A stretch of DNA of 64,000 bases, taken from contig MU006106.1 in assembly GCA_010093705.1 (NCBI GenBank), positions 399,086-463,085 of the forward strand, written 5' to 3'. The translations under genes and the position numbers were made by a program. This document shows, piece after piece, positions 1-64,000 of the stretch. The notes beneath the pieces were generated by a model. It was given only the letters and a program-made list of their open reading frames with translations. It had not been told where the DNA came from and searched no databases. The stretch comes from Patellaria atrata CBS 101060 (taxonomy: Eukaryota). Position 1 is the first letter of the stretch. The number at the start of each line of letters is the position of its first letter.

Positions 1-107
1 CATATTCCTTATTCACGCGCGCCTTCCTCCATCGTAGACCATCAACGATCATTTCGATAACCACTGGCAATCCTCTCGCTCAGAGCACAAGCAGTCACGT
101 CGTCAAG

Positions 108-2940
108 ATGGCGGCCGTCGCCAACGGCGCTCTAACACCGCCCGTCATTTCTGAATCCTCTGTTTCTTCGACTTTGGCCACGAAACGAAAACGCTCTCCG
201 AGCAGCGCTCAAGCATTGCCAAATGGTGACCATGTTGAGGAGGAGACACAGATATTGCCAGATCCAAAACTACCTTCGCGTCTATTAGAAGATATCGGCA
301 CTGTGCTCAGAAAGTATGTCCTAATTCACTATCATCAACCTCTAATTACTTACAGAGAACTTTCACCGCAATAAGTGCTAACCCTCGTCTTTCTTTAGCA
401 TTGACACTAGCCCTTCAATATTAGAGCGCCCTCTACGTACGAGTCGCGGCAGGTCGCCGTCTAGAGAACCTTCTTCAAAGAAAACGAAACTTTCAGAAAC
501 CGATCCGCGTTCCATCATCTCCAAACTGCTGACGGGCGCATACTTCTCTCTTGAAGATTTGACCAAGGATGTCGAGGAAGCGTCTTCTGCCGTGTTGGCT
601 TCGGTTCAAGAAAAAGAAAACATGCCTAATGGAATAGCACATAAGAGCGTGGAATATACTACAGATAAATCTTTGCTTGCGAAGGTTCTCGCTTTCAAAA
701 AAGTCACAGCGGAGATTGTGGCTCGCGAAGAGCAGCGCAAACGGTTTAAAACCCAAAATAACCCGGAAACTAAAGCAGGAATGGATGGTGTTGCCAAAGT
801 AGAAATTAATGGTATTGTTAATGGTCTCAGTAAGATCAGCGTTTTGGATGGAAGTGGTAACGGGAGAGCTGTGCTCACGCTTTACGCAAATGCACAAGGA
901 CCGAAGCAACTCTTTTCGAGCTTACAAAGGCCTCAATCTGTGAGGAAGCGCACAAGTTCGAGTTCTGAGTCAACACTGGACTCTTCCATCAAGGTCGTAC
1001 TCCCATTGGATGACTCGACGTTTCCCAATATGATATGTTCAAGCACAATTTTACCATTTCAGGACAGTGCTCAAACCAAAGATCAGAAGAAAATACCAAC
1101 CCTCGGAGAACTTTTCCCCCCTCCCCCTGGCCTTGCTCCGCTTCACCCTCCGAGACCAGCAAAACAGTCATCTACGAGAGGATCAACCATAATTTGGGGT
1201 GCCACTGAGTCAAACCCTAAATCAAATCGGAAATCCGTATCGACATATAGCACTCAGAAACTGACTGTGGGTCAATCTCTGGGTTATAGTGGTGTGGATA
1301 TACCGCAAGAACCTACCTCACCAGCGGCGAAGCGGAAACAGAGAGATCGGGCGCTAAGTACTGGGGAAGTACACCCGCCGCCATCAGAAGCCGCTATAGC
1401 GAGTTTGCAGCAAGCCAAGACGGACGCGCTTTTCAGAAGTGTCTACTCTAGTTTCGCCCCATGTCGAGACAATTCAGTAGCAGTGGTTCCAGAGGAGACA
1501 AAAAACCGCATGTGGTGGCATAAAATCGGACATAAAAAGTTTCAGGAGCCATGGACCGTCGATCCAGCGCTGCTCGAACCGGAGGAGGCAAACAATGGCA
1601 TGCCCAATGCCGACCCCGTCGATGAAGTAGAAGCGTTCGAAGAGGCCGTTAACAATTTCGTTCCAGAGGATGATATTGCCGCTCAAGAGTACGAAAGATT
1701 TACTCGGGAAAAAGAAGTACACGAAATTCTTCAAGAAATATCAGAGATGTTAGAGACGCTATCGTCATTTCAACGGATTAGAAACGCATCTCTTGCATCG
1801 AATATACGGAATCAAACTACTCAGAGCTCATCCACATCCCTTATGGGAAGTCCAACGACTCCCTCGTCTGCAGAACTCGACCACTACAATCTGCTTAAAT
1901 CACAGTTGTCACTTATGATCTCCATGCTTCCACCGTATGCTGTTGCAAAACTTAATGGAGATCAACTTGCAGATTTGAATATCAGCAGGAACATAGTAAT
2001 CGAAACAAACAATTATGAAGGCATGATGGAAGAAGACCAAGCTTCACGAAACGCAAAGACTGTTGCCTTGAATGCACCTGTTTCAGGTAGTTCTACTGCG
2101 AGAACTGTATCAGGAAATCCTGCACCCCCAGCGCATTATCCGAATGCATCACCTGCCTTCACTCGTCCGATCCCAACACCCTTGTCCCGTCAAGGACCGC
2201 AATCGTACTATCCTCAACAACAACCGCCAAGTAGATCTCCTGCAGTCAACTATTCTCGCCCTCCGACAGGAGCGTCAACTTATCAATCTCAGCCAGCTTT
2301 TCCGCCACAACGACAAGGCTATGGCCAACCACCTTACAACCAACCGGCTCCTAGACCTCAATATAACCCTCCAAACCCGCAGCAATTCTATCAACGACCC
2401 CCCACGCAAGGGTATGGTGTTGGACAGCAATACTATCAGCCATCTCCTCACTCCCAACCCCCAAGTCGGGGATACCAGCAAGGACCGTCTCCCGCATACG
2501 GACAACGCCCTCCCAGTACACCTGGTGTATACGGGTACGGCGCTTCACCAAGTCCTCATCCTCCCGCTGTATCTCCTGTTAAACAAGCGGCCGCCAACTA
2601 TTCTGCTCATCAATACAATCAGAGCAGACCTACGTATCCCACTCCTAACCCTGGTCAACCAAGACCTCAGTATTATCCGCAACCGCCGAGTCAAAGTACT
2701 CCGCAGTATGTTCCTCATATCTCTTATGAACCTCCACTCCGACATCAGTACCTACCCCCTCAAACCATATTGTAACGAAGTAAGCTAATTTCTGGTAGAT
2801 CAAATACTCCAGTAGGTATTCAACCTCAACCAGGACCAGCTATACCCACGGCACCTATAAATCACAACGGTCCGACTACTCCTCAACCGCCTAATGGGCA
2901 GTATGGAAATCGTGTCAACGGTGCTCCTATGGTTGCTTAA
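108..2940 (+). CDS. Conserved fungal nuclear protein, possibly Rsc58/BRD7-like chromatin-remodelling subunit, with long Q/P/Y-rich C-terminal tail; 3 exons (108-313, 399-2705, 2799-2940)
   Basis: GT-AG introns 314-398 and 2706-2798 with CTAAC/CTAAT branch sites join ORFs 108 and 559 and the last exon in frame to TAA at 2938-2940. NLS-like TKRKRS. Motifs VLTLYANAQGPKQLFSSLQ and YSSFAPCRDNS recall Rsc58/BRD7-type proteins; the family call is inference. Confidence 0.6.
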
Positions 2941-3499
2941 CTCTAACTTGAGAACTTTGGTCTCTCTAGAGATTTTGAAGGCGTTCTGGTCACTTATCTT
3001 TTCGACGATGGCAAATGTACGTTTATCAATGTGTCATTATACTTAGATCGTTTAGACGATTGGGACAGCTCTTCAGTTCCGGAATTGGGAATGCATTTCG
3101 TATGGCGTTTACAAAACTTCTGTGGGAGGGTGGGATGGGCATCTGTGGAGGGAGGTACAATAGCTTTACCCTGCCCTTTTTAGTAGCTATCTGGGTAGGG
3201 GGTGACTCTTAGATAATCTTTTCTTGGGGGATCCGGCTTTTGCAAATGTATCTAATTACAAGATAATGTTATATAGTACTATACAGCCTCCTATGACCAA
3301 GTTACTGTGACCTGTTAAACCGATCTAAGAATGTCTCCAAACCTACCTTCTGCTTAGCTTGTACTTGCTACCTATATAATACCAATTAACAGATCAAAAA
3401 TATTATAATGCAGTGAAACCATAACTTGGCAAGACTTTTGAGCGGAAGGAACAAAACGTATGGTGCTCAACCAGCAAAAAGCAAAAGTAAATGTGGTTA

Positions 3500-3598
3500 C
3501 GACACAGACAAGATTCGAACTTGCGAGGCCGAAGCCATTAGATGACTGAATCACGTGGTAATTCAAGTCTAACCCATTAACCACTCTGGCACTGTGCC
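3500..3598 (-). tRNA. tRNA-Ser (anticodon UGA) with 18-nt intron (3544-3561)
   Basis: Minus strand GGCACAG...CTGTGTC-G acceptor stem with G discriminator; D-arm TGCCAGAGTGGTTAATGGG; anticodon stem TTAGA/TCTAA with loop CT-TGA-A|intron|A; long variable arm GGCTTCGGCC; T-loop GTTCGAATC; oligo-T Pol III terminator downstream (plus-strand A runs 3476-3490). Confidence 0.95.
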
Positions 3599-3969
3599 TA
3601 GAAGTAACTGCATAATACTACCATTTTATAATTTAGTAACCTTTCATCCTAAAAAGTGATCAGTGAGCAGGTGCAGCTGTGGAGTCATTGTGCGCTTAAG
3701 AGTTATTTTTAGCATTATTCGGTTAGAGAAGGTACGAGAGTCGGGGTTAAGGAGTGTAAGGTGGGGCAGTTTGCGTACTTGAGCCGTTTAGGGGTCATCA
3801 TTTACCTGAGATAGTATCAATTTCCCCTTAAAATAACCTTAAGAACGACTTTTAAAAATGCTCTAAACGCATGAGAATAAGCATCTAATTGTTCAACTAG
3901 TTTTGATGAAAGCACTAAGATACGGTACATCAGAGGTTTGAGCTAAATCGACTATCATAATTACAGATA

Positions 3970-4914
3970 TTAGATAGAAGACTTCTTGCTCAAGGCCCAC
4001 CTCTCCGTCTCATCGTCCTTTACAACCTTTCCCTCGCCCAGCAGCTTTTTCAATATTTGCTCAACTCCCTTCTGCGCTGGTTCCCAAAGGTTCTCGGGGT
4101 AATCTTTATATATGACCTTTACAATTTCCATACTCGTCCACCCAGCATGACTATCGTTCTCCTGGGTTAGTACATCGAGAACTTGATTTTCTCTTTCCTT
4201 TCTGTGTGCGATGTATTCCAAAATCTTGCCTTTTCCATCTTCAATCACAGGACCATGTCCAGGATATGCTCGACCAGAAAATTCCTTGGACATATGATCT
4301 AGGCTATCCAAATATTTCGTCAAGTCTTCGAACACTGCAGTGCCCTGGCCTAGTACGTTATCTCCCGTAAACATCGCGTCCTCTTCTTCCAATATCAAGG
4401 CCATATGATCCGTTGTATGACCTGGGCAGTAGAAGGCCCGCAGAGTTGCGCCTTCCGTCGTAAATTTCTGCCCATCTGCTATGTCTTCCCATCCTTCGTC
4501 TGGTGTATTCTTAAAGACCTTAGTCGATGACGAGAGCGAAAGGAGATCAGGCACCCCTTGAACATGATCTTGATGCCAGTGTGTCAAAATTGCTTGAGAC
4601 ACGGACACTTTCTCAGAATCTAATACAGATTTCAAGGCATTTCGCCAGACCGGTTGACCTTCACCAGTATCAATGAGTAGGCGCCGCGGCCCCTGACCAA
4701 CAAGGTATGTATTTGTGCCTTTGAAACAGTGAGTGGGATGTCTCAAATACAAATCGTGATGCTTACCTTGAAGCGTAAACTAAGCATCGTTAGAGAGAGC
4801 TTGTAGCACACGAGCAACCTATTGAATCACCTTTCCGGGATTTCCGCCTAAGATTCGTATCACTCGAGCCGATAGTCTTTCGATCTCGGGAAGAGGGACG
4901 AGTTGTGCTGCCAT
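3970..4914 (-). CDS. Metallo-beta-lactamase fold protein, LACTB2-like
   Basis: Spliced N-terminus MAAQLVPLPEIERLSARVIRILGGNPGK|FTLQG|TNTYLVG, including a 13-nt micro-exon at 4767-4779. THWHQDH metal motif, PGHTTDH, FTGDNVLG, YPGHG, and a C-terminal winged-helix-like region. Confidence 0.9.
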
Positions 4915-5187
4915 GCTGAGCTAGATACAAATAGCATATAGCTAATCTTGAAGGTTAGCTAGTCTTCGCAGATGATACCTACTATAACGGATCAAAAGGT
5001 ACTGTACAAGACTTGAGATAAGGATGTGCTCTAATCATGTCGAAAATTAAGAGGTGACAGTCGAACCGAGGCGGTCGGCATCTGTGAAAATAAACGCCGA
5101 TACAATAAATTTGTTTATCCTCACGACGAGTACCTTGATGCCAGCGCACACTTCTACGATCAAAATTCATAGGATTTTCGTGCTATC

Positions 5188-5955
5188 ATGTCTAATACGG
5201 AGGATGATGATATACCGTAAAATCATGTTTTACCCACCGCTTGACAAATCTGAAACTAATAGGGATTATGCAGACAATTATCGGCTGGTGCCCTCGACGC
5301 TCTGAAAGATTTTTACGGAGAGAAAGATAAGCGCGAAAAACAGTTTGAGGAGTTGAAGTCCCGAGCAGAGAATGAATTTGATCAAAAACCGCTGTCAATT
5401 GAAGCCTTTGCTGAGGATTGGAATTCGAGTCAGTTCTGGTACAGCGATGAGACCGCAACAGCGCTTGCGAAACAGCTGCTAGATGGAGCAACAAATGACA
5501 CTTCTATTGCCGTCGTATCTGCACCCAGCGTGTTCATCCAGCTCAAGAACCTTCTTTCCTATGGCGAATACGACATTAAGCCTAGGCTTGCTCTCCTTGA
5601 GTATGATGAACGCTTTTCTGTATTCAAGGAGTTCGTGCCGTACGACTTCGAACAGCCCATCCGTCTTCCTAGAGAACTAAAAGGAAATTTTGACCGCATC
5701 ATCTGTGATCCACCATTCCTTAGTCAGGACTGTCAGACCAAGGCTGCCTTGACTGTTCGTTGGCTTTCGGTTCTCGGCCAGGAACAACTTCGACTGATTG
5801 TCTGCACTGGGGAAAGAATGAGCGAGTTAATTACGAAACTCTATGCGAAATCAGGCATCCGAACGACAAGTTATGAAGTCAAGCACGCTAAAGGACTCAG
5901 CAACGAGTTCAGATGTTATGCTAACTTCGAATGTGCATCGTGGAACTGGATGTGA
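5188..5955 (+). CDS. EFM5: EEF1A lysine N-methyltransferase (Efm5/N6AMT2 family)
   Basis: ATG 5188, intron 5217-5273, then QLSAGALDALKDFY. Family motifs EDWNSSQFWYS, VVSAPS, LLEYDERF, CDPPFL, LSNEFRCYANF. Confidence 0.9.
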
Positions 5956-6203
5956 CTTCTAGGATATCTTGAAGAAAGTTCTTTAACCTACCTCATGTCG
6001 GGAAGATGTTGGTTCTCATCTTCGAATAATTTTGATACTACAGAAGTATCATCACCCTTTCTGGAATAGCGCAACTTTTTAATATCGCGTGTTCACTTCC
6101 CGAATTTCCACCGACACCCAAGCTTTCAAACGTTAGATGGAATCATGGGAAGCTTCATTAACCCCGCGAAATCACCACCCTTTGATTCAACCGTACGTTA
6201 ACC

Positions 6204-6759
6204 ATGGCTTGTATCTTCTGCAGGATTATCAAGGGTATGAAGTACTCACAATCCTCTCATATTTCTCGCTAAATGGCACGTCAGGCGAAATCCCAAGCTT
6301 CAAGCTCTTTGAAAGTGAGAAAACGCTAGCTTTCCTCGACATCGGACCGCTAAGCAAGGGACACTCTGTAAGTTGTACAAGTACCAATATAGTCAACAGT
6401 GTTAACACGCATCAGCTCATTATCCCTAAACACCATGGAGCTAAACTCACGGATATACCCGACGATCAATTGTTAGAAGTTCTCGTACGTCCCGCTCTAC
6501 TTTTAATATTGAACCTTGATGAGTAACAGAATATGGTTTTAAGGCGGTGACCAAAAAGATTGCTACTGCTACAGGTGCAACAGATTACAATATTCTACAA
6601 AACAACGGCAGGATTGCGCACCAAATGGTGGACCACGTACACTTCCATTTCATCCCGAAGCCAAATGAGGAAGAAGGACTCCAAATTGGATGGCCGACTA
6701 AGGAAGCAGATAAGGGTGCTTTAGCAACTTATCTCGAGGAGCTAAAGGCGAAGATGTAA
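6204..6759 (+). CDS. HNT1: HIT family nucleotide hydrolase (Hint/Hnt1), 4 exons
   Basis: MACIFCRIIKG|EIPSFKLFE...AFLDIGPLSKGHS|LIIPKHH...QNNGRIAHQMVDHVHFHFIPK contains the histidine triad HxHxH; three GT-AG introns. Confidence 0.95.
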
Positions 6760-8156
6760 AGCGAAAATATATGTGGTACGTAACTACCGCACAGGCTAGA
6801 AGCATATTTCAAATGAGAGAGTTCCGTTAAGGAAATAAAAAAAAAATGAATCCCACAATTGTACCTCGTCAGACAGTCCTACTTCTGTATATCTGCTCGT
6901 CTTCAAATTAGACAATCAGGACCAAGATGATATCGACTCGCAACTGACCTCAGATATGATTCTCCCTTTACATGCCATGATTGGTGGCCCATCATTTCAT
7001 CGAGCACAAAATGCTTACCGTGAATATGAAATGTTAGGGCCAGTGAGATGATCGTTAAGCTGTAGTAACATACAGGAGCTACGATTCTCATCAAAGTTCC
7101 AGGGCCGGCTTCGCCATGATATGATGCTTGTACAGTATTGTGAACTAATATAGAACGAAATATAGGATAGCGCGGTAAATATGGCGTACTGCTCTTGATT
7201 GAACAACCACATTATCTATAGACAACAGCAGAAGTCGCTACCTCACCGGTCCTTGGTATCATGAAGTCCAGTAATTAGGAAAATCTCCACCTTCCTAGTA
7301 CAGTTCAGCACTGTATACTGAGCATGTAGCTGTAGGCTTGGATTCATCGTACACCACGGCAATCGATGCAGAAGTTACGAGAATGGGCGTACATTAGCTC
7401 AGTTATCCGCTGGTCGCAAGAATCCCAATCACGTATTCCGGTGTTTCGATGTGCGATCGTTCGAATCTGCCTGAGCCCAGGAAAACAATCCTGGTCTACA
7501 AGTTCGGGGAAAATTCACCTACGAAATTATATAAAGATTGGTCTCTTGTCATATATACCAGATTTCTAGTCAAAGATCCGTGTTCATGAAAGTTGCGAAA
7601 GTTGCGGTTGTATCGAAGCTAATTTATTAGTTGAGAAATGTTGTTGATGACGCCGACGGGATCATCATGCGGGACGTTTGTTTGGGACAAGCGAACTGTG
7701 TCTCCTGGAACATACATACAGCTTTTTCGATCGAAAAAGTAAACAACTTAAGACCTACTTTAGAAGCCGTTTGCATTCTCGAAGCCCCATCACCTTTTCC
7801 TTCTAGACTTTCACTTTGGGCCTGGATTTCCCCAGGTGCGACGTTTCACTGTTGAAGCCGGTGTTCATTCGACTTGCCAACACCAGCGCGGTCACCACAA
7901 TACTTTTCCTTCGACGCGCCCGTTCCGCACAAACCCGATTTCTATCTAGCACAGTTAAAGCACCGGATGTTCTGTAGCATCTCACCGCTGCGCCGAGGAC
8001 CGAAAGGCGACGCGTTTATTCAAACACAACTTTCAAATAGGATACCGCATCCCACAACCGTAACCACCACGCTATCCAAGCATTGAGGCTCGCAAATCGC
8101 ATCACACCTCGCCAGCCCAACAGATTGTATGCATAGCTCCAGGGCTTTCATACAGT

Positions 8157-11100
8157 ATGGCCGGAAGCAGTCATGAAGGTGAAGACTTGCGAACGTTCGA
8201 AATACCGGATTCAGACTTACCTCCTCTACCGACCGACGATGACGAGTTTCTAGGAGATGAGAGTGCATTTGGGGACAGCCAGGTGAACAGTGATGGCATA
8301 TTGTTGGATAAAGAACTTAATCGTAAGCTGATGGATGTGGAGTCGAGCTTCTTACCCGAGCTTTCCCCCCAAAATGCCACCTCCGCTGCGCCAGTAGGGG
8401 TTGACGATACCTATCTATTCGGGGGATCTCCAGGGCATACGCGGCCACGATCTAGAATGAGCGGACGAAGTCACGGAGAACAGGACGTATCCGAAATATC
8501 AAAGATGGATTCCCCATCACCAGAAGAACATGCGCTACCATCGTCCTCCTCACCTGCGACACCTGAAGATGCGTATAAGACGCCCGCACCTGCCCGTATC
8601 GAGAATGAGGTTGATTTCCAGGCCGGGGATACAACGCATGATGATACAGAGGATACAAACACAAGCTCTATTGACGTCCCGTCATCCCCTACTGCTGCAG
8701 CAGCTCAGCGAAACTTAGCTCGAACCGTCTCAAGAGATGCGCTGAACAATCGTAACGGAGATGAAGAAAACTATGATGCTGTGGATACGGCAGACGAAAG
8801 CAAGAGGAAGACCAAATCTCCGGGATCCCCACGACCGACATCTCGTGCGTCCACCGTAAAAGCCACAGTTACGCCAGATGATGAAACCTCTCTTCTTCCG
8901 TCCCACGATAACCCTATTCAGTCCGTTGAGGAGGACACAAGCACAACAGATGCTACGGCATCTTCACTTCTCCGAAAGCGTCCAAGTTATCTAACGAATC
9001 GACTTGCAAGCCAGCGCTCCTCAACCTCGTCAATTGCGAATAAATCAGACTATTCTGCAGATGCTAGAAGTGATGCAACTCTGGGAGCTGATTTCGCACT
9101 TCAATCTGGAGGTGCAGCTCCTGCGGTTAGTTCGACAAGATCCAGTTACGGGCTATCTAGGTTACCGAGTTTGGGAAGTATAGTTTCTGGCTACAGTGAT
9201 TCGGGACAATCGTATGACCCCCGCAGAAGTATCAGTGGTTTCCAATCCCTAGGAGGATTGCAAGGCGATAAGACTTTGGAGAGATTAGAGGAACAGGAAC
9301 GAGAAAATTCAATGTCTCCTCCACCGGCCACCCCGCGTAAGGATGGTAACACAGCACAAGCTCCGACCGATACGGTTATCGCACAGCATTTGAAGAACAT
9401 TCAGGTACCAGACACCATTGCTAAAAAGTATCGAGAAGAGCGCGCCAAGTCGCCAGACAAACGGTCTATAGGACTTCCTCTCGGTCGTTCCAGAAATAAT
9501 CTCACTTTGAAGGAGCAGAACAGCAAAATAGACTCACTCAGCAAAGAAAACTTTGACTTGAAATTGAGGATCTACTACTTGGACCAAGCGTTACAAGCTC
9601 ATTCTGACGAAGGAGTCAAAGAAATGATCGCAAAGAACGTCCAGTTACAGACCGATCTCGCCACAGAAAAGAAGGAAACCCAATCACTCCGCCGCAAGGT
9701 TCGGGAATTAGAGCGAAAGCTCAAGGCACACGAGGAAGACAAGACTAATACCAAGGTGTCTGAACAAGATGAAGAAACGGGAAGCAACTCGTCTTTCCGA
9801 AATGCCGAGTTAGAGGAAGAAATTATATACTTGAGGGAATGTCTTCAACATTCGGAAGTACAAATTGAAAAGCTTAGGGAAGATGGTCTGGCAAAAGAGG
9901 TTGAGAAACGGCGCCTTGCGGAATATGTGAAATCAATGAGCGACCGGGGTGTTCCCGAACCCGTTGCTGGAGTTGAAGAGGCCATGGAAATGTGGAAGGA
10001 CTTGCTGCAAGCTGAGACTGCGCGCCGTGAACAAGCAGACGAGGATGCACAAAAATTGCGTGAGGAGATTAGACGTTTGAAGAGCGAGACCCCATCTACT
10101 ACTAACCACCATGTTCGAAACGTCTATCAGATCAGTAAACGCAACCATACCTCATATACCTCACGATCACTTTCTGGAGCTTCAGACAATACCAACGATC
10201 AGAATGGAAGGCAGAGCATGCAGAGTGGGTCTACTATGACCCTTGTTGACCAGCTCAAACATGAGAACGCGGAGTTGCGGCGTGATCTCGGTGCTCAAAC
10301 ATCTATGCTTACTTCTAGAAATCGTGAACGAGAAAGACTCCAGCAAGAGATTGAGGACCTCAAACTCACTCAGAGAAGAGGCGATGGACGGTCGATAGCC
10401 GGTGATAGCATATTCGAACGATCGATATCCCGCGCACATCAAAGATCCGTATCCCGTGCTAGTGGTGCTACCGGCATGACGAAGAATACTCAGCTGAGCG
10501 ATGCCGAGCGAGACGACTACGAGAATAAACAAGCTACCCTCCGCGACGAACTTGCTAACGCTAAACTGGAAAACCAAGAGCTTGAGAGAGAGTTCAATGC
10601 ACATCTAACTGTTCTTGACCAGACAGAAGCTGATGTTCGCGCTCTTAAGGAGGAGAGAGACCTACTCATGAATGATATTCAGGCCATCCAGACAGAACGC
10701 GATGATATCTTGCTTTCTCTTGAGGAGAAGGAAGCGGAATGCGAGAACCTCAAAGTGAAAGCAGAGACTACTATCAGACAGCTTGATGACGAACTCGATA
10801 AGAAGGATCAAGATATTTCGCAGTTAGTGCAGGAACTCGAGAACCGCAACGAAGATTTCGCCGCGCTTCAAGATGAGATGAAGAATGTAAGTGGAAGTTT
10901 AATACAGCTGGAGGATGATCTGCTCGCAAAACAACAAAAGATCCAGACACTTGAAGCAGAACTTGATGACGCCAATCGCGAACTCGACACTTTAGACAAA
11001 CGCCTAAGTGAGACAACCTCCAAAAACGAACGACTCGAGGTCCAATTAGAGTCGACTCAGGGTGAAATTGCCTTCCTTAGGGAGGAACAAGAAGGTGATA

Positions 11101-12647
11101 AAATAAAGATAGGCGATTTAGAAGCTGAGCTCAACACAGCACAGACAAATATTCAAGAAGAAAAGGAGCGGATGAAGAATATGGAGGAGCAAAACGCGGA
11201 GGAACGACGACAGCGAGAGATCCTGGACAACAAGGAGAAATCCGAAGTCCAAAAGACCTTCAACGAGCTCAATAACCAACTGACCAAATCGAAAGATGAG
11301 GTCAGGAAATTACGAAAGAGTCTATCTACAAAAGAGGTGGAAGCAACGACATGGAAACAGCGTCTCGACGAGCTCGAAACAAATCTTCGCGAGGCACTTG
11401 GTAACCTCAACGGCACCAGATCCAGCCTCCTCAAGGTAGACCCTCACAAATGCTCAGCACAGTTCATCATCAGTAACCTCGTTCAGGACATCACCAAACT
11501 TCAGCAAGACCTGGACAACACCATCCACGAGCTTGACACGACGCGTAACGAGCTTGTCGAAAAGGATCGTCTTCTGCGAAACCGCGACGCCCTGCTAGAG
11601 AGCACAGGACTCGAAAGCCGCAGACTTTCAGATCTCCTCGACAAAGAGCGTCAAGCGAGGAAGCAAGAACGACACCATTTCGAGCAAGCTCAACGCACGC
11701 ACCAGACCACCACGCGAACGATACAGCAGCATGAAACCCGTGTGCTCGAGCTGGAGACGGCTCGAAGCCAAGACCGCCGCAAACTCGCTAACCTAGAGCA
11801 GAACTACCAGAACCAGCTCCTGGACCGCAACAACCTCCTGCTCGCGCTGTGGAACAGACTCATGACGCTTTGCGGCACCGACTGGGCACAAAAGCACAGC
11901 CTCGTCAACGGCGAGCTCATCTCCCTTGACGTCATCTCTCGCAACCTCGCCGGCTTCAATAAGAACATCATCCTCGCGGTCAAGAACGTGGAGAGCCTGA
12001 TCGGCGACTTCCGCGCCCGCATCCGCAACATCGAGCGCGATCTCTGGAAGGAATACCAGAAGCTCGAACACACGCTCGACATCCGCGTCAAGCGGCTCGA
12101 CCAACTCGAACGCGCGATGCCGACTAAAGACGGCAAACGTCTGACTCCGTCCCGCATCCCGAGCCACACCGAGAGCGCGGAACTCATGCGTTTAAGGAGT
12201 GAGAATAAGATGCTCAAAGCTGAGATCCAGTTTAACAAGCAACTCGACCCGCCGCCTCCTCCCCGCACAGACAGCGAGGAGGACTTCCACCCCGGCATCC
12301 CACACCCCTCACCCCCGACGAAGGTCAAGCGCGCCAGCGTCGCGAACACGCTGCTCAGACATCATAGCACGTCGGCGGTCGAGGCGCTGCAGCAGGGTGT
12401 CGCGGAGCGGGAGCGCGAGGTGGTGCCGATCCAGCAGATCGCGACGCAGGAGGCGACGGATCGCAGGTGGATTCATAGACTGAAGGAATTGGAGAGGCGG
12501 CTTAAGGCGGAAAGGGAGGCGAGGTTGTTGGATCGGAGTGGGGCGCGCAAGAGGCTAGAGGAGAAGGAGTTGGTTAATGAGGAGTTGAGACTAAAGCTTG
12601 AGAGGGAGAGGAGTAGGAGGGAGAGTGCGGAGGGGGGGACGGGGTAG
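8157..12647 (+). CDS. apsB: MTOC / gamma-tubulin recruiting coiled-coil protein, ApsB/Mto1 family
   Basis: Centrosomin CM1 motif TLKEQNSKIDSLSKENFDLKLRIYYL, long coiled coils, and C-terminal WIHRLKELERRLKAEREARLLDRSGARKRL motif typical of Mto1/ApsB. Probable in-frame 51-nt intron 11436-11486. Confidence 0.85.
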   Translation: MAGSSHEGEDLRTFEIPDSDLPPLPTDDDEFLGDESAFGDSQVNSDGILLDKELNRKLMDVESSFLPELSPQNATSAAPVGVDDTYLFGGSPGHTRPRSRMSGRSHGEQDVSEISKMDSPSPEEHALPSSSSPATPEDAYKTPAPARIENEVDFQAGDTTHDDTEDTNTSSIDVPSSPTAAAAQRNLARTVSRDALNNRNGDEENYDAVDTADESKRKTKSPGSPRPTSRASTVKATVTPDDETSLLPSHDNPIQSVEEDTSTTDATASSLLRKRPSYLTNRLASQRSSTSSIANKSDYSADARSDATLGADFALQSGGAAPAVSSTRSSYGLSRLPSLGSIVSGYSDSGQSYDPRRSISGFQSLGGLQGDKTLERLEEQERENSMSPPPATPRKDGNTAQAPTDTVIAQHLKNIQVPDTIAKKYREERAKSPDKRSIGLPLGRSRNNLTLKEQNSKIDSLSKENFDLKLRIYYLDQALQAHSDEGVKEMIAKNVQLQTDLATEKKETQSLRRKVRELERKLKAHEEDKTNTKVSEQDEETGSNSSFRNAELEEEIIYLRECLQHSEVQIEKLREDGLAKEVEKRRLAEYVKSMSDRGVPEPVAGVEEAMEMWKDLLQAETARREQADEDAQKLREEIRRLKSETPSTTNHHVRNVYQISKRNHTSYTSRSLSGASDNTNDQNGRQSMQSGSTMTLVDQLKHENAELRRDLGAQTSMLTSRNRERERLQQEIEDLKLTQRRGDGRSIAGDSIFERSISRAHQRSVSRASGATGMTKNTQLSDAERDDYENKQATLRDELANAKLENQELEREFNAHLTVLDQTEADVRALKEERDLLMNDIQAIQTERDDILLSLEEKEAECENLKVKAETTIRQLDDELDKKDQDISQLVQELENRNEDFAALQDEMKNVSGSLIQLEDDLLAKQQKIQTLEAELDDANRELDTLDKRLSETTSKNERLEVQLESTQGEIAFLREEQEGDKIKIGDLEAELNTAQTNIQEEKERMKNMEEQNAEERRQREILDNKEKSEVQKTFNELNNQLTKSKDEVRKLRKSLSTKEVEATTWKQRLDELETNLREALGNLNGTRSSLLKVDPHKCSAQFIISNLVQDITKLQQDLDNTIHELDTTRNELVEKDRLLRNRDALLESTGLESRRLSDLLDKERQARKQERHHFEQAQRTHQTTTRTIQQHETRVLELETARSQDRRKLANLEQNYQNQLLDRNNLLLALWNRLMTLCGTDWAQKHSLVNGELISLDVISRNLAGFNKNIILAVKNVESLIGDFRARIRNIERDLWKEYQKLEHTLDIRVKRLDQLERAMPTKDGKRLTPSRIPSHTESAELMRLRSENKMLKAEIQFNKQLDPPPPPRTDSEEDFHPGIPHPSPPTKVKRASVANTLLRHHSTSAVEALQQGVAEREREVVPIQQIATQEATDRRWIHRLKELERRLKAEREARLLDRSGARKRLEEKELVNEELRLKLERERSRRESAEGGTG

Positions 12648-14623
12648 GGGAAGAGGGAAGGGAGGTGGCTGAGGCCCTTCGTGAGGGTGGAAGGGGGTAT
12701 GGATGTGTATTGTAAAAGTTTCTTCTTCTTAATTTCTGGATAGGGGGTTCAGGGTTCGGTGTTTGGGTCCTTTTGGTGGGATGGACATCCACTAGGCGCT
12801 GAGAATGGGCTTCGCGATAGCATACCCGGATTTACTAGCTCGTGCGTCCGACTTCTTTATGGAGTATTTGTAGGACAATTGGAGGTCGGTATGAACTTAT
12901 ACGGATTCTGTTCGCAGCTGTGTCCACCATGTGTTCAGGCGCCTGTGGTGTCGTGGGATTTCACTTGTCACCCGTGCTTTGATAGGTTCCTCTGTCAACC
13001 GTATAGCGTGACTACCCACGTCGCCAGTTTCGTCGATTCTCCAGCATATATACGATCAGACAGAACAATGGTACGTTGCTTATTTACAAGACGAAGCAGT
13101 ATCTAGGGAACGGGATAGGTGCTGTAGACCGTCGATCTTATTCGCTACACGGAATGTTGGTAGGTATATCTACCCCTGATAGTCGTGTAGACCTATCACC
13201 ATAGGAGTACAACTCCCTTTCTAGTGCATAAGAGGTAGGATATATAAGAGTTCAATGGAGCGAACGCACTAGCGTGTTCACTGGAGGTTAGTCGCTGAGA
13301 GGGTATGTGATTATACGCTCTGGTATGATTAGATGACCTTAGAAGGTTTAGGTTGGTTGGGATGGTTGTTATGTTGGAGGTATCATGGTTGTGATGTGTG
13401 TGATCTGGTTACGAGGTTGCTATCATTGATGAATTGTGACCTGTGCGTTGCAATATTGCTGTGATAATAGATATGGGAAACGGGATCAATAAATATAACT
13501 CCGTAATGTGATATAGCTTCCCTCGTACTACATGCTATGTGATATACGCTCCCATCGTGGTTACGGAAAGAGAGAGGACATTGTGACTTGCATCCACGGA
13601 GTTAACCTGACATCTTAAAAATGTAACATGGGCAAACGTGGTTTGGCACCCCAATAGCAGTGAGCAAGTCATGTACGAAGCTCGAGAACGGTCTCCACTC
13701 AACTACACTTTCGAAATGGCATCTTTATGTAGTATGCACATCGGAGACCTAAGGCTGAGGGCTATTCAACTAGTCGGTGCTATCACAATCTTGGACAGAG
13801 AAAAGGGTACGTCCGAGAAATATCCTTAGTAAGAAGTGAAAGTGAAATGAATGAGCTTGAAAGGCATCCTGTCATGGAGTGTGTCATATGTTAGGATGAA
13901 TTTAACTAGAATAGATACGGAGGAGATTTGGTGATCACATGGGCTGAAGGCGAGAGAGGCAATATTTTGGATCAAGAGGTGATGAAATGATAAGTAAAAA
14001 GGTGCTAACGACTGGGATTTCTCCATCAAGATCACGTTGATGGTAGTCAGTCCTTGAGAAAGACACCAAAGCTTACTGAAAGTTGACTTGTAAGTTGTAA
14101 GAAGAGGTTTTGATGAAACGTGACTTCATAAGCATCACTCACGTGCACCTCACCACAGTTGTTTGATAACCGATCACCGGGACCGGTATTTAAGACTTTC
14201 TTGGAGTTTAAGGGAGAGAGTCTTCGTACAAGTAAATCTCAAGATTCTACGATCTTCTTCCACGTGGCGTCAAATCACTTTTTACGCCCACTGTTTATAA
14301 GAGCCTCCCGCGGGGGACTGGCCTGCGTCTCGCAACCTTAACACACAAACTTCCAGAGACCTGTTTTCTAGAAAACAACGATCTTCATCAAACAACTCAT
14401 ACAGCGAGCGCTTCGAGTGTCCTTGAGCTAAGTCGAAGTTACGAGACTCATTGCATCGGAAATGTGATTCTCTCAGCTCTCAGGACGAGATAAGCAAACG
14501 TAGTTTTCAGCAACATCAAGGAAAGTAAAACGGTCAGTTTCTGTCATCGTCGCTCTATCCAAGCATTGAGATGTCCAGTTTCCAATGATGCTGACAATAA
14601 GTGAAGGATATCGCTCTGCTATC

Positions 14624-15911
14624 ATGGACGCTCCAACTGAGAACCATGATGTGGTGGGCAGGGAGACTGAGATCCAAATTACGATCAAGGATGAAGGTGG
14701 CCTTGGACTAAAGCGTTCCCGTGAACGTAGCACTTCGTCCGATGAGGATTCCCTCTTCGTGTCAGAGACTAAGCGTGGAAGTAATAGTCATTCCTCGAGC
14801 AGTTTGCGCCAGAGGATGATGAAGGATCTTGAAGCAACAGCGTTGAAGGCTGAAAATGAAATGGGACATAAGGAATTGAAAAGCCCGAAAGCTTCAACCA
14901 GCAATGAAGTGGGTTGTCCTGGTAGACTTTGGTGAGATGACTCTGCTAATAGACGATGAAAGACTCAACAGGCGAAGAGAGTTCGAATCACACCAGATGA
15001 CTCAGCTATGCGAGATCAAAACGTACCTGCCCATCAAGATCCACCAGTTCCGGTTAGCGCGGAGAAGGCCCTAGATCAACTTTTGGCGAATGTTGATACG
15101 CGAGGTCCCCACGGCAACGTGGATCGTGTGATCCAGGCAGACGCGTCAACCACTATAAAGGAGACCCACCCCGCACAACACACAGGTAATCCACTTCGCA
15201 AAGAACGTCTCGTCGATCTCCTTGTTCGATCAACCTTTGCAACAGAACCAAAAAAGGTACACGGGTGTCCTTCTCCTCATAGGCCACCTATACCTGCAGG
15301 TCCTAACATTCGCAAAGCAGTTCCTCCTCAACAAGTAAAACAAATCGTACCAATGTCTGCAAGCTACAGAAATGCTAGTGTGACACCAAGTATGAAGTCG
15401 GAAGATGAGGAAGCCCGTCAAGGAGGTACGTTATCTGACCTTTGATCTTTCAGTTATCTAACTCTTACGCAATGTGGTGACTCGAAAATCTGCTAACATG
15501 TCCGTACAACTAGGCGGACGGGAACGTCTTGAAACGCCGAATTCGACTGCAGCACCCGGGGATGCAATTGCCCATGCGATGCAACTCCTCGAGGAGGGCC
15601 AGGCGAAGCTCGTAACCAAATTGGCTGAACGTCACGACCAAATCGAGAAGATGAGCGGTCGCATCAAGGAGCTGGAGCGAATGTACAACGCGGAGCGTGC
15701 GAGGCGAATGGAGGTCCAGCAGCAGAAAGACAAAGTCGATGATGTCGCCGACGAGGGCAGGGAGTTCATGAAGTTGTACGAGAAGCTGGAGGAAGCTGCT
15801 CGTCAGGTGGTGACCTTGGGAGCCAGCATGGCCAATCCAAACCTAGGTCCCCTTGGAAAGGCATTGGCGGACTTGAAGGCGCTCGTCGAGACTCCTATGG
15901 ATAGCGAGTAG
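14624..15911 (+). CDS. Hypothetical, probably lineage-restricted protein; disordered N-terminus and C-terminal coiled coil; 3 exons
   Basis: ORFs 14585, 15008 and 15474 are joined in frame by introns 14909-14962 and 15426-15513 (GCTAAT/GCTAAC branch sites). Start uncertain (14585 or 14624). No recognisable domain. Confidence 0.65.
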
Positions 15912-18136
15912 GACTCATCTCTGAGATGTAGTGGATGATTATTTCGAGTTACATGCGGACATCTGAATGGTACAAAAGTGCCATTCATTAGAGGAGTTAA
16001 TGGGTTACGAATTCATGCTGTACAGTAGATAATATGAAATGGGACATCTGAATGATTGCAAATCTGACTTTCCATGGTGATTGAAAATATCTGACTTGTT
16101 TAGGATGGCCAATACGATGTGCATGATGTGTAACTAAACACCCGTATGATACGATTGGGTTCCATTTTACGCTTCCAGTGTATCTCATACAAGTACAGGC
16201 CGTGATGGTATGGTCACACCGTAGTGTGCTGGGACAAGTTGTCCAGAGTTTTAAATTGACTTTGGGGATGGTATGGAGGAACACCATATACGGATAGATA
16301 GTACGTCTATGTGATGCGCAATTTCAAGAATCCAGGAGTTACTGCCCATATTCCAGACCACCATATCGCCGTACAAAGTTTGGAAGTGCAATATACCAGC
16401 GGGAGTCTGGGTTGGAGTTTCGGTCCTCCCCAATAAAGCAGTCAGACATGCCCTGGAATGATATCTAGTCTCTGTGCTTGAACCCAGCGAGGTAATGGTA
16501 TTTTCCTCAAGGATTTCCTGCGGTACTCTGGTCGAAGTCACTCCTAGTAGCCTTATATGGTGGTGATAGGAAAAAGAAGATATTGTTTCCCTTATACAGG
16601 AGTCTCCTTGTACTGATGTCAGAGTTCACGTCAGATTTGTACAGAAGAGCTTAAAGGGAAGGAGGAAGAACATGGGTGGATGATGTGAAAGACCATATAC
16701 AGCAACTCAAGATTCGGTTTCCCTCAGCCCCAGTGTGAGTTGTACGACTTGTAGGTGTTTTGAATTCTATTTCAGTAGTTGTATGATCGAAAGTGAGGTC
16801 ACCCTAACAGTTTGTACAGAAGGAAAAGCGACAAGGAAGAAATATGCGGCTCGTAAGAAGCTTGTCTTCTAAATCATCTTCCTTTCGGTCACATCCGCTG
16901 TCAGTATGGTGGTTTACGCAAGCCACTGGCCCGCCTCCAGCGCTCTGGGCCCTTATGGATGGACATTAAGCAACCACTGAACTGTGTGCGGAAAGGAAAT
17001 CGTGGGGGAGTAACTAGGAATATTCTTTTCCTCGTGCTATCCTCGTTCCATGACTGGTGAGATGAGGGATGTGGAAGGGAAGACGTGCAGATAGAGTCGT
17101 CGCAATTACGCTTGCATCCGTCCCTAAGTGGCCTTGTTAGGCTCATCTACCTTGTCCGTTGCAGCTCTGCAGGGAAGCGTAATCAAGTTGGAGGAAAGTG
17201 TACTCGATAGAGCGGTATGAGACGAAGCCCATGACCAATTCGGGTCAAGAGATCTTAGGAATCCATGTGAAGATGGGAACACTTTGATGCTTTTTCAATC
17301 TCGGAGAGTCCGCTCTTTATACAAGCCAAATTGAGCCACGATGCTTTGTCCCACAAGCCCCTTTTGAACATCCAACCTTCAACGCCACGTGGAGGAGGAA
17401 GCAGATATGTTTTCGTTTTTTGCGCGAATCTCTCCACTCGGTCAACTTTTTCGCGATTAGCCTACAGGCTTTTGAACGCAGATTGTGTAAATTGCAAGGT
17501 ATAACCCTTATGGGACTGCGTTATGGTGTTGAAGCGGTAAACGAGAAACGAGAAAACGCAAGACGGTAAGAGAGATTGGGCTTTGGGCATTAGGGGTTAA
17601 GAGTGCCAATACCACCTCAATTGATGCTACGGAAAGTTCGGCGGCGGGTGGGACGGCTTTGACAAGGACTTGTCAGCATCTGCACGCGCGCTCTGCCTCT
17701 TCCTGCGACTCTTTTTTTTTTCTTTCATTCCTCCAGGTCATCTTCAAGGAGAAGTACGACCGACTTCGTCTTCGTCTTCGCCCACTCCTACCACTACACC
17801 ACCGTGAAAACGACGTCTTCGTGCATACTTGCTGGTATCGTGCATCTTGGACCTTGTTGTCGTGAACAACATAGCCTCCATAACGGGAACCCCTCAGCTC
17901 TACCCCGCGATATTTAGAAATCCCTTTCTGTCATACTTAAGATAACCTTACCATCACCTCGTTCAAGGTCTATCCATACCATCGATCTCTAATCGAAGAG
18001 CCTCTTACCTCTCACCCAATCGTACCTTAATATTTCTATACCTCTATCTGAGAGAAGCGACTTCGTTACATCACCTACTTCGCCTTCCACCGCGTATAGC
18101 TCTCAGCCGCACCCGCGTCTACTCGCAACTGTCGTT

Positions 18137-20042
18137 ATGTCTTATTACCCAGGACAACAATATCAAGGAGGGCAACCTCACAATAACTATGGACCTCCAC
18201 CACAGCAATATCCACCTCAAGGATATGCGCCGCCGGCGCCGCAATACGGATCCCCTCAACCACAGTATCCACCGTAAGGCCTATGTAGACGCATTGAAAG
18301 TATAGGGTTCTGATATGAGATAGACAACAAGGCTATAACTACCCACCGCAGGGAGCTCCGTCACCTCAACCCCCTTATAACAACTTTGGTCGTCCACCCC
18401 CCTCACCCCAGCCGTACGGTTACCAACAAGTAATGTCCCCAGAGCTTGTGCCACCAGCTGCGTACGCTAACTGTACCGCCAGACACCACCCCCAGGACCA
18501 ATGAACGGTGGCTATGGAGCCCCTGATGGCGCACCCAGACCTCCTCAGCAGTATGGACAGGGACCCCGTAAGTGAAAACGGTCTCTTATAGAGCTGGACG
18601 TGATCATCAATTGACACGATTTTTTTTTCAGCGCCGCCCAATTATCAGCAAAACTCTTACAATAATGGCAATCACAACGCTCCACCACCACCGCCACAGC
18701 AAGCTCAAGGTTTCGGGCATGGAGCCCCCTCGAATTATACATACCAATATTCGAACTGTACCGGTCGACGAAAAGCTCTTTTGATAGGTATTAATTATTT
18801 CCAACAACGTGGCCAGCTTAGAGGGTGTATCAATGATGTGAGAAACATGTCCAACTACCTAAATGGCCATTTTGGGTACAAGAGGGAAGATATGGTCTTG
18901 TTGACGGATGATCAACAAAATCCCATGAGCCAACCTACAAAAGCGAACATTCTCAGAGCAATGCATTGGCTAGTAAAGGATGCTCAACCGAACGATTCAC
19001 TGTTCTTCCACTATTCCGGACATGGTGGTCAGACCAAAGACCTTGACGGAGATGAAGATGACGGATATGACGAGGTCATCTACCCTGTGGACTTCCGGAC
19101 CGCTGGTCACATAGTTGATGATGAGATGCATAGAATAATGTTAGCTTCCTTAATGTCTGGTCGAAGTGTCGTTACTAACTCCTTCTTAGGGTATCTGGAT
19201 TGAAGCCTGGGGTTAGACTCACTGCTATCTTCGACTCCTGTCACTCTGGTTCCGCTCTCGATCTTCCATATATTTATTCCACCCAAGGTGTACTCAAAGA
19301 GCCCAATCTTGCAAAAGAAGCTGGCCAGGGTTTACTTGGTATTGTGTCATCCTACGCTCGTGGCGATTATGCAGGTGTCGCTTCTACTGCACTGGGATTC
19401 CTCAAGAAAGCAGCTACAGGGGATGATACGCGGAAGAAGAACCTTAGAACCAAGACTTCTTCAGCTGATGTCATCATGTGGTCCGGAAGTAAAGATGCAC
19501 AAACTTCGTTAGTACCCCTTAATCCTTTTATGTTTATTCCCAAGTTTGATATACCCCTTGGTTACACGATGATGGGTTGAATATCTGTATCTGGCGTGGA
19601 TGATGTGGCTTTTATTTTCCTTTCCACTTGCGATATACTCTGTTATAGCTCTGTTTTAATCAAGCGTACCATGTCCCCAGTTGGGTAGGACTCTCACGTC
19701 CTCACCAGCTTCGGGACGACGGGTTACGTTGGAACATCTTTAACAGAGGTCAATGTATGAGGAGTAATGCTGACATTTACCCATTAGATCTGACGCAAAT
19801 ATCGGCGGCGAAGCTACCGGAGCAATGTCATGGGCATTTGTTACCGCACTGAAAAAGAATCCCCAACAGAGTTATGTGCAACTACTCAATAGCATACGGG
19901 ATGAACTAGAGGGGAAATACAATCAAAAGCCCCAACTAAGCTGTAGTCACCCCTTAAGTGAGTTAACACACCGAACCCGAACCACCACATCAACAAGTCC
20001 ACTGACTTGATTCCAGATGTAAATCTGCTATACGTGATGTAA
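18137..20042 (+). CDS. MCA1: Type I metacaspase (Mca1/CasA), 7 exons
   Basis: Q/P/Y/G-rich prodomain, [17 protein letters not shown], catalytic His in YSGHGG and Cys in [32 protein letters not shown]-stop; all six introns splice in frame. Confidence 0.95.
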
Positions 20043-20432
20043 TCGTAAAACCAGACTCTTTCTTGTACATAGTTTCTACTTTGCTCTTATATGGAGCGCT
20101 CGGGATTGATAATAATATCTATGTCTCTTATTGGAAAGATTGACTCATATTGTAGGCGTGGTTTAATAGGGGGTGGAAAAGTATACGATGGTTGTCATCA
20201 ACTGTTTGACAAGGAAAGGGCGGTATCCTTGTTTAATTCTCGACTTACCACAAATGGAATGAATGCTTCTGCTTATATTGATATGCCCAAGTTTAATCAC
20301 AATAGCGCAGCACAATATTTTATATCAGCCATAAATACTTTCTAAATGCAGATTCTTTGATCACGATCTCCGTTTCGTCGATGGCGGAAAATTCCATAGA
20401 CCGAATAGTGGCCACAGCTCCAATGAGAGTTG

Positions 20433-20456
20433 TGACGTATGCGTTACCTTACGTAG
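20433..20456 (+). promoter_or_regulatory. Two CRE-like bZIP (Atf1/AtfA-type) motifs upstream of the LEA-like gene
   Basis: TGACGTA at 20433-20439 and TTACGTAG at 20449-20456, with CCAAT at 20420, about 150-180 bp upstream of ATG 20601. Function is inferred. Confidence 0.4.
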
Positions 20457-20600
20457 TTGTACCCTACAAAAGCTTGTGAACTCCTCTCCTCTTTTTCTCA
20501 CTATAACAATAAAACAAACCATCAATCACCCCTAGACTATCCTAGAAATCATCTCAAGCGAATCTCGAAATCAACGTTTCTTCTATATAAATCATACAAA

Positions 20601-21096
20601 ATGTTCAGAACAGCAATTGCCCGTCAAGCCCGCCTCTTCACCACCTCCGCGAGAGTCCAAAAGACTGCAACTGAGACCGTCAAGGATGGACTGAAGGCTG
20701 TCGATCGAACTGTCAGCGATGTTGCCGTTAAGGGTATTGAGGTTGGAGGTGAGTCGAACATGTCATTAACCTGATCGCTCAACTGCATCCCAGACCGTCA
20801 TGGATGTTTGCCACATCACCCGACGTGATGGTCTACATCATCGGACTTCTCCTATGCCATTTGGCTTCCCTTGAATAGGACTAACAGGCAGTTTAGAATC
20901 AGCAACTCAAGCCATCAAGGAGACCGTCGGTACCAATACCTCAAAAGCTGCAGGCGAGACTCAAGGTGCTGCACATGAGATGTCTGGTTCCGCTAAGGGT
21001 ACCAGTTCGGAGCTAGCGGGCAAGGCGAAGGGCACGGCACAGGAGATGGCCGGAAAGGCAAAGGGGACCAAGGAGGAGATCAAGGGGAAGATGTGA
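20601..21096 (+). CDS. Small LEA-like hydrophilin with mitochondrial-presequence-like N-terminus; 2 exons
   Basis: MFRTAIARQARLFTTSARVQK presequence; intron 20749-20896; 11-mer-like repeats ELAGKAKGTAQ/EMAGKAKGTKE; stop TGA 21094-21096. Confidence 0.8.
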
Positions 21097-21269
21097 GGGG
21101 ACTGCTTGACCGATCAGGAGAGGTTACGGGTTGATTTACTCTTGTTGCATTAGCATTGTACAGTTGAATGACGACCCCCGTCCTGAGGGGTAACAAAATA
21201 ATCCACATTCCGCCCAATCGATTTGAAAGTATGAATATCCATTTGACATGCCTACTTTGGACAATCCAC

Positions 21270-22649
21270 TCATATATCCTTCGGCGGCAACATGATAACA
21301 TACTCCCTCTCACTCGTCCCAAACCTCAAAACATCCTTATCCCTCACCTCCACATACCGCCTCGCCTCCACACGGTCCCCATTCAACCACGTTCCATTCG
21401 CGCTCTCCAAATCAATCACATACGGCCGCACCTTGCCGACCTTCTCCCCAAACTCGCCCTTCCGCTTCGTCGTGTACCGGAACTGGAGCACCGCGTGCTG
21501 CTTGCTCACGCTCGGGTTCTCGGCCAGTATGTCCGCGACCACGGCTTCCCGGCCCACGAGCCACACGCTCGAGGTGTGCAGTTCGAGAGTGGAAAGTACG
21601 GACGAGCCTTTGAAGATGTAGAGGCGCCAGGGGCTGCTGGAGGGGGGTTTCCGCGCATCTGGGGGTTCGTGGTATTTTAGCACGACGGAGGTGCCGGCGA
21701 CGGTGTTGGTTTCGAGCGCGAGGAGACCAGTTGGAGCGTAGTTTGGGGTTTGCTTTTCGGGGAGGGGTGAGGGGGCCGAGGGATCCGTTGGGGGGTTGCG
21801 TTTGTGGGGTTTTTGGGGTCGGGCTGATGGGTCTTGGGTTCTGTAGGAGTCGAGTTGGGAGGGGAGGGGGTTGCGGGTGCGTGGGGCTGGGGAAGGGGAG
21901 GGTTTGTGGTGTGTAGGAGGAGAAGGAGAGTTTTTGCGACGTGCAGGAGAAGGAGAAGGAGAGGGTTTTCGCCGTTTGAGCGGAGAACGCGGATGTGAGC
22001 CATCTCGGTGTTTTCTAGACTTGTCATCGTTGTATCTGCCACGTCCATCGGGAGATCGAGCGTAGTGTCGTCTGCGGTCTCTACTGACTTCTTGTTCTCG
22101 TTTTTTGCTCCTGCTCCTGCTCCTTATTCGCCGCTCTGGCCTTCTATGGTAGTAGTCGGGGCTTCTGCTCCTACGATCTCCTCTTCTGCGCCCATCTGGG
22201 CTTCTACTCCTGCGATGATTTCCCCAATTCCCACGCGGACTCCTACTCCTGTAATGTCTCCTTCTACCTTCGTCTGGACTACGGCTTCTGCGATCCCGCC
22301 GTCTATAGTCATCTCTGCTCCTACTTCTACGTTCTCGTCTTCTATGATAATCCACGCTACTACTACGACTCGTTCTCCGTCTAGGTGGTTCTCTACTTCG
22401 ACTCCTACTCTTTTTCTGTCTTCTCGAGCCAACATTTCCTGCTGGACTTGTTGATCGCTCCAGGGAAGGCCCTCCACCTCGTATGCGATCTACCGACCGA
22501 TCCCGTTTAGCAACAGGGTTAGGTGAGATGTCTCTTCTTTCATCTCTTGACCGCTTCTCAGACCGTCTCTCCCTGGGGCTATTTGAGAGCGAACGTTGGC
22601 GGCCGTACTCGAGTGAACGAGTTGGCGGTGTTGGAGAATCGATACCCAT
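21270..22649 (-). CDS. PML1: FHA-domain RES-complex splicing factor, SNIP1/Pml1 family
   Basis: RS/RD-rich N-terminus, LKYHEPPDARKP, WRLYIFKG, FHA motifs GRE, SVSKQHAVLQFR, IDLESANGTWLNG, FGTSEREY. First ATG at 22649 (MGIDSPT). Confidence 0.88.
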   Translation of the reverse strand: MGIDSPTPPTRSLEYGRQRSLSNSPRERRSEKRSRDERRDISPNPVAKRDRSVDRIRGGGPSLERSTSPAGNVGSRRQKKSRSRSREPPRRRTSRSSSVDYHRRRERRSRSRDDYRRRDRRSRSPDEGRRRHYRSRSPRGNWGNHRRSRSPDGRRRGDRRSRSPDYYHRRPERRIRSRSRSKKREQEVSRDRRRHYARSPDGRGRYNDDKSRKHRDGSHPRSPLKRRKPSPSPSPARRKNSPSPPTHHKPSPSPAPRTRNPLPSQLDSYRTQDPSARPQKPHKRNPPTDPSAPSPLPEKQTPNYAPTGLLALETNTVAGTSVVLKYHEPPDARKPPSSSPWRLYIFKGSSVLSTLELHTSSVWLVGREAVVADILAENPSVSKQHAVLQFRYTTKRKGEFGEKVGKVRPYVIDLESANGTWLNGDRVEARRYVEVRDKDVLRFGTSEREYVIMLPPKDI

Positions 22650-23456
22650 GAGCGCGGAATCTGACACCAAGGTTTTTACGAGTCGAAGTCGAATAAATGG
22701 GTGGATGAGATCAGCCGCAATGTCAGATCGATTGAGACCCCAGTTTGGAATCGAGACCGCCGTACGTAATACGATGCAGCAACAGCTTCGGGAATCGTAC
22801 AGTGGGCATGCAGTCCCAACTCGTGTCACTTCAGAGTCTCTATACAAATGCGTCAAGGCCCGGTAAAGTTTCGGGAGGCGTTGGAACTTACCGCTCTCCT
22901 GGAAAACGCCAAGTGAACTGTATCCCCCACATCCAACATCAACTCTCACGTAGGCGCTTCAACTTTGTGCATAATTGGACCACGAACCCAATATAACCCC
23001 AACTTGAACATTCAACACTTCTTTACAGTTTCATATACCATAAGTTCGGGTAAACTCTCTCTGAAAGATCCATTGTACACCAGTCACTTGTACCAGGTTA
23101 TGTCCCTGAGCTATTCAATATGCAGAATATGCTAGACGAACCATCAAACGCGTTACATGGAACAGCCAAGTCTATAGGATAGGTACCAACACCAGTAACT
23201 GTTGTTTTACCGTATCTGTATGCTACGGCAACAGGTAGGTTAGTAGCCCCTTAGGGAGTAGCCGCCCGGTTACCGATATCTTGGGAAGGTTGGTAGAGCT
23301 CTATTCAACATGAGCTCTGTGTTTTCTCTTTAGTTTTTGAGTTTAGTTTCTTAGGTAGTCGATTGAGAATATTATTTCATGTCCCCAGTCTGCTTGTTCT
23401 TCTAAGATTCTAGTGAAACCGACGGGGAGATGAGTCTCATGCTTTGATATGGCGGT

Positions 23457-26242
23457 ATGGCCTCACGCTTCTTGACGACTCGGACGAACAAGTCGGATTC
23501 TCGAAACTCTCTTGAACTTCATTGGAGCGACCTTAGGACCGTAGCTTTAGAAGCCACTGATCCCAGTTACGACACTTTCTCACCCGATAAACGTTCTGGA
23601 AAGGTATGAGATAAGAATTCGGGTCACAATTGTTGCAATGACATATTAAATCCCAAGTCGCATCTGAACTGAGCTAATAAGGAATAGAGTATAGGAAAGC
23701 CTCGTCGAAAACCAAATCCCCTGAAACTGAAATCACCAAACTCGACCGGATTCTTCAATTCGCTTTTCACTCCACTCAAAACACCAGGAGTAAGCCCGTA
23801 CAAGCCCCAAACATTGGATAAACCATTACCGAGGAGACCTAGATCACAGACAGATCCGCCTGTATTTCAAATTGCAGAATTACCTGGATCGATATTGTTG
23901 GAAAATCGAGGATTTCCTCTGACTGCCATTCCTGTGGAAGGACCGTCAGGAGGTACAGAATATAAGAGAACATCTCGAAGCTCTTACAGACCCGTTGGAA
24001 GAGCTCATTCCAGTCCTACAGAGGCTACCAGACCTTCGTATACACATAGGAGTGCAGCTAGCGAATCCAGAATCGATCTGCAGTCACAGAATGCGCAGAC
24101 TTTAGAACCGGAACGAAAAGATGATGCACAAGTTGTAGCGACGCAAAATCCATCAAGTGAGATTGTACAGATATTACTCGAAGAGGAACAGCATCCACTT
24201 AATACCACAGAGGTTAGTCAGGGGCGTCAACTCCGTACGGAGGTGCATGTATTAACGTTGAATACGATAGGTGCCAAAACATCAAAATAAGCCCTCAGCC
24301 GATGTACAGGTTTTGTACCAACTTTTGGAGCAGCAAAATGAGGACTATTTTCAGCTACAAAGGGATCATGAGTCGTACATATCTAGTCTACAAGACGCAC
24401 ACGTCAGGGAAATTGCAACTGTAAGGACATATTATAGCAGATTGCTTCGCAAACTACAGCAGGAAGACTCGCATGGTAAGTGAACTTAGTCCGGATGTTG
24501 AATCATACAGTAACGGCCATCTAGCCAATTCGGCACGTCCTGCTCTCGATACGGGCTTCGTAAAATCCAACGGACTTCCCACTCCCGGTCTTTCCGCTAC
24601 AGGTAATCGTTCGTTTCGAGTTACTCTTGATACAGAGATACGAGCTACTACAAAATCAGAGGATGTAGAATCCCTGAAAAAGAGACCCAGTCTTTCCCAA
24701 AAGCGCGTAATCGAAGCGGACACTGTTCGGAAAGAACTTGATAGTCTTCGTATAAGTCTCGACGAGGAGCGTGAAAGATCCACCAAAGCTCAAGAAAGAG
24801 AATTTGCGTTAAACTGTGCTCTTTCAGAGTTAAAGAAGAGACTGGAACCTGCGTGGTTAGACATCAGTGCCCGCGAAACCCTCGAAGCACGCCTCCAGAA
24901 CGCGTGGATGCAAATGCATGATACTAATGAGGAGAACTATGCTTTACAAGTTTCAATGCAGATGATGAAGAAGCGAACACTCAAGTTGACGCAAGATATC
25001 AAGTTACTCAAACTCCACTCGAAGAATGAAAATCTCGATAGACTCTCCTTGGAGCTGGAAACGACCAAATCTCGCAACGACCACCTCGAAAAGCAATTAT
25101 GCGCCGCGACCGATCGTAATCGAGTACCATCGATCATTCTTGAATTCGCGAAACAGATCGAGGTATTACAGCAAGAAATCAAACAAAGCCATAGAATGAT
25201 CGATCACCTCCAACAACAAAATGATTTGTGCCCTCTTCGTTTTTTGACGGGCAGAGAACAGCAACTCGCAACTTGTGATCACAGTAAGGCTAGATGTGAG
25301 GTTGAAGTGTTGCGAGATGAGGTATCCAACTTGAAAGATAGGGTAATCGAGGACGAGAAAACTATCAACAAGTTAATGCAGTCTAAAATTCGGGCAGACG
25401 CTGATCGTCTAGACAAACACCAGCTTCAAAACAAGTTGCTCTCAAGGATGATGTCTAGAGTTGGCAGTGAGCTCGATCTCTCGCGGAAGAAGTCACTGAT
25501 TCAGCAAAGATATATATCTTCTTCTGCAATCTCAGAGACGGACCAAGCTGAGGATCTCATTAACCAACGCTTCCGCACCGCACGCCTCGAGAAGGAAATC
25601 GATTATTACGTCAACGAGATAGTGATTTACGAGAGCGAAAAGCGCGCTTACAAACGCGATATCAAGCGCTTAGAATCCAAATTCAAGAAGGCAGAAAGCG
25701 GGACCAACAGTACTTACACCGGCTCTTCGACACCGTCACTTACAACATCACCGTCCTCATCAGCCGGCCCTAGTATGGACACTCCACTTAACACGGTCGG
25801 ACTCGGTCTCGGTCTCACATTCACCCCTGACCCTAATTCTCTAAGTCCCACTTCGCGCCGTAAACCCGCGTTTCCTCGCCTCGACAGCTCTTCCAACACT
25901 ATCCCCACTTATACCCTACCATTCCCTCTGGCACCCAAGATCCACCCACCTCTCCCCATGCCTACTTCTACAACCCCTTCTCAGGGGCCTCACCACACTC
26001 CTTCAAACCCTCTTGTTACCCTCGCAACTCCTATCCAACTCAAACAGGTAACCCCTCTCCAGCATATCCCCTCTGCTCTCCCCGTTACTCCTCCCCCACA
26101 GAACAGTAAACTCGCGGCTTCCCCGCACGAGGAAACGCCGCCGGGAAAACCGCCGCGTCGCGTGGATACGCAGCGCTCGCTTTCGGACAGTATCATTTCG
26201 TCGTATGCGCGGGTTTCCACGCCACTGGGAGCTGTGCGGTGA
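23457..26242 (+). CDS. Hypothetical coiled-coil protein with S/T/P-rich tail; 4 exons
   Basis: Introns 23604-23687, 24213-24270 and 24476-24534 join the ORFs in frame from ATG 23457 (MASRFLTT). Heptad-rich middle (LEKEIDYYVNEIVIYESEKRAYKRDIKRLE). No family recognised. Confidence 0.7.
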
Positions 26243-26989
26243 GGGATGGTGGATGAGACCTTGTTGGGTTCGGGGGTCCTCTTAGCGAAGCTATTGGAGA
26301 TGTGGGATTTGTTCATGTAGTCTTGGGTGGGAAGAGAGGATGATGGAAGTGGAATGATACCGTTATATCTTCGATTCCTGTCTGGCTTGTCTCCCTCGTT
26401 GCGCATGTCATGCGATCACAAGTCGGCTTGAATTCGAACTCGATCTGTGTCTGGACTTACTTATTACCATCTGTGTGTGTGGATGTGTGCATGACGGGAC
26501 TGCTCTACTGTATCATAGCGTCTTTTTTTTTTTTCAAACTATTACCCTTCTTCAAGCGCTCTCATTCCTATTATCCCACAGCTCTCTCCCTGTGTACTAC
26601 CCTACCCCCCTTTACTCATCCAACCTGCGTAACCTTCTCATTCTACGTCGCCTATTTCTCACCCAAACATCCGCGTACGCATCGGAATAGCACGGCGAAA
26701 TTATCTCCTTTGTCTTTCTCGTGCGTTTGGCCTGCATTGGGGTGGAGTACTGTATAGCAGTTCCAGTCCCCCACCCCATCCTGGCCCCCAAATCTCCACA
26801 TTTGCCGGTTGCGAAAGTCCGAGGCATGTACCGTACGATAACTGCGGGAAAGATGACATGGAAGGTTCAGTTTGATGGTGTGCTGTGAGAGAGAGAAGGC
26901 ATGTTGATTTGTGCCATTTTTTTTCTGAGGGGGGGTGAGGGGGGTGGGGGGTAAGAGGGTAGAGGGGGTAAGAGGGTAGAGGGGGTTTT

Positions 26990-27340
26990 GTTGTGGTATT
27001 ACCGTACCTAATATGTACTATCGATACCACTACCTTTATACTCTCCTATACTGTCCCCTATAACCCTCCCTAATACTCTCATACCGTATCGACCCTTAAC
27101 CCCTTACTCCCTACTAATACCCCTAAACAATCTAAAATCTATCAAAACCCCCGTACAAGTGCAAGTACGAAACGAGTACGAGTACGTGATCAAAACGTAG
27201 AGGACTGGCTGTACCGTATATACTATACTAGACTATATAGACTTCTCTTCCTTACAACCGTACCGCACCGTACTGTAAACGGACGCAGCTCACGAGGTCC
27301 CTTCTTTCGCATCTCAGACGCGCAGTTAGTATACAGTATA
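26990..27340. repeat. TpA-rich, CpA/TpG-poor low-complexity tract; possible RIP-degraded repeat relic
   Basis: Many TA/GTAC words (accgtacctaatatgtacta, gtacgagtacg, tatactatactagactatatag) and visibly few CA/TG dinucleotides; no ORF. RIP index not computed. Confidence 0.35.
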
Positions 27341-27659
27341 CCGGATTTCAATCAGGTGGATGGGGTCTGGTATCTCGTTCATTTCAATTTCTCATCATCA
27401 TCACTATCTCCACAACATCACAATAGAACGACACAACAAAACAACACAACACATACATAACGCAACCATGATATCATGCCACTACATATTCAGAAAAAGC
27501 CCCTAATTCCCATAGAAACCTCCATGAATCATTACAACGGAAGTACACACAGCATACTGCAATGCCACTCAGATATATAGTTTTTGATCGAAATACAATG
27601 GGATCCACAACCTTTCCTATCCCCACTCCCCCAAATCCCCTAACCATCATACAAATCAT

Positions 27660-29421
27660 CTACAACTCATCATGAACATCCGCCGCGTCTGCATCCTCGC
27701 CCTCAACCGCACTCTTCACCGCCTCAGTCGCCTCGCTCGCCGCACTCTTGACGCTCTCCGTCGCAGCCTCGGCACCCGATTTAACCGACTCAGCGGCCTC
27801 ACCTGCAGCCTCACCAGCGGCCTCGGTGGCAGCCTTGGCCTGTTCGGGCATGGCGGTCTCATCCTCATCTCTGAGCTCCAACTTCTCTTCCGCGACGTAG
27901 GCATCGACGGCATGCTTTCCGTTATCACGGATGAAGTTGGCGAGATCCTCGACGGTGCGGGAACCAGAGTAAGAGATCGGGTCTGATTTCTTGCCTGCAG
28001 GGAAGAGCTTGATGGTCGGGAAACCCTGGATCTCATCGGGGACGTCGTTGGCGGTGGCGTCGACCTTGGCGACAATGACCTTCTCGGCGTACTCGGGGTT
28101 ATTGAAGTAGAGGGCGGCTAGCTCCTCGTACTTGGGCGCAAGAGCCTTGCAGTGACCGCACCAAGGGGCGTAGAATTCGAGGAGGACGTCCTTGTCGCTG
28201 TTCAGAACGAGGTCATCGTAGTTATGGGCGACGACGACGTGGACGGGACCTTCTTGGGTTTCGGGGACGGGTTCGGACTTGATGCTGGGAGAGACCTTAC
28301 CGGCGACGAAGTCGTCAACGAATTGACCGATGGACTCGGCCGTGATTTCCTTAGTCTGGTCGAAGGGGAACTTCTGGTTTTTGACGGTCTCCTGGATGGC
28401 GAACGCGGGCCACTTGCCGACCTCGAGGTTCAAGTTAGCACCGTGTTGTCCGAAAGCTTCAGCATCGATAGTGGCGATATTGACGACACCCTTGTGCTTG
28501 GTAGCGACTGGCTTGAGCTCCTTGGCGAACCTCTCACGCTCCTCAGGAGTCGCAGCGAAGATATAGGCCAGGGGGATACCAGCGGCCATGTAGCCAGCGT
28601 ATGTCTCAGGACCAACCTCACCAATCAAAGGTGTGGCGGAGGTCTTGGCGAACTTCTCAATCGCCTCCTTTGTGAACTTCTCGGTGAAGGTGTCCTTGCC
28701 CTCATCGAAGGTCTTGTAAAGAACGATGGCGGGTTGCGACACACCCTCAGCCTCAGCGAGAGTGGCGTCGCTGGTGGCACCGAAAAGGTAGTCATCACGG
28801 AGACCGTCGGCAACAGATGAGAAGGTCTCGTTGGAGCTCTTGTCATCAGCTGCGAAGTAACCGACAATTACAACCTTATCTGAGGTCTTGAAGTCCTCTA
28901 GAGTGTCCTTTGCTAACACAGAAACGGCGGGTAAGGATTGCTTAACCATGTATGATACAATGCTGGATCCAGTCAGTTAACTCTCGAGTATTTAGCCAGA
29001 TCATAATGAACTTACGCTTGAGCTTTCCTCTGGCCGCTGTATGGTGTGATGCTATCTGGGCCACGGAAGACCTTGAGTGTGGGGTATCCTTCAACGCCAT
29101 ATGTTTGGCAGAGCTCAGTCTCCTCTGTGCAGTCAACCTTTGCTAATTGGATGTTCTTCTCCTTCAACTGTGTGGCAGCCTCTTCGTACTCGGGAGCTAA
29201 CGCCTTGCAATGCCCGCACCATGGGGCGAAGACTAATCAAAGCCATTAGCAGAGATTCGAGGAACGCAATGGTTGAATGAAGACTTACACTCTGCGAGAA
29301 CCAAATCATGCTCCTTGACGAAGTCAGCAAATGTATCTGACTTCAAGTCATGGACATCAGAAGCAGCAGCTAGAGCTGCGGCTCCAATAAGGCCAAAAGC
29401 AGCCCTGGAGAAAGCACGCAT
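27660..29421 (-). CDS. PDI1: Protein disulfide isomerase
   Basis: Signal peptide [21 protein letters not shown], two APWCGHCK thioredoxin active sites, Ala/Glu-rich tail, C-terminal HDEL ER-retention signal; two introns. Confidence 0.97.
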
Positions 29422-30270
29422 ATTGACGAGTTAAAGTTAATTAATCGAAAAAAAGAAGGGAAGGGATTTAGAGGAATTGGGTCTTTATCTTATCTCCAAA
29501 TGGGGGAATGGAGTTGTGTCTTTGAAGTAAGGGGAGGTGGGTTTTTTAAAGAGCAGGTCTTTGTGGTTTGTGTTAGCTGTTATGTGTTCAGATTCGGTCC
29601 CCTGTTAGAAATCAAGAGTTGCGCTAGGTCGATTCAGGGAGCTCTAAAGGCTCTAAAGGCTGAGCGGCAATCTGTCCATAACACTTTCGCCCCCCGCAGA
29701 TCACGTGAGACCCCTCTATAATCCTCTTTTCTTTTTTTCAATTACCCCACATACATACCTGTACCGTAAGGTATCAAAATAAATATTGAAAGAATACGCA
29801 TTATCCTCGGAAGGTGAATATGACAAGAAGAACGTTGATACAATGGATCCAACTACCGGACTTCTACATCATTCCTACCCTTTGTAGTCCCTGCTACCTA
29901 ACCCTCTATCTAACATCTTTGAAGAAGTGGTGATAGACATGTTGATCTTCAAACTTGGCCCGCAGAACAGAACATTGATTTTGCGTTCGAGAACATCCCA
30001 ACTTAGCAACTCTTAAGCAGCCTCTCACTTCGAGAACCGAACAAGTTCATATGCCTCGGATTAAACCCGAGAACGGAATTTCTAAACAAACTCACCAAGG
30101 TGACACAATGTCTTGTCAGCGAAACGAATAACAGGGTAAGGTGGCATCGTTGAATTAATGATTAGTCTTTAATAGTATATCCTATTCAAGCCATCTATGG
30201 TATTGGTGAGACCTTGCCGCCGCCACTACAAGTTCCACCACCTTCCTACTCAGAAATGACTCTGTACGTG

Positions 30271-32457
30271 TTATCGCCTATCGAAATCTGAGTCCGTTCC
30301 CGAACTTGCAAACACCTCGTTGTGGGATTCCTCTTCTCTTTCAATAACGGTTTGGTGAGTATTTCTACCGCTTAATTCTTCAGCGAGGAGGGTTGCCTCG
30401 CGCTTCCCACGTTCACCATCAACCATGAGCATCAGAGGGAACGGTAATCCAATGAGTATAGCAAGAAACCAAAACGCCTGTTGCGATTAGCAAGTCTTCG
30501 GACAAAGATACCATCTTAGCTCAAACTTACTGGTCTAATTTCACCGTATGCATCGGTTATCGCTCCAACGATAGCAGGCCCAAATACGCTCGACCCCTTG
30601 TCTGTGATCGCATATAGCGCATAAAATGCTGCTTCGAATCCAGGGGGAATAAGATCACCGTACATACTCCGGCAGTACGAAGACAGTCCACCGAGAACAA
30701 AGCCGTATACAGCTCCTAAGGGATACATCTCCCAAGGTTGCTGCAGTCCCAATACACCAAGTCTCTGTATCGCTGGAATATAGCCCAAAAGACCGTAGAA
30801 GGGGATTACTTCGAAGAGACAGATGCACGCTAGTATTGTTTGACTTGGTTGTAGTCCTAGGAATAGGGAAATACGACTCCATGTAAATGCACCGAGCACA
30901 CCGGAAAGCGTGGCAATAACGTTGATGAGAGCCAGCGCGGCTGGTTTCATTTGCAACGTCGTCTTCGCAAAGAGAACGGCGGTCCCACTTACTGTTGCGA
31001 TACCGTCACTAAGCAAGAACCAAGCGGCTAAGAATAGGACCATGTCTTTCAATCTGCGCGCTTTCATGACTGTCTTTGCAAGAGAGCGCCAGGAGTATGT
31101 GAAGTATGCAAAACAAATTCGACCTTTGCTCTGCTTGTCACCAAACCTGAGTGGAGGACCCGGTCTTGGCCGAAGCCATGATGCTGCTGGTAGAGTAAAT
31201 ATAAACCACCAAGCTCCGATTAGGGAAAGTACTAAACGAAGAGAAAAGACTGTAGATCCTGTATATAGCAAGATGACTATCGCAAGAGTTTGAACTATAA
31301 GGGCGGCTATGTATCCAATTCCTATGCCATATGATGAAATCTTAGTAGATAGTTGGGTTGCTTTAGATGGTGTCATAGGTGAACGAGGATTAGGTGTGGT
31401 AAGATCCGGTCCAGGCCTACCCTCGGACGACAGCGCGGCGGTAGAGTTTACAATACTCTCATCTGCTAGAAGTGGCTGGTCTTCGGTGGCTTCTGCAATA
31501 TAAGATACCTCCTCTGGCTCAGAATCGAAGGAAGCCTCGAACTGTACTGTAGGATGATGACGGACCAGTAAAGGCAAAAATGAATTAAGTAAGACGAAGG
31601 ATGCGCCAAAACAAGTATTAGCAACGATTGCCAGGAATGCTCCGAAAATGTAGACTTTGGGTATAACCGAAAGGAATAGTATGGTAGCAATTGCGCCAGT
31701 AAATGCAAATGTTAACAGAAACATCTTCCGAAAATGCCCGTGATCAGCAGCGGCGGACATAGAAATGATTAACAACGACTGGATAAGGACACTGATAGAG
31801 AATGTATACAAGGCGAAGCTCGCCGTGTTTATTTCTACTCCTAGAATATAGACAACACATTGTTGCGCCTCCGCTGCTGGATGATATGTGGATAAAGGTG
31901 GCACGCTTGAGTAATCTAGCGCAGGAGGGGATGGGACCGTAAAGCTCGCGTGGCATGGAGTTGTCTTGTCCGTTAGAAGAACACCGCGCTCTCGCGCAAG
32001 CTGCTCAAGGGTGATTGGTATGAAGGAGCCTGAAAATCGAATAAGTATCAGTTTATATGGCCTTTACGTCATACGAAATAAGCTGAAGCAGGTGTAGCTA
32101 GATAGATTGGTGGGTAAACGAGGCCGTTCTTTGCGTACCTATCCCACAGACAACGAACACCTTAAAGTCCCACCAAATTCAGCAAATGATTCAACAGTCA
32201 TAAGGGCAGTGAGGGAGTCCTACCTCAGCAGCCCAGCCATACGCGTAGAACCCCGCGATCTCTTTTGTGCTTGTCAAGCGCGTATCTTCCTCTGCATACT
32301 GTGGTCGTCGATTAGGCTCTGGAGCCATGATGGAAAGGTTGGAGACAGATCGTTCGTCATCCGCTTCGTTGGAGTGGGAGGAGATATATGACGCTTTGGA
32401 ACGAGCTCGTGGAGGAGGAAATGGTCGTACGGGAGAAGAGGGTACACGGGGAACCAT
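30271..32457 (-). CDS. ATG22: Autophagy-related vacuolar amino-acid effluxer (MFS), Atg22
   Basis: [46 protein letters not shown] (22-nt micro-exon 32139-32160), [40 protein letters not shown]. Last exon AFWFLAIL...DRR-stop at 30271. Start could also be the ATG at 32329. Confidence 0.92.
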
Positions 32458-32632
32458 GTTATTGCTGCGACGGAGTGTTTGATTGGCCGAAATCAAACTG
32501 TAGGCAAACTTCCCTTGCGTTAAGCTGACATGAGCTATGAAACGAACACGATGATATTCATGATGGGCAAATAAAAGGTGCTTCCAGAGACCTGCCTCTC
32601 CTCAGAGACGGTCTGCTCAAAGATACCTTAAA

Positions 32633-32667
32633 AGAGAGGAGAGAGGAGAGAGGAGAGAAGAGAGAGG
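32633..32667. repeat. Imperfect (AG)-rich microsatellite; CT-rich on the ATG22 sense strand
   Basis: agagaggagagaggagagaggagagaagagagagg upstream of ATG22. Confidence 0.7.
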
Positions 32668-33095
32668 TTGGTGTTGCAACTTGACCTGGTGACCCGATGT
32701 GGAAGTGCTGCTATCGATATCGGCCGCAAGAGCTTCTGATAGGGTATAGGCGCTCGACACTCGACTCATCCTGCCCTTTACCGATACCCTCCGCTTCCTC
32801 CCACTTCATCTATCATTATTGATTATCGCGAATGATCAAGATAGAACTCTCAACTCATTCATGTTTAGCTGAACATTAGTAGAGACTGTTTCAAGGATAT
32901 ATGATATATCTAGCCTACGACTGCCAGAGCGTGGAGCAATACATCGGAAAATTATGGAGTGTAGATACTAGGGGGACAAAAGTAGTCGACCCTTTCGAGA
33001 CTGATAGGTACAGTGATGGGTAGTATTCATTTAGGAATGTCGTAACGAGTATTTTACTTGATGAGAGAGGTATTGCCCTGTAGGTGTACAGTACG

Positions 33096-33122
33096 CAAAG
33101 CTCCGTAATTTACGGAGCTTTG
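33096..33122. repeat. Perfect inverted repeat, 13-bp arms with 1-nt spacer
   Basis: CAAAGCTCCGTAA-T-TTACGGAGCTTTG. Confidence 0.9.
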
Positions 33123-34082
33123 AACAATGCGATATGCATTCTGATCCTCTAATTGCTGTACTTTTCTTCCCTCCATGTGCTTCTTATAGCCGACCATTTA
33201 AGCAAAGTAGAATTGAGTTCCTGTACGTGATTAAAGACGAAGTATGATTTCAAGGTACTGCAGATGTATTATACCTCACAAGGAGTATTGGGCCGACTGA
33301 CCCTGAATACACAGGGGAGTAAGGGAGTCAGTACGAGGCCACGATAATAAGGTAGTCGGCGATACTACTACGATGGTAATCAATCTTGGCCGAATAGATT
33401 GGGCTATTGGCTGCGTTACTTGTTTCGCATGACAGCGAATTGTTTCCATCGCATTCAAGACGTTTTAGATCGTTTGTTCCACCTTTAGCTTTCTGCGTTG
33501 GAACATATCGTGATGTTGCTGAAAACTATGAAAGAGAGCGGAATGACTGAGTGCTGACTGAGGTGGGCGCTCCCTGAGTCTCTGACTTGCATTATTTTTG
33601 CAGCAGCCCGCCCTGCACCTTCCGCCTAAGGGCCGCTCTTGGCCTTGTCGGGACAATACCCATACCACCTCATACATGCCATACATCAACCACCTCACCT
33701 ACAGTACAACTATCTAACAACAAACGCGATACCCACTTCCTCACCGTCACAACCCTTTGCGCATTTCCTCCTGCGAGCAAGTCACCACCCGAATTACACT
33801 CCCATCGCTCGTGCTTCACTTTCCTCCCCCTACAGATCGTTCAATCACCCTGGATTGCGCCAAAAACCCTGCATCATCATCCGCTGCCCGATCACTAGAA
33901 TCTTGACGATACCACCAGGTCATAAAAAGATTCCGTGCCTCCACTGGTAACTTCCACGGAGAATTTCGATATCATAAACCAACATACAGTTCCTGATTCA
34001 AAGAGGAGGGGGAGAGTCGGTGGGCTTGGGGGAGAAGGAGAACGGTGTATTCGCGGTTGGTGCGGAGGGTGAGGGGGAGAAC

Positions 34083-37000
34083 ATGCCAGGTCGAATTATC
34101 ATGGAACAAAATGGCGCGAATGGCGCTATATCAGAGAAACCGTCATCCAAATCTACGGTAAACGGTCCCTCTGATCTTCGCAATGGAGCATTCGTCAATG
34201 GCGCAACTCCCCATGGAGCTGGAGGATCGCCACCTGAACCTTCGAGCTTCTCACAGTTACCACCAAAAATCAGCCGGCTGGCCGACGAAGACTTCCGCCC
34301 GCTCAGCGTGCTGCTGACGAGGACAGTACAGGAATGTTTCAACGATTTGGGCACGACGATTGAGGAAATGGCTGCAATTCCGGTCCCTCCTCAACCAAGG
34401 TTACCCATGACGAATGGCGCAGGCAATATGGCGGTTGTCAATGGGAATGGAAACATGTCGGAGCCGAATGTGACGAAGAAGGTCAAGATGATGGAATTTG
34501 CGAACCACCACAGAGAAAGATTCATAAAATTGCTAGTTCTTTCGCAATGGGCGAAACATAGTGGAGATGTCCGTAGTTTGATAGATCTGTCAATCTGGTT
34601 AAGGAGTCAGGTCGACATGATGACATTTGCAGCGCAATCGTTTGGGAATCTAAAACTTGAGATGCACTCCGCTCAAGTTCCCAACCCGGATATCCAGACA
34701 GCTTTGGAAGTTTTATCCACCGGTCAAGCATCGTGGTTGCCGGATTTGGGCTACCTACCCCCTGATCCCCTTACACCTGAAAGAATTCTAAAAGTCTTAC
34801 AAGATATGAACGCCATACTTTCCATCCGTATAAATCTTCACGAAGAGCTCCCTCATCATCTGACCGACTGGTCAATAGGATCTGGCAGGGCGACTTTTCG
34901 TGTTCCAACAGAATTCGAGTTGGATGTTTCAGTCGCAGGTGAAGAACCGTCCTCTCCATTCTTCTTTATTGACATAAGATTAACCTTCACACCCACACCT
35001 GAGAAGCTGGATGGTCCCTTGCTAACGGAACTTGAACATAGAGCCAATGGTATCTTGGAAAAATCTGGGCTTTCAGGTTGTTATGACTTCTTTCATAACT
35101 TTGTTCTTACTCATAAACTTTCTATTCTACGGAAACAAGCATATGAGATGAGTATGGGCGCATGGGCAGACACAATCCGTGTCGAGAGCATTCATCGCTC
35201 AGTTATTGTGCAGTACTGGACCGATTTTGCCCATCAAGGGCGGAAAAACTGGCTAGAAATAGGGATCTCGAGTGGCAGATCGAAAATCTACAAGTCCTGG
35301 AAAGCTCTGGAGACCCCGAAGATTGGACTCCGTTGGTGGCGCGATGGTGTGGAAGTGAAAGATGTGGATGTCACCATAGACTGGGGAAATCTCTCAATGG
35401 AAAACATATTGACGAGCATAATCGACCTCCACATCAAGCGAATCTTGGGTACCATTAAGAGTACAATACTGCAATCTTCCGGAAATCTATCCTCCTTGAT
35501 AGTGGACGTTAGTACACCAACATCGAACACTGCCGACAGCGAATTGGAGCTCCAGCTGTGTACTTCAACATGTAAATTCAAGGGTGCAATCGTACATACT
35601 ACTGGACGTTTCGCGCTCAGACCTTTGAATCAGGTTAGTGTAAGCGCTGAGAATCAGATCAATGCATTGAAGGATATCTCACTCGATGCACCGACGAAAC
35701 TCACTGGAATGCTTTGCATGCATTTGCAAGTCAGCATCGTAAAAGAATCGGAGCTTTACGGTTGGAAGAAGCTCGGCAATATCAACATAAGGACCGACGC
35801 TATCAGAACGAAATTAAAGACGGAAATCGTTACTTACGCATTTTTTCGGATACGGGGCTGGACGTCAAACTGGGTAATAGCCGCAACTATCAACCTAAGC
35901 GGTGACTCCTGGTGGGTTATAGAGTTGTACGTAATTGTACCCCCCATATCAGACACATTTTCTAACTTAGTATAGGGATGATGCATCCGTTGGTGGCTCT
36001 ATTATAACAGCGCACCCTCTACCAAATGTATCCTCTACCAATGAGACAGACGGATTAAGTCCAACATTCTTCCACAAGGTCGAACGCCATGCTACAGCAT
36101 CATTATCCTTCCACATAACGTCTCAGGAGCTGAGGAAACGCCGAGTACCCCATACCTTACAGATGGAACCGGTCCCCGTAACGGTAGATACCGAAGACAA
36201 GGACGGCTTCATTTCGATTCCTACCATGTACATTAAATTCTCGTCACTAATGAAGGGTACCGCAAAACCTTGGGCATCAGAGTACCTCCGACTTTCTCAT
36301 CTCGGTTTTGAACCACAACAAGGAAAAGTGGTGCATATTGTTAGAGGGATGATGATAAATCCTAAGATCTACTCTCAACTCGTCAGCAACGCCAGGGATG
36401 AAAATGTCTCATTCAAGAAGAACGGGGCATTCTCCGTCACCATGAAGGCACCACTAGGCGTCCCGTTCATCGATCAGCTCAAGGACCGTCTCAAAGGTAT
36501 CGAACGACTAAGAACATTTGCCGAAGTCATGAAGCGCGAGAAACTACGATGCGATAAAATCAATTTAGGACGCATCATCTTCCGCTACGCCGACAATTTG
36601 ACCGCCGATATAAACTTCGCCGAAGCCAGCCAGATCAAAGTCGACCTCAGCCCAGATAACCCTCATCGGCGTATCGCAATCATGCTAGACAAGGTCCTGA
36701 ACGACCCCACCCACGGCTTCGAATACTTCATCCGCATACTATCCGTAACACTCCCCGTCGTCCGGGCCTGCGATGCTGCAGAGCAGAACTCCCAATCTTC
36801 GTCCACACAATGCATAACTCACCCCCGCAACGTGCAGTGGTTCCGCATCAAGTACAGGAACCCCCAATGTTTCTTCGACCTCCAACTCCGCAACCGAAGA
36901 GACGCGTTGGAGTGGCATCTCGACGACCCCGAAGCGAGAACCGGCGTCAAACCCGCCAGCGCGAGGCCGGATGACCTCGCGGCCGCGCTGAAGGATCTCT

Positions 37001-37149
37001 TCCGCGGGCATGGAGAGAAGTGGTGGGGTCTCCGCACTGGCCTCTACGCCGGCGTCGACGGTATCTACGATGCTATTCTCAGAGTCGACGACGTGGTCCG
37101 CGGGTTTGCTATCAAGGCCAAGGATCCCGAGATCGTAGAGTTAGATTAA
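34083..37149 (+). CDS. MED14: Mediator of RNA polymerase II transcription subunit 14 (Rgr1); 2 exons
   Basis: MPGRIIME start; Med14 domain NVTKKVKMMEFANHHRERFIKLLVLSQW, AQVPNPDIQTALEVLSTG, SIGSGRATFRVPTEFELDVS; intron 35927-35975 joins the 36163 ORF; ends EIVELD. Confidence 0.93.
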
Positions 37150-38120
37150 TTCCCCTCTTCCTCACCACCTCTACCATGTTTCCCCTCTACCGTCTCCCGT
37201 CCTTTTCGCCCTTCCAACGTCCCGCTCGCTCACCGCGTCAGGCATATCTTGTATCTTTATTAATCTTTTCTTCAGTTTCTTCCACTTTTTACCCCTTTCC
37301 CGTCTTCTGATACCTCTTTCCCTTTTTCCTTTTTGGGGATGGATGGGGAGTTTGAAACTTTTTTTTTTTTTTTGCCGTAGGAGGGATACACGAAGCATAT
37401 AGCACCCACTCACCGGGTATGGCAGGGCGAAGGCGGTAATGTCGAATTTTTGTGTATCGTGTACGAGAATGAGGGTGTAGACATGGTGCCCGTTTTTGCG
37501 AGGGTTTGAGCGGGAGAGGTTGGGGGGGAGGGGGAAATGTGAGGGAGTGGCTAGGGCCGGGAGAGGGGAGTTATTGTGCTGGTTGAGTGCTAGGAATTGA
37601 AATAAAAGATTTTGAGACTTTTGTGACGGTGTGTGAATTGCGCGCTTTTGATGTGCGGTTCCAATGCTTGATTATGAGGTTGTTAGTGTATCTGTATCGG
37701 TCCCTTCTGATTCCCCTGGACTATGAGGAGCAGGCGGAATGGACCGTATGCTCTGCGGACGCAGAGAGAACCCCGTGAAAAGTTCTTAATAAGGGATTTG
37801 GGAGTTCGGTGGAAGGGTTGGAGCAAGTAAGTGTAGAAGGACGGAGGAGTGCTGATTGCAATAAAATGGTGGGATTCACTGCGGCTCACACATAAATAGA
37901 TGTGTACTCTTAGATCCGACTATAAATATGGCAAAACCTGAAACGAAAATTTCCCACCACGAGTCTACAAAAGAACCGAATTCTATGAATTTGATATAGC
38001 ACAAGTCTACATATGCAGCTTTATAATCCCCCCAACCACCCCCCTCAACGGCGCAAACAACAGCATCCCAACCATCCCCCAAACCTCCGATCCTCCCTAA
38101 AAAAAAAAAAAAAGCCCAAC

Positions 38121-38964
38121 TCACTTCCCCTTCGCAATCCACCCCTCCACCTTCTCCACAATCCCCTCAACCCTCTCCTGCGCCATCGCAACCCCCATAG
38201 CCGAATGCGCCTTCCCCGTCTCCCACATCCTCCCCACGCGCTCAGCCACAACCTCATGATTCCGCGCGACAACCGGCCACCGTTGTTCCCAGCTCCACAC
38301 CAGATCCCCCACATTTCGCATCGTGAGCGGAATCACGACCCAGCCGGCCGTCACACCGGCAGCGACGGGGACGCTGGCGCGGAGCAGGATGTTCCGGTTG
38401 CGGGTCACGATGCTGCCGGCGAGGGTTGAGACGAGCACGGTTAGTAGCCCCGGTGCGAGTTTTTCGTTGGAGGTCCGGGGGGGCGCGAGGGAGGTGAGCG
38501 TACTGGTTAGGTTGTGCTCGAGGTGCAGGGTTCGGGTCAGGAGCGCGTTTGTGTGGTCTTCGGCGCGGGTGGCGTGGTGATGAAGGTAGAGACGCGCGGT
38601 GGCGATGTGGTGTTGGAGGCGTTCTGTTGGGGTTGGTTTGCTTGGGGTGGAGTTTGAGTTGGAGAGCTCGGGAGATGATGGTGATGATGAGATTGTGGGT
38701 GTGGTTGTGGAAGGGGCGGAGGAGCTCGGTGGGTCGTAGATGGATTTGCGGGGGGTCTGTTGGATGTTAGAGTTGAGATGGTTTGAGGGTGGAGGGAGAC
38801 GGACTGTGTGTTCTTCGGCGTGGATGAGGCCTTTTGGGTAGAGGAGTAGGCCTGTTGTCATGGCGAGCGCAGCTGGTGCAATGGCACCCTGGTGTTATCA
38901 GCACTTTGTAGCGAGTATTCATTGTGAGGTCACTTACCTGCCGTAATATAGGCCTAAATGCCAT
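38121..38964 (-). CDS. MIC26: MICOS subunit Mic26/Mic27 (apolipoprotein O family); 2 exons
   Basis: MAFRPILRQ|GAIAPAALAM..., RKSIYD, PTPTERL, SLAPPRTSNEKLAPGLLTVLVSTLAGSIVTRNRNILLR, PLTMRNVGDLVWSWE; intron 38937-38889. Confidence 0.85.
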
Positions 38965-39180
38965 TGAGCGGGATGTGAGGTCTCAATAGTGGATAAGAAG
39001 CTCGAAATGTGGTTTTCATGAAGTTGATGATAGATCGGGGAGGATCGCATGCATAAGCTTGCACAAGCGGACAAGGGCCCGGCATAAAAAGTTGTGTTAG
39101 CCTCGGGCAGCTGCATCACCTTCCGTCCGTACAACCAAAAGTCAAGAGCATCGCAGCTTCTATCACTTGCACATCACGAT

Positions 39181-41541
39181 ATGTTGCAGAGCTTGAAGGC
39201 GCGAGCTTGGACTTGTGCCAGATGCCTGCGAAAGCAGCGCCAGAATATTAGAGCCATCACCATCCAAACCCAGTCCCATAAAGCTATCAATCACCCTCCG
39301 CCGGCCAGCTACGCCCCTCCAGATTCCACCCACGACGACCGTATCCTCCGCCAGATATTCGATTCTCCGAACATATGGCGGGACTTCACACAGACGCGGA
39401 AAGATCCCCTATCGCACAAGTCCGCGGGTCTGTTTCAGAACCGATATCTCACGCGACCCGATGGCTTCCAGCAGTTCGCCGCGGTCACCCTGCAGAAGTG
39501 TAGGAAGATAGTGGATAAGGTGTTGGCTGCTTCTACAATCGAAGCGTATAGAGGGCTCTCTAGAGATCTGGACAGGCTCAGTGATCTCCTCTGCCGTGTC
39601 ATTGACCTGGCAGACTTCGTACGAAGTACCCATCCTGATTCTCGCATGCAACATGCGGCCTCTCAAGCTTACGGCACCATGTTTGAATACATGAACGTCC
39701 TAAATACTACAACGGGTCTAAATGACCAGCTGAAGAGGGCCATGGCTATCCCAGAGATCGTGAATTCTTGGAGTGAGGAAGAGAAAGTCGTGGCGCAGAT
39801 ATTGATAAAGGATTTCTCCAAATCCGCTATAGACCTCCCGGAAAGAGATAGGCAGAGATTTGTTGAACTGTCAAATGCTATCACACAGGTGGGAACTGAA
39901 TTTGTGGACACAATGACGCCGGCGACGGAACATTTGACGATCGACAGTAGTAAAATGAGAGGCATGGATCCCAGAGTGGTAAAGAGCTTGATGCGATGGG
40001 GTAAAGTAGTACTCCCAGCTATTGGCATGCCGGCGATGATGGCAATGAGGCAGGTTGAGGACCCAGAAATCCGGCGAGATATCTACATGGCAAACCGTAC
40101 AGCCTCAAGTGGAACCATATCTCGCTTGGAGGAGCTCCTGATGAGGAGAGCAGAGCTAGCAAAGTTGTCTGGATATGACAGCTTCGCAGAGATGGCGCTG
40201 TCCGATAAGATGGCAAAATCACCTGAAGCCGTCAATCAGTTTCTAGGTGCTCTTGTTAAGGACAATTACCAACGCGTCCATAACGAGCTACAAGAGCTTC
40301 TCGAGTTCAAGAAAGCGGACGCGCGTAATAACAATTCGCCTAGCCAGCTAAATGCATGGGATAGGGATTATTATACGTCCCGTCTATTATCGACGATGCA
40401 TAGCAAGATCCGCTCCCCAGATTTTCTATCAGCTTACTTCTCTCTTGGGACAGTAATGCAGGGGTTATCTCGTCTGTTTAGTCGGTTATATGGCATCCGC
40501 CTTGTCCCTCGAGAAACGCTACCGGGGGAAACTTGGAATGACGATGTACGACGGCTAGATATAATCGACGACACCACCGGCCACATCGCCGTCTTATACT
40601 GCGACCTCTTCTCCCGTCCCGGAAAGAGCCCCAACCCTGCTCACTTCACCATCCGCTGCTCTCGAGAAATCTCACAGCATGAAATCGAAGAAGCGGGAAC
40701 AACCTCCCACCCCTTCGCCGTTCCTGTTGAAGCTGCCACAGACGGTATGGCCAGCGCCCTCAATCCTAACACCGGCACCATCTTCCAACTCCCTACCATA
40801 GCCCTCATCTGCGACTTCGAGCGTTCCCCCTCCTCCTCCCATCGTCCCACCCTCCTCAACTTCCGCGAAGTCCAGACCCTCTTCCACGAAATGGGCCACG
40901 CGTTACATTCCATGCTCGGTCGCACGGCACTCCAGAACGTCAGCGGGACGCGCTGCGCAACTGACTTCGCCGAACTACCTTCCGTCCTAATGGAGCACTT
41001 TGCCGCCGCCCCCGAGGTTCTAGCGCTCTACGCCCGGCACTGGGAAACCGACGCCCCGCTCCCCTACCGCGTGATCGAGAACCGCCTAGCCATCGACCGC
41101 CGCATGGCCGGCGCAGAAACCGAATCCCAGATCCTCCTCGCCATGCTCGACCAAGCATACCACTCCCCGCTCCCCCTCTCCACAGACTTCGACAGCACAG
41201 CCACCTACCACGATATCTTTGAAGCCTACGCCAGCATCCGCGAGCCCCGGGGGACGGCGTGGCAGGGCTTTTTCGGCCATCTGTATGGGTACGGCGCGAC
41301 GTATTATTCGTATCTCTTTGATCGCGCGATCGCCGGGCGGATTTGGAAAGATGTGTTTCAGAGGACAGAGAGGGGCGCTGTGGAGAGGGAGACGGGACAG
41401 AGGTTTAGAGATGAGGTGTTGAGGTGGGGAGGGAGCAGGGATGGGTGGAGGTGCGTTGCTGGTGTTTTGGGGGATGAGAGACTGGTTGAGGGGGGCACGG
41501 AGGCGATGAAGGAGGTTGGGAGGTGGGGCGTCGGTGATTAA
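39181..41541 (+). CDS. OCT1: Mitochondrial intermediate peptidase (M3 metallopeptidase)
   Basis: Presequence with WTCARC; LDRLSDLLCRVIDLADFVRSTHPD; zinc motif TLFHEMGHALHSMLGRT; TRCATDFAELPS; FGHLYGYGATYYSYLFDRAIA; intronless. Confidence 0.96.
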   Translation: MLQSLKARAWTCARCLRKQRQNIRAITIQTQSHKAINHPPPASYAPPDSTHDDRILRQIFDSPNIWRDFTQTRKDPLSHKSAGLFQNRYLTRPDGFQQFAAVTLQKCRKIVDKVLAASTIEAYRGLSRDLDRLSDLLCRVIDLADFVRSTHPDSRMQHAASQAYGTMFEYMNVLNTTTGLNDQLKRAMAIPEIVNSWSEEEKVVAQILIKDFSKSAIDLPERDRQRFVELSNAITQVGTEFVDTMTPATEHLTIDSSKMRGMDPRVVKSLMRWGKVVLPAIGMPAMMAMRQVEDPEIRRDIYMANRTASSGTISRLEELLMRRAELAKLSGYDSFAEMALSDKMAKSPEAVNQFLGALVKDNYQRVHNELQELLEFKKADARNNNSPSQLNAWDRDYYTSRLLSTMHSKIRSPDFLSAYFSLGTVMQGLSRLFSRLYGIRLVPRETLPGETWNDDVRRLDIIDDTTGHIAVLYCDLFSRPGKSPNPAHFTIRCSREISQHEIEEAGTTSHPFAVPVEAATDGMASALNPNTGTIFQLPTIALICDFERSPSSSHRPTLLNFREVQTLFHEMGHALHSMLGRTALQNVSGTRCATDFAELPSVLMEHFAAAPEVLALYARHWETDAPLPYRVIENRLAIDRRMAGAETESQILLAMLDQAYHSPLPLSTDFDSTATYHDIFEAYASIREPRGTAWQGFFGHLYGYGATYYSYLFDRAIAGRIWKDVFQRTERGAVERETGQRFRDEVLRWGGSRDGWRCVAGVLGDERLVEGGTEAMKEVGRWGVGD

Positions 41542-42168
41542 TATGGCTGTATATCAAGAGCTTCTACGAGCTGAATACTGGGTTGAAGGACGCCGACACG
41601 GGCTTTTAGATGCTTATACGGCACGTGTACATCATGAGTGGAGAGGAGATATGGGGATCTCGATTGTAAGATAGATATGTATAACATCATCAACCCCCAG
41701 CCGCCAACAGGCGCGCACTAGAGCTCGCCAGTACAGGATTCATAATGTGTACGGTTCCCCAAGTCCCCTTGCCGCCCTCGCGCCTACAAAATCTAACCCC
41801 AACTTCCGCCCACGCACCAAGTTCTCTCGAGTACAGCGAGCGTACCCACCCTCAACCCTTCCCCTAGCACCCAGCTTACGCCTGTGATACGAACGTGCAG
41901 GGCTCTAACACATCCACACAGAGACGGCACATACTAGTTATAAGTTAGTCTACAGTACGTCGTCCCGGAAACACGTGCAGGCAAAAGGTTGATCACAAGG
42001 TGCCGCCAGTCAATGGTTCGGTAAGAGGTCAGTATCACACCTAGTGAGATGGACGCATATAGTTTAGACAAACGAAATATCATTCCAATTACACTGTATA
42101 TAGTACATTATTCCACCATTCTTCCGCCACCCACGCAGTACCTATCCCATTTCATCTCTTGGGGAGGC

Positions 42169-45100
42169 TCAAATATAGTACCTACCAAACCGGTTAGCTT
42201 TCTCACCGCATATCAGTCACATTACAATCACAAACTCACCTCGGTGCCCCATTATCCAAGACATGATACTTGTGTCCCCTAACACCGTTACCCTTAAACA
42301 GCGCCGGGAATCTGAAGCCCTCAGGGACCTGATTCTCGTCGATCACATCATCGGATCCCTCAGGCTGACCGACCAAGAACTTGCCGACCTGGATTTCAGT
42401 ATCGGTGATCGTGTCCCGAGTGACTCTCGCGTAGCCTATCCTTCTGATCTTCTTGTACAAGATATACTCGCACCACCTGTCCCAATCGCTAGGATCGATG
42501 TCACGCATACCGCTCCTATCGCCGACATACGTGTTGTAATTGCCCTCTTTCGGCTTCGTGACAAGGTAGCTGAGCAAGATGCTCGGTCTCGGGCTCTCGC
42601 CCATGAGTTTGGATAGATACTCGCTCTGCAGCCTGCGATCTTCCGGGTCCTCTTCCTGGCCAGAATGGAACACAAATACATCCACAAGTTGGCCGTAAAC
42701 ATCAAGCGTGGCATGGATGGCCGGAGCGAGTTCACCCACTGGCGACGGAAGGAGGTGATGTGTTGAGTTGAGGATCGGAAACTTTGAGAGCAATGCCGCG
42801 CCCCAGGTGTGCTTGTTAGGTCCGGGACCGTAGTCAACGTACATGCCTAGGTCCTCGGCGAGGAATTGCGTGGTGTCGCGGTTGCCCATGATGATGCGTT
42901 GGAGATCAGATTCGAGAAGACCGACAACGTCGAGCTCGAGTTCCTTGATGACGTCGCGCATGCGTCGCTCTGAAGTCCACATATCGTTGTCGAGGGAAAA
43001 GTGAATAGTCCAAATACCTGCGGTCAGGACCTTATCTTGGGCGTGGTATGGAGTGTAGTTGTAAGATGGGAAGCGTAGATATGCGATCGAAGCACCCAGG
43101 AGTTCAAGCGCCAACAACACATATAGGTAGTACGATCGTTGTTTCTTAGCGGTGGGATTTATGGGCTTGTCCTTCAGCTTTTGGCTTGCACGTCCAGTAG
43201 CAGAAGTAGTAGCAGAGAAAACGCCGCAACCGACGAGAAGCATTGTTACGGTCATGACCCAGTCCGTATGTTCGCGCATAAGAGGACCACCAGGGACAAA
43301 GGCGTAAGCCACAACCCAAACATGTGCCAGAACTAGGAAGTTGTAGATCAGGAATCCTAAACCAAATGTTGGAGCAGGAGAATGACGTGCTGCAGACGAG
43401 ATGAAGACCGGAGGGAGTGCCATTATGTAGATAGTCAGAGCGAGAGCACCATAGTAACCAAACCAGTTACTGGATGTGGTTAGAATTGCAGCTCCAATCG
43501 ACCCAATGCCAAAGAAGGTCCAGCTACGTGCAAAATTCGGGTAGAATAGGCCGATAACGAGACCCAGGCCCATTGCCATCAGAGTCCAGCTCCCGTGTGG
43601 TACAGCAAGAGGTCCTCGCACAGGAAATCCCTCCCAGACCCAAAGGATCATAGTGCTGGAATCTGACAGAAGCGAATGCATAGCGAAGAAGAGACCAGCA
43701 AGACCAAGTCCTGCAAGCGTTGGAGATCCTTTCTGCGACCCAGGGGCGGGAATATCTCCACCAGTACTAGCAGTAGACCTGGTTGATCGTAAGATTGCAA
43801 GGACTGCTAATGTAATCCCGATCTTATTCCAGCCTCCGGTTTTCTCGTTCATGATTGGCCATATCGGGTTATTAGTCCAGGATGAGAATTTAGCCACGCT
43901 AGAAGCGAGCAATCCAAGACTGAATGCAGAGACGCGTGCTTCGAGACGATGAGGCTGGGAACGTTCGGCAAAGAATATGGCTGACCATGCGAAACATGAT
44001 GTCCACAGGCCGTATCCGACAGAGAAGAGACGGTATTCAGGACTCTTGACGAGATATGCTAGAAGACCTGTCAAAGAAGACAGGTGGAGAATTCGCACAT
44101 TCTTGATGGCGAACGAACGAAGCGGCCGGATGCCGAGGAAGAAAGGAGAGATAGTGCACATAACAAAAACTTCATATCCTGATATTCCCATATGCCAAAG
44201 GGGGAAATCTGGCTTCGTGAGCGAATGCATGACATTGAGCAATAGTTGGACTTACACCACACAACGGTTCCAAGAGAGGTCAGCATCGACCAGAATACAA
44301 ACTATTTCATGTTATCAGCATCTTGAAACAACAAGTCCGGGGTACAAACTTACTCCATTGTACGTGTCCGCAGCAGCATCGATGGCTGCTGGCCAGGAGA
44401 AACCACCGGACAATACTTGAGCAAGTTCTGTGTTTTTCCTGCTGAAATTTAGAATAAAAGGGCCAATGTTCAATAGAGTCACATACTGTTTTTCAAGTAG
44501 GCCGTCGGCAGCCAATTGATTGTTACTAATTTGGGACGATAAATTTCAGAAATCGTTCGATTGAATTCGTAAAGCTATTTACTTTGGAAGCCAGGGAACA
44601 TACCCTCTGCTTACGCCTCTAACGTCTTTAACAATGATTTCAAAGCTTGAAAAGTCTAGTACAGTAACAGCGTCGAAAGCCACATCGAGCAAGACCAGAG
44701 CCCATTCGAAGAAGGCGTATATCGTATATGCTGCGAAGCTATCAGCCGTGAATATAGTAGCACAACTCATGTATATTTACCTCCAGGCACCCTGTGTACC
44801 TTGTGCTGAATAAAAAAGTATATAAGAGGAACTAGAGTGCCAAAGAAGGCGCCAGCAAAGATCTTTCTGTATTTGATGGCGGTGGGATTACGGGGGCTCA
44901 AGGCGAGACATCCAAGTGTCCATGGCAGGGTTGCAACTAAGTAAGATATCATGAAAATATCGTGCCAGTCGTGATCATCAGTCGATGTGACATATGTCCA
45001 ACCCCCGCATGTTAATGTCCTAAAAATCCCCGTGCCCAGAACGAACTTTGGCAGGGAGGAATTCGGTCTGGCAGTCAGGGCATACCATAATCCCACCAGG

Positions 45101-45626
45101 GCAAATCTAGGACCTATATAACCTCAGCTTTATATTCTGTATAAGGTAACTGCAATTGTACCAGAGGTAATGGCAATAAAGACTTGGAAGACGGAACGCT
45201 CGGGATAACGGTCACCAATAGTGGAGGATACAGAAGGGAACCATTCTTGAGGGTATCCCTAGGAGTAATTGTTAGGTCGAAGTATAAGGTTAGGTCGAAT
45301 ACACTTACATAATGCTCATTTTGTACTATTTTATGATAATGCAGCTTCCTTAGAGATCGTAAGCATCCAGTTGCGAGGAATGGTTGATGATTGTCCCATA
45401 CACTCCAACGATTAATGCTCCCAGAAACGCCGCTTTAACCAGATTAGCTTCCGATAAATTTACTGAAAATGTTGAAAACGTACCGTATGCGACGATTGTG
45501 TGTGCCCATGATATCCATTTCCCAGAAAACTGATATCTAATTAATGGAAAGCTCAAGGCATACAAACAAGCCATCTGAATAACTTACCGAGGCAACCACC
45601 TCCCCATCCTTGAATTTTGGAGCCAT
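42169..45626 (-). CDS. CWH43: GPI lipid-remodelling protein Cwh43 (Frag1/PGAP2 N-domain, multi-TM region, endonuclease/phosphatase-like C-domain); about 10 exons
   Basis: [13 protein letters not shown]|..., [26 protein letters not shown] region, [90 protein letters not shown]; terminal exon gives APR|YYI-stop. Confidence 0.95.
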
Positions 45627-45872
45627 CCTCAAGGACTGATCATTACAGTATAGAGGATGGGTTGTAAAAGAGCGTCAAGAAAGCAGACAATCTGGAGATA
45701 TCTACGTCGTCGAGTCGCGTCTCCTGAAATTCGGAGGTGGCAGCGGCGAAGATGCAACGCTTGGTCCGTGCCTCGGTCCCAAACCTTAAAAAAAAATATT
45801 ACAAATTCCCCACCTTACTGGTAAGAACTGTAAAGAGATTCACAAGTCCTTGATACTAAACCCAGGTGTATC

Positions 45873-47318
45873 ATGACAAGTGACAAGGCGAGATTTTACC
45901 TCGAGAGTGTAAGTTATCACCACGATCCCAATGCCACTATTCTAATCCAGCATACAGTCCATCCCGGAGCTTCTCGAGCTCGAGCGCAAGGAAATCTTCA
46001 CCAAGGTTGGTGCTAATCAGACTACCCAAAATCATTTAGCAAACAATAACAATTGTAGGAGGAGATAAAAGCTATCACGAAGAAGCGCTCTGATTTCGAA
46101 CACATTGTCAACGCTCGAGGTTCACATCCCTCAGACTGGGCGCGATATGCCGCCTACGAGATAAATCTAGAGAACTTGCGTAAGAAGCGTGTCAAGAGAC
46201 TGGGGATCAAGGGGACAACACACTCAGGGCAAAGACGCATATTCTTTATACTAGACCGTGGGACCAAGAAATTTCATGGAGATGTAGCCCTCTGGATGCA
46301 ATATCTTAACTTTGCAAGGGGTGAGAAGGCGCATAGGAAGGTAAATCAGATCCTGACGGATGTTCTAAGGATGCATCCCACGAGACCAGAACTATGGATA
46401 TATGCTGCACGTTATGCCATGGATGAAGCTGATATGACCAATGCGAGGAGTTACATGCAAAGGGGATTGAGATTCCGCAAGAGTGCAAAAGAGTTATGGA
46501 TGGAATATGCTAAGCTAGAGATGCTATACATTGGTAAGATCGCTGCAAGGAGAACTATACTAGGTCTTGATGTCGGCAAGTCCAGCAATATACAAGGAGA
46601 GGTGGAGGATGACCCAGATGCGGACGTTATCGCGTTGCCAAAAGTTACCGCAGAGGATATTGACCCAACTCTAAACCCTGATATCACTTCTGATGATACA
46701 GCTCTTAAAAACCTTACTTCGACGCTCATTCTTACTGGGGCGATTCCAATGGCAATCTTCGACCAGGCCATGAAACAATTCAATCACAGTCCCACTATGG
46801 CTGAACAGTTCTTCACCCTCTTCGCCGAGTTCGATCGCGTCCCATGCGTCTCAAGCCTGCTGAATCGTGTTGTTGAAGCATTAGAACGTGAATCATCTTC
46901 CACGGTCCAATTTCCGGCTTGTTATGCGCGAACACCGATTGTTGGTGTCCAAGTCGACTCAGTCGAATTTCCTACCGCTCTTGGACAGAGTCTGGAACGC
47001 GTTAAATCCTCTATGCAGCAGAGACCGCATCAGAAGGCAGATCTCGCAGAACGCGCTATGACTTGGTTATTACCTCTAGCTCGTAGAGATAAGCTGGATC
47101 CATCTCTTCATGTTGTCATTTCCGCTTCCCTACGTCAATTCCTTCGACCTCTTAATTCAGTTGACGGTGATTCTAGTGGAAAGCTGGCGGACTTCATTAC
47201 TCGTTTACTGGATGCATCTCAATTTGAGGATGCAAAATATCTTCTCACTCTAGGCCTGAAGCGAAATGGTTCTGACGAGCGCTTGCTTGCGATTGAGGCG
47301 TCTCTTCCATCAAGATGA
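45873..47318 (+). CDS. UTP6: U3 snoRNA-associated protein 6 (HAT repeats); 3 exons
   Basis: MTSDKARFYLES|SIPELLELERKEIFTK|EEIKAITKKRSDFEH, YEINLENLRKKRVKRL, ARSYMQRGLRF, LWMEYAKLEMLY; introns 45909-45957 and 46006-46058. Confidence 0.93.
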
Positions 47319-47443
47319 GAGGATCTTGTTTAACCGTTCATTCTGCTAGGGGAGATCAAATGCTCCTGGGCAGACATGACACGCACATAACCTTGGTCAG
47401 CGTCGTCGAACGATAATGTTCACCTATAACAGGGTCTGAAGGG

Positions 47444-48129
47444 TCAATATTCAGACCCGGCCTTCTTCCGGGAAGCTTTTTTGTTGCTGTGAGTTTTCTT
47501 TCTGCGCAGTCGGTTTTCATTTGCTCCTTTCTGACTAAACAATTGTCACTGTAAGTAGGGCAAACCAGTGCGTCCGGGAAACTCACAGATTCTGGACACG
47601 AGCTCTTTGAGCTTGGGAAGTCTCTCCTGGGATGGTTTTCGCCCCGACTTCTGCCACAAGGCTATAGAGTCTTGTGTAACAGCTATGCTCATTGTCGCGC
47701 TGTTTCCGACTATCGTCCGCTTGGATAATCAAAGCATCTGAATTCTTCACATAATACCTGGATTCTCGAATACCTTGGTGGAGTAATTTAGGGATATGCA
47801 TTAACAGTTGATCAAGGGGTAACCGTAGTGTAGCTTTTGAATTTACTCTGTTCCATCAATGATCAGCTCCTGAAGATATAGATCTCCTTGACGCACTTGT
47901 TGACATTTTGACCTCCTGGCCCTGAGGACCGACTATAAGATACATCTCCAATCTGTTTTGGTATTGTATCTGGGTCCAGCTTTTCTAACCATTCTCGAGC
48001 CTTGCTCACCTCCTCTTCGCTGCCATTCCCAGCCATGTCGGTACGGGAAGCTAATGTTCGCGTATGGATATTTCTGGGTGGCCAAACAGCCGTTGCCCGA
48101 GGCTGTAAAAGCTTCATGTAGCGTAACAT
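47444..48129 (-). CDS. Mitochondrial peptidyl-tRNA hydrolase, ICT1/Pth4-like (RF-1 GGQ domain); 3 exons
   Basis: Presequence MLRYMKLLQPR; YSRSSGPGGQNVNK|VNSKATLR; IIQADDSRKQRDN; basic tail ENRLRRKKTHSNKKASRK-stop at 47444. Confidence 0.88.
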
Positions 48130-48744
48130 ACTATTGACTAGATGCAAGTTTTCTTTGTGATATCTAGTTTCAACCTTGAAGAAAACATGCAAGGGAGTTC
48201 TACTTGTAGGTTTGCGCGTAGGCACGTGCCCCAGAATGTTTCGATAATAATATGCCAAGACGCTACGAGCAAAAATTCGCTACCTCTTGCGCAACAAAAG
48301 ACAAAGCACCTGCAAGCACTGCAGCAACTTTTACTTACCGGCTTCAACCTCAACCTCACCTCTACCATTCTCCCACCTTCCCCCCACCTCTTCTTCAATT
48401 CTCTATCACTCTTTCATTTTCAGGTGCTTCCATACATCTTTCGAACTCTTTATCTATTGGCGCTGTTATTCGGACATCACACATCCACGAGGCGTTGTCC
48501 GCACATCGACTGATAGAGTACTTTTAAGGTTACTTCATAGAGAACACATTCCCGGCTTTGCCCAGTCACCTTCGTCCGCTCCACCTTTCACCCTCAAATT
48601 CACCCCAGATCACCTATTTGATTGATCGCGTAGACTTTTGCTTTGCACGTCGTAGATGTGAAGCATATTGCTCTCCGTCTGTATTTGACACGATCTTAGC
48701 CCTTTGCCTCGCAGGTGCCAATGCGCCTCATTCTTCTCGCGTAG

Positions 48745-51192
48745 ATGACCCCAAGTCCACCAGAAGAAGCACCTGAATTTCGTGGCAAAACCCTCACTCC
48801 AGTATCACCGAAGCCAGTCCATTTCCCCTCGCCATCAAATATCCCAATCCTCCAGCAACAAATGGATCCGCAATATGAAACGTCCATGCAGATGAACGCC
48901 TCTAGAACCGCATACCAGCCTTATCCGCAAAACGAGTATCAACCGCCACCATCAAACATCACATACTCCAACCAAGGATCAGATAACAGAGGCAGTATAT
49001 CTCATGCTTCAAACGATGGGAATCGCAGTAGCAACTATGCACATTCCGTAGCCTTCGGCAATGGAGGTCACAATCAAGATAACAATTCGTTTCAAAACTT
49101 CGTTGCTCCGAACATGTCTGTCGGTGACACGCCCAATGACGCTTACGCGAACCCATCGCAGATGACCCAGAACCCTAATGCAAATGGGCCTATGGGATCC
49201 TTGAATAACAGTTACACTGGGATGGATATTCAGGCACTACTCGACAATCTGAACTCCTCTAATCCCCCAGCAGCACCTCCCTCCGCAGATCCAAGCGTCC
49301 AGTCTGCTGCCCCAACGAACTTGACATCATCTTCCTCTGCACTTCCCGGAAACCCCAGCCTTCCGCCCAGACCACCACCTCAAGAGAAACCCGCGACCCA
49401 TCCGAACTATGCCCCTGGCGATGACATCCGTCAGTACCATCCCCACAGCCAAAAGAATCCGGGTGCCTCATATCGTGCCCAAGGCGCTCTTCCCGCCCTC
49501 AATACCAATGCTACAGGTGTTGGAATGAATCCGGTCAGTGCCACCTATCAACAACCCACCCCCAAGTCAGCGAGTCACAAGCAAAGCCCATCCTCAGGCA
49601 TTTACCGCCAACGAGAACCGATTGATCGGCGAGGAGAAAGAGAGCCACCAGATGAGGATGATGTTCCATGGGGCCCTGATGTTCAACGGGAGTATGATGA
49701 ATTTCTACGTGACGAGAGAGTATATGTTACAGAGGGTCAGTGGGACAAATTCCCTCCAAATTCTAGATTATTTATAGGAAATCTTCCTACGGAGAAGGTA
49801 ACGAAGCGTGATCTATTCCATGTCTTTCATAAGCATGGCAAGTTAGCTCAGATATCTCTCAAACAAGCTTACGGGTTTGTCCAATTCTTAGAGGCAGATG
49901 CGTGCTACGAAGCCCTCCAAGAGGAGCAAGGAATGATGGTCCGGGGAAGGAAGATGCACCTAGAGATATCAAAACCGCAGAAGAATGCGCGTAATGCAGA
50001 TGGAAATGCCCGTGGTGGAGCACGTCGGCGCTCTCGCTCACCCGACTACACCCGTGGTGGAACTGGATCTCAGCAAGGACCTCGAGCGGTGGATCGTTAT
50101 ACCTCAGACGCCAATATGCGCGGTCCAAACGCGTCCCCAAGAAGTCGTGATTTCCGGAGAGGCCGTGATGATTACCGCCCAGGCCGGTCACCATCCCCTC
50201 GAGGATATGGTCGAAATCGAAGCCGTGATCGATATGACGGCCGTAGGAGAAGTAGGTCTCGCTCGCCATATGGTTACCGGGATAGGCATCGAAGTCCCAC
50301 GCCTCGTAGAGACGTAGAGGATGATCTACCACTACCTTACCGTGCACCTAGAGACGTGCCGGAGGTTCAGTTATTGGTTCTTGATAACCTTGATAGAGCC
50401 TTCATCACTTATGTTGAGGACATATTGAGAGGTCGAGACATTCATGTTGATGTACTTTTACTTAGCCCTCGTCTTGATGAAGCAGCTGTCGTCAGAAGGC
50501 AGATATTGGAGGGTGTCCTGGGTGTTTCAAAGCTCACGTACAAATCACAGCAGACGGGCAAAATTCCGTTACAGTTGTTTGATAGAAGGGCTGGAGCGGA
50601 CAACGTCCAGTTCACTGGTAAGTCATTCAAGAACTCATCCAGATCTATTGGCTAATTCGTCATAGAATACGATAATCTCGATCCCAGTATTTGCGCAGAA
50701 CTTGTCATTCAAGCCAAACAGACCCATGCAGCTCCGTCAGTCTCATACGCACCACCTCAAGTATCGTATGGATTGCCTCCTCCCATACCACACCAACAAG
50801 CTCCGGTAGCACCTGCGGGAACTGATATCAGCAATATTGTCTCATCACTCACAAGCCCAGACCTTCAGAAGTTGCTTGGCGCTTTACAGCAGCCTCCGTC
50901 ACAAGCGGCCCAGCGACAAGCACCCCCTCCGAGCACAATAGCTCCGGATTTAACACGATTACTTTCCAATACAGCACCTCTAAATCAGCAAGGCAATTCA
51001 AGATACCCTCAGCAAATGCCTCAACCTTCTCAAGCGTATAACCCATACGGATCCGTTCCCGGTAATCCTCATCTAGCATCAATTCTCAGTAATGTTCCTC
51101 CATCGGCTACTCCACAACAATCTCCAAATACTCAAGCACCTCCCGATATGAATAAGCTGATGGAGCAGCTCACCAATTATAATAGACGATAA
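48745..51192 (+). CDS. NAB3: Nab3-like RRM RNA-binding protein; 2 exons
   Basis: RRM SRLFIGNLP...ISLKQAYGFVQF...LEISKPQ, RS/RD-rich segment, NCOA5-like alpha/beta domain, Q/P-rich tail; intron 50618-50665. Confidence 0.8.
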
Positions 51193-52417
51193 TCTGCGTG
51201 GGAAAGCCTAACGGACCTACATCTGCATTGTTGGTAATACGGACATATTTTCCTTGACATTGTTGATTACACAATCCAGGGCGTTAATGGATAGGAGAAG
51301 CGTGTTGAAGCGAATTGATGTTGCGTGTAATTTAGAGTATGAAGTTGTAGGGCACCAACTCCCTTTTCACATGAAGGAATGGTCCGAATGAAAACCAATT
51401 TCGCAAATGTGTCTCTAAATGCGTCTTTGTGTGCGATATGATGAATGTTTGATATTGGTTCACCCGAACCCTAACTTCCTTCAGATAAGGTAGGACTACT
51501 CTTGGTTGGTCTAGACCGATACGCTCCAGTCAATACAAAGACATGCGTGTACATACGCATATACAGTATCTGCTCAGAGCCTCAGACATACAACCGGAAA
51601 GGTGGCACACATCGATACATCTGCATTATTGCTGCACTATGCACGAACGTTACGAGCCTCTCCTGACTCATGCTGGTTAACTCTCCTTGCAGAACGAATA
51701 CGTACCGGATCATCGGGCTCATATGCGCATCTTCAATAGCTTCGAAAATACTGAAAGTCCCTTTAAGAGAGCCCTTTGGCCTTACGTTACTTTTGCCTCA
51801 CTATTTGAACTGACAGCTGTCGGCGATGTCGGAACTCGGAAGGAAGATCCCATTCGTCCCAAGCGAGTTTTGGAAGCGTTTACAGCGGGTGGCGTTTATA
51901 CTTGCCAATTATGGTTTGGTTTCACAGATCTACAGCAGTCTTTAACCTTCTCTTTGGAAATTCCGAGCTAACCGCTAACGAGATACTCCATGGCTTAACA
52001 GCCAAGAACGTCGCGCGGCCAGGTGATTATCTAGGGATTAATCGTGATTCATAAGACCATCATTAACCGCTGACCTCTACTTGACCACCTTATCACCTTT
52101 GCTCTCTTGTCTGATTCAATAATCCTTCCACCAAGCTACAAACCAGTCACTGTTCAAACCACTGTTACTGAGGAAGCCTGATATCTTAGCCACTCGTACC
52201 TTAGACCCTGATTCAAAACCTAAGCACAAGTACACTATCGTCACAGCCTCCGAACCCTTATTACAAAACCACCGGCTCGCCTCTCACTCTTCCCTTCCTC
52301 CTACAACCTACCGCATCTTCCTCTCTGCAGTACCTCACCTCTATCGGAAAACAATCTTGCCCTTCTCTCCAGATCATCGCATCCCCCCCAGATTCTTAAG
52401 ATTCATCTACCGTCAAC

Positions 52418-52985
52418 ATGATGCGGTCTAACAGCATTTGTTCCGTTTCATCAACTTCGTCCGTCTCGGAAACTGAGGACAGTATGCAGATCTTCGTAAA
52501 GAATCTCGCAGGCGAAAGTGAGTATCTTAGTATCTTGGATATGAGGTTGCCGCACTAATGAACATCGTCCAGCTATCCCCTTTACTATCCCATCGAATAC
52601 CTCAATAGCCACCCTCAGAAACCTTTTAGCTCTGCGAACCAACCTTCCGACGTCGGATCTCCGTCTCGTCTTCGCAGGCAAGCACTTAACCGCCGCAGAC
52701 TCTACTCTATCCGATTACTCAATACCACGGGAATCAACCTTACACCTAGCTCTACCCCTTCGAGGTGGAGCACCAAAGAAGATAAGATGCGGCTTCAAAG
52801 AGTGTAGCTCTGCTGCGCAGCGAATTGTAGGGGACTGTGGATTCTGCAATGGACATTTCTGCGGGAAACATCGTCTCCTAGAGGATCATAAGTGCGAGGG
52901 GTTAGAGGACTGCAAGAAGGAGGCATATGAACTCAATGCGAATAAGCTCAATTCAGAAAAGACCGTTGCTATCAAGGGAGTCTGA
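52418..52985 (+). CDS. Ubiquitin-like domain - AN1 zinc finger fusion protein (not in the ORF track as one ORF); 2 exons
   Basis: [72 protein letters not shown]...[64 protein letters not shown]...IKGV-stop; intron 52518-52572. Confidence 0.92.
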
Positions 52986-55900
52986 TGGAAGATATCAACA
53001 TAATTTCTTTCCGTTTGTCTCATGTGTTTACTCAGCGTTCACTATTTAGCGTTTAGGTAGAGGAGTAATGCGTGCGTCTGAGGGTCGGCTTCCTCGACGT
53101 AGATAGATCATATTGGTTTTGCTGGATAGATCCCTTCGGTTTGGGTCTCAGCACTACAGTGTATTAGATGCTAATCTGCAATACAAACATTTGATGTACG
53201 TCTCTGGTCATTGTAACATGCTGCTCTAGGTACCGTACGATTATCAGCTATTACCACTTTCTATCTTGGTGGTAGAAGAGGGGCCTTGGGGTCTTTATTA
53301 TCAGTGTCCTGCATAAGCCCTTTAAAGAGAATTTTAGATATGTTTCTATACCGGATGACCGCGCGCTTTCGAGTAACCAACAACTCTTAATGCTGGAGAT
53401 AAAAGTCCAAAAGGAAATATGCTCATCCCTTGGAGTAAATAGAAGAAGGAAAAAAAATTGCAAAAGAAAACCTCCGAAGAGGGAAAGTTAACCCGGCGAA
53501 CGCATTTAACTTTATATTCTGGCGGAGGCGGGGCTCGAACTAATGACTTGACTGATAGAAAATTGACTGAAGGAAATATGACAAAGGAAATTATTAACCA
53601 CTCGGCCATGCCACCAGAATTAGAGGATTGTCTGCCAAAATCCATGATACACACCAGTACTGTGTTGTGACTGTTTCTCCCTCGGGATTTCTAATCTTAC
53701 CATATAATTTACTGATCCCATCTTCATTTGATTCACACATTTATACAGCTTTTCGTTGTACTTATCTGTAGTTTCCTACAGTTCTGCCCTCGCTGCCTGA
53801 CTGCTATCACTTCCATACTTTCCGAAAACTTCGCATGTTTCATGTCTATTGTACAATTCAAGCATAAATGGGCTATCGCGTGCTTCTGATCCGTTGGAGT
53901 ATACTGTTATATGTCTTCCCTGAACTTACTCCCAACTCTGTCCGCTCCATGTAGTGCTGGACCTTTGTAACTTCATACAACATCTTCTTCATCTAGCTTT
54001 GCATGTTCTTATAGCTTCATTCTCAGTCCAGTCTTATGTCACTGAATACATCCGCCCATTGTAGAAATGTCATCCTTTAGCATGCTCCGTCTTCTATTAG
54101 GTTTTATCCTCCATATGTTCTTACGTCACAATAATACTCCACTAGTGAACGAAGTCCGACGTGCAAATTGCGCAGTATACATGGGCTTTTGTTTGATGAA
54201 CGACGTCGATTTGGCGATGCAATAGCTTGTCGATATATCTATTTTCTCCGCGGAAAAGCTAGGTTCGCTATTGAGTTTCGTACTGTCACAGTTACTATGA
54301 AGTTCCATCTGAATAAATAGGCCAGTACTGTGCTAATATCACCCTAATATACAACCCTATAACGAAACACTGTAGATGTACGATGCGAGTCAGCTCTAAT
54401 CGTCGTGCGGCTCGCGTCACTGGTATAGAGGTTGTTCCATTCAGTCGAGAAACCCGACTTACTGCCTTATACTTGTATGGTATACAGTACAGGATGTTAA
54501 TGGTCGAAATACTCTAAAATCTATTGCAAGCATGCGATGTCGAAGCTCAAAATGCGATTTGACGTCTTTAACGGCGAATTCCGACGGTCATCCAAGGCTT
54601 CAAATAGAACTAGGGTTTCCAAGGCGGTTGAAGTGTCGCGGACATGAATTTCTTACGTATCTTCAATCATCCAAGAAACTATCCAAGAGACTCAATCTTC
54701 AAAATACTTGTTAAATTCAAGCAATTATCGACATCTGGTTGGGATGTCCACTCCCAAGCTATTTCTTTGACGTTATGGTTGGTGAGTGATACGGGTGAAC
54801 GACCACATTTGGGATCCAGACACGAGAAACCGTCGGCCCAAGCTTCTGTCTATATTCACATCACGCCACTATTGCTGGAAAACATATATACGAAAGTTTT
54901 ATCCTTCTTCTGCGTATATATTCTTTTAGTTCCTTTTGTTTTGTCCGTTTCCTTTTCTTTTTTCTTTGCATACTCGACTCACAGTGCGGTGTCAGCGATC
55001 CAAGTTTCTTCTCGTACGCCATTGGATTTTCAGAACGAAATGGGAATGAATACGGATCTTAAAATTGGCTTACCTGGCGCAGACGGTCCCAGTATATATT
55101 TACCTCTCGTTCGTTTGATTTAATGTTTGTTATTTATCTTCCTTGTTATATCTGTACCACTGGCCTTAAAACAATTTCTATGCTCTCCTTTACCTTATCC
55201 ACCAGCTTGGTAGATAATGTTTCTTAGTACTACTTAAGCTTATCTATATCCATTGGACGAGAAGATCCTCTTAAGTGCAAAAGTCTATAGTTATTCAGAG
55301 GCCCTAAGCAAGGAAAGCTACACAATTCGCTCATAGAGACACCACCCCGTCATCTCTTCCAACAACGTTATATGCTACATCGGAGGAGCCATGTCGACCA
55401 TGCTCAGTAATTTCATCCTCCCTTGCAGGACACCGACATGATAGTTGTTTTGCTTGGATCCCAAGACCTTGGTCTTATCTATCCTAAGTCACCAACGTTA
55501 CACCGGCATCGAAACCATCATCTGAATCTCCGGGACTCCAAGATCGAAGTAAAAAGATACGTTTGAATCCCTCGATTCAAGGCGAGATGAAGGTCTGGTA
55601 CGACCCAACCGTAACTTCGATGTACCGTCCATTGGAATGTTAGTTTCCTATCTCGGACGCTTAATATCAGTTACAGACAAAACTTGGTCTTGCGGAGTTC
55701 AACAACCTGAGCTCCACATCTGCAGTTCATTTATCCGGTTCACATCGCTACAACCGGAGCCTAAACTCGCAACATTTCCGACGGGACAAAGACAAAGGCA
55801 AACCCTCATCATAACGATTAGCACTGGGTGGTCGCATCTACTATTCCAAAGGGTACCAGCGGGAATGGCTTTCTTTTCGAGGAGACATGTAACACACGTT

Positions 55901-57799
55901 TCTTATACTCGTATGAGGCCAAGGCGACCAAAATGGACCCTGAGGAAGCAGTCTCCCGGATCGACTACGCCATTAGCACATACGTACTACACCATCACCA
56001 TCAGTAGAGTCTTGAAGGGTGGTAACATATGCTCATAACGTACTGAGCGAAGAATAAACCTGGGGGCTCTAGACCAGGGACCAAGAACTCTTTGCCAGAC
56101 GATAGTATACTTTTCAGATCACGGAGACCAAAAACATCCCAGAAGAAGCCGACTCTCGGGATCAACAGACCCTATTATGCATGCTCTTTCGCTAAATTAC
56201 CAAGACCATGGAGGTATCCGGTCCGTCTGGGCTATAGTTTTGAAATTACTTTCACACATCCCTCTTATATTTCGGGTTGTTTTCAATTAATCAAAGAGCA
56301 GGCAGTGGAGTGGCTGTGAATATGCTACCAGGTCCTGTGCATCTACTGCAATAACACGACTTCGTTGGGCAGCGGAAGATTTGCCGCCGTGGAAACCCGC
56401 CTTAGGCAGGTCAGGCCAACACTAAAAGAGGTATTCCGTGAGCGCGATTGACTTCTATATCTTCTTGGCAGCGGGTAGTAGGTGATACCCGTATGGCGAT
56501 GCAGCGGACCAGTCCTCGACGCCCAAATTCATAGAGTAAGATATGACGACAAAGATTTCTAACGCGCCTGTTGTCTTTGGTTGGTGAAACAAGATGGACA
56601 AGTCTGGAAAGGCTAGGTGGTCACTCAGAGGGTACAATACTTTTTCTTGGTACGCAGCGAAAGAACACAGCCGAACGCTGACGAATATGCAGTGAAGAAA
56701 CAAATGTAGCATCTTGTCGCCTTGGCCCTTATATGGAATCTCTCCTTGTGCGACAATTAGGACTTGGTCGTTCAACAGAAATGAAAACGGCCCCGCTGAT
56801 ACGATTCGCCCCGACGGGTGATCGACGTCCAAGACCTTTTAAGGCGTTTCCCTCAGCCATCCCGCGCTAAAGCCTTCGGACGCTAGGGTCTAGCGTCGTG
56901 CATGCCAAGACATCTCAGACGAATTTCCGCTCCACCAGATACCCTCACACAAAGCAAGCAGAGACTCATATCCCAAGGCTTCACTTTTCCCTATCTTCGG
57001 TGCCCCTTGCGTGTTACCGTTGGAGTGTAATCCGAGCAGGGCCAATCATGCTTCCACGCCCATTTCTGTTCAGTCCTTTTCCCTGCTGTTTATCAGTCTC
57101 TCCTTGTTTTCTTACCAGTAGACACCTTTTCATGCCCATCACTACGTTGTAAAACCACGGGAAGTGGTTCTGAGTTCATCATGTTCAACGGATTTGATAT
57201 CATCATCGATGAGTACCATGGGGTATCGTGGAACCTCTAATCAAGCTTCAGCGAATGAAAATCGGCGTAGCTACACGCCTTATCCGGCACTGTACCGGCG
57301 GTCCTCCCTTCCGCTGGCTTGGCCTGCTCGTCGAATATGCCTTGGCTATATCTGAGGAAAATACCAGCAGGAGAATGAACGAAACACATACCACGGTAGT
57401 AGTCAGTAGAATGGTATCACAGAACATACACAACCACTTGGCGTACACTTATCAATCCTATTCTTCGATCGGGCAGCAAGTATGTTGCCAAATATGGACC
57501 AACGTAATCACATGGATGATACGTATAAGGTGTAATTCTTGGGCCTTCCTGTCAACCATATTTTTTCGTAAATTGACCCCGCAAAACTACTCCAGATTTC
57601 TACATTACCCCTGGACATCAGTACCATATCCTTAATTTGATCGATCTCTTTGGTAGAGTGAAATATTTACTATTCAACAAATATAAGGCCTGACATCTCC
57701 TCTCCCGTAACTTGCGAAGGTCGTGACAACCGTTATATCGCTATCGTTGTAACACCTCGTTCTTTGATTCTTCTTCCTCTTTTTATTCACTTGTTCAGG

Positions 57800-59667
57800 A
57801 TGACTTCCTCCAAACCCCTAGGCCAACGGAAAGCAACCCAAGAGATAGTGCCTTCAGGTTTACAGACCACCGCAACTATTGACTCCGGCCTGACTACTCC
57901 CGGGAGCCTCGAATCCGGTAGTTCATCGTTATGTACGCAGCAACAATCTGACGAACCGAACTGGCCGAGAGAATGGAGAGCATACTCTTGCTTATTCGGC
58001 TGCTTTCTCCTCATGTTTAACAGCTGGGGCCTTGTCAACGCGTACGGCACCTATGCTTCGTACTACATGCAGCATCTATTACCAGGCCGAGATATTCTCC
58101 TCCTGAATCTCGTCGGTTCAACGCAGTCATTCATAGTCCTACTTCTCTCGTTCGTCGTGGGACGATTGTTAGATGCGGGATTTGTGAAGAACATCGTCGG
58201 ACTTGGAGCTTTTCTGGTGACGCTCGGTATGTTCTTACTGAGTGTTGTCAACGGGAAGGGTGATTACAATCAAGGGAACTATGCACTTATTTGGCTGGTT
58301 CAGGGACTCGTGACTGGGTTAGGCATGGCGTGTTTCTTCGTCTCGAGTTCCCAAGGTACATCATTAGGGATTTCCTTTACCATTAGGGAAGGAGCTAACC
58401 TTTCTTTTAGTCGCTGCTACTTGGTTCATTAAGAGAAAGACCATTGCTATTGGAATTGTAGCGTCTGGGGCTAGTATTGGTAAGTCACGTCCTGTCCAGT
58501 GAGCTTGCATTGAATTGAGCTGACTCCTTACAAGCTGGTCTCATATACCCAGTTATGACCAAGTTCCTAATCGCAAAAGTTGGCTTCAACAATGCTGTTC
58601 GTTATGTATCTACCGCCGTCGCTCTAACTTGCGTCTTATCCTGGTGGCTCGCGACACCAAACCCCCGTCACCCAATGAACAAGGTTGCCGGCACAAAAGG
58701 CTGGTGGAGGAGGTCCGAGATCTGGGTGGATTCCCACGCCTTCAGAAACCCATCCTTCTCCTGGTTCGTAGCGGCAATCTCAATCATGTTCTTCGGCTTC
58801 TACGCCATCTTCTTCAACCTCGAAGAGGTGAGTCAAATACCTCCTCCCCACAATACCCACAGAAGAGAGCACATCACTGATATATGCGTTTAGTGGGCAG
58901 CAGCACAAGGCTTCGGCATCAAAGACAACACTCCTCCCGGTCTCGATAGCGTTCACCTCGGCTCCGAAGTCCCCAAAGACGCCATCCGCACATTCTGGCT
59001 CCTCAGCATCATGAACGCCTGCAGCACCTTCGGCCGCGTCGGTACCGCCTGGCTCGGCGAACAGTACGTCTCCCTTATGTCCCCCCAGACACACTCCCCC
59101 CAAGTAAACTAACACCCACGCACCAGCTACGGCCCCCTCCTCGTCCACGCCCTCGTAACCCTCTTCGCCGCCCTCACAACCCTCCTCCTCTGGACCCTCG
59201 CCACCACGCTGCCCCTCGGCATCGCCTTCGTGGTCCTCTTCGGCATCCTGTCCGGCGGCGTCATCGGCGCGCCCCCAGCCTCCGTCGCCTGGATCCTCAC
59301 CGAGACGTCCGACTGCCCTCACAAGGCCGCGAAGCTGGGCCAGTGGGTCGGCATGATGTATAGTGTCTCTGCCGTGTTTGCGCTTACCGGTCCGGTTATC
59401 GCGGGACATTTGATCAGTCAGTTTGGCAGCTTTGTTACCGTGCAGTGCTGGAGTGGGGCGTGTTTGCTGGGTGCGGCGGGGTGTATGTTTGTTAGTTGGA
59501 GGAAGGCGGAGGGGTTGAGGAGGGGACTTGGGAGGAGGGAGGAAGAAGGGGTGAGGGTTGTGCAGGGCCAACGGCCGGATTGGAGTCGGGTTTCTACGCT
59601 TGTGGCTGAGGGGGTGTTGGAGGAGGAGAAGGAGAAGGAGAGGGAGAGCGATGAGGAGAGTAGGTGA
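57800..59667 (+). CDS. MFS transporter, monocarboxylate porter (Mch) family; about 5 exons
   Basis: LLMFNSWGLVNAYGTYASYY, VVGRLLDAG, LVQGLVTGLGMACFF, TWFIKRKTIAIGIVASGASI, IMNACSTFGRV, LTGPVIAGHL; about 12 hydrophobic segments; introns near 58356, 58480, 58828 and 59064. Confidence 0.88.
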
Positions 59668-59691
59668 TACGGTTACGGTTACGGTTACGGT
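59668..59691. repeat. (TACGGT)4 tandem repeat immediately after the MFS stop codon
   Basis: tacggttacggttacggttacggt. Confidence 0.85.
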
Positions 59692-61480
59692 CAGGCTTTT
59701 CCCGGGTTGCGTTTGGGCGGCTTCGTTGTTGTTTTGGAGACCCGATGGGCTATGATATCAAGGGACGAGTTTTGATGATGTCGTTTTTATATTGATAGCA
59801 CTATGATATGAGACTTTTGGTCATGGGCTTTGTTCTACTGCTGCTCCACTGCTCCACTGCTGTAATGTGTCATTACCGTACCCTCACTACCGCCCGCATT
59901 TGTTTCCATAGCCGCATTTTCGGTGCCACCGTTAATGTATCGCAGCGCGTGAAATGTCAAGCGAACTGGAAATTTACACTTCACGGCACTGTTGTGGATT
60001 GTGTGAGTTTTGTTCAATAACTTTTTAGTAGAGAGATTGGAGTGGGTTGTGGCTGCTGATACAACGACATTATTATACGGAAAGTCCGTGGAGAGATAAA
60101 CACTACCTTATCGAGCGAAGGTGATACAGGACAGGAGACGAGGGTACCTTAAAGTTTTGGTTTTGGATATGGAGGAAGTGAAAGGGGGAAGGGGGTCACA
60201 ACAGGGGAATTGGATTCGGAAGAGTGATTACTGCGATGGTAAGTTTGATTTGGCAGAAGCTGGGGGCGAGTTGGGAAGGAGCTCATAACGAAGAATTGGA
60301 TTTGGAAGGGGAGCTGGGGGGATCGAAAAGCGGATTTCGAAAGGAAACGATGGCAGGAGAGTGAATCTCAAATTCCTGTTTTGTGGAGATGGGGATAAGT
60401 GCCGAAGTGTAGAAATTAGAAAGAGATGGGAACTGAGCCGCGACACGATATCTAGGCGTGCTGAGGATATTGATTGATACTCTTCTTCAAGCAAAAGCAG
60501 GAAGTATTCAAGGTGCCAGTTTTGAATTCGGGTACCTGGAAACCCCCCCCCCGCGGAACTTACGGGAACTGCATTAGTTAGAGGGGGAAATATTGCGATA
60601 TGAGTACTGTGATGTGATGTCCAAGATCTACTCCAATATACGAGGTAGGTGCGCTTACCATCAAGTTTTTGTAATCCGATTCTTGAGGCTGAAGTGAGAT
60701 GCGAGCTGATATAGGAGGGTGTTTGTATATCTGGTCCCGGGAGGTTGGTACAACCTTTCGCGGACTAGGCAGAGAACTCAGGAAGTTGAACTACCGAGCT
60801 CGTCAGCGGGAGCTAGAGGTATCTGAAGACTTGAGATCGGTTAAGAGATTCGGCTGGGCGTGTTGTTGAGCTTACTGTTGTGTTTTGATAATTGGTGTCT
60901 TGCGATCGAGTGCTTGATCTCCGACGTGTGATATTACTAGGTGAGCTGCATATCTGGTTCTTGGTATAGGGCTTGGATGCAAGCTTGGGTATATATGAGC
61001 TTGGTATACTGTCCTATACGTGTCCTTCGTGGCGGAAAATTAGGGCTGTAAATCCGATGGTTTGATTGGAGATAGGAACTACCGATTTCTGGAGGGGAGG
61101 ATGAAGATATTCAGGGGCTGCAGCGTTATTCAGATCTGCCCGAGATCTGGGCGTGCAGTCGATCTGTGTGATTTTCGTCATCCCGACTCTTAAGAGAAGA
61201 TAGTATAGACATAAGGGGATATATTACAGATGTGGAGCACACTGTATATGTACGGATGAGGGTGTGGCTGCCTAGACGGGAGAGCCGTCGCCGGGCAGCG
61301 GGAGGGCGTAATAAGACATGAATGGTGCTTTTAAGAGATCTGGGCGTGCTGGCGCACAATCTCGTCATGATACATGAGGATATGATAGAATCTAGAGAAG
61401 AATCGAAGTTATCTTCTCACGCCTAGATTTGAAGAACTACCGAAATAGGCCAAGAGGTGGCAAGGGGTGCTTGAGATGTC

Positions 61481-61533
61481 TTAAGAGGCTCTGGGCACGT
61501 GAATTGGCTATTAAGAGACTCTGGGCACGTGAA
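61481..61533. repeat. Direct repeat with 30-bp period, TTAAGAGRCTCTGGGCACGTGAA
   Basis: Copies at 61481-61503 and 61511-61533 differ at one position. Confidence 0.85.
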
Positions 61534-62961
61534 GCGTGTTTCTCGAGAGTAATAATAGCAATATTAAGACGGACTTGCTATGAAATATATATTTCTTGGT
61601 GTTTGTGGAGCGTTGTTGCAGATACAGACATTGATGCTGAAGGAGGAATAATGGATGTGAGCAAGTTTAGGAAATGTATGTCTCGGAAAGCTGATTTAAC
61701 ATAACGGCAGTGAAATGAACGTTGGCCGATATTCTTCATGTTCGAGATAAACTGTGATGGTGATGAGATGAGATGAAATACATAAAGATGGCGTGGTTGA
61801 CGGACTGGCAGAGATGTTGGTGAGATTCTTGAGAAGAGGTCGAGGAGAGTGAGGGATGGGAGGTCGTAGTTTCCCTTTCAACTCATCCTTCCCCATCCTT
61901 CCTCCCGTCAGTCCTCATCACCAGAAAGCACCGGACCTCAATTTGTTCCTTTGAAGGTATATACAGGCACTAGAGTACACTTCAAATGCCCATTTCTCTT
62001 TTCCCCCATTCTTCGAAATCTCTTAATTCTCAACACCAAGAAGCAGCAGGAGAAGGAGGCTAACTGGCCTCTTATCACTCTTCTCATTTCCGTCTTCTTT
62101 CCCTTGTTCGCTTCCCTTATCTGCAGCCAAATGGGTTGCCGGGACGTCATACCAAGTTCTTATTCAGCTCCGGTGGCGCGCCGAATCTCTCGGATGGCTC
62201 TTCGGGAGGGTGTGCGCTGACCGGAGAGTGGCAGAGGCTTTGCTACTTTGCCGTCCAACCCCCTCGCTTGGCTGCTTCTTCACCTTAAACCCTAACTCAA
62301 GCATACGACTCAGCAAGAGTGGGCGTTAGTCGAATTAGTTTGGCTTCTAGAGTCTATTTCTATCTTCTACTAAGATATCTCGAGTTTATAGCATCGATCT
62401 GGTTGATAATGATGATAGTTATCGTTGTGATGTTTGAGAGACTGGCTTGTCTGCGAGTCGATTTATCTATTAGTATTTGATATAAGCCAATTACCCCATC
62501 AAGCAGGTCGGGGTGATTACTGTGATCTACGTCGAGGTTACACCACATTTGCACGCTTTCTTGTCTCGCTGAATATCTTTCATTTCACCCGTGATTTCAA
62601 ACCTCCATCATTGCAGCTCCATCACTCTCAGCACCGCTCCTGATCGCAAAAGTTGTCTTGCCCGGTCAAAGAGCTGTCGAAGTTCAAAAGACCAGACAAG
62701 GAGCTTGGAACCGGTTCAGGAATCGCAGGTATAGATTAGTGGACTATACATACGGAGAAAGCAGCACAGTCTGCAATCACACCCGTGAGAAATTATCAAC
62801 CTACCCGTAAGAGCTTGGGATATACGACGCGAACGTCGCATTACTTGGGGTTGTTCGTTGAATACTCCTTGTTTAAAGACCTTCACCGCAGCTATCAATT
62901 CCAGTCGTGAGAAAGAATAAGAATAGCATAGCTCGGATACAATAAGAGTATCCTAACCACC

Positions 62962-64000
62962 ATGGATTCTCACGCCATGAGCTCGGCCATTGAAAGAGAT
63001 CCAGAAAAGTCACATCCGTTAGATCACGGATCTCGTCTGGAAGACAGTGACGGATATGGCAAGGCTGAAATAGGCCCTCAAGATATTGTGATTGACCATG
63101 TGGCGGAAGCAAAATTGGTCAGGAAGCTGGATTTCTATATTATCCCCATGGTCATGTTGTTGTATTTGTTGAGCTTTTTGGACAGGTGAGTACATCATTT
63201 CGTCGCCCGATCCTCTACGTATCCCTTTTCTTTACTTGTGAATGAGCTCTGCTCCTTTCTCCACGAATCTTATTAGGAGTCAATTCACGCTGTAATATCT
63301 TGTAAATACAGCTATAGTCCTAATTCGAGTGTACGAGAATATCTATCTTCTTATTTCCATTTCCTTGAATTATCTGTATATATTGTTATCCATTATCACT
63401 AACCACCAGTACAGGGTAAACATAGGGAACGCAAGGTACTATTCATCTTATTAACAACCTACAACTGTTACAACTAATTCCTGTAGGCTCTACGGCCTGG
63501 AAGATGACCTTAACCTTAACCCGGACCAATTCCAAGTCGCCGTCTCCATCCTTTTCGTAACCTACATCCTCTCAGAATTACCCTCTAATCTTGTTCTTAA
63601 GAAAATTCGTCCCTCACGATGGATCTCCATTATCACCACTATCTGGGGCATCGTTGCAACCCTCACCGGAATCTGTCAGAATTACGGTGGCCTCATCGCC
63701 TGTCGCCTGGCTCTTGGTCTCGTCGAAGGCGGCCTCTTCCCCGGCATGGCCATCTATCTCACCTTCTTCTACACGAAGCGTGAACTAGCCCTGCGTATCG
63801 GATATCTATTCGTCAGCGCGGCGCTTGCTGGTGCTTGCGGCGGTCTACTAGCCTACGCCATTGGGCATATGGAAGGCGTATCTGGCCTTAGAGGATGGCG
63901 CTGGATCATGATCATCGAAGGTCTACCTACTGTCGTTTTGGGGATCGCAACCTGGTTCCTCCTCGCCGACGACCCAGAAACAGCGTTTTACCTCACGCCC
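62962..64000 (+). CDS. MFS transporter, anion:cation symporter (Dal5/Tna1 allantoate-nicotinate) family; runs off the window end
   Basis: EAKLVRKLDFYIIPMVMLLYLLSFLDR|VNIGNAR|LYGLEDDL, ELPSNLVLKKIRPSRW, GLVEGGLFPG, FYTKRELALR, GLRGWRWIMIIEG; 21-nt micro-exon 63415-63435. Confidence 0.92.

What the first reader, a model, noticed from the sequence alone, without database searches (positions are those of the whole stretch)
11760..59720. Recurrent C/A-rich to G/T-rich strand-skew switch points that override codon usage and ignore gene orientation
Seen: at roughly ten places the plus strand runs through several hundred bp rich in C (and A), then flips abruptly to G (and T) richness, often in locally GC-rich DNA. 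Approximate switch points are 12360, 21580, 26150, 26850, 27950, 34000, 37400, 38380, 41250 and 59350. The C-then-G order holds inside plus-strand genes (apsB, OCT1, Mch) and minus-strand genes (SNIP1, PDI1, MIC26), and it continues through introns and UTRs. Simple transcription-coupled skew or amino-acid composition therefore does not explain it. Established: a negative-to-positive G/C skew flip is the polarity seen at replication origins where leading strands are G/T-rich. Inference: these are long-lived chromosomal landmarks, either fixed bidirectional origins or recombination/DSB hotspots with strand-asymmetric mutation and GC-biased conversion. Many lie in the 3' part of genes. This is the strongest unexplained large-scale pattern in the window; it was judged by eye, not computed.
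Basis: partly seen in the sequence, partly recalled or inferred. Interest (0 to 1): 0.7.

Follow-up and report, generated by a model that had tools for sequence, protein, structure and literature searches.

The report
Mirror-symmetric skew islands at gene ends
In this fungus about one gene in five switches from C-rich to G-rich DNA roughly 250 bases before its stop codon, inside a short GC-rich peak; it is a sharp form of a gene-end bias already described in fungi and still unexplained, and it does not mark replication origins.

Summary
All ten C-to-G switches are real and strongest at silent sites: four-fold skew runs from -0.77 to +0.80. 'Ignoring gene orientation' proves nothing, because a C-then-G switch reads the same on both strands. 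The switches are tied to gene ends: 7 of 9 strong window flips and 9 of 16 in 24 held-out stretches lie 100-400 nt before a stop codon (chance 9%). 13 of 68 genes carry an island. Origins fit badly: yeast origin jumps have the opposite sign, 9% amplitude and about 20-kb decay (PMC3459929), while these fade within 1 kb. The average pattern is published (McLean and Tirosh 2011, PMC3315797), and this scan has noted it repeatedly in other fungi and twice in this genome. What I add: near mirror symmetry of the two arms, a GC peak of 0.83 at the centre against 0.45, no sequence-context or hairpin signal, weak conservation in orthologues, and a narrow same-sense flip at 16 of 20 tRNA genes. Best guess: a break-repair or conversion footprint placed by 3'-end chromatin (0.4). 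Close rival: convergent antisense transcription (0.33). No recombination, RNA or polymorphism data were obtained.

The parts
11600..12800 (+). Island in the 3' end of the apsB/Mto1-like gene (8157-12647); flip 12369, 278 nt before the stop; G arm runs about 140 nt or more into the 3' flank
   Evidence: Pfam Cnn_1N + Mto2_bdg
21172..22000 (-).
   Evidence: Pfam FHA
25700..26500 (+). Weaker island at the end of an ORF with no Pfam hit (24473-26242); flip 26114, 128 nt before the stop; silent-site contrast only 0.37, below my 0.55 island cut-off
26500..27016 (.). Non-coding flip at 26800 between two convergent 3' ends; C/T-rich then G-rich, GC about 0.48; no gene or RNA family found; unassigned
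27016..28600 (-). Island in protein disulfide isomerase (stop 27660); flip 27892, 232 nt before the stop; long G arm in the 3' flank
   Evidence: Pfam thioredoxin domains
33600..34200 (+). Different class: C-rich stretch ending at 33958, 125 nt upstream of the predicted start (34083) of a MED14-like gene (name recalled, not from a call); no GC peak
36400..37870 (+). 3' end of the MED14-like gene: C-rich silent sites up to the stop (37149), flip at 37330, 181 nt after the stop
37870..38870 (-). Island in the MIC26/27 (ApoO) gene; flip 38367, 246 nt before the stop; strongest flip in the window
   Evidence: Pfam ApoO
40570..41680 (+). Island in mitochondrial intermediate peptidase OCT1 (39181-41541); flip 41249, 292 nt before the stop (residue ~681 of 779)
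   Evidence: Pfam Peptidase_M3
58900..59740 (+).
   Evidence: weak Pfam MFS_1 hit below cut-off

Best explanation
SHOWN: each island is a footprint of about 1.3 kb of strand-asymmetric base substitution, centred about 250 nt inside the coding 3' end of a minority of genes. On either side, the strand that runs 5'->3' towards the centre has gained C at the expense of T, A and G, so GC peaks at the centre and the G/C skew flips there.
INFERRED: the footprint comes from a two-ended DNA event that recurs at that spot, most likely repair of double-strand breaks at a recombination-hotspot-type site whose position is set by chromatin at the gene's 3' end. After resection, the strand pointing to the break is the old recipient strand and the outward-pointing strand is new or donor-derived, on both sides. 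Any base-specific bias in heteroduplex repair or repair synthesis that favours G on the new strand therefore gives C-left/G-right, a GC peak and a decay over one tract length. Candidate biases (recalled, not tested): G:G and T:G mismatches repaired better than C:C and C:A, or dG misinsertion by repair polymerases. Averaged over all genes, such islands would give the published 3' G-skew.
For: Mirror symmetry at four-fold sites 60-300 nt from the centre in 13 islands: left arm A .11 C .67 G .12 T .10; reverse-complemented right arm A .18 C .59 G .14 T .09; background about A .26 C .26 G .19 T .29. GC4 is 0.83 at the centre and falls to 0.48 by 900 nt upstream. Coding skew is back at the gene-strand baseline beyond about 1 kb. 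Near all-or-none: 13 of 68 genes have contrast >=0.55 (300 shuffles: mean 0.02, max 2) and the other 55 average 0.11 with noise-level spread. The two arms co-occur across genes (rho 0.37, n=69) and contrast tracks 3' GC4 (rho 0.56); in other fungi contrast tracks GC gain (rho 0.42, n=64). No flanking-base dependence. Introns share it. Across 27 OCT1 sequences, silent G-skew correlates with skew at codon positions 1-2 in the G arm (rho 0.63), so the force leaks into protein. Some flips lie in non-coding DNA, one centred on a tRNA gene. Literature: mouse resection zones average 0.75-1 kb (PMC5698624, passage); hotspots in the Dothideomycete Zymoseptoria often lie in exons, and PRDM9-less species place hotspots at transcription start and stop sites (PMC5844332, passages); mismatch resolution next to a break can be strand-biased (PMC9001825, abstract and passages).
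Against: No break, crossover or polymorphism data were obtained. In Zymoseptoria gBGC was weak or absent (tested in 10-20 kb non-coding windows) and few hotspots are shared by sister species (PMC5844332), whereas 8 of 26 distant OCT1 orthologues have their best flip within 20 codons of this one. The documented mutagenic effect of resection, C-to-T on single-stranded tails (PMC5698624), would give the opposite polarity and lower GC. PMC9001825 found the strand bias largely independent of mismatch type, and a base-independent strand bias would leave no compositional mark. The fitted C arm is longer than the G arm (803 vs 610 nt on average). In other fungi the two arms did not co-occur significantly at four-fold sites (rho 0.14, p 0.14). 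The amino-acid leak was absent in the C arm (rho -0.17). Symmetry was measured on islands chosen and centred by their skew contrast, which favours a symmetric result.
Confidence: 0.4

Rival explanations
1. Convergent transcription. Genes with islands have an antisense transcript starting near their terminator. Sense and antisense polymerases run towards the centre and stall there, and in each arm the non-template strand of the dominant or stalled polymerase gains C by the same transcription-coupled mutation or repair bias that makes fungal transcript starts C-rich.
For: Tight anchoring to coding ends in sense orientation (16 flips: median -248, SD 63 nt). In 7 of 13 islands the G arm ends 95-238 nt after the stop, about where a transcript could end. 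Polarity matches the 5' C-bias of fungal genes (PMC3315797), seen weakly here (C .27 vs G .18 in the 100 nt before ATG). A narrow C-to-G flip surrounds 16 of 20 tRNA genes (mean +17.6 vs intergenic -1.1, SD 16; Wilcoxon p 0.002). In Neurospora 42% of antisense lncRNAs start between 100 nt before and 600 nt after a stop codon (PMC3951366, passages). 7 of 26 OCT1 orthologues have their best flip near the 5' end.
Against: Does not readily explain a GC peak exactly at the flip. The sense polymerase crosses both arms. The 5' bias in this genome is far weaker (four-fold C .31 in the first 100 nt) than the arms (C .62-.74) and carries no GC gain. No significant preference for convergent neighbours (9 of 12 vs 25 of 46, p 0.32). 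No RNA data were obtained.
Confidence: 0.33
2. Selection on RNA or transcription: a G-rich non-template tail aids pausing, R-loop formation or termination (or C-avoidance, as McLean and Tirosh proposed), or the C arm pairs with the G arm in the mRNA.
For: The G arm runs into the 3' flank and often ends soon after the stop. A link between terminal GC skew and R-loops is reported for human genes (PMC3787257, search listing only).
Against: No specific folding beyond arm composition: mean z -0.37, 2 of 13 below -2 and 1 of 13 above +2; cross-arm pairs not raised. The intron in the C arm is also C-rich. Island genes share no obvious function (Pfam: P450, esterase, MAPEG, P-type ATPase, Tcp11, epimerase, glycosyl hydrolase). 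Orthologue strength ranges from -0.36 to +1.06.
Confidence: 0.1
3. Fixed bidirectional replication origins with G/T-rich leading strands.
For: Rotational symmetry. Density of 16 strong flips in 24 stretches of 10 kb, about one per 15 kb, is not absurd for origins.
Against: In three yeasts the leading strand is C/A-rich; the S. cerevisiae origin jump is 9% and decays over about 20 kb; the author rejects a large short-range jump at C. albicans centromeres as replication-related for these same reasons (PMC3459929 section 16). Here the jump is about 150% and vanishes within about 1 kb, with no consistent left-right difference in coding skew at 1-8 kb. The T/A component is inconsistent. Centres lie inside coding exons. 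Origins do not predict a GC peak. A small left-right difference remains in non-coding DNA at 0.5-3.5 kb but is confounded by the genes' own C-rich upstream regions.
Confidence: 0.07
4. Fork-convergence or fork-pausing sites: with C/A-rich leading strands, as in yeasts, an upward jump marks where forks meet or stall (gene ends, tRNA genes).
For: Upward jumps mark yeast termination regions (PMC3459929, passage). The flip at tRNA genes has this sign.
Against: Same amplitude and range objections as for origins. Yeast termination zones are 2-10 kb wide. Strong flips are rare at tRNA genes (2 of 20 with z>=4).
Confidence: 0.05

Closest known systems
Opposite GC skews at the 5' and 3' ends of fungal genes, group four (McLean and Tirosh 2011, BMC Genomics 12:638, PMC3315797; parts 1-3 of 4 read, i.e. 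main text and methods; supplement not seen)
   Same: [quoted passage not shown] Affects four-fold sites and amino-acid use. Present in many but not all genes. Strongest G-skew near the stop codon. Cause unexplained.
   Different: The paper gives averages with a 5' emphasis and reports skew negatively correlated with GC content. Here the signal is a discrete, near all-or-none island: the C arm is strongest next to the flip, not at the 5' end; the arms are near mirror images; GC peaks at the flip; and a narrow version surrounds tRNA genes.
Replication-associated skew jumps in yeasts (Marsolier-Kergoat 2012, PMC3459929; passages and section 16 read)
   Same: Abrupt, rotationally symmetric change of GC skew at a point.
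   Different: Opposite sign at origins, 9% amplitude, about 20-kb decay, no GC peak reported. The islands resemble more the large, short-range, non-replicative jumps she describes at C. albicans centromeres (74%, about 3 kb).
Recombination hotspots with GC-biased gene conversion; intragenic hotspots of Zymoseptoria (Stukenbrock and Dutheil 2018, PMC5844332; abstract and passages)
   Same: Narrow GC peak decaying over about one resection or tract length, present at a subset of loci, able to lie in exons in a Dothideomycete.
   Different: Classical gBGC is not described as strand-specific in the passages I read. gBGC was weak in Zymoseptoria at 10-20 kb scale and hotspots were poorly conserved. 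No hotspot map exists here.

Membership tests
McLean-Tirosh fungal gene-polarity skew | G-biased coding strand near the stop codon, extending into the 3' UTR | tested here: met
   58 held-out genes: four-fold G .29 vs C .21 in the last 100 nt; 10 strongest island genes G .61 vs C .11, 3' flank G .34 vs C .12
McLean-Tirosh fungal gene-polarity skew | C-biased coding strand upstream of the G-biased end, at four-fold sites | tested here: met
   held-out genes C .31-.32 vs G .17-.20 at 300-700 nt before the stop; island genes C .59-.69
McLean-Tirosh fungal gene-polarity skew | Present in many but not all genes | tested here: met
   13 of 68 genes with contrast >=0.55; none of 61 at <=-0.55
McLean-Tirosh fungal gene-polarity skew | C-bias strongest at the promoter/5' end | tested here: not met
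   5' bias weak (C .31, G .16 in the first 100 nt); strongest C lies next to the 3' flip (C .74)
McLean-Tirosh fungal gene-polarity skew | Skew negatively correlated with GC content (as noted in the paper) | tested here: not met
   flip contrast correlates positively with 3' GC4 (rho 0.56; rho 0.42 in other fungi); a different statistic from the paper's
Replication-origin skew jump (fungal) | Leading strand C/A-rich, so a downward jump at origins | tested here: not met
   jumps are upward; polarity known only from three yeasts (PMC3459929)
Replication-origin skew jump (fungal) | Small amplitude decaying over half the inter-origin distance | tested here: not met
   -0.77 to +0.80 at four-fold sites; baseline beyond about 1 kb
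Replication-origin skew jump (fungal) | ORC/MCM binding, nascent-strand initiation | not testable with these tools
   no such data available
Recombination hotspot with biased conversion | Local GC peak decaying symmetrically over a tract length | tested here: met
   GC4 0.83 at centre, 0.48 at -900; mirror-image arms; islands were selected on skew contrast
Recombination hotspot with biased conversion | Resection-linked C-to-T loss on single-stranded tails | tested here: not met
   the strand that would be single-stranded is the C-rich one; no CpG or TpC context effect
Recombination hotspot with biased conversion | Elevated breaks, crossovers or conversions; skewed allele frequencies | not testable with these tools
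   only two runs, from one sample, were listed and no reads were laid
RIP or methyl-CpG deamination footprint | Dinucleotide-specific C-to-T loss | tested here: not met
   bias the same for all neighbouring bases; CpG o/e 1.14 and 0.99 in arms vs 0.98 background

The most novel reading that the evidence does not exclude
The islands are fossil maps of DNA-break/recombination hotspots in filamentous ascomycetes. These would sit about 250 nt inside gene 3' ends rather than in promoters as in budding yeast (recalled), persist at some orthologous genes across distant fungi, and be repaired with a strand-specific base bias (C on the strand facing the break). Hotspots could then be read from one genome sequence, and the unexplained fungal 3' G-skew would be their average.
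Probability: 0.3. Interest if true: 0.75.

Novelty: new variant of a known kind. Interest (0 to 1): 0.38.

Why it matters
The cause of the C-to-G polarity of fungal genes has been open since 2011. Resolving it into discrete, mirror-symmetric, GC-peaked islands at a minority of gene ends gives a sharp test: island ends versus non-island ends in break, crossover and antisense maps. If they are break hotspots, recombination initiation sites and a strand-specific repair bias could be inferred from single genomes across filamentous fungi. Either way the islands distort codon usage and C-terminal amino-acid composition, so they can mislead codon-bias, selection and horizontal-transfer analyses. As a finding of this window it is not new to the scan.

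Tried and rejected
Hairpin between the arms: no excess folding against arm-wise synonymous shuffles in 13 islands. Context-specific mutation (RIP, CpG, TpC): none. Replicon-scale skew: none seen in coding sites at 1-8 kb; a few-percent effect cannot be excluded. tRNA genes as general centres of strong flips: suggested by one case (L103), then tested on the 20 best-scoring other tRNA genes of 39 listed; only 2 of 20 reach z>=4 and 1 of 20 z>=6 (intergenic rates 2.4% and 0.9%), and only a narrow flip is general. Neighbour orientation (p 0.32) and gene length (p 0.13) do not predict islands; gene-body GC4 does not either (rho 0.25, p 0.12, n=39). Known RNA families at non-genic flips: none except the tRNA (7 sources). 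Sequencing runs: no RNA holder listed; two runs from one sample; no reads were laid, so transcript ends, antisense transcription and polymorphism remain untested. The first gene-finder run merged genes and was discarded; one search was used. A whole-genome scan was not possible; statistics rest on the window plus 24 stretches of 10 kb (about 1% of 28.7 Mb). Ten literature searches returned no paper describing mirror-symmetric GC-peaked islands at fungal gene ends or a tRNA-centred flip; the library lacks most subscription journals.
Full report
Setting. The window is G000:C18:399086-463085 of a 28.7-Mb, 127-contig assembly. Its OCT1 protein is 99% identical to one named for Patellaria atrata, a Dothideomycete. 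Gene models come from a self-trained HMM, not a curated annotation. 15 of 18 frames sent to Pfam had hits, including 6 of 8 window frames.

Is it real? Yes. With 300-nt arms, 14 upward C-to-G jumps reach z>=4.5 in the window, including all ten named points (z 5.8-11.4); 200 shuffles gave 0.02 such peaks on average. A stricter test (z>=6, both arms skewed) gives 9 flips in the window and 11 in 20 held-out 10-kb stretches; base shuffles give 0, and within-gene synonymous shuffles give 10.4 +/- 1.1 against 20 observed. Four more stretches gave 5 further flips. The A-to-T part of the description is weak: it rises clearly at only 5 of 10 points.

A C-rich block followed by a G-rich block is its own reverse complement, so it looks the same in plus- and minus-strand genes whatever its cause. 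The informative variable is position in the gene. 7 of 9 window flips and 9 of 16 held-out flips lie 100-400 nt before a predicted stop codon, where 9% of positions fall (held-out p 2.5e-6; median -248, SD 63 for these 16). The other 7 held-out flips lie at -594, +140 and +552 from a stop, on a tRNA gene, or far from any predicted stop (3). In the window, 33958 is a 5' C-rich stretch and 26800 is unassigned.

Anatomy. In the 10 strongest island genes, four-fold sites are C .69 at 400-500 nt before the stop, GC .88 at 200-300 nt and G .61 in the last 100 nt; 54 genes with low contrast are flat. 13 of 68 scorable genes have silent-site contrast >=0.55 (300 shuffles: at most 2), and the other 55 scatter at noise level around 0.11. 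Centred on the flip, GC4 is 0.83 and falls to 0.48 by 900 nt upstream, while skew goes from -0.77 to +0.80; non-coding sites go from -0.74/-0.67 just upstream (mostly introns, small n) to +0.64 downstream and fade by 400-500 nt. The left arm and the reverse-complemented right arm have nearly the same composition, with the caveat that islands were chosen and centred by their contrast. The bias does not depend on neighbouring bases, there is no hairpin excess, and coding skew returns to the gene-strand baseline beyond about 1 kb.

Other fungi. One metagenome scan with an OCT1 alignment returned 80 loci. I used 25 fungal loci of 5 kb or more for gene calling: 9 of 21 OCT1 orthologues and 20 of 99 neighbouring genes had contrast >=0.55, none <=-0.55 (some loci near-duplicate). 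After dropping 3 redundant loci and using four-fold sites only, orthologues of OCT1, MIC26 and the MED14-like gene (39 genes) exceeded their neighbours modestly (within-locus permutation p 0.01, 19 loci), with OCT1 ranging from -0.36 to +1.06. The best flip lay within 20 codons of the Patellaria position in 8 of 26 orthologues, elsewhere in the C-terminal 200 codons in 11, and near the 5' end in 7 (two loci are partial, the loci are not phylogenetically independent, and windows near the end are noisier). So the position is partly inherited and the strength turns over.

tRNA genes. A strong flip centred on a tRNA gene in L103 (tRNA-Gln with intron, tRNA-Arg without the intron option) prompted a test on the 20 best-scoring other tRNA genes of 39 listed. 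Strong flips were rare (2 of 20 at z>=4). A narrow flip 50-160 nt either side was general: 16 of 20 positive, p 0.002 (this window was chosen after seeing the pooled profile). It fits either a transcription-polar or a site-centred cause.

What is known. [quoted passage not shown] This finding is that pattern in island form. The scan's own notes report it in several other fungi and twice elsewhere in this genome; I had reached the gene-end reading and found the paper before consulting them, and they are unchecked. Against origins: PMC3459929 (passages and section 16) gives C/A-rich leading strands in three yeasts, a 9% jump and about 20-kb decay, and rejects a large short-range jump as non-replicative.

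Mechanism. The gene-end anchoring is shown; the cause is inferred. A GC peak centred on the flip, two near-mirror arms of about one resection length (PMC5698624 passage), presence at a minority of genes, indifference to context and some leakage into protein sequence (G arm only) are what a recurring two-ended repair event with a base-specific, strand-specific bias would leave. I put this at 0.4. Against it: weak gBGC and unstable hotspots in Zymoseptoria, the opposite polarity expected from tail deamination, and a mismatch-independent strand bias in the one assay I read. Convergent sense and antisense transcription (0.33) explains the anchoring and polarity well (PMC3951366) but not the GC peak. 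Selection on RNA (0.10), origins (0.07) and fork termination (0.05) fit worse. Earlier notes that dismiss break hotspots because the flips are gene-anchored go too far: PRDM9-less species place hotspots at transcription start and stop sites.

Verdict. A real, strong and widespread feature; a sharper variant of a published, unexplained fungal pattern; not origins. Interest 0.38. It would be 0.75 if the islands prove to be break hotspots.

Noticed in passing
window 3499-3591 (-): A tRNA gene; ARAGORN calls Val(cac) without the intron option and Ser(tga) with an 18-nt intron. No strong flip around it.
   Followed up: partly
window 59800-61870: About 2 kb of G-rich DNA (skew +0.2 to +0.5) with no predicted gene or Rfam hit, ending in a sharp G-to-C flip at 61871; holds short imperfect repeats near 61330-61530. 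Could be a long UTR or lncRNA.
   Followed up: no
L103:4250-4900 (G000:C1): Strong C-to-G flip (z 9.6) centred on an intron-bearing tRNA gene in non-coding DNA, with a long G run on the right; L120 and L124 are similar but weaker.
   Followed up: yes
L007:9126, L015:1031, L105:6153, L102:9560, window 26800: Strong flips with no predicted stop codon 100-400 nt downstream; may mark unannotated genes, long UTRs or lncRNA ends.
   Followed up: partly
L022-L054: The MIC26 gene lies next to or near OCT1 in 12 other fungal loci and a MED14-like gene in 7 (some up to L065): conserved microsynteny.
   Followed up: partly
window 11437-11487: Probable in-frame intron in the apsB-like gene that the gene finder read through (seen).
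   Followed up: no
window vs held-out stretches: Islands look denser in the window (6 of 18 genes) than in held-out stretches (7 of 50), p 0.09; regional clustering is possible but not shown.
   Followed up: partly
window 59670-59690 and 27170-27300: Short tandem or GTAC-rich motifs in the 3' flanks of the MFS and PDI genes.
   Followed up: no
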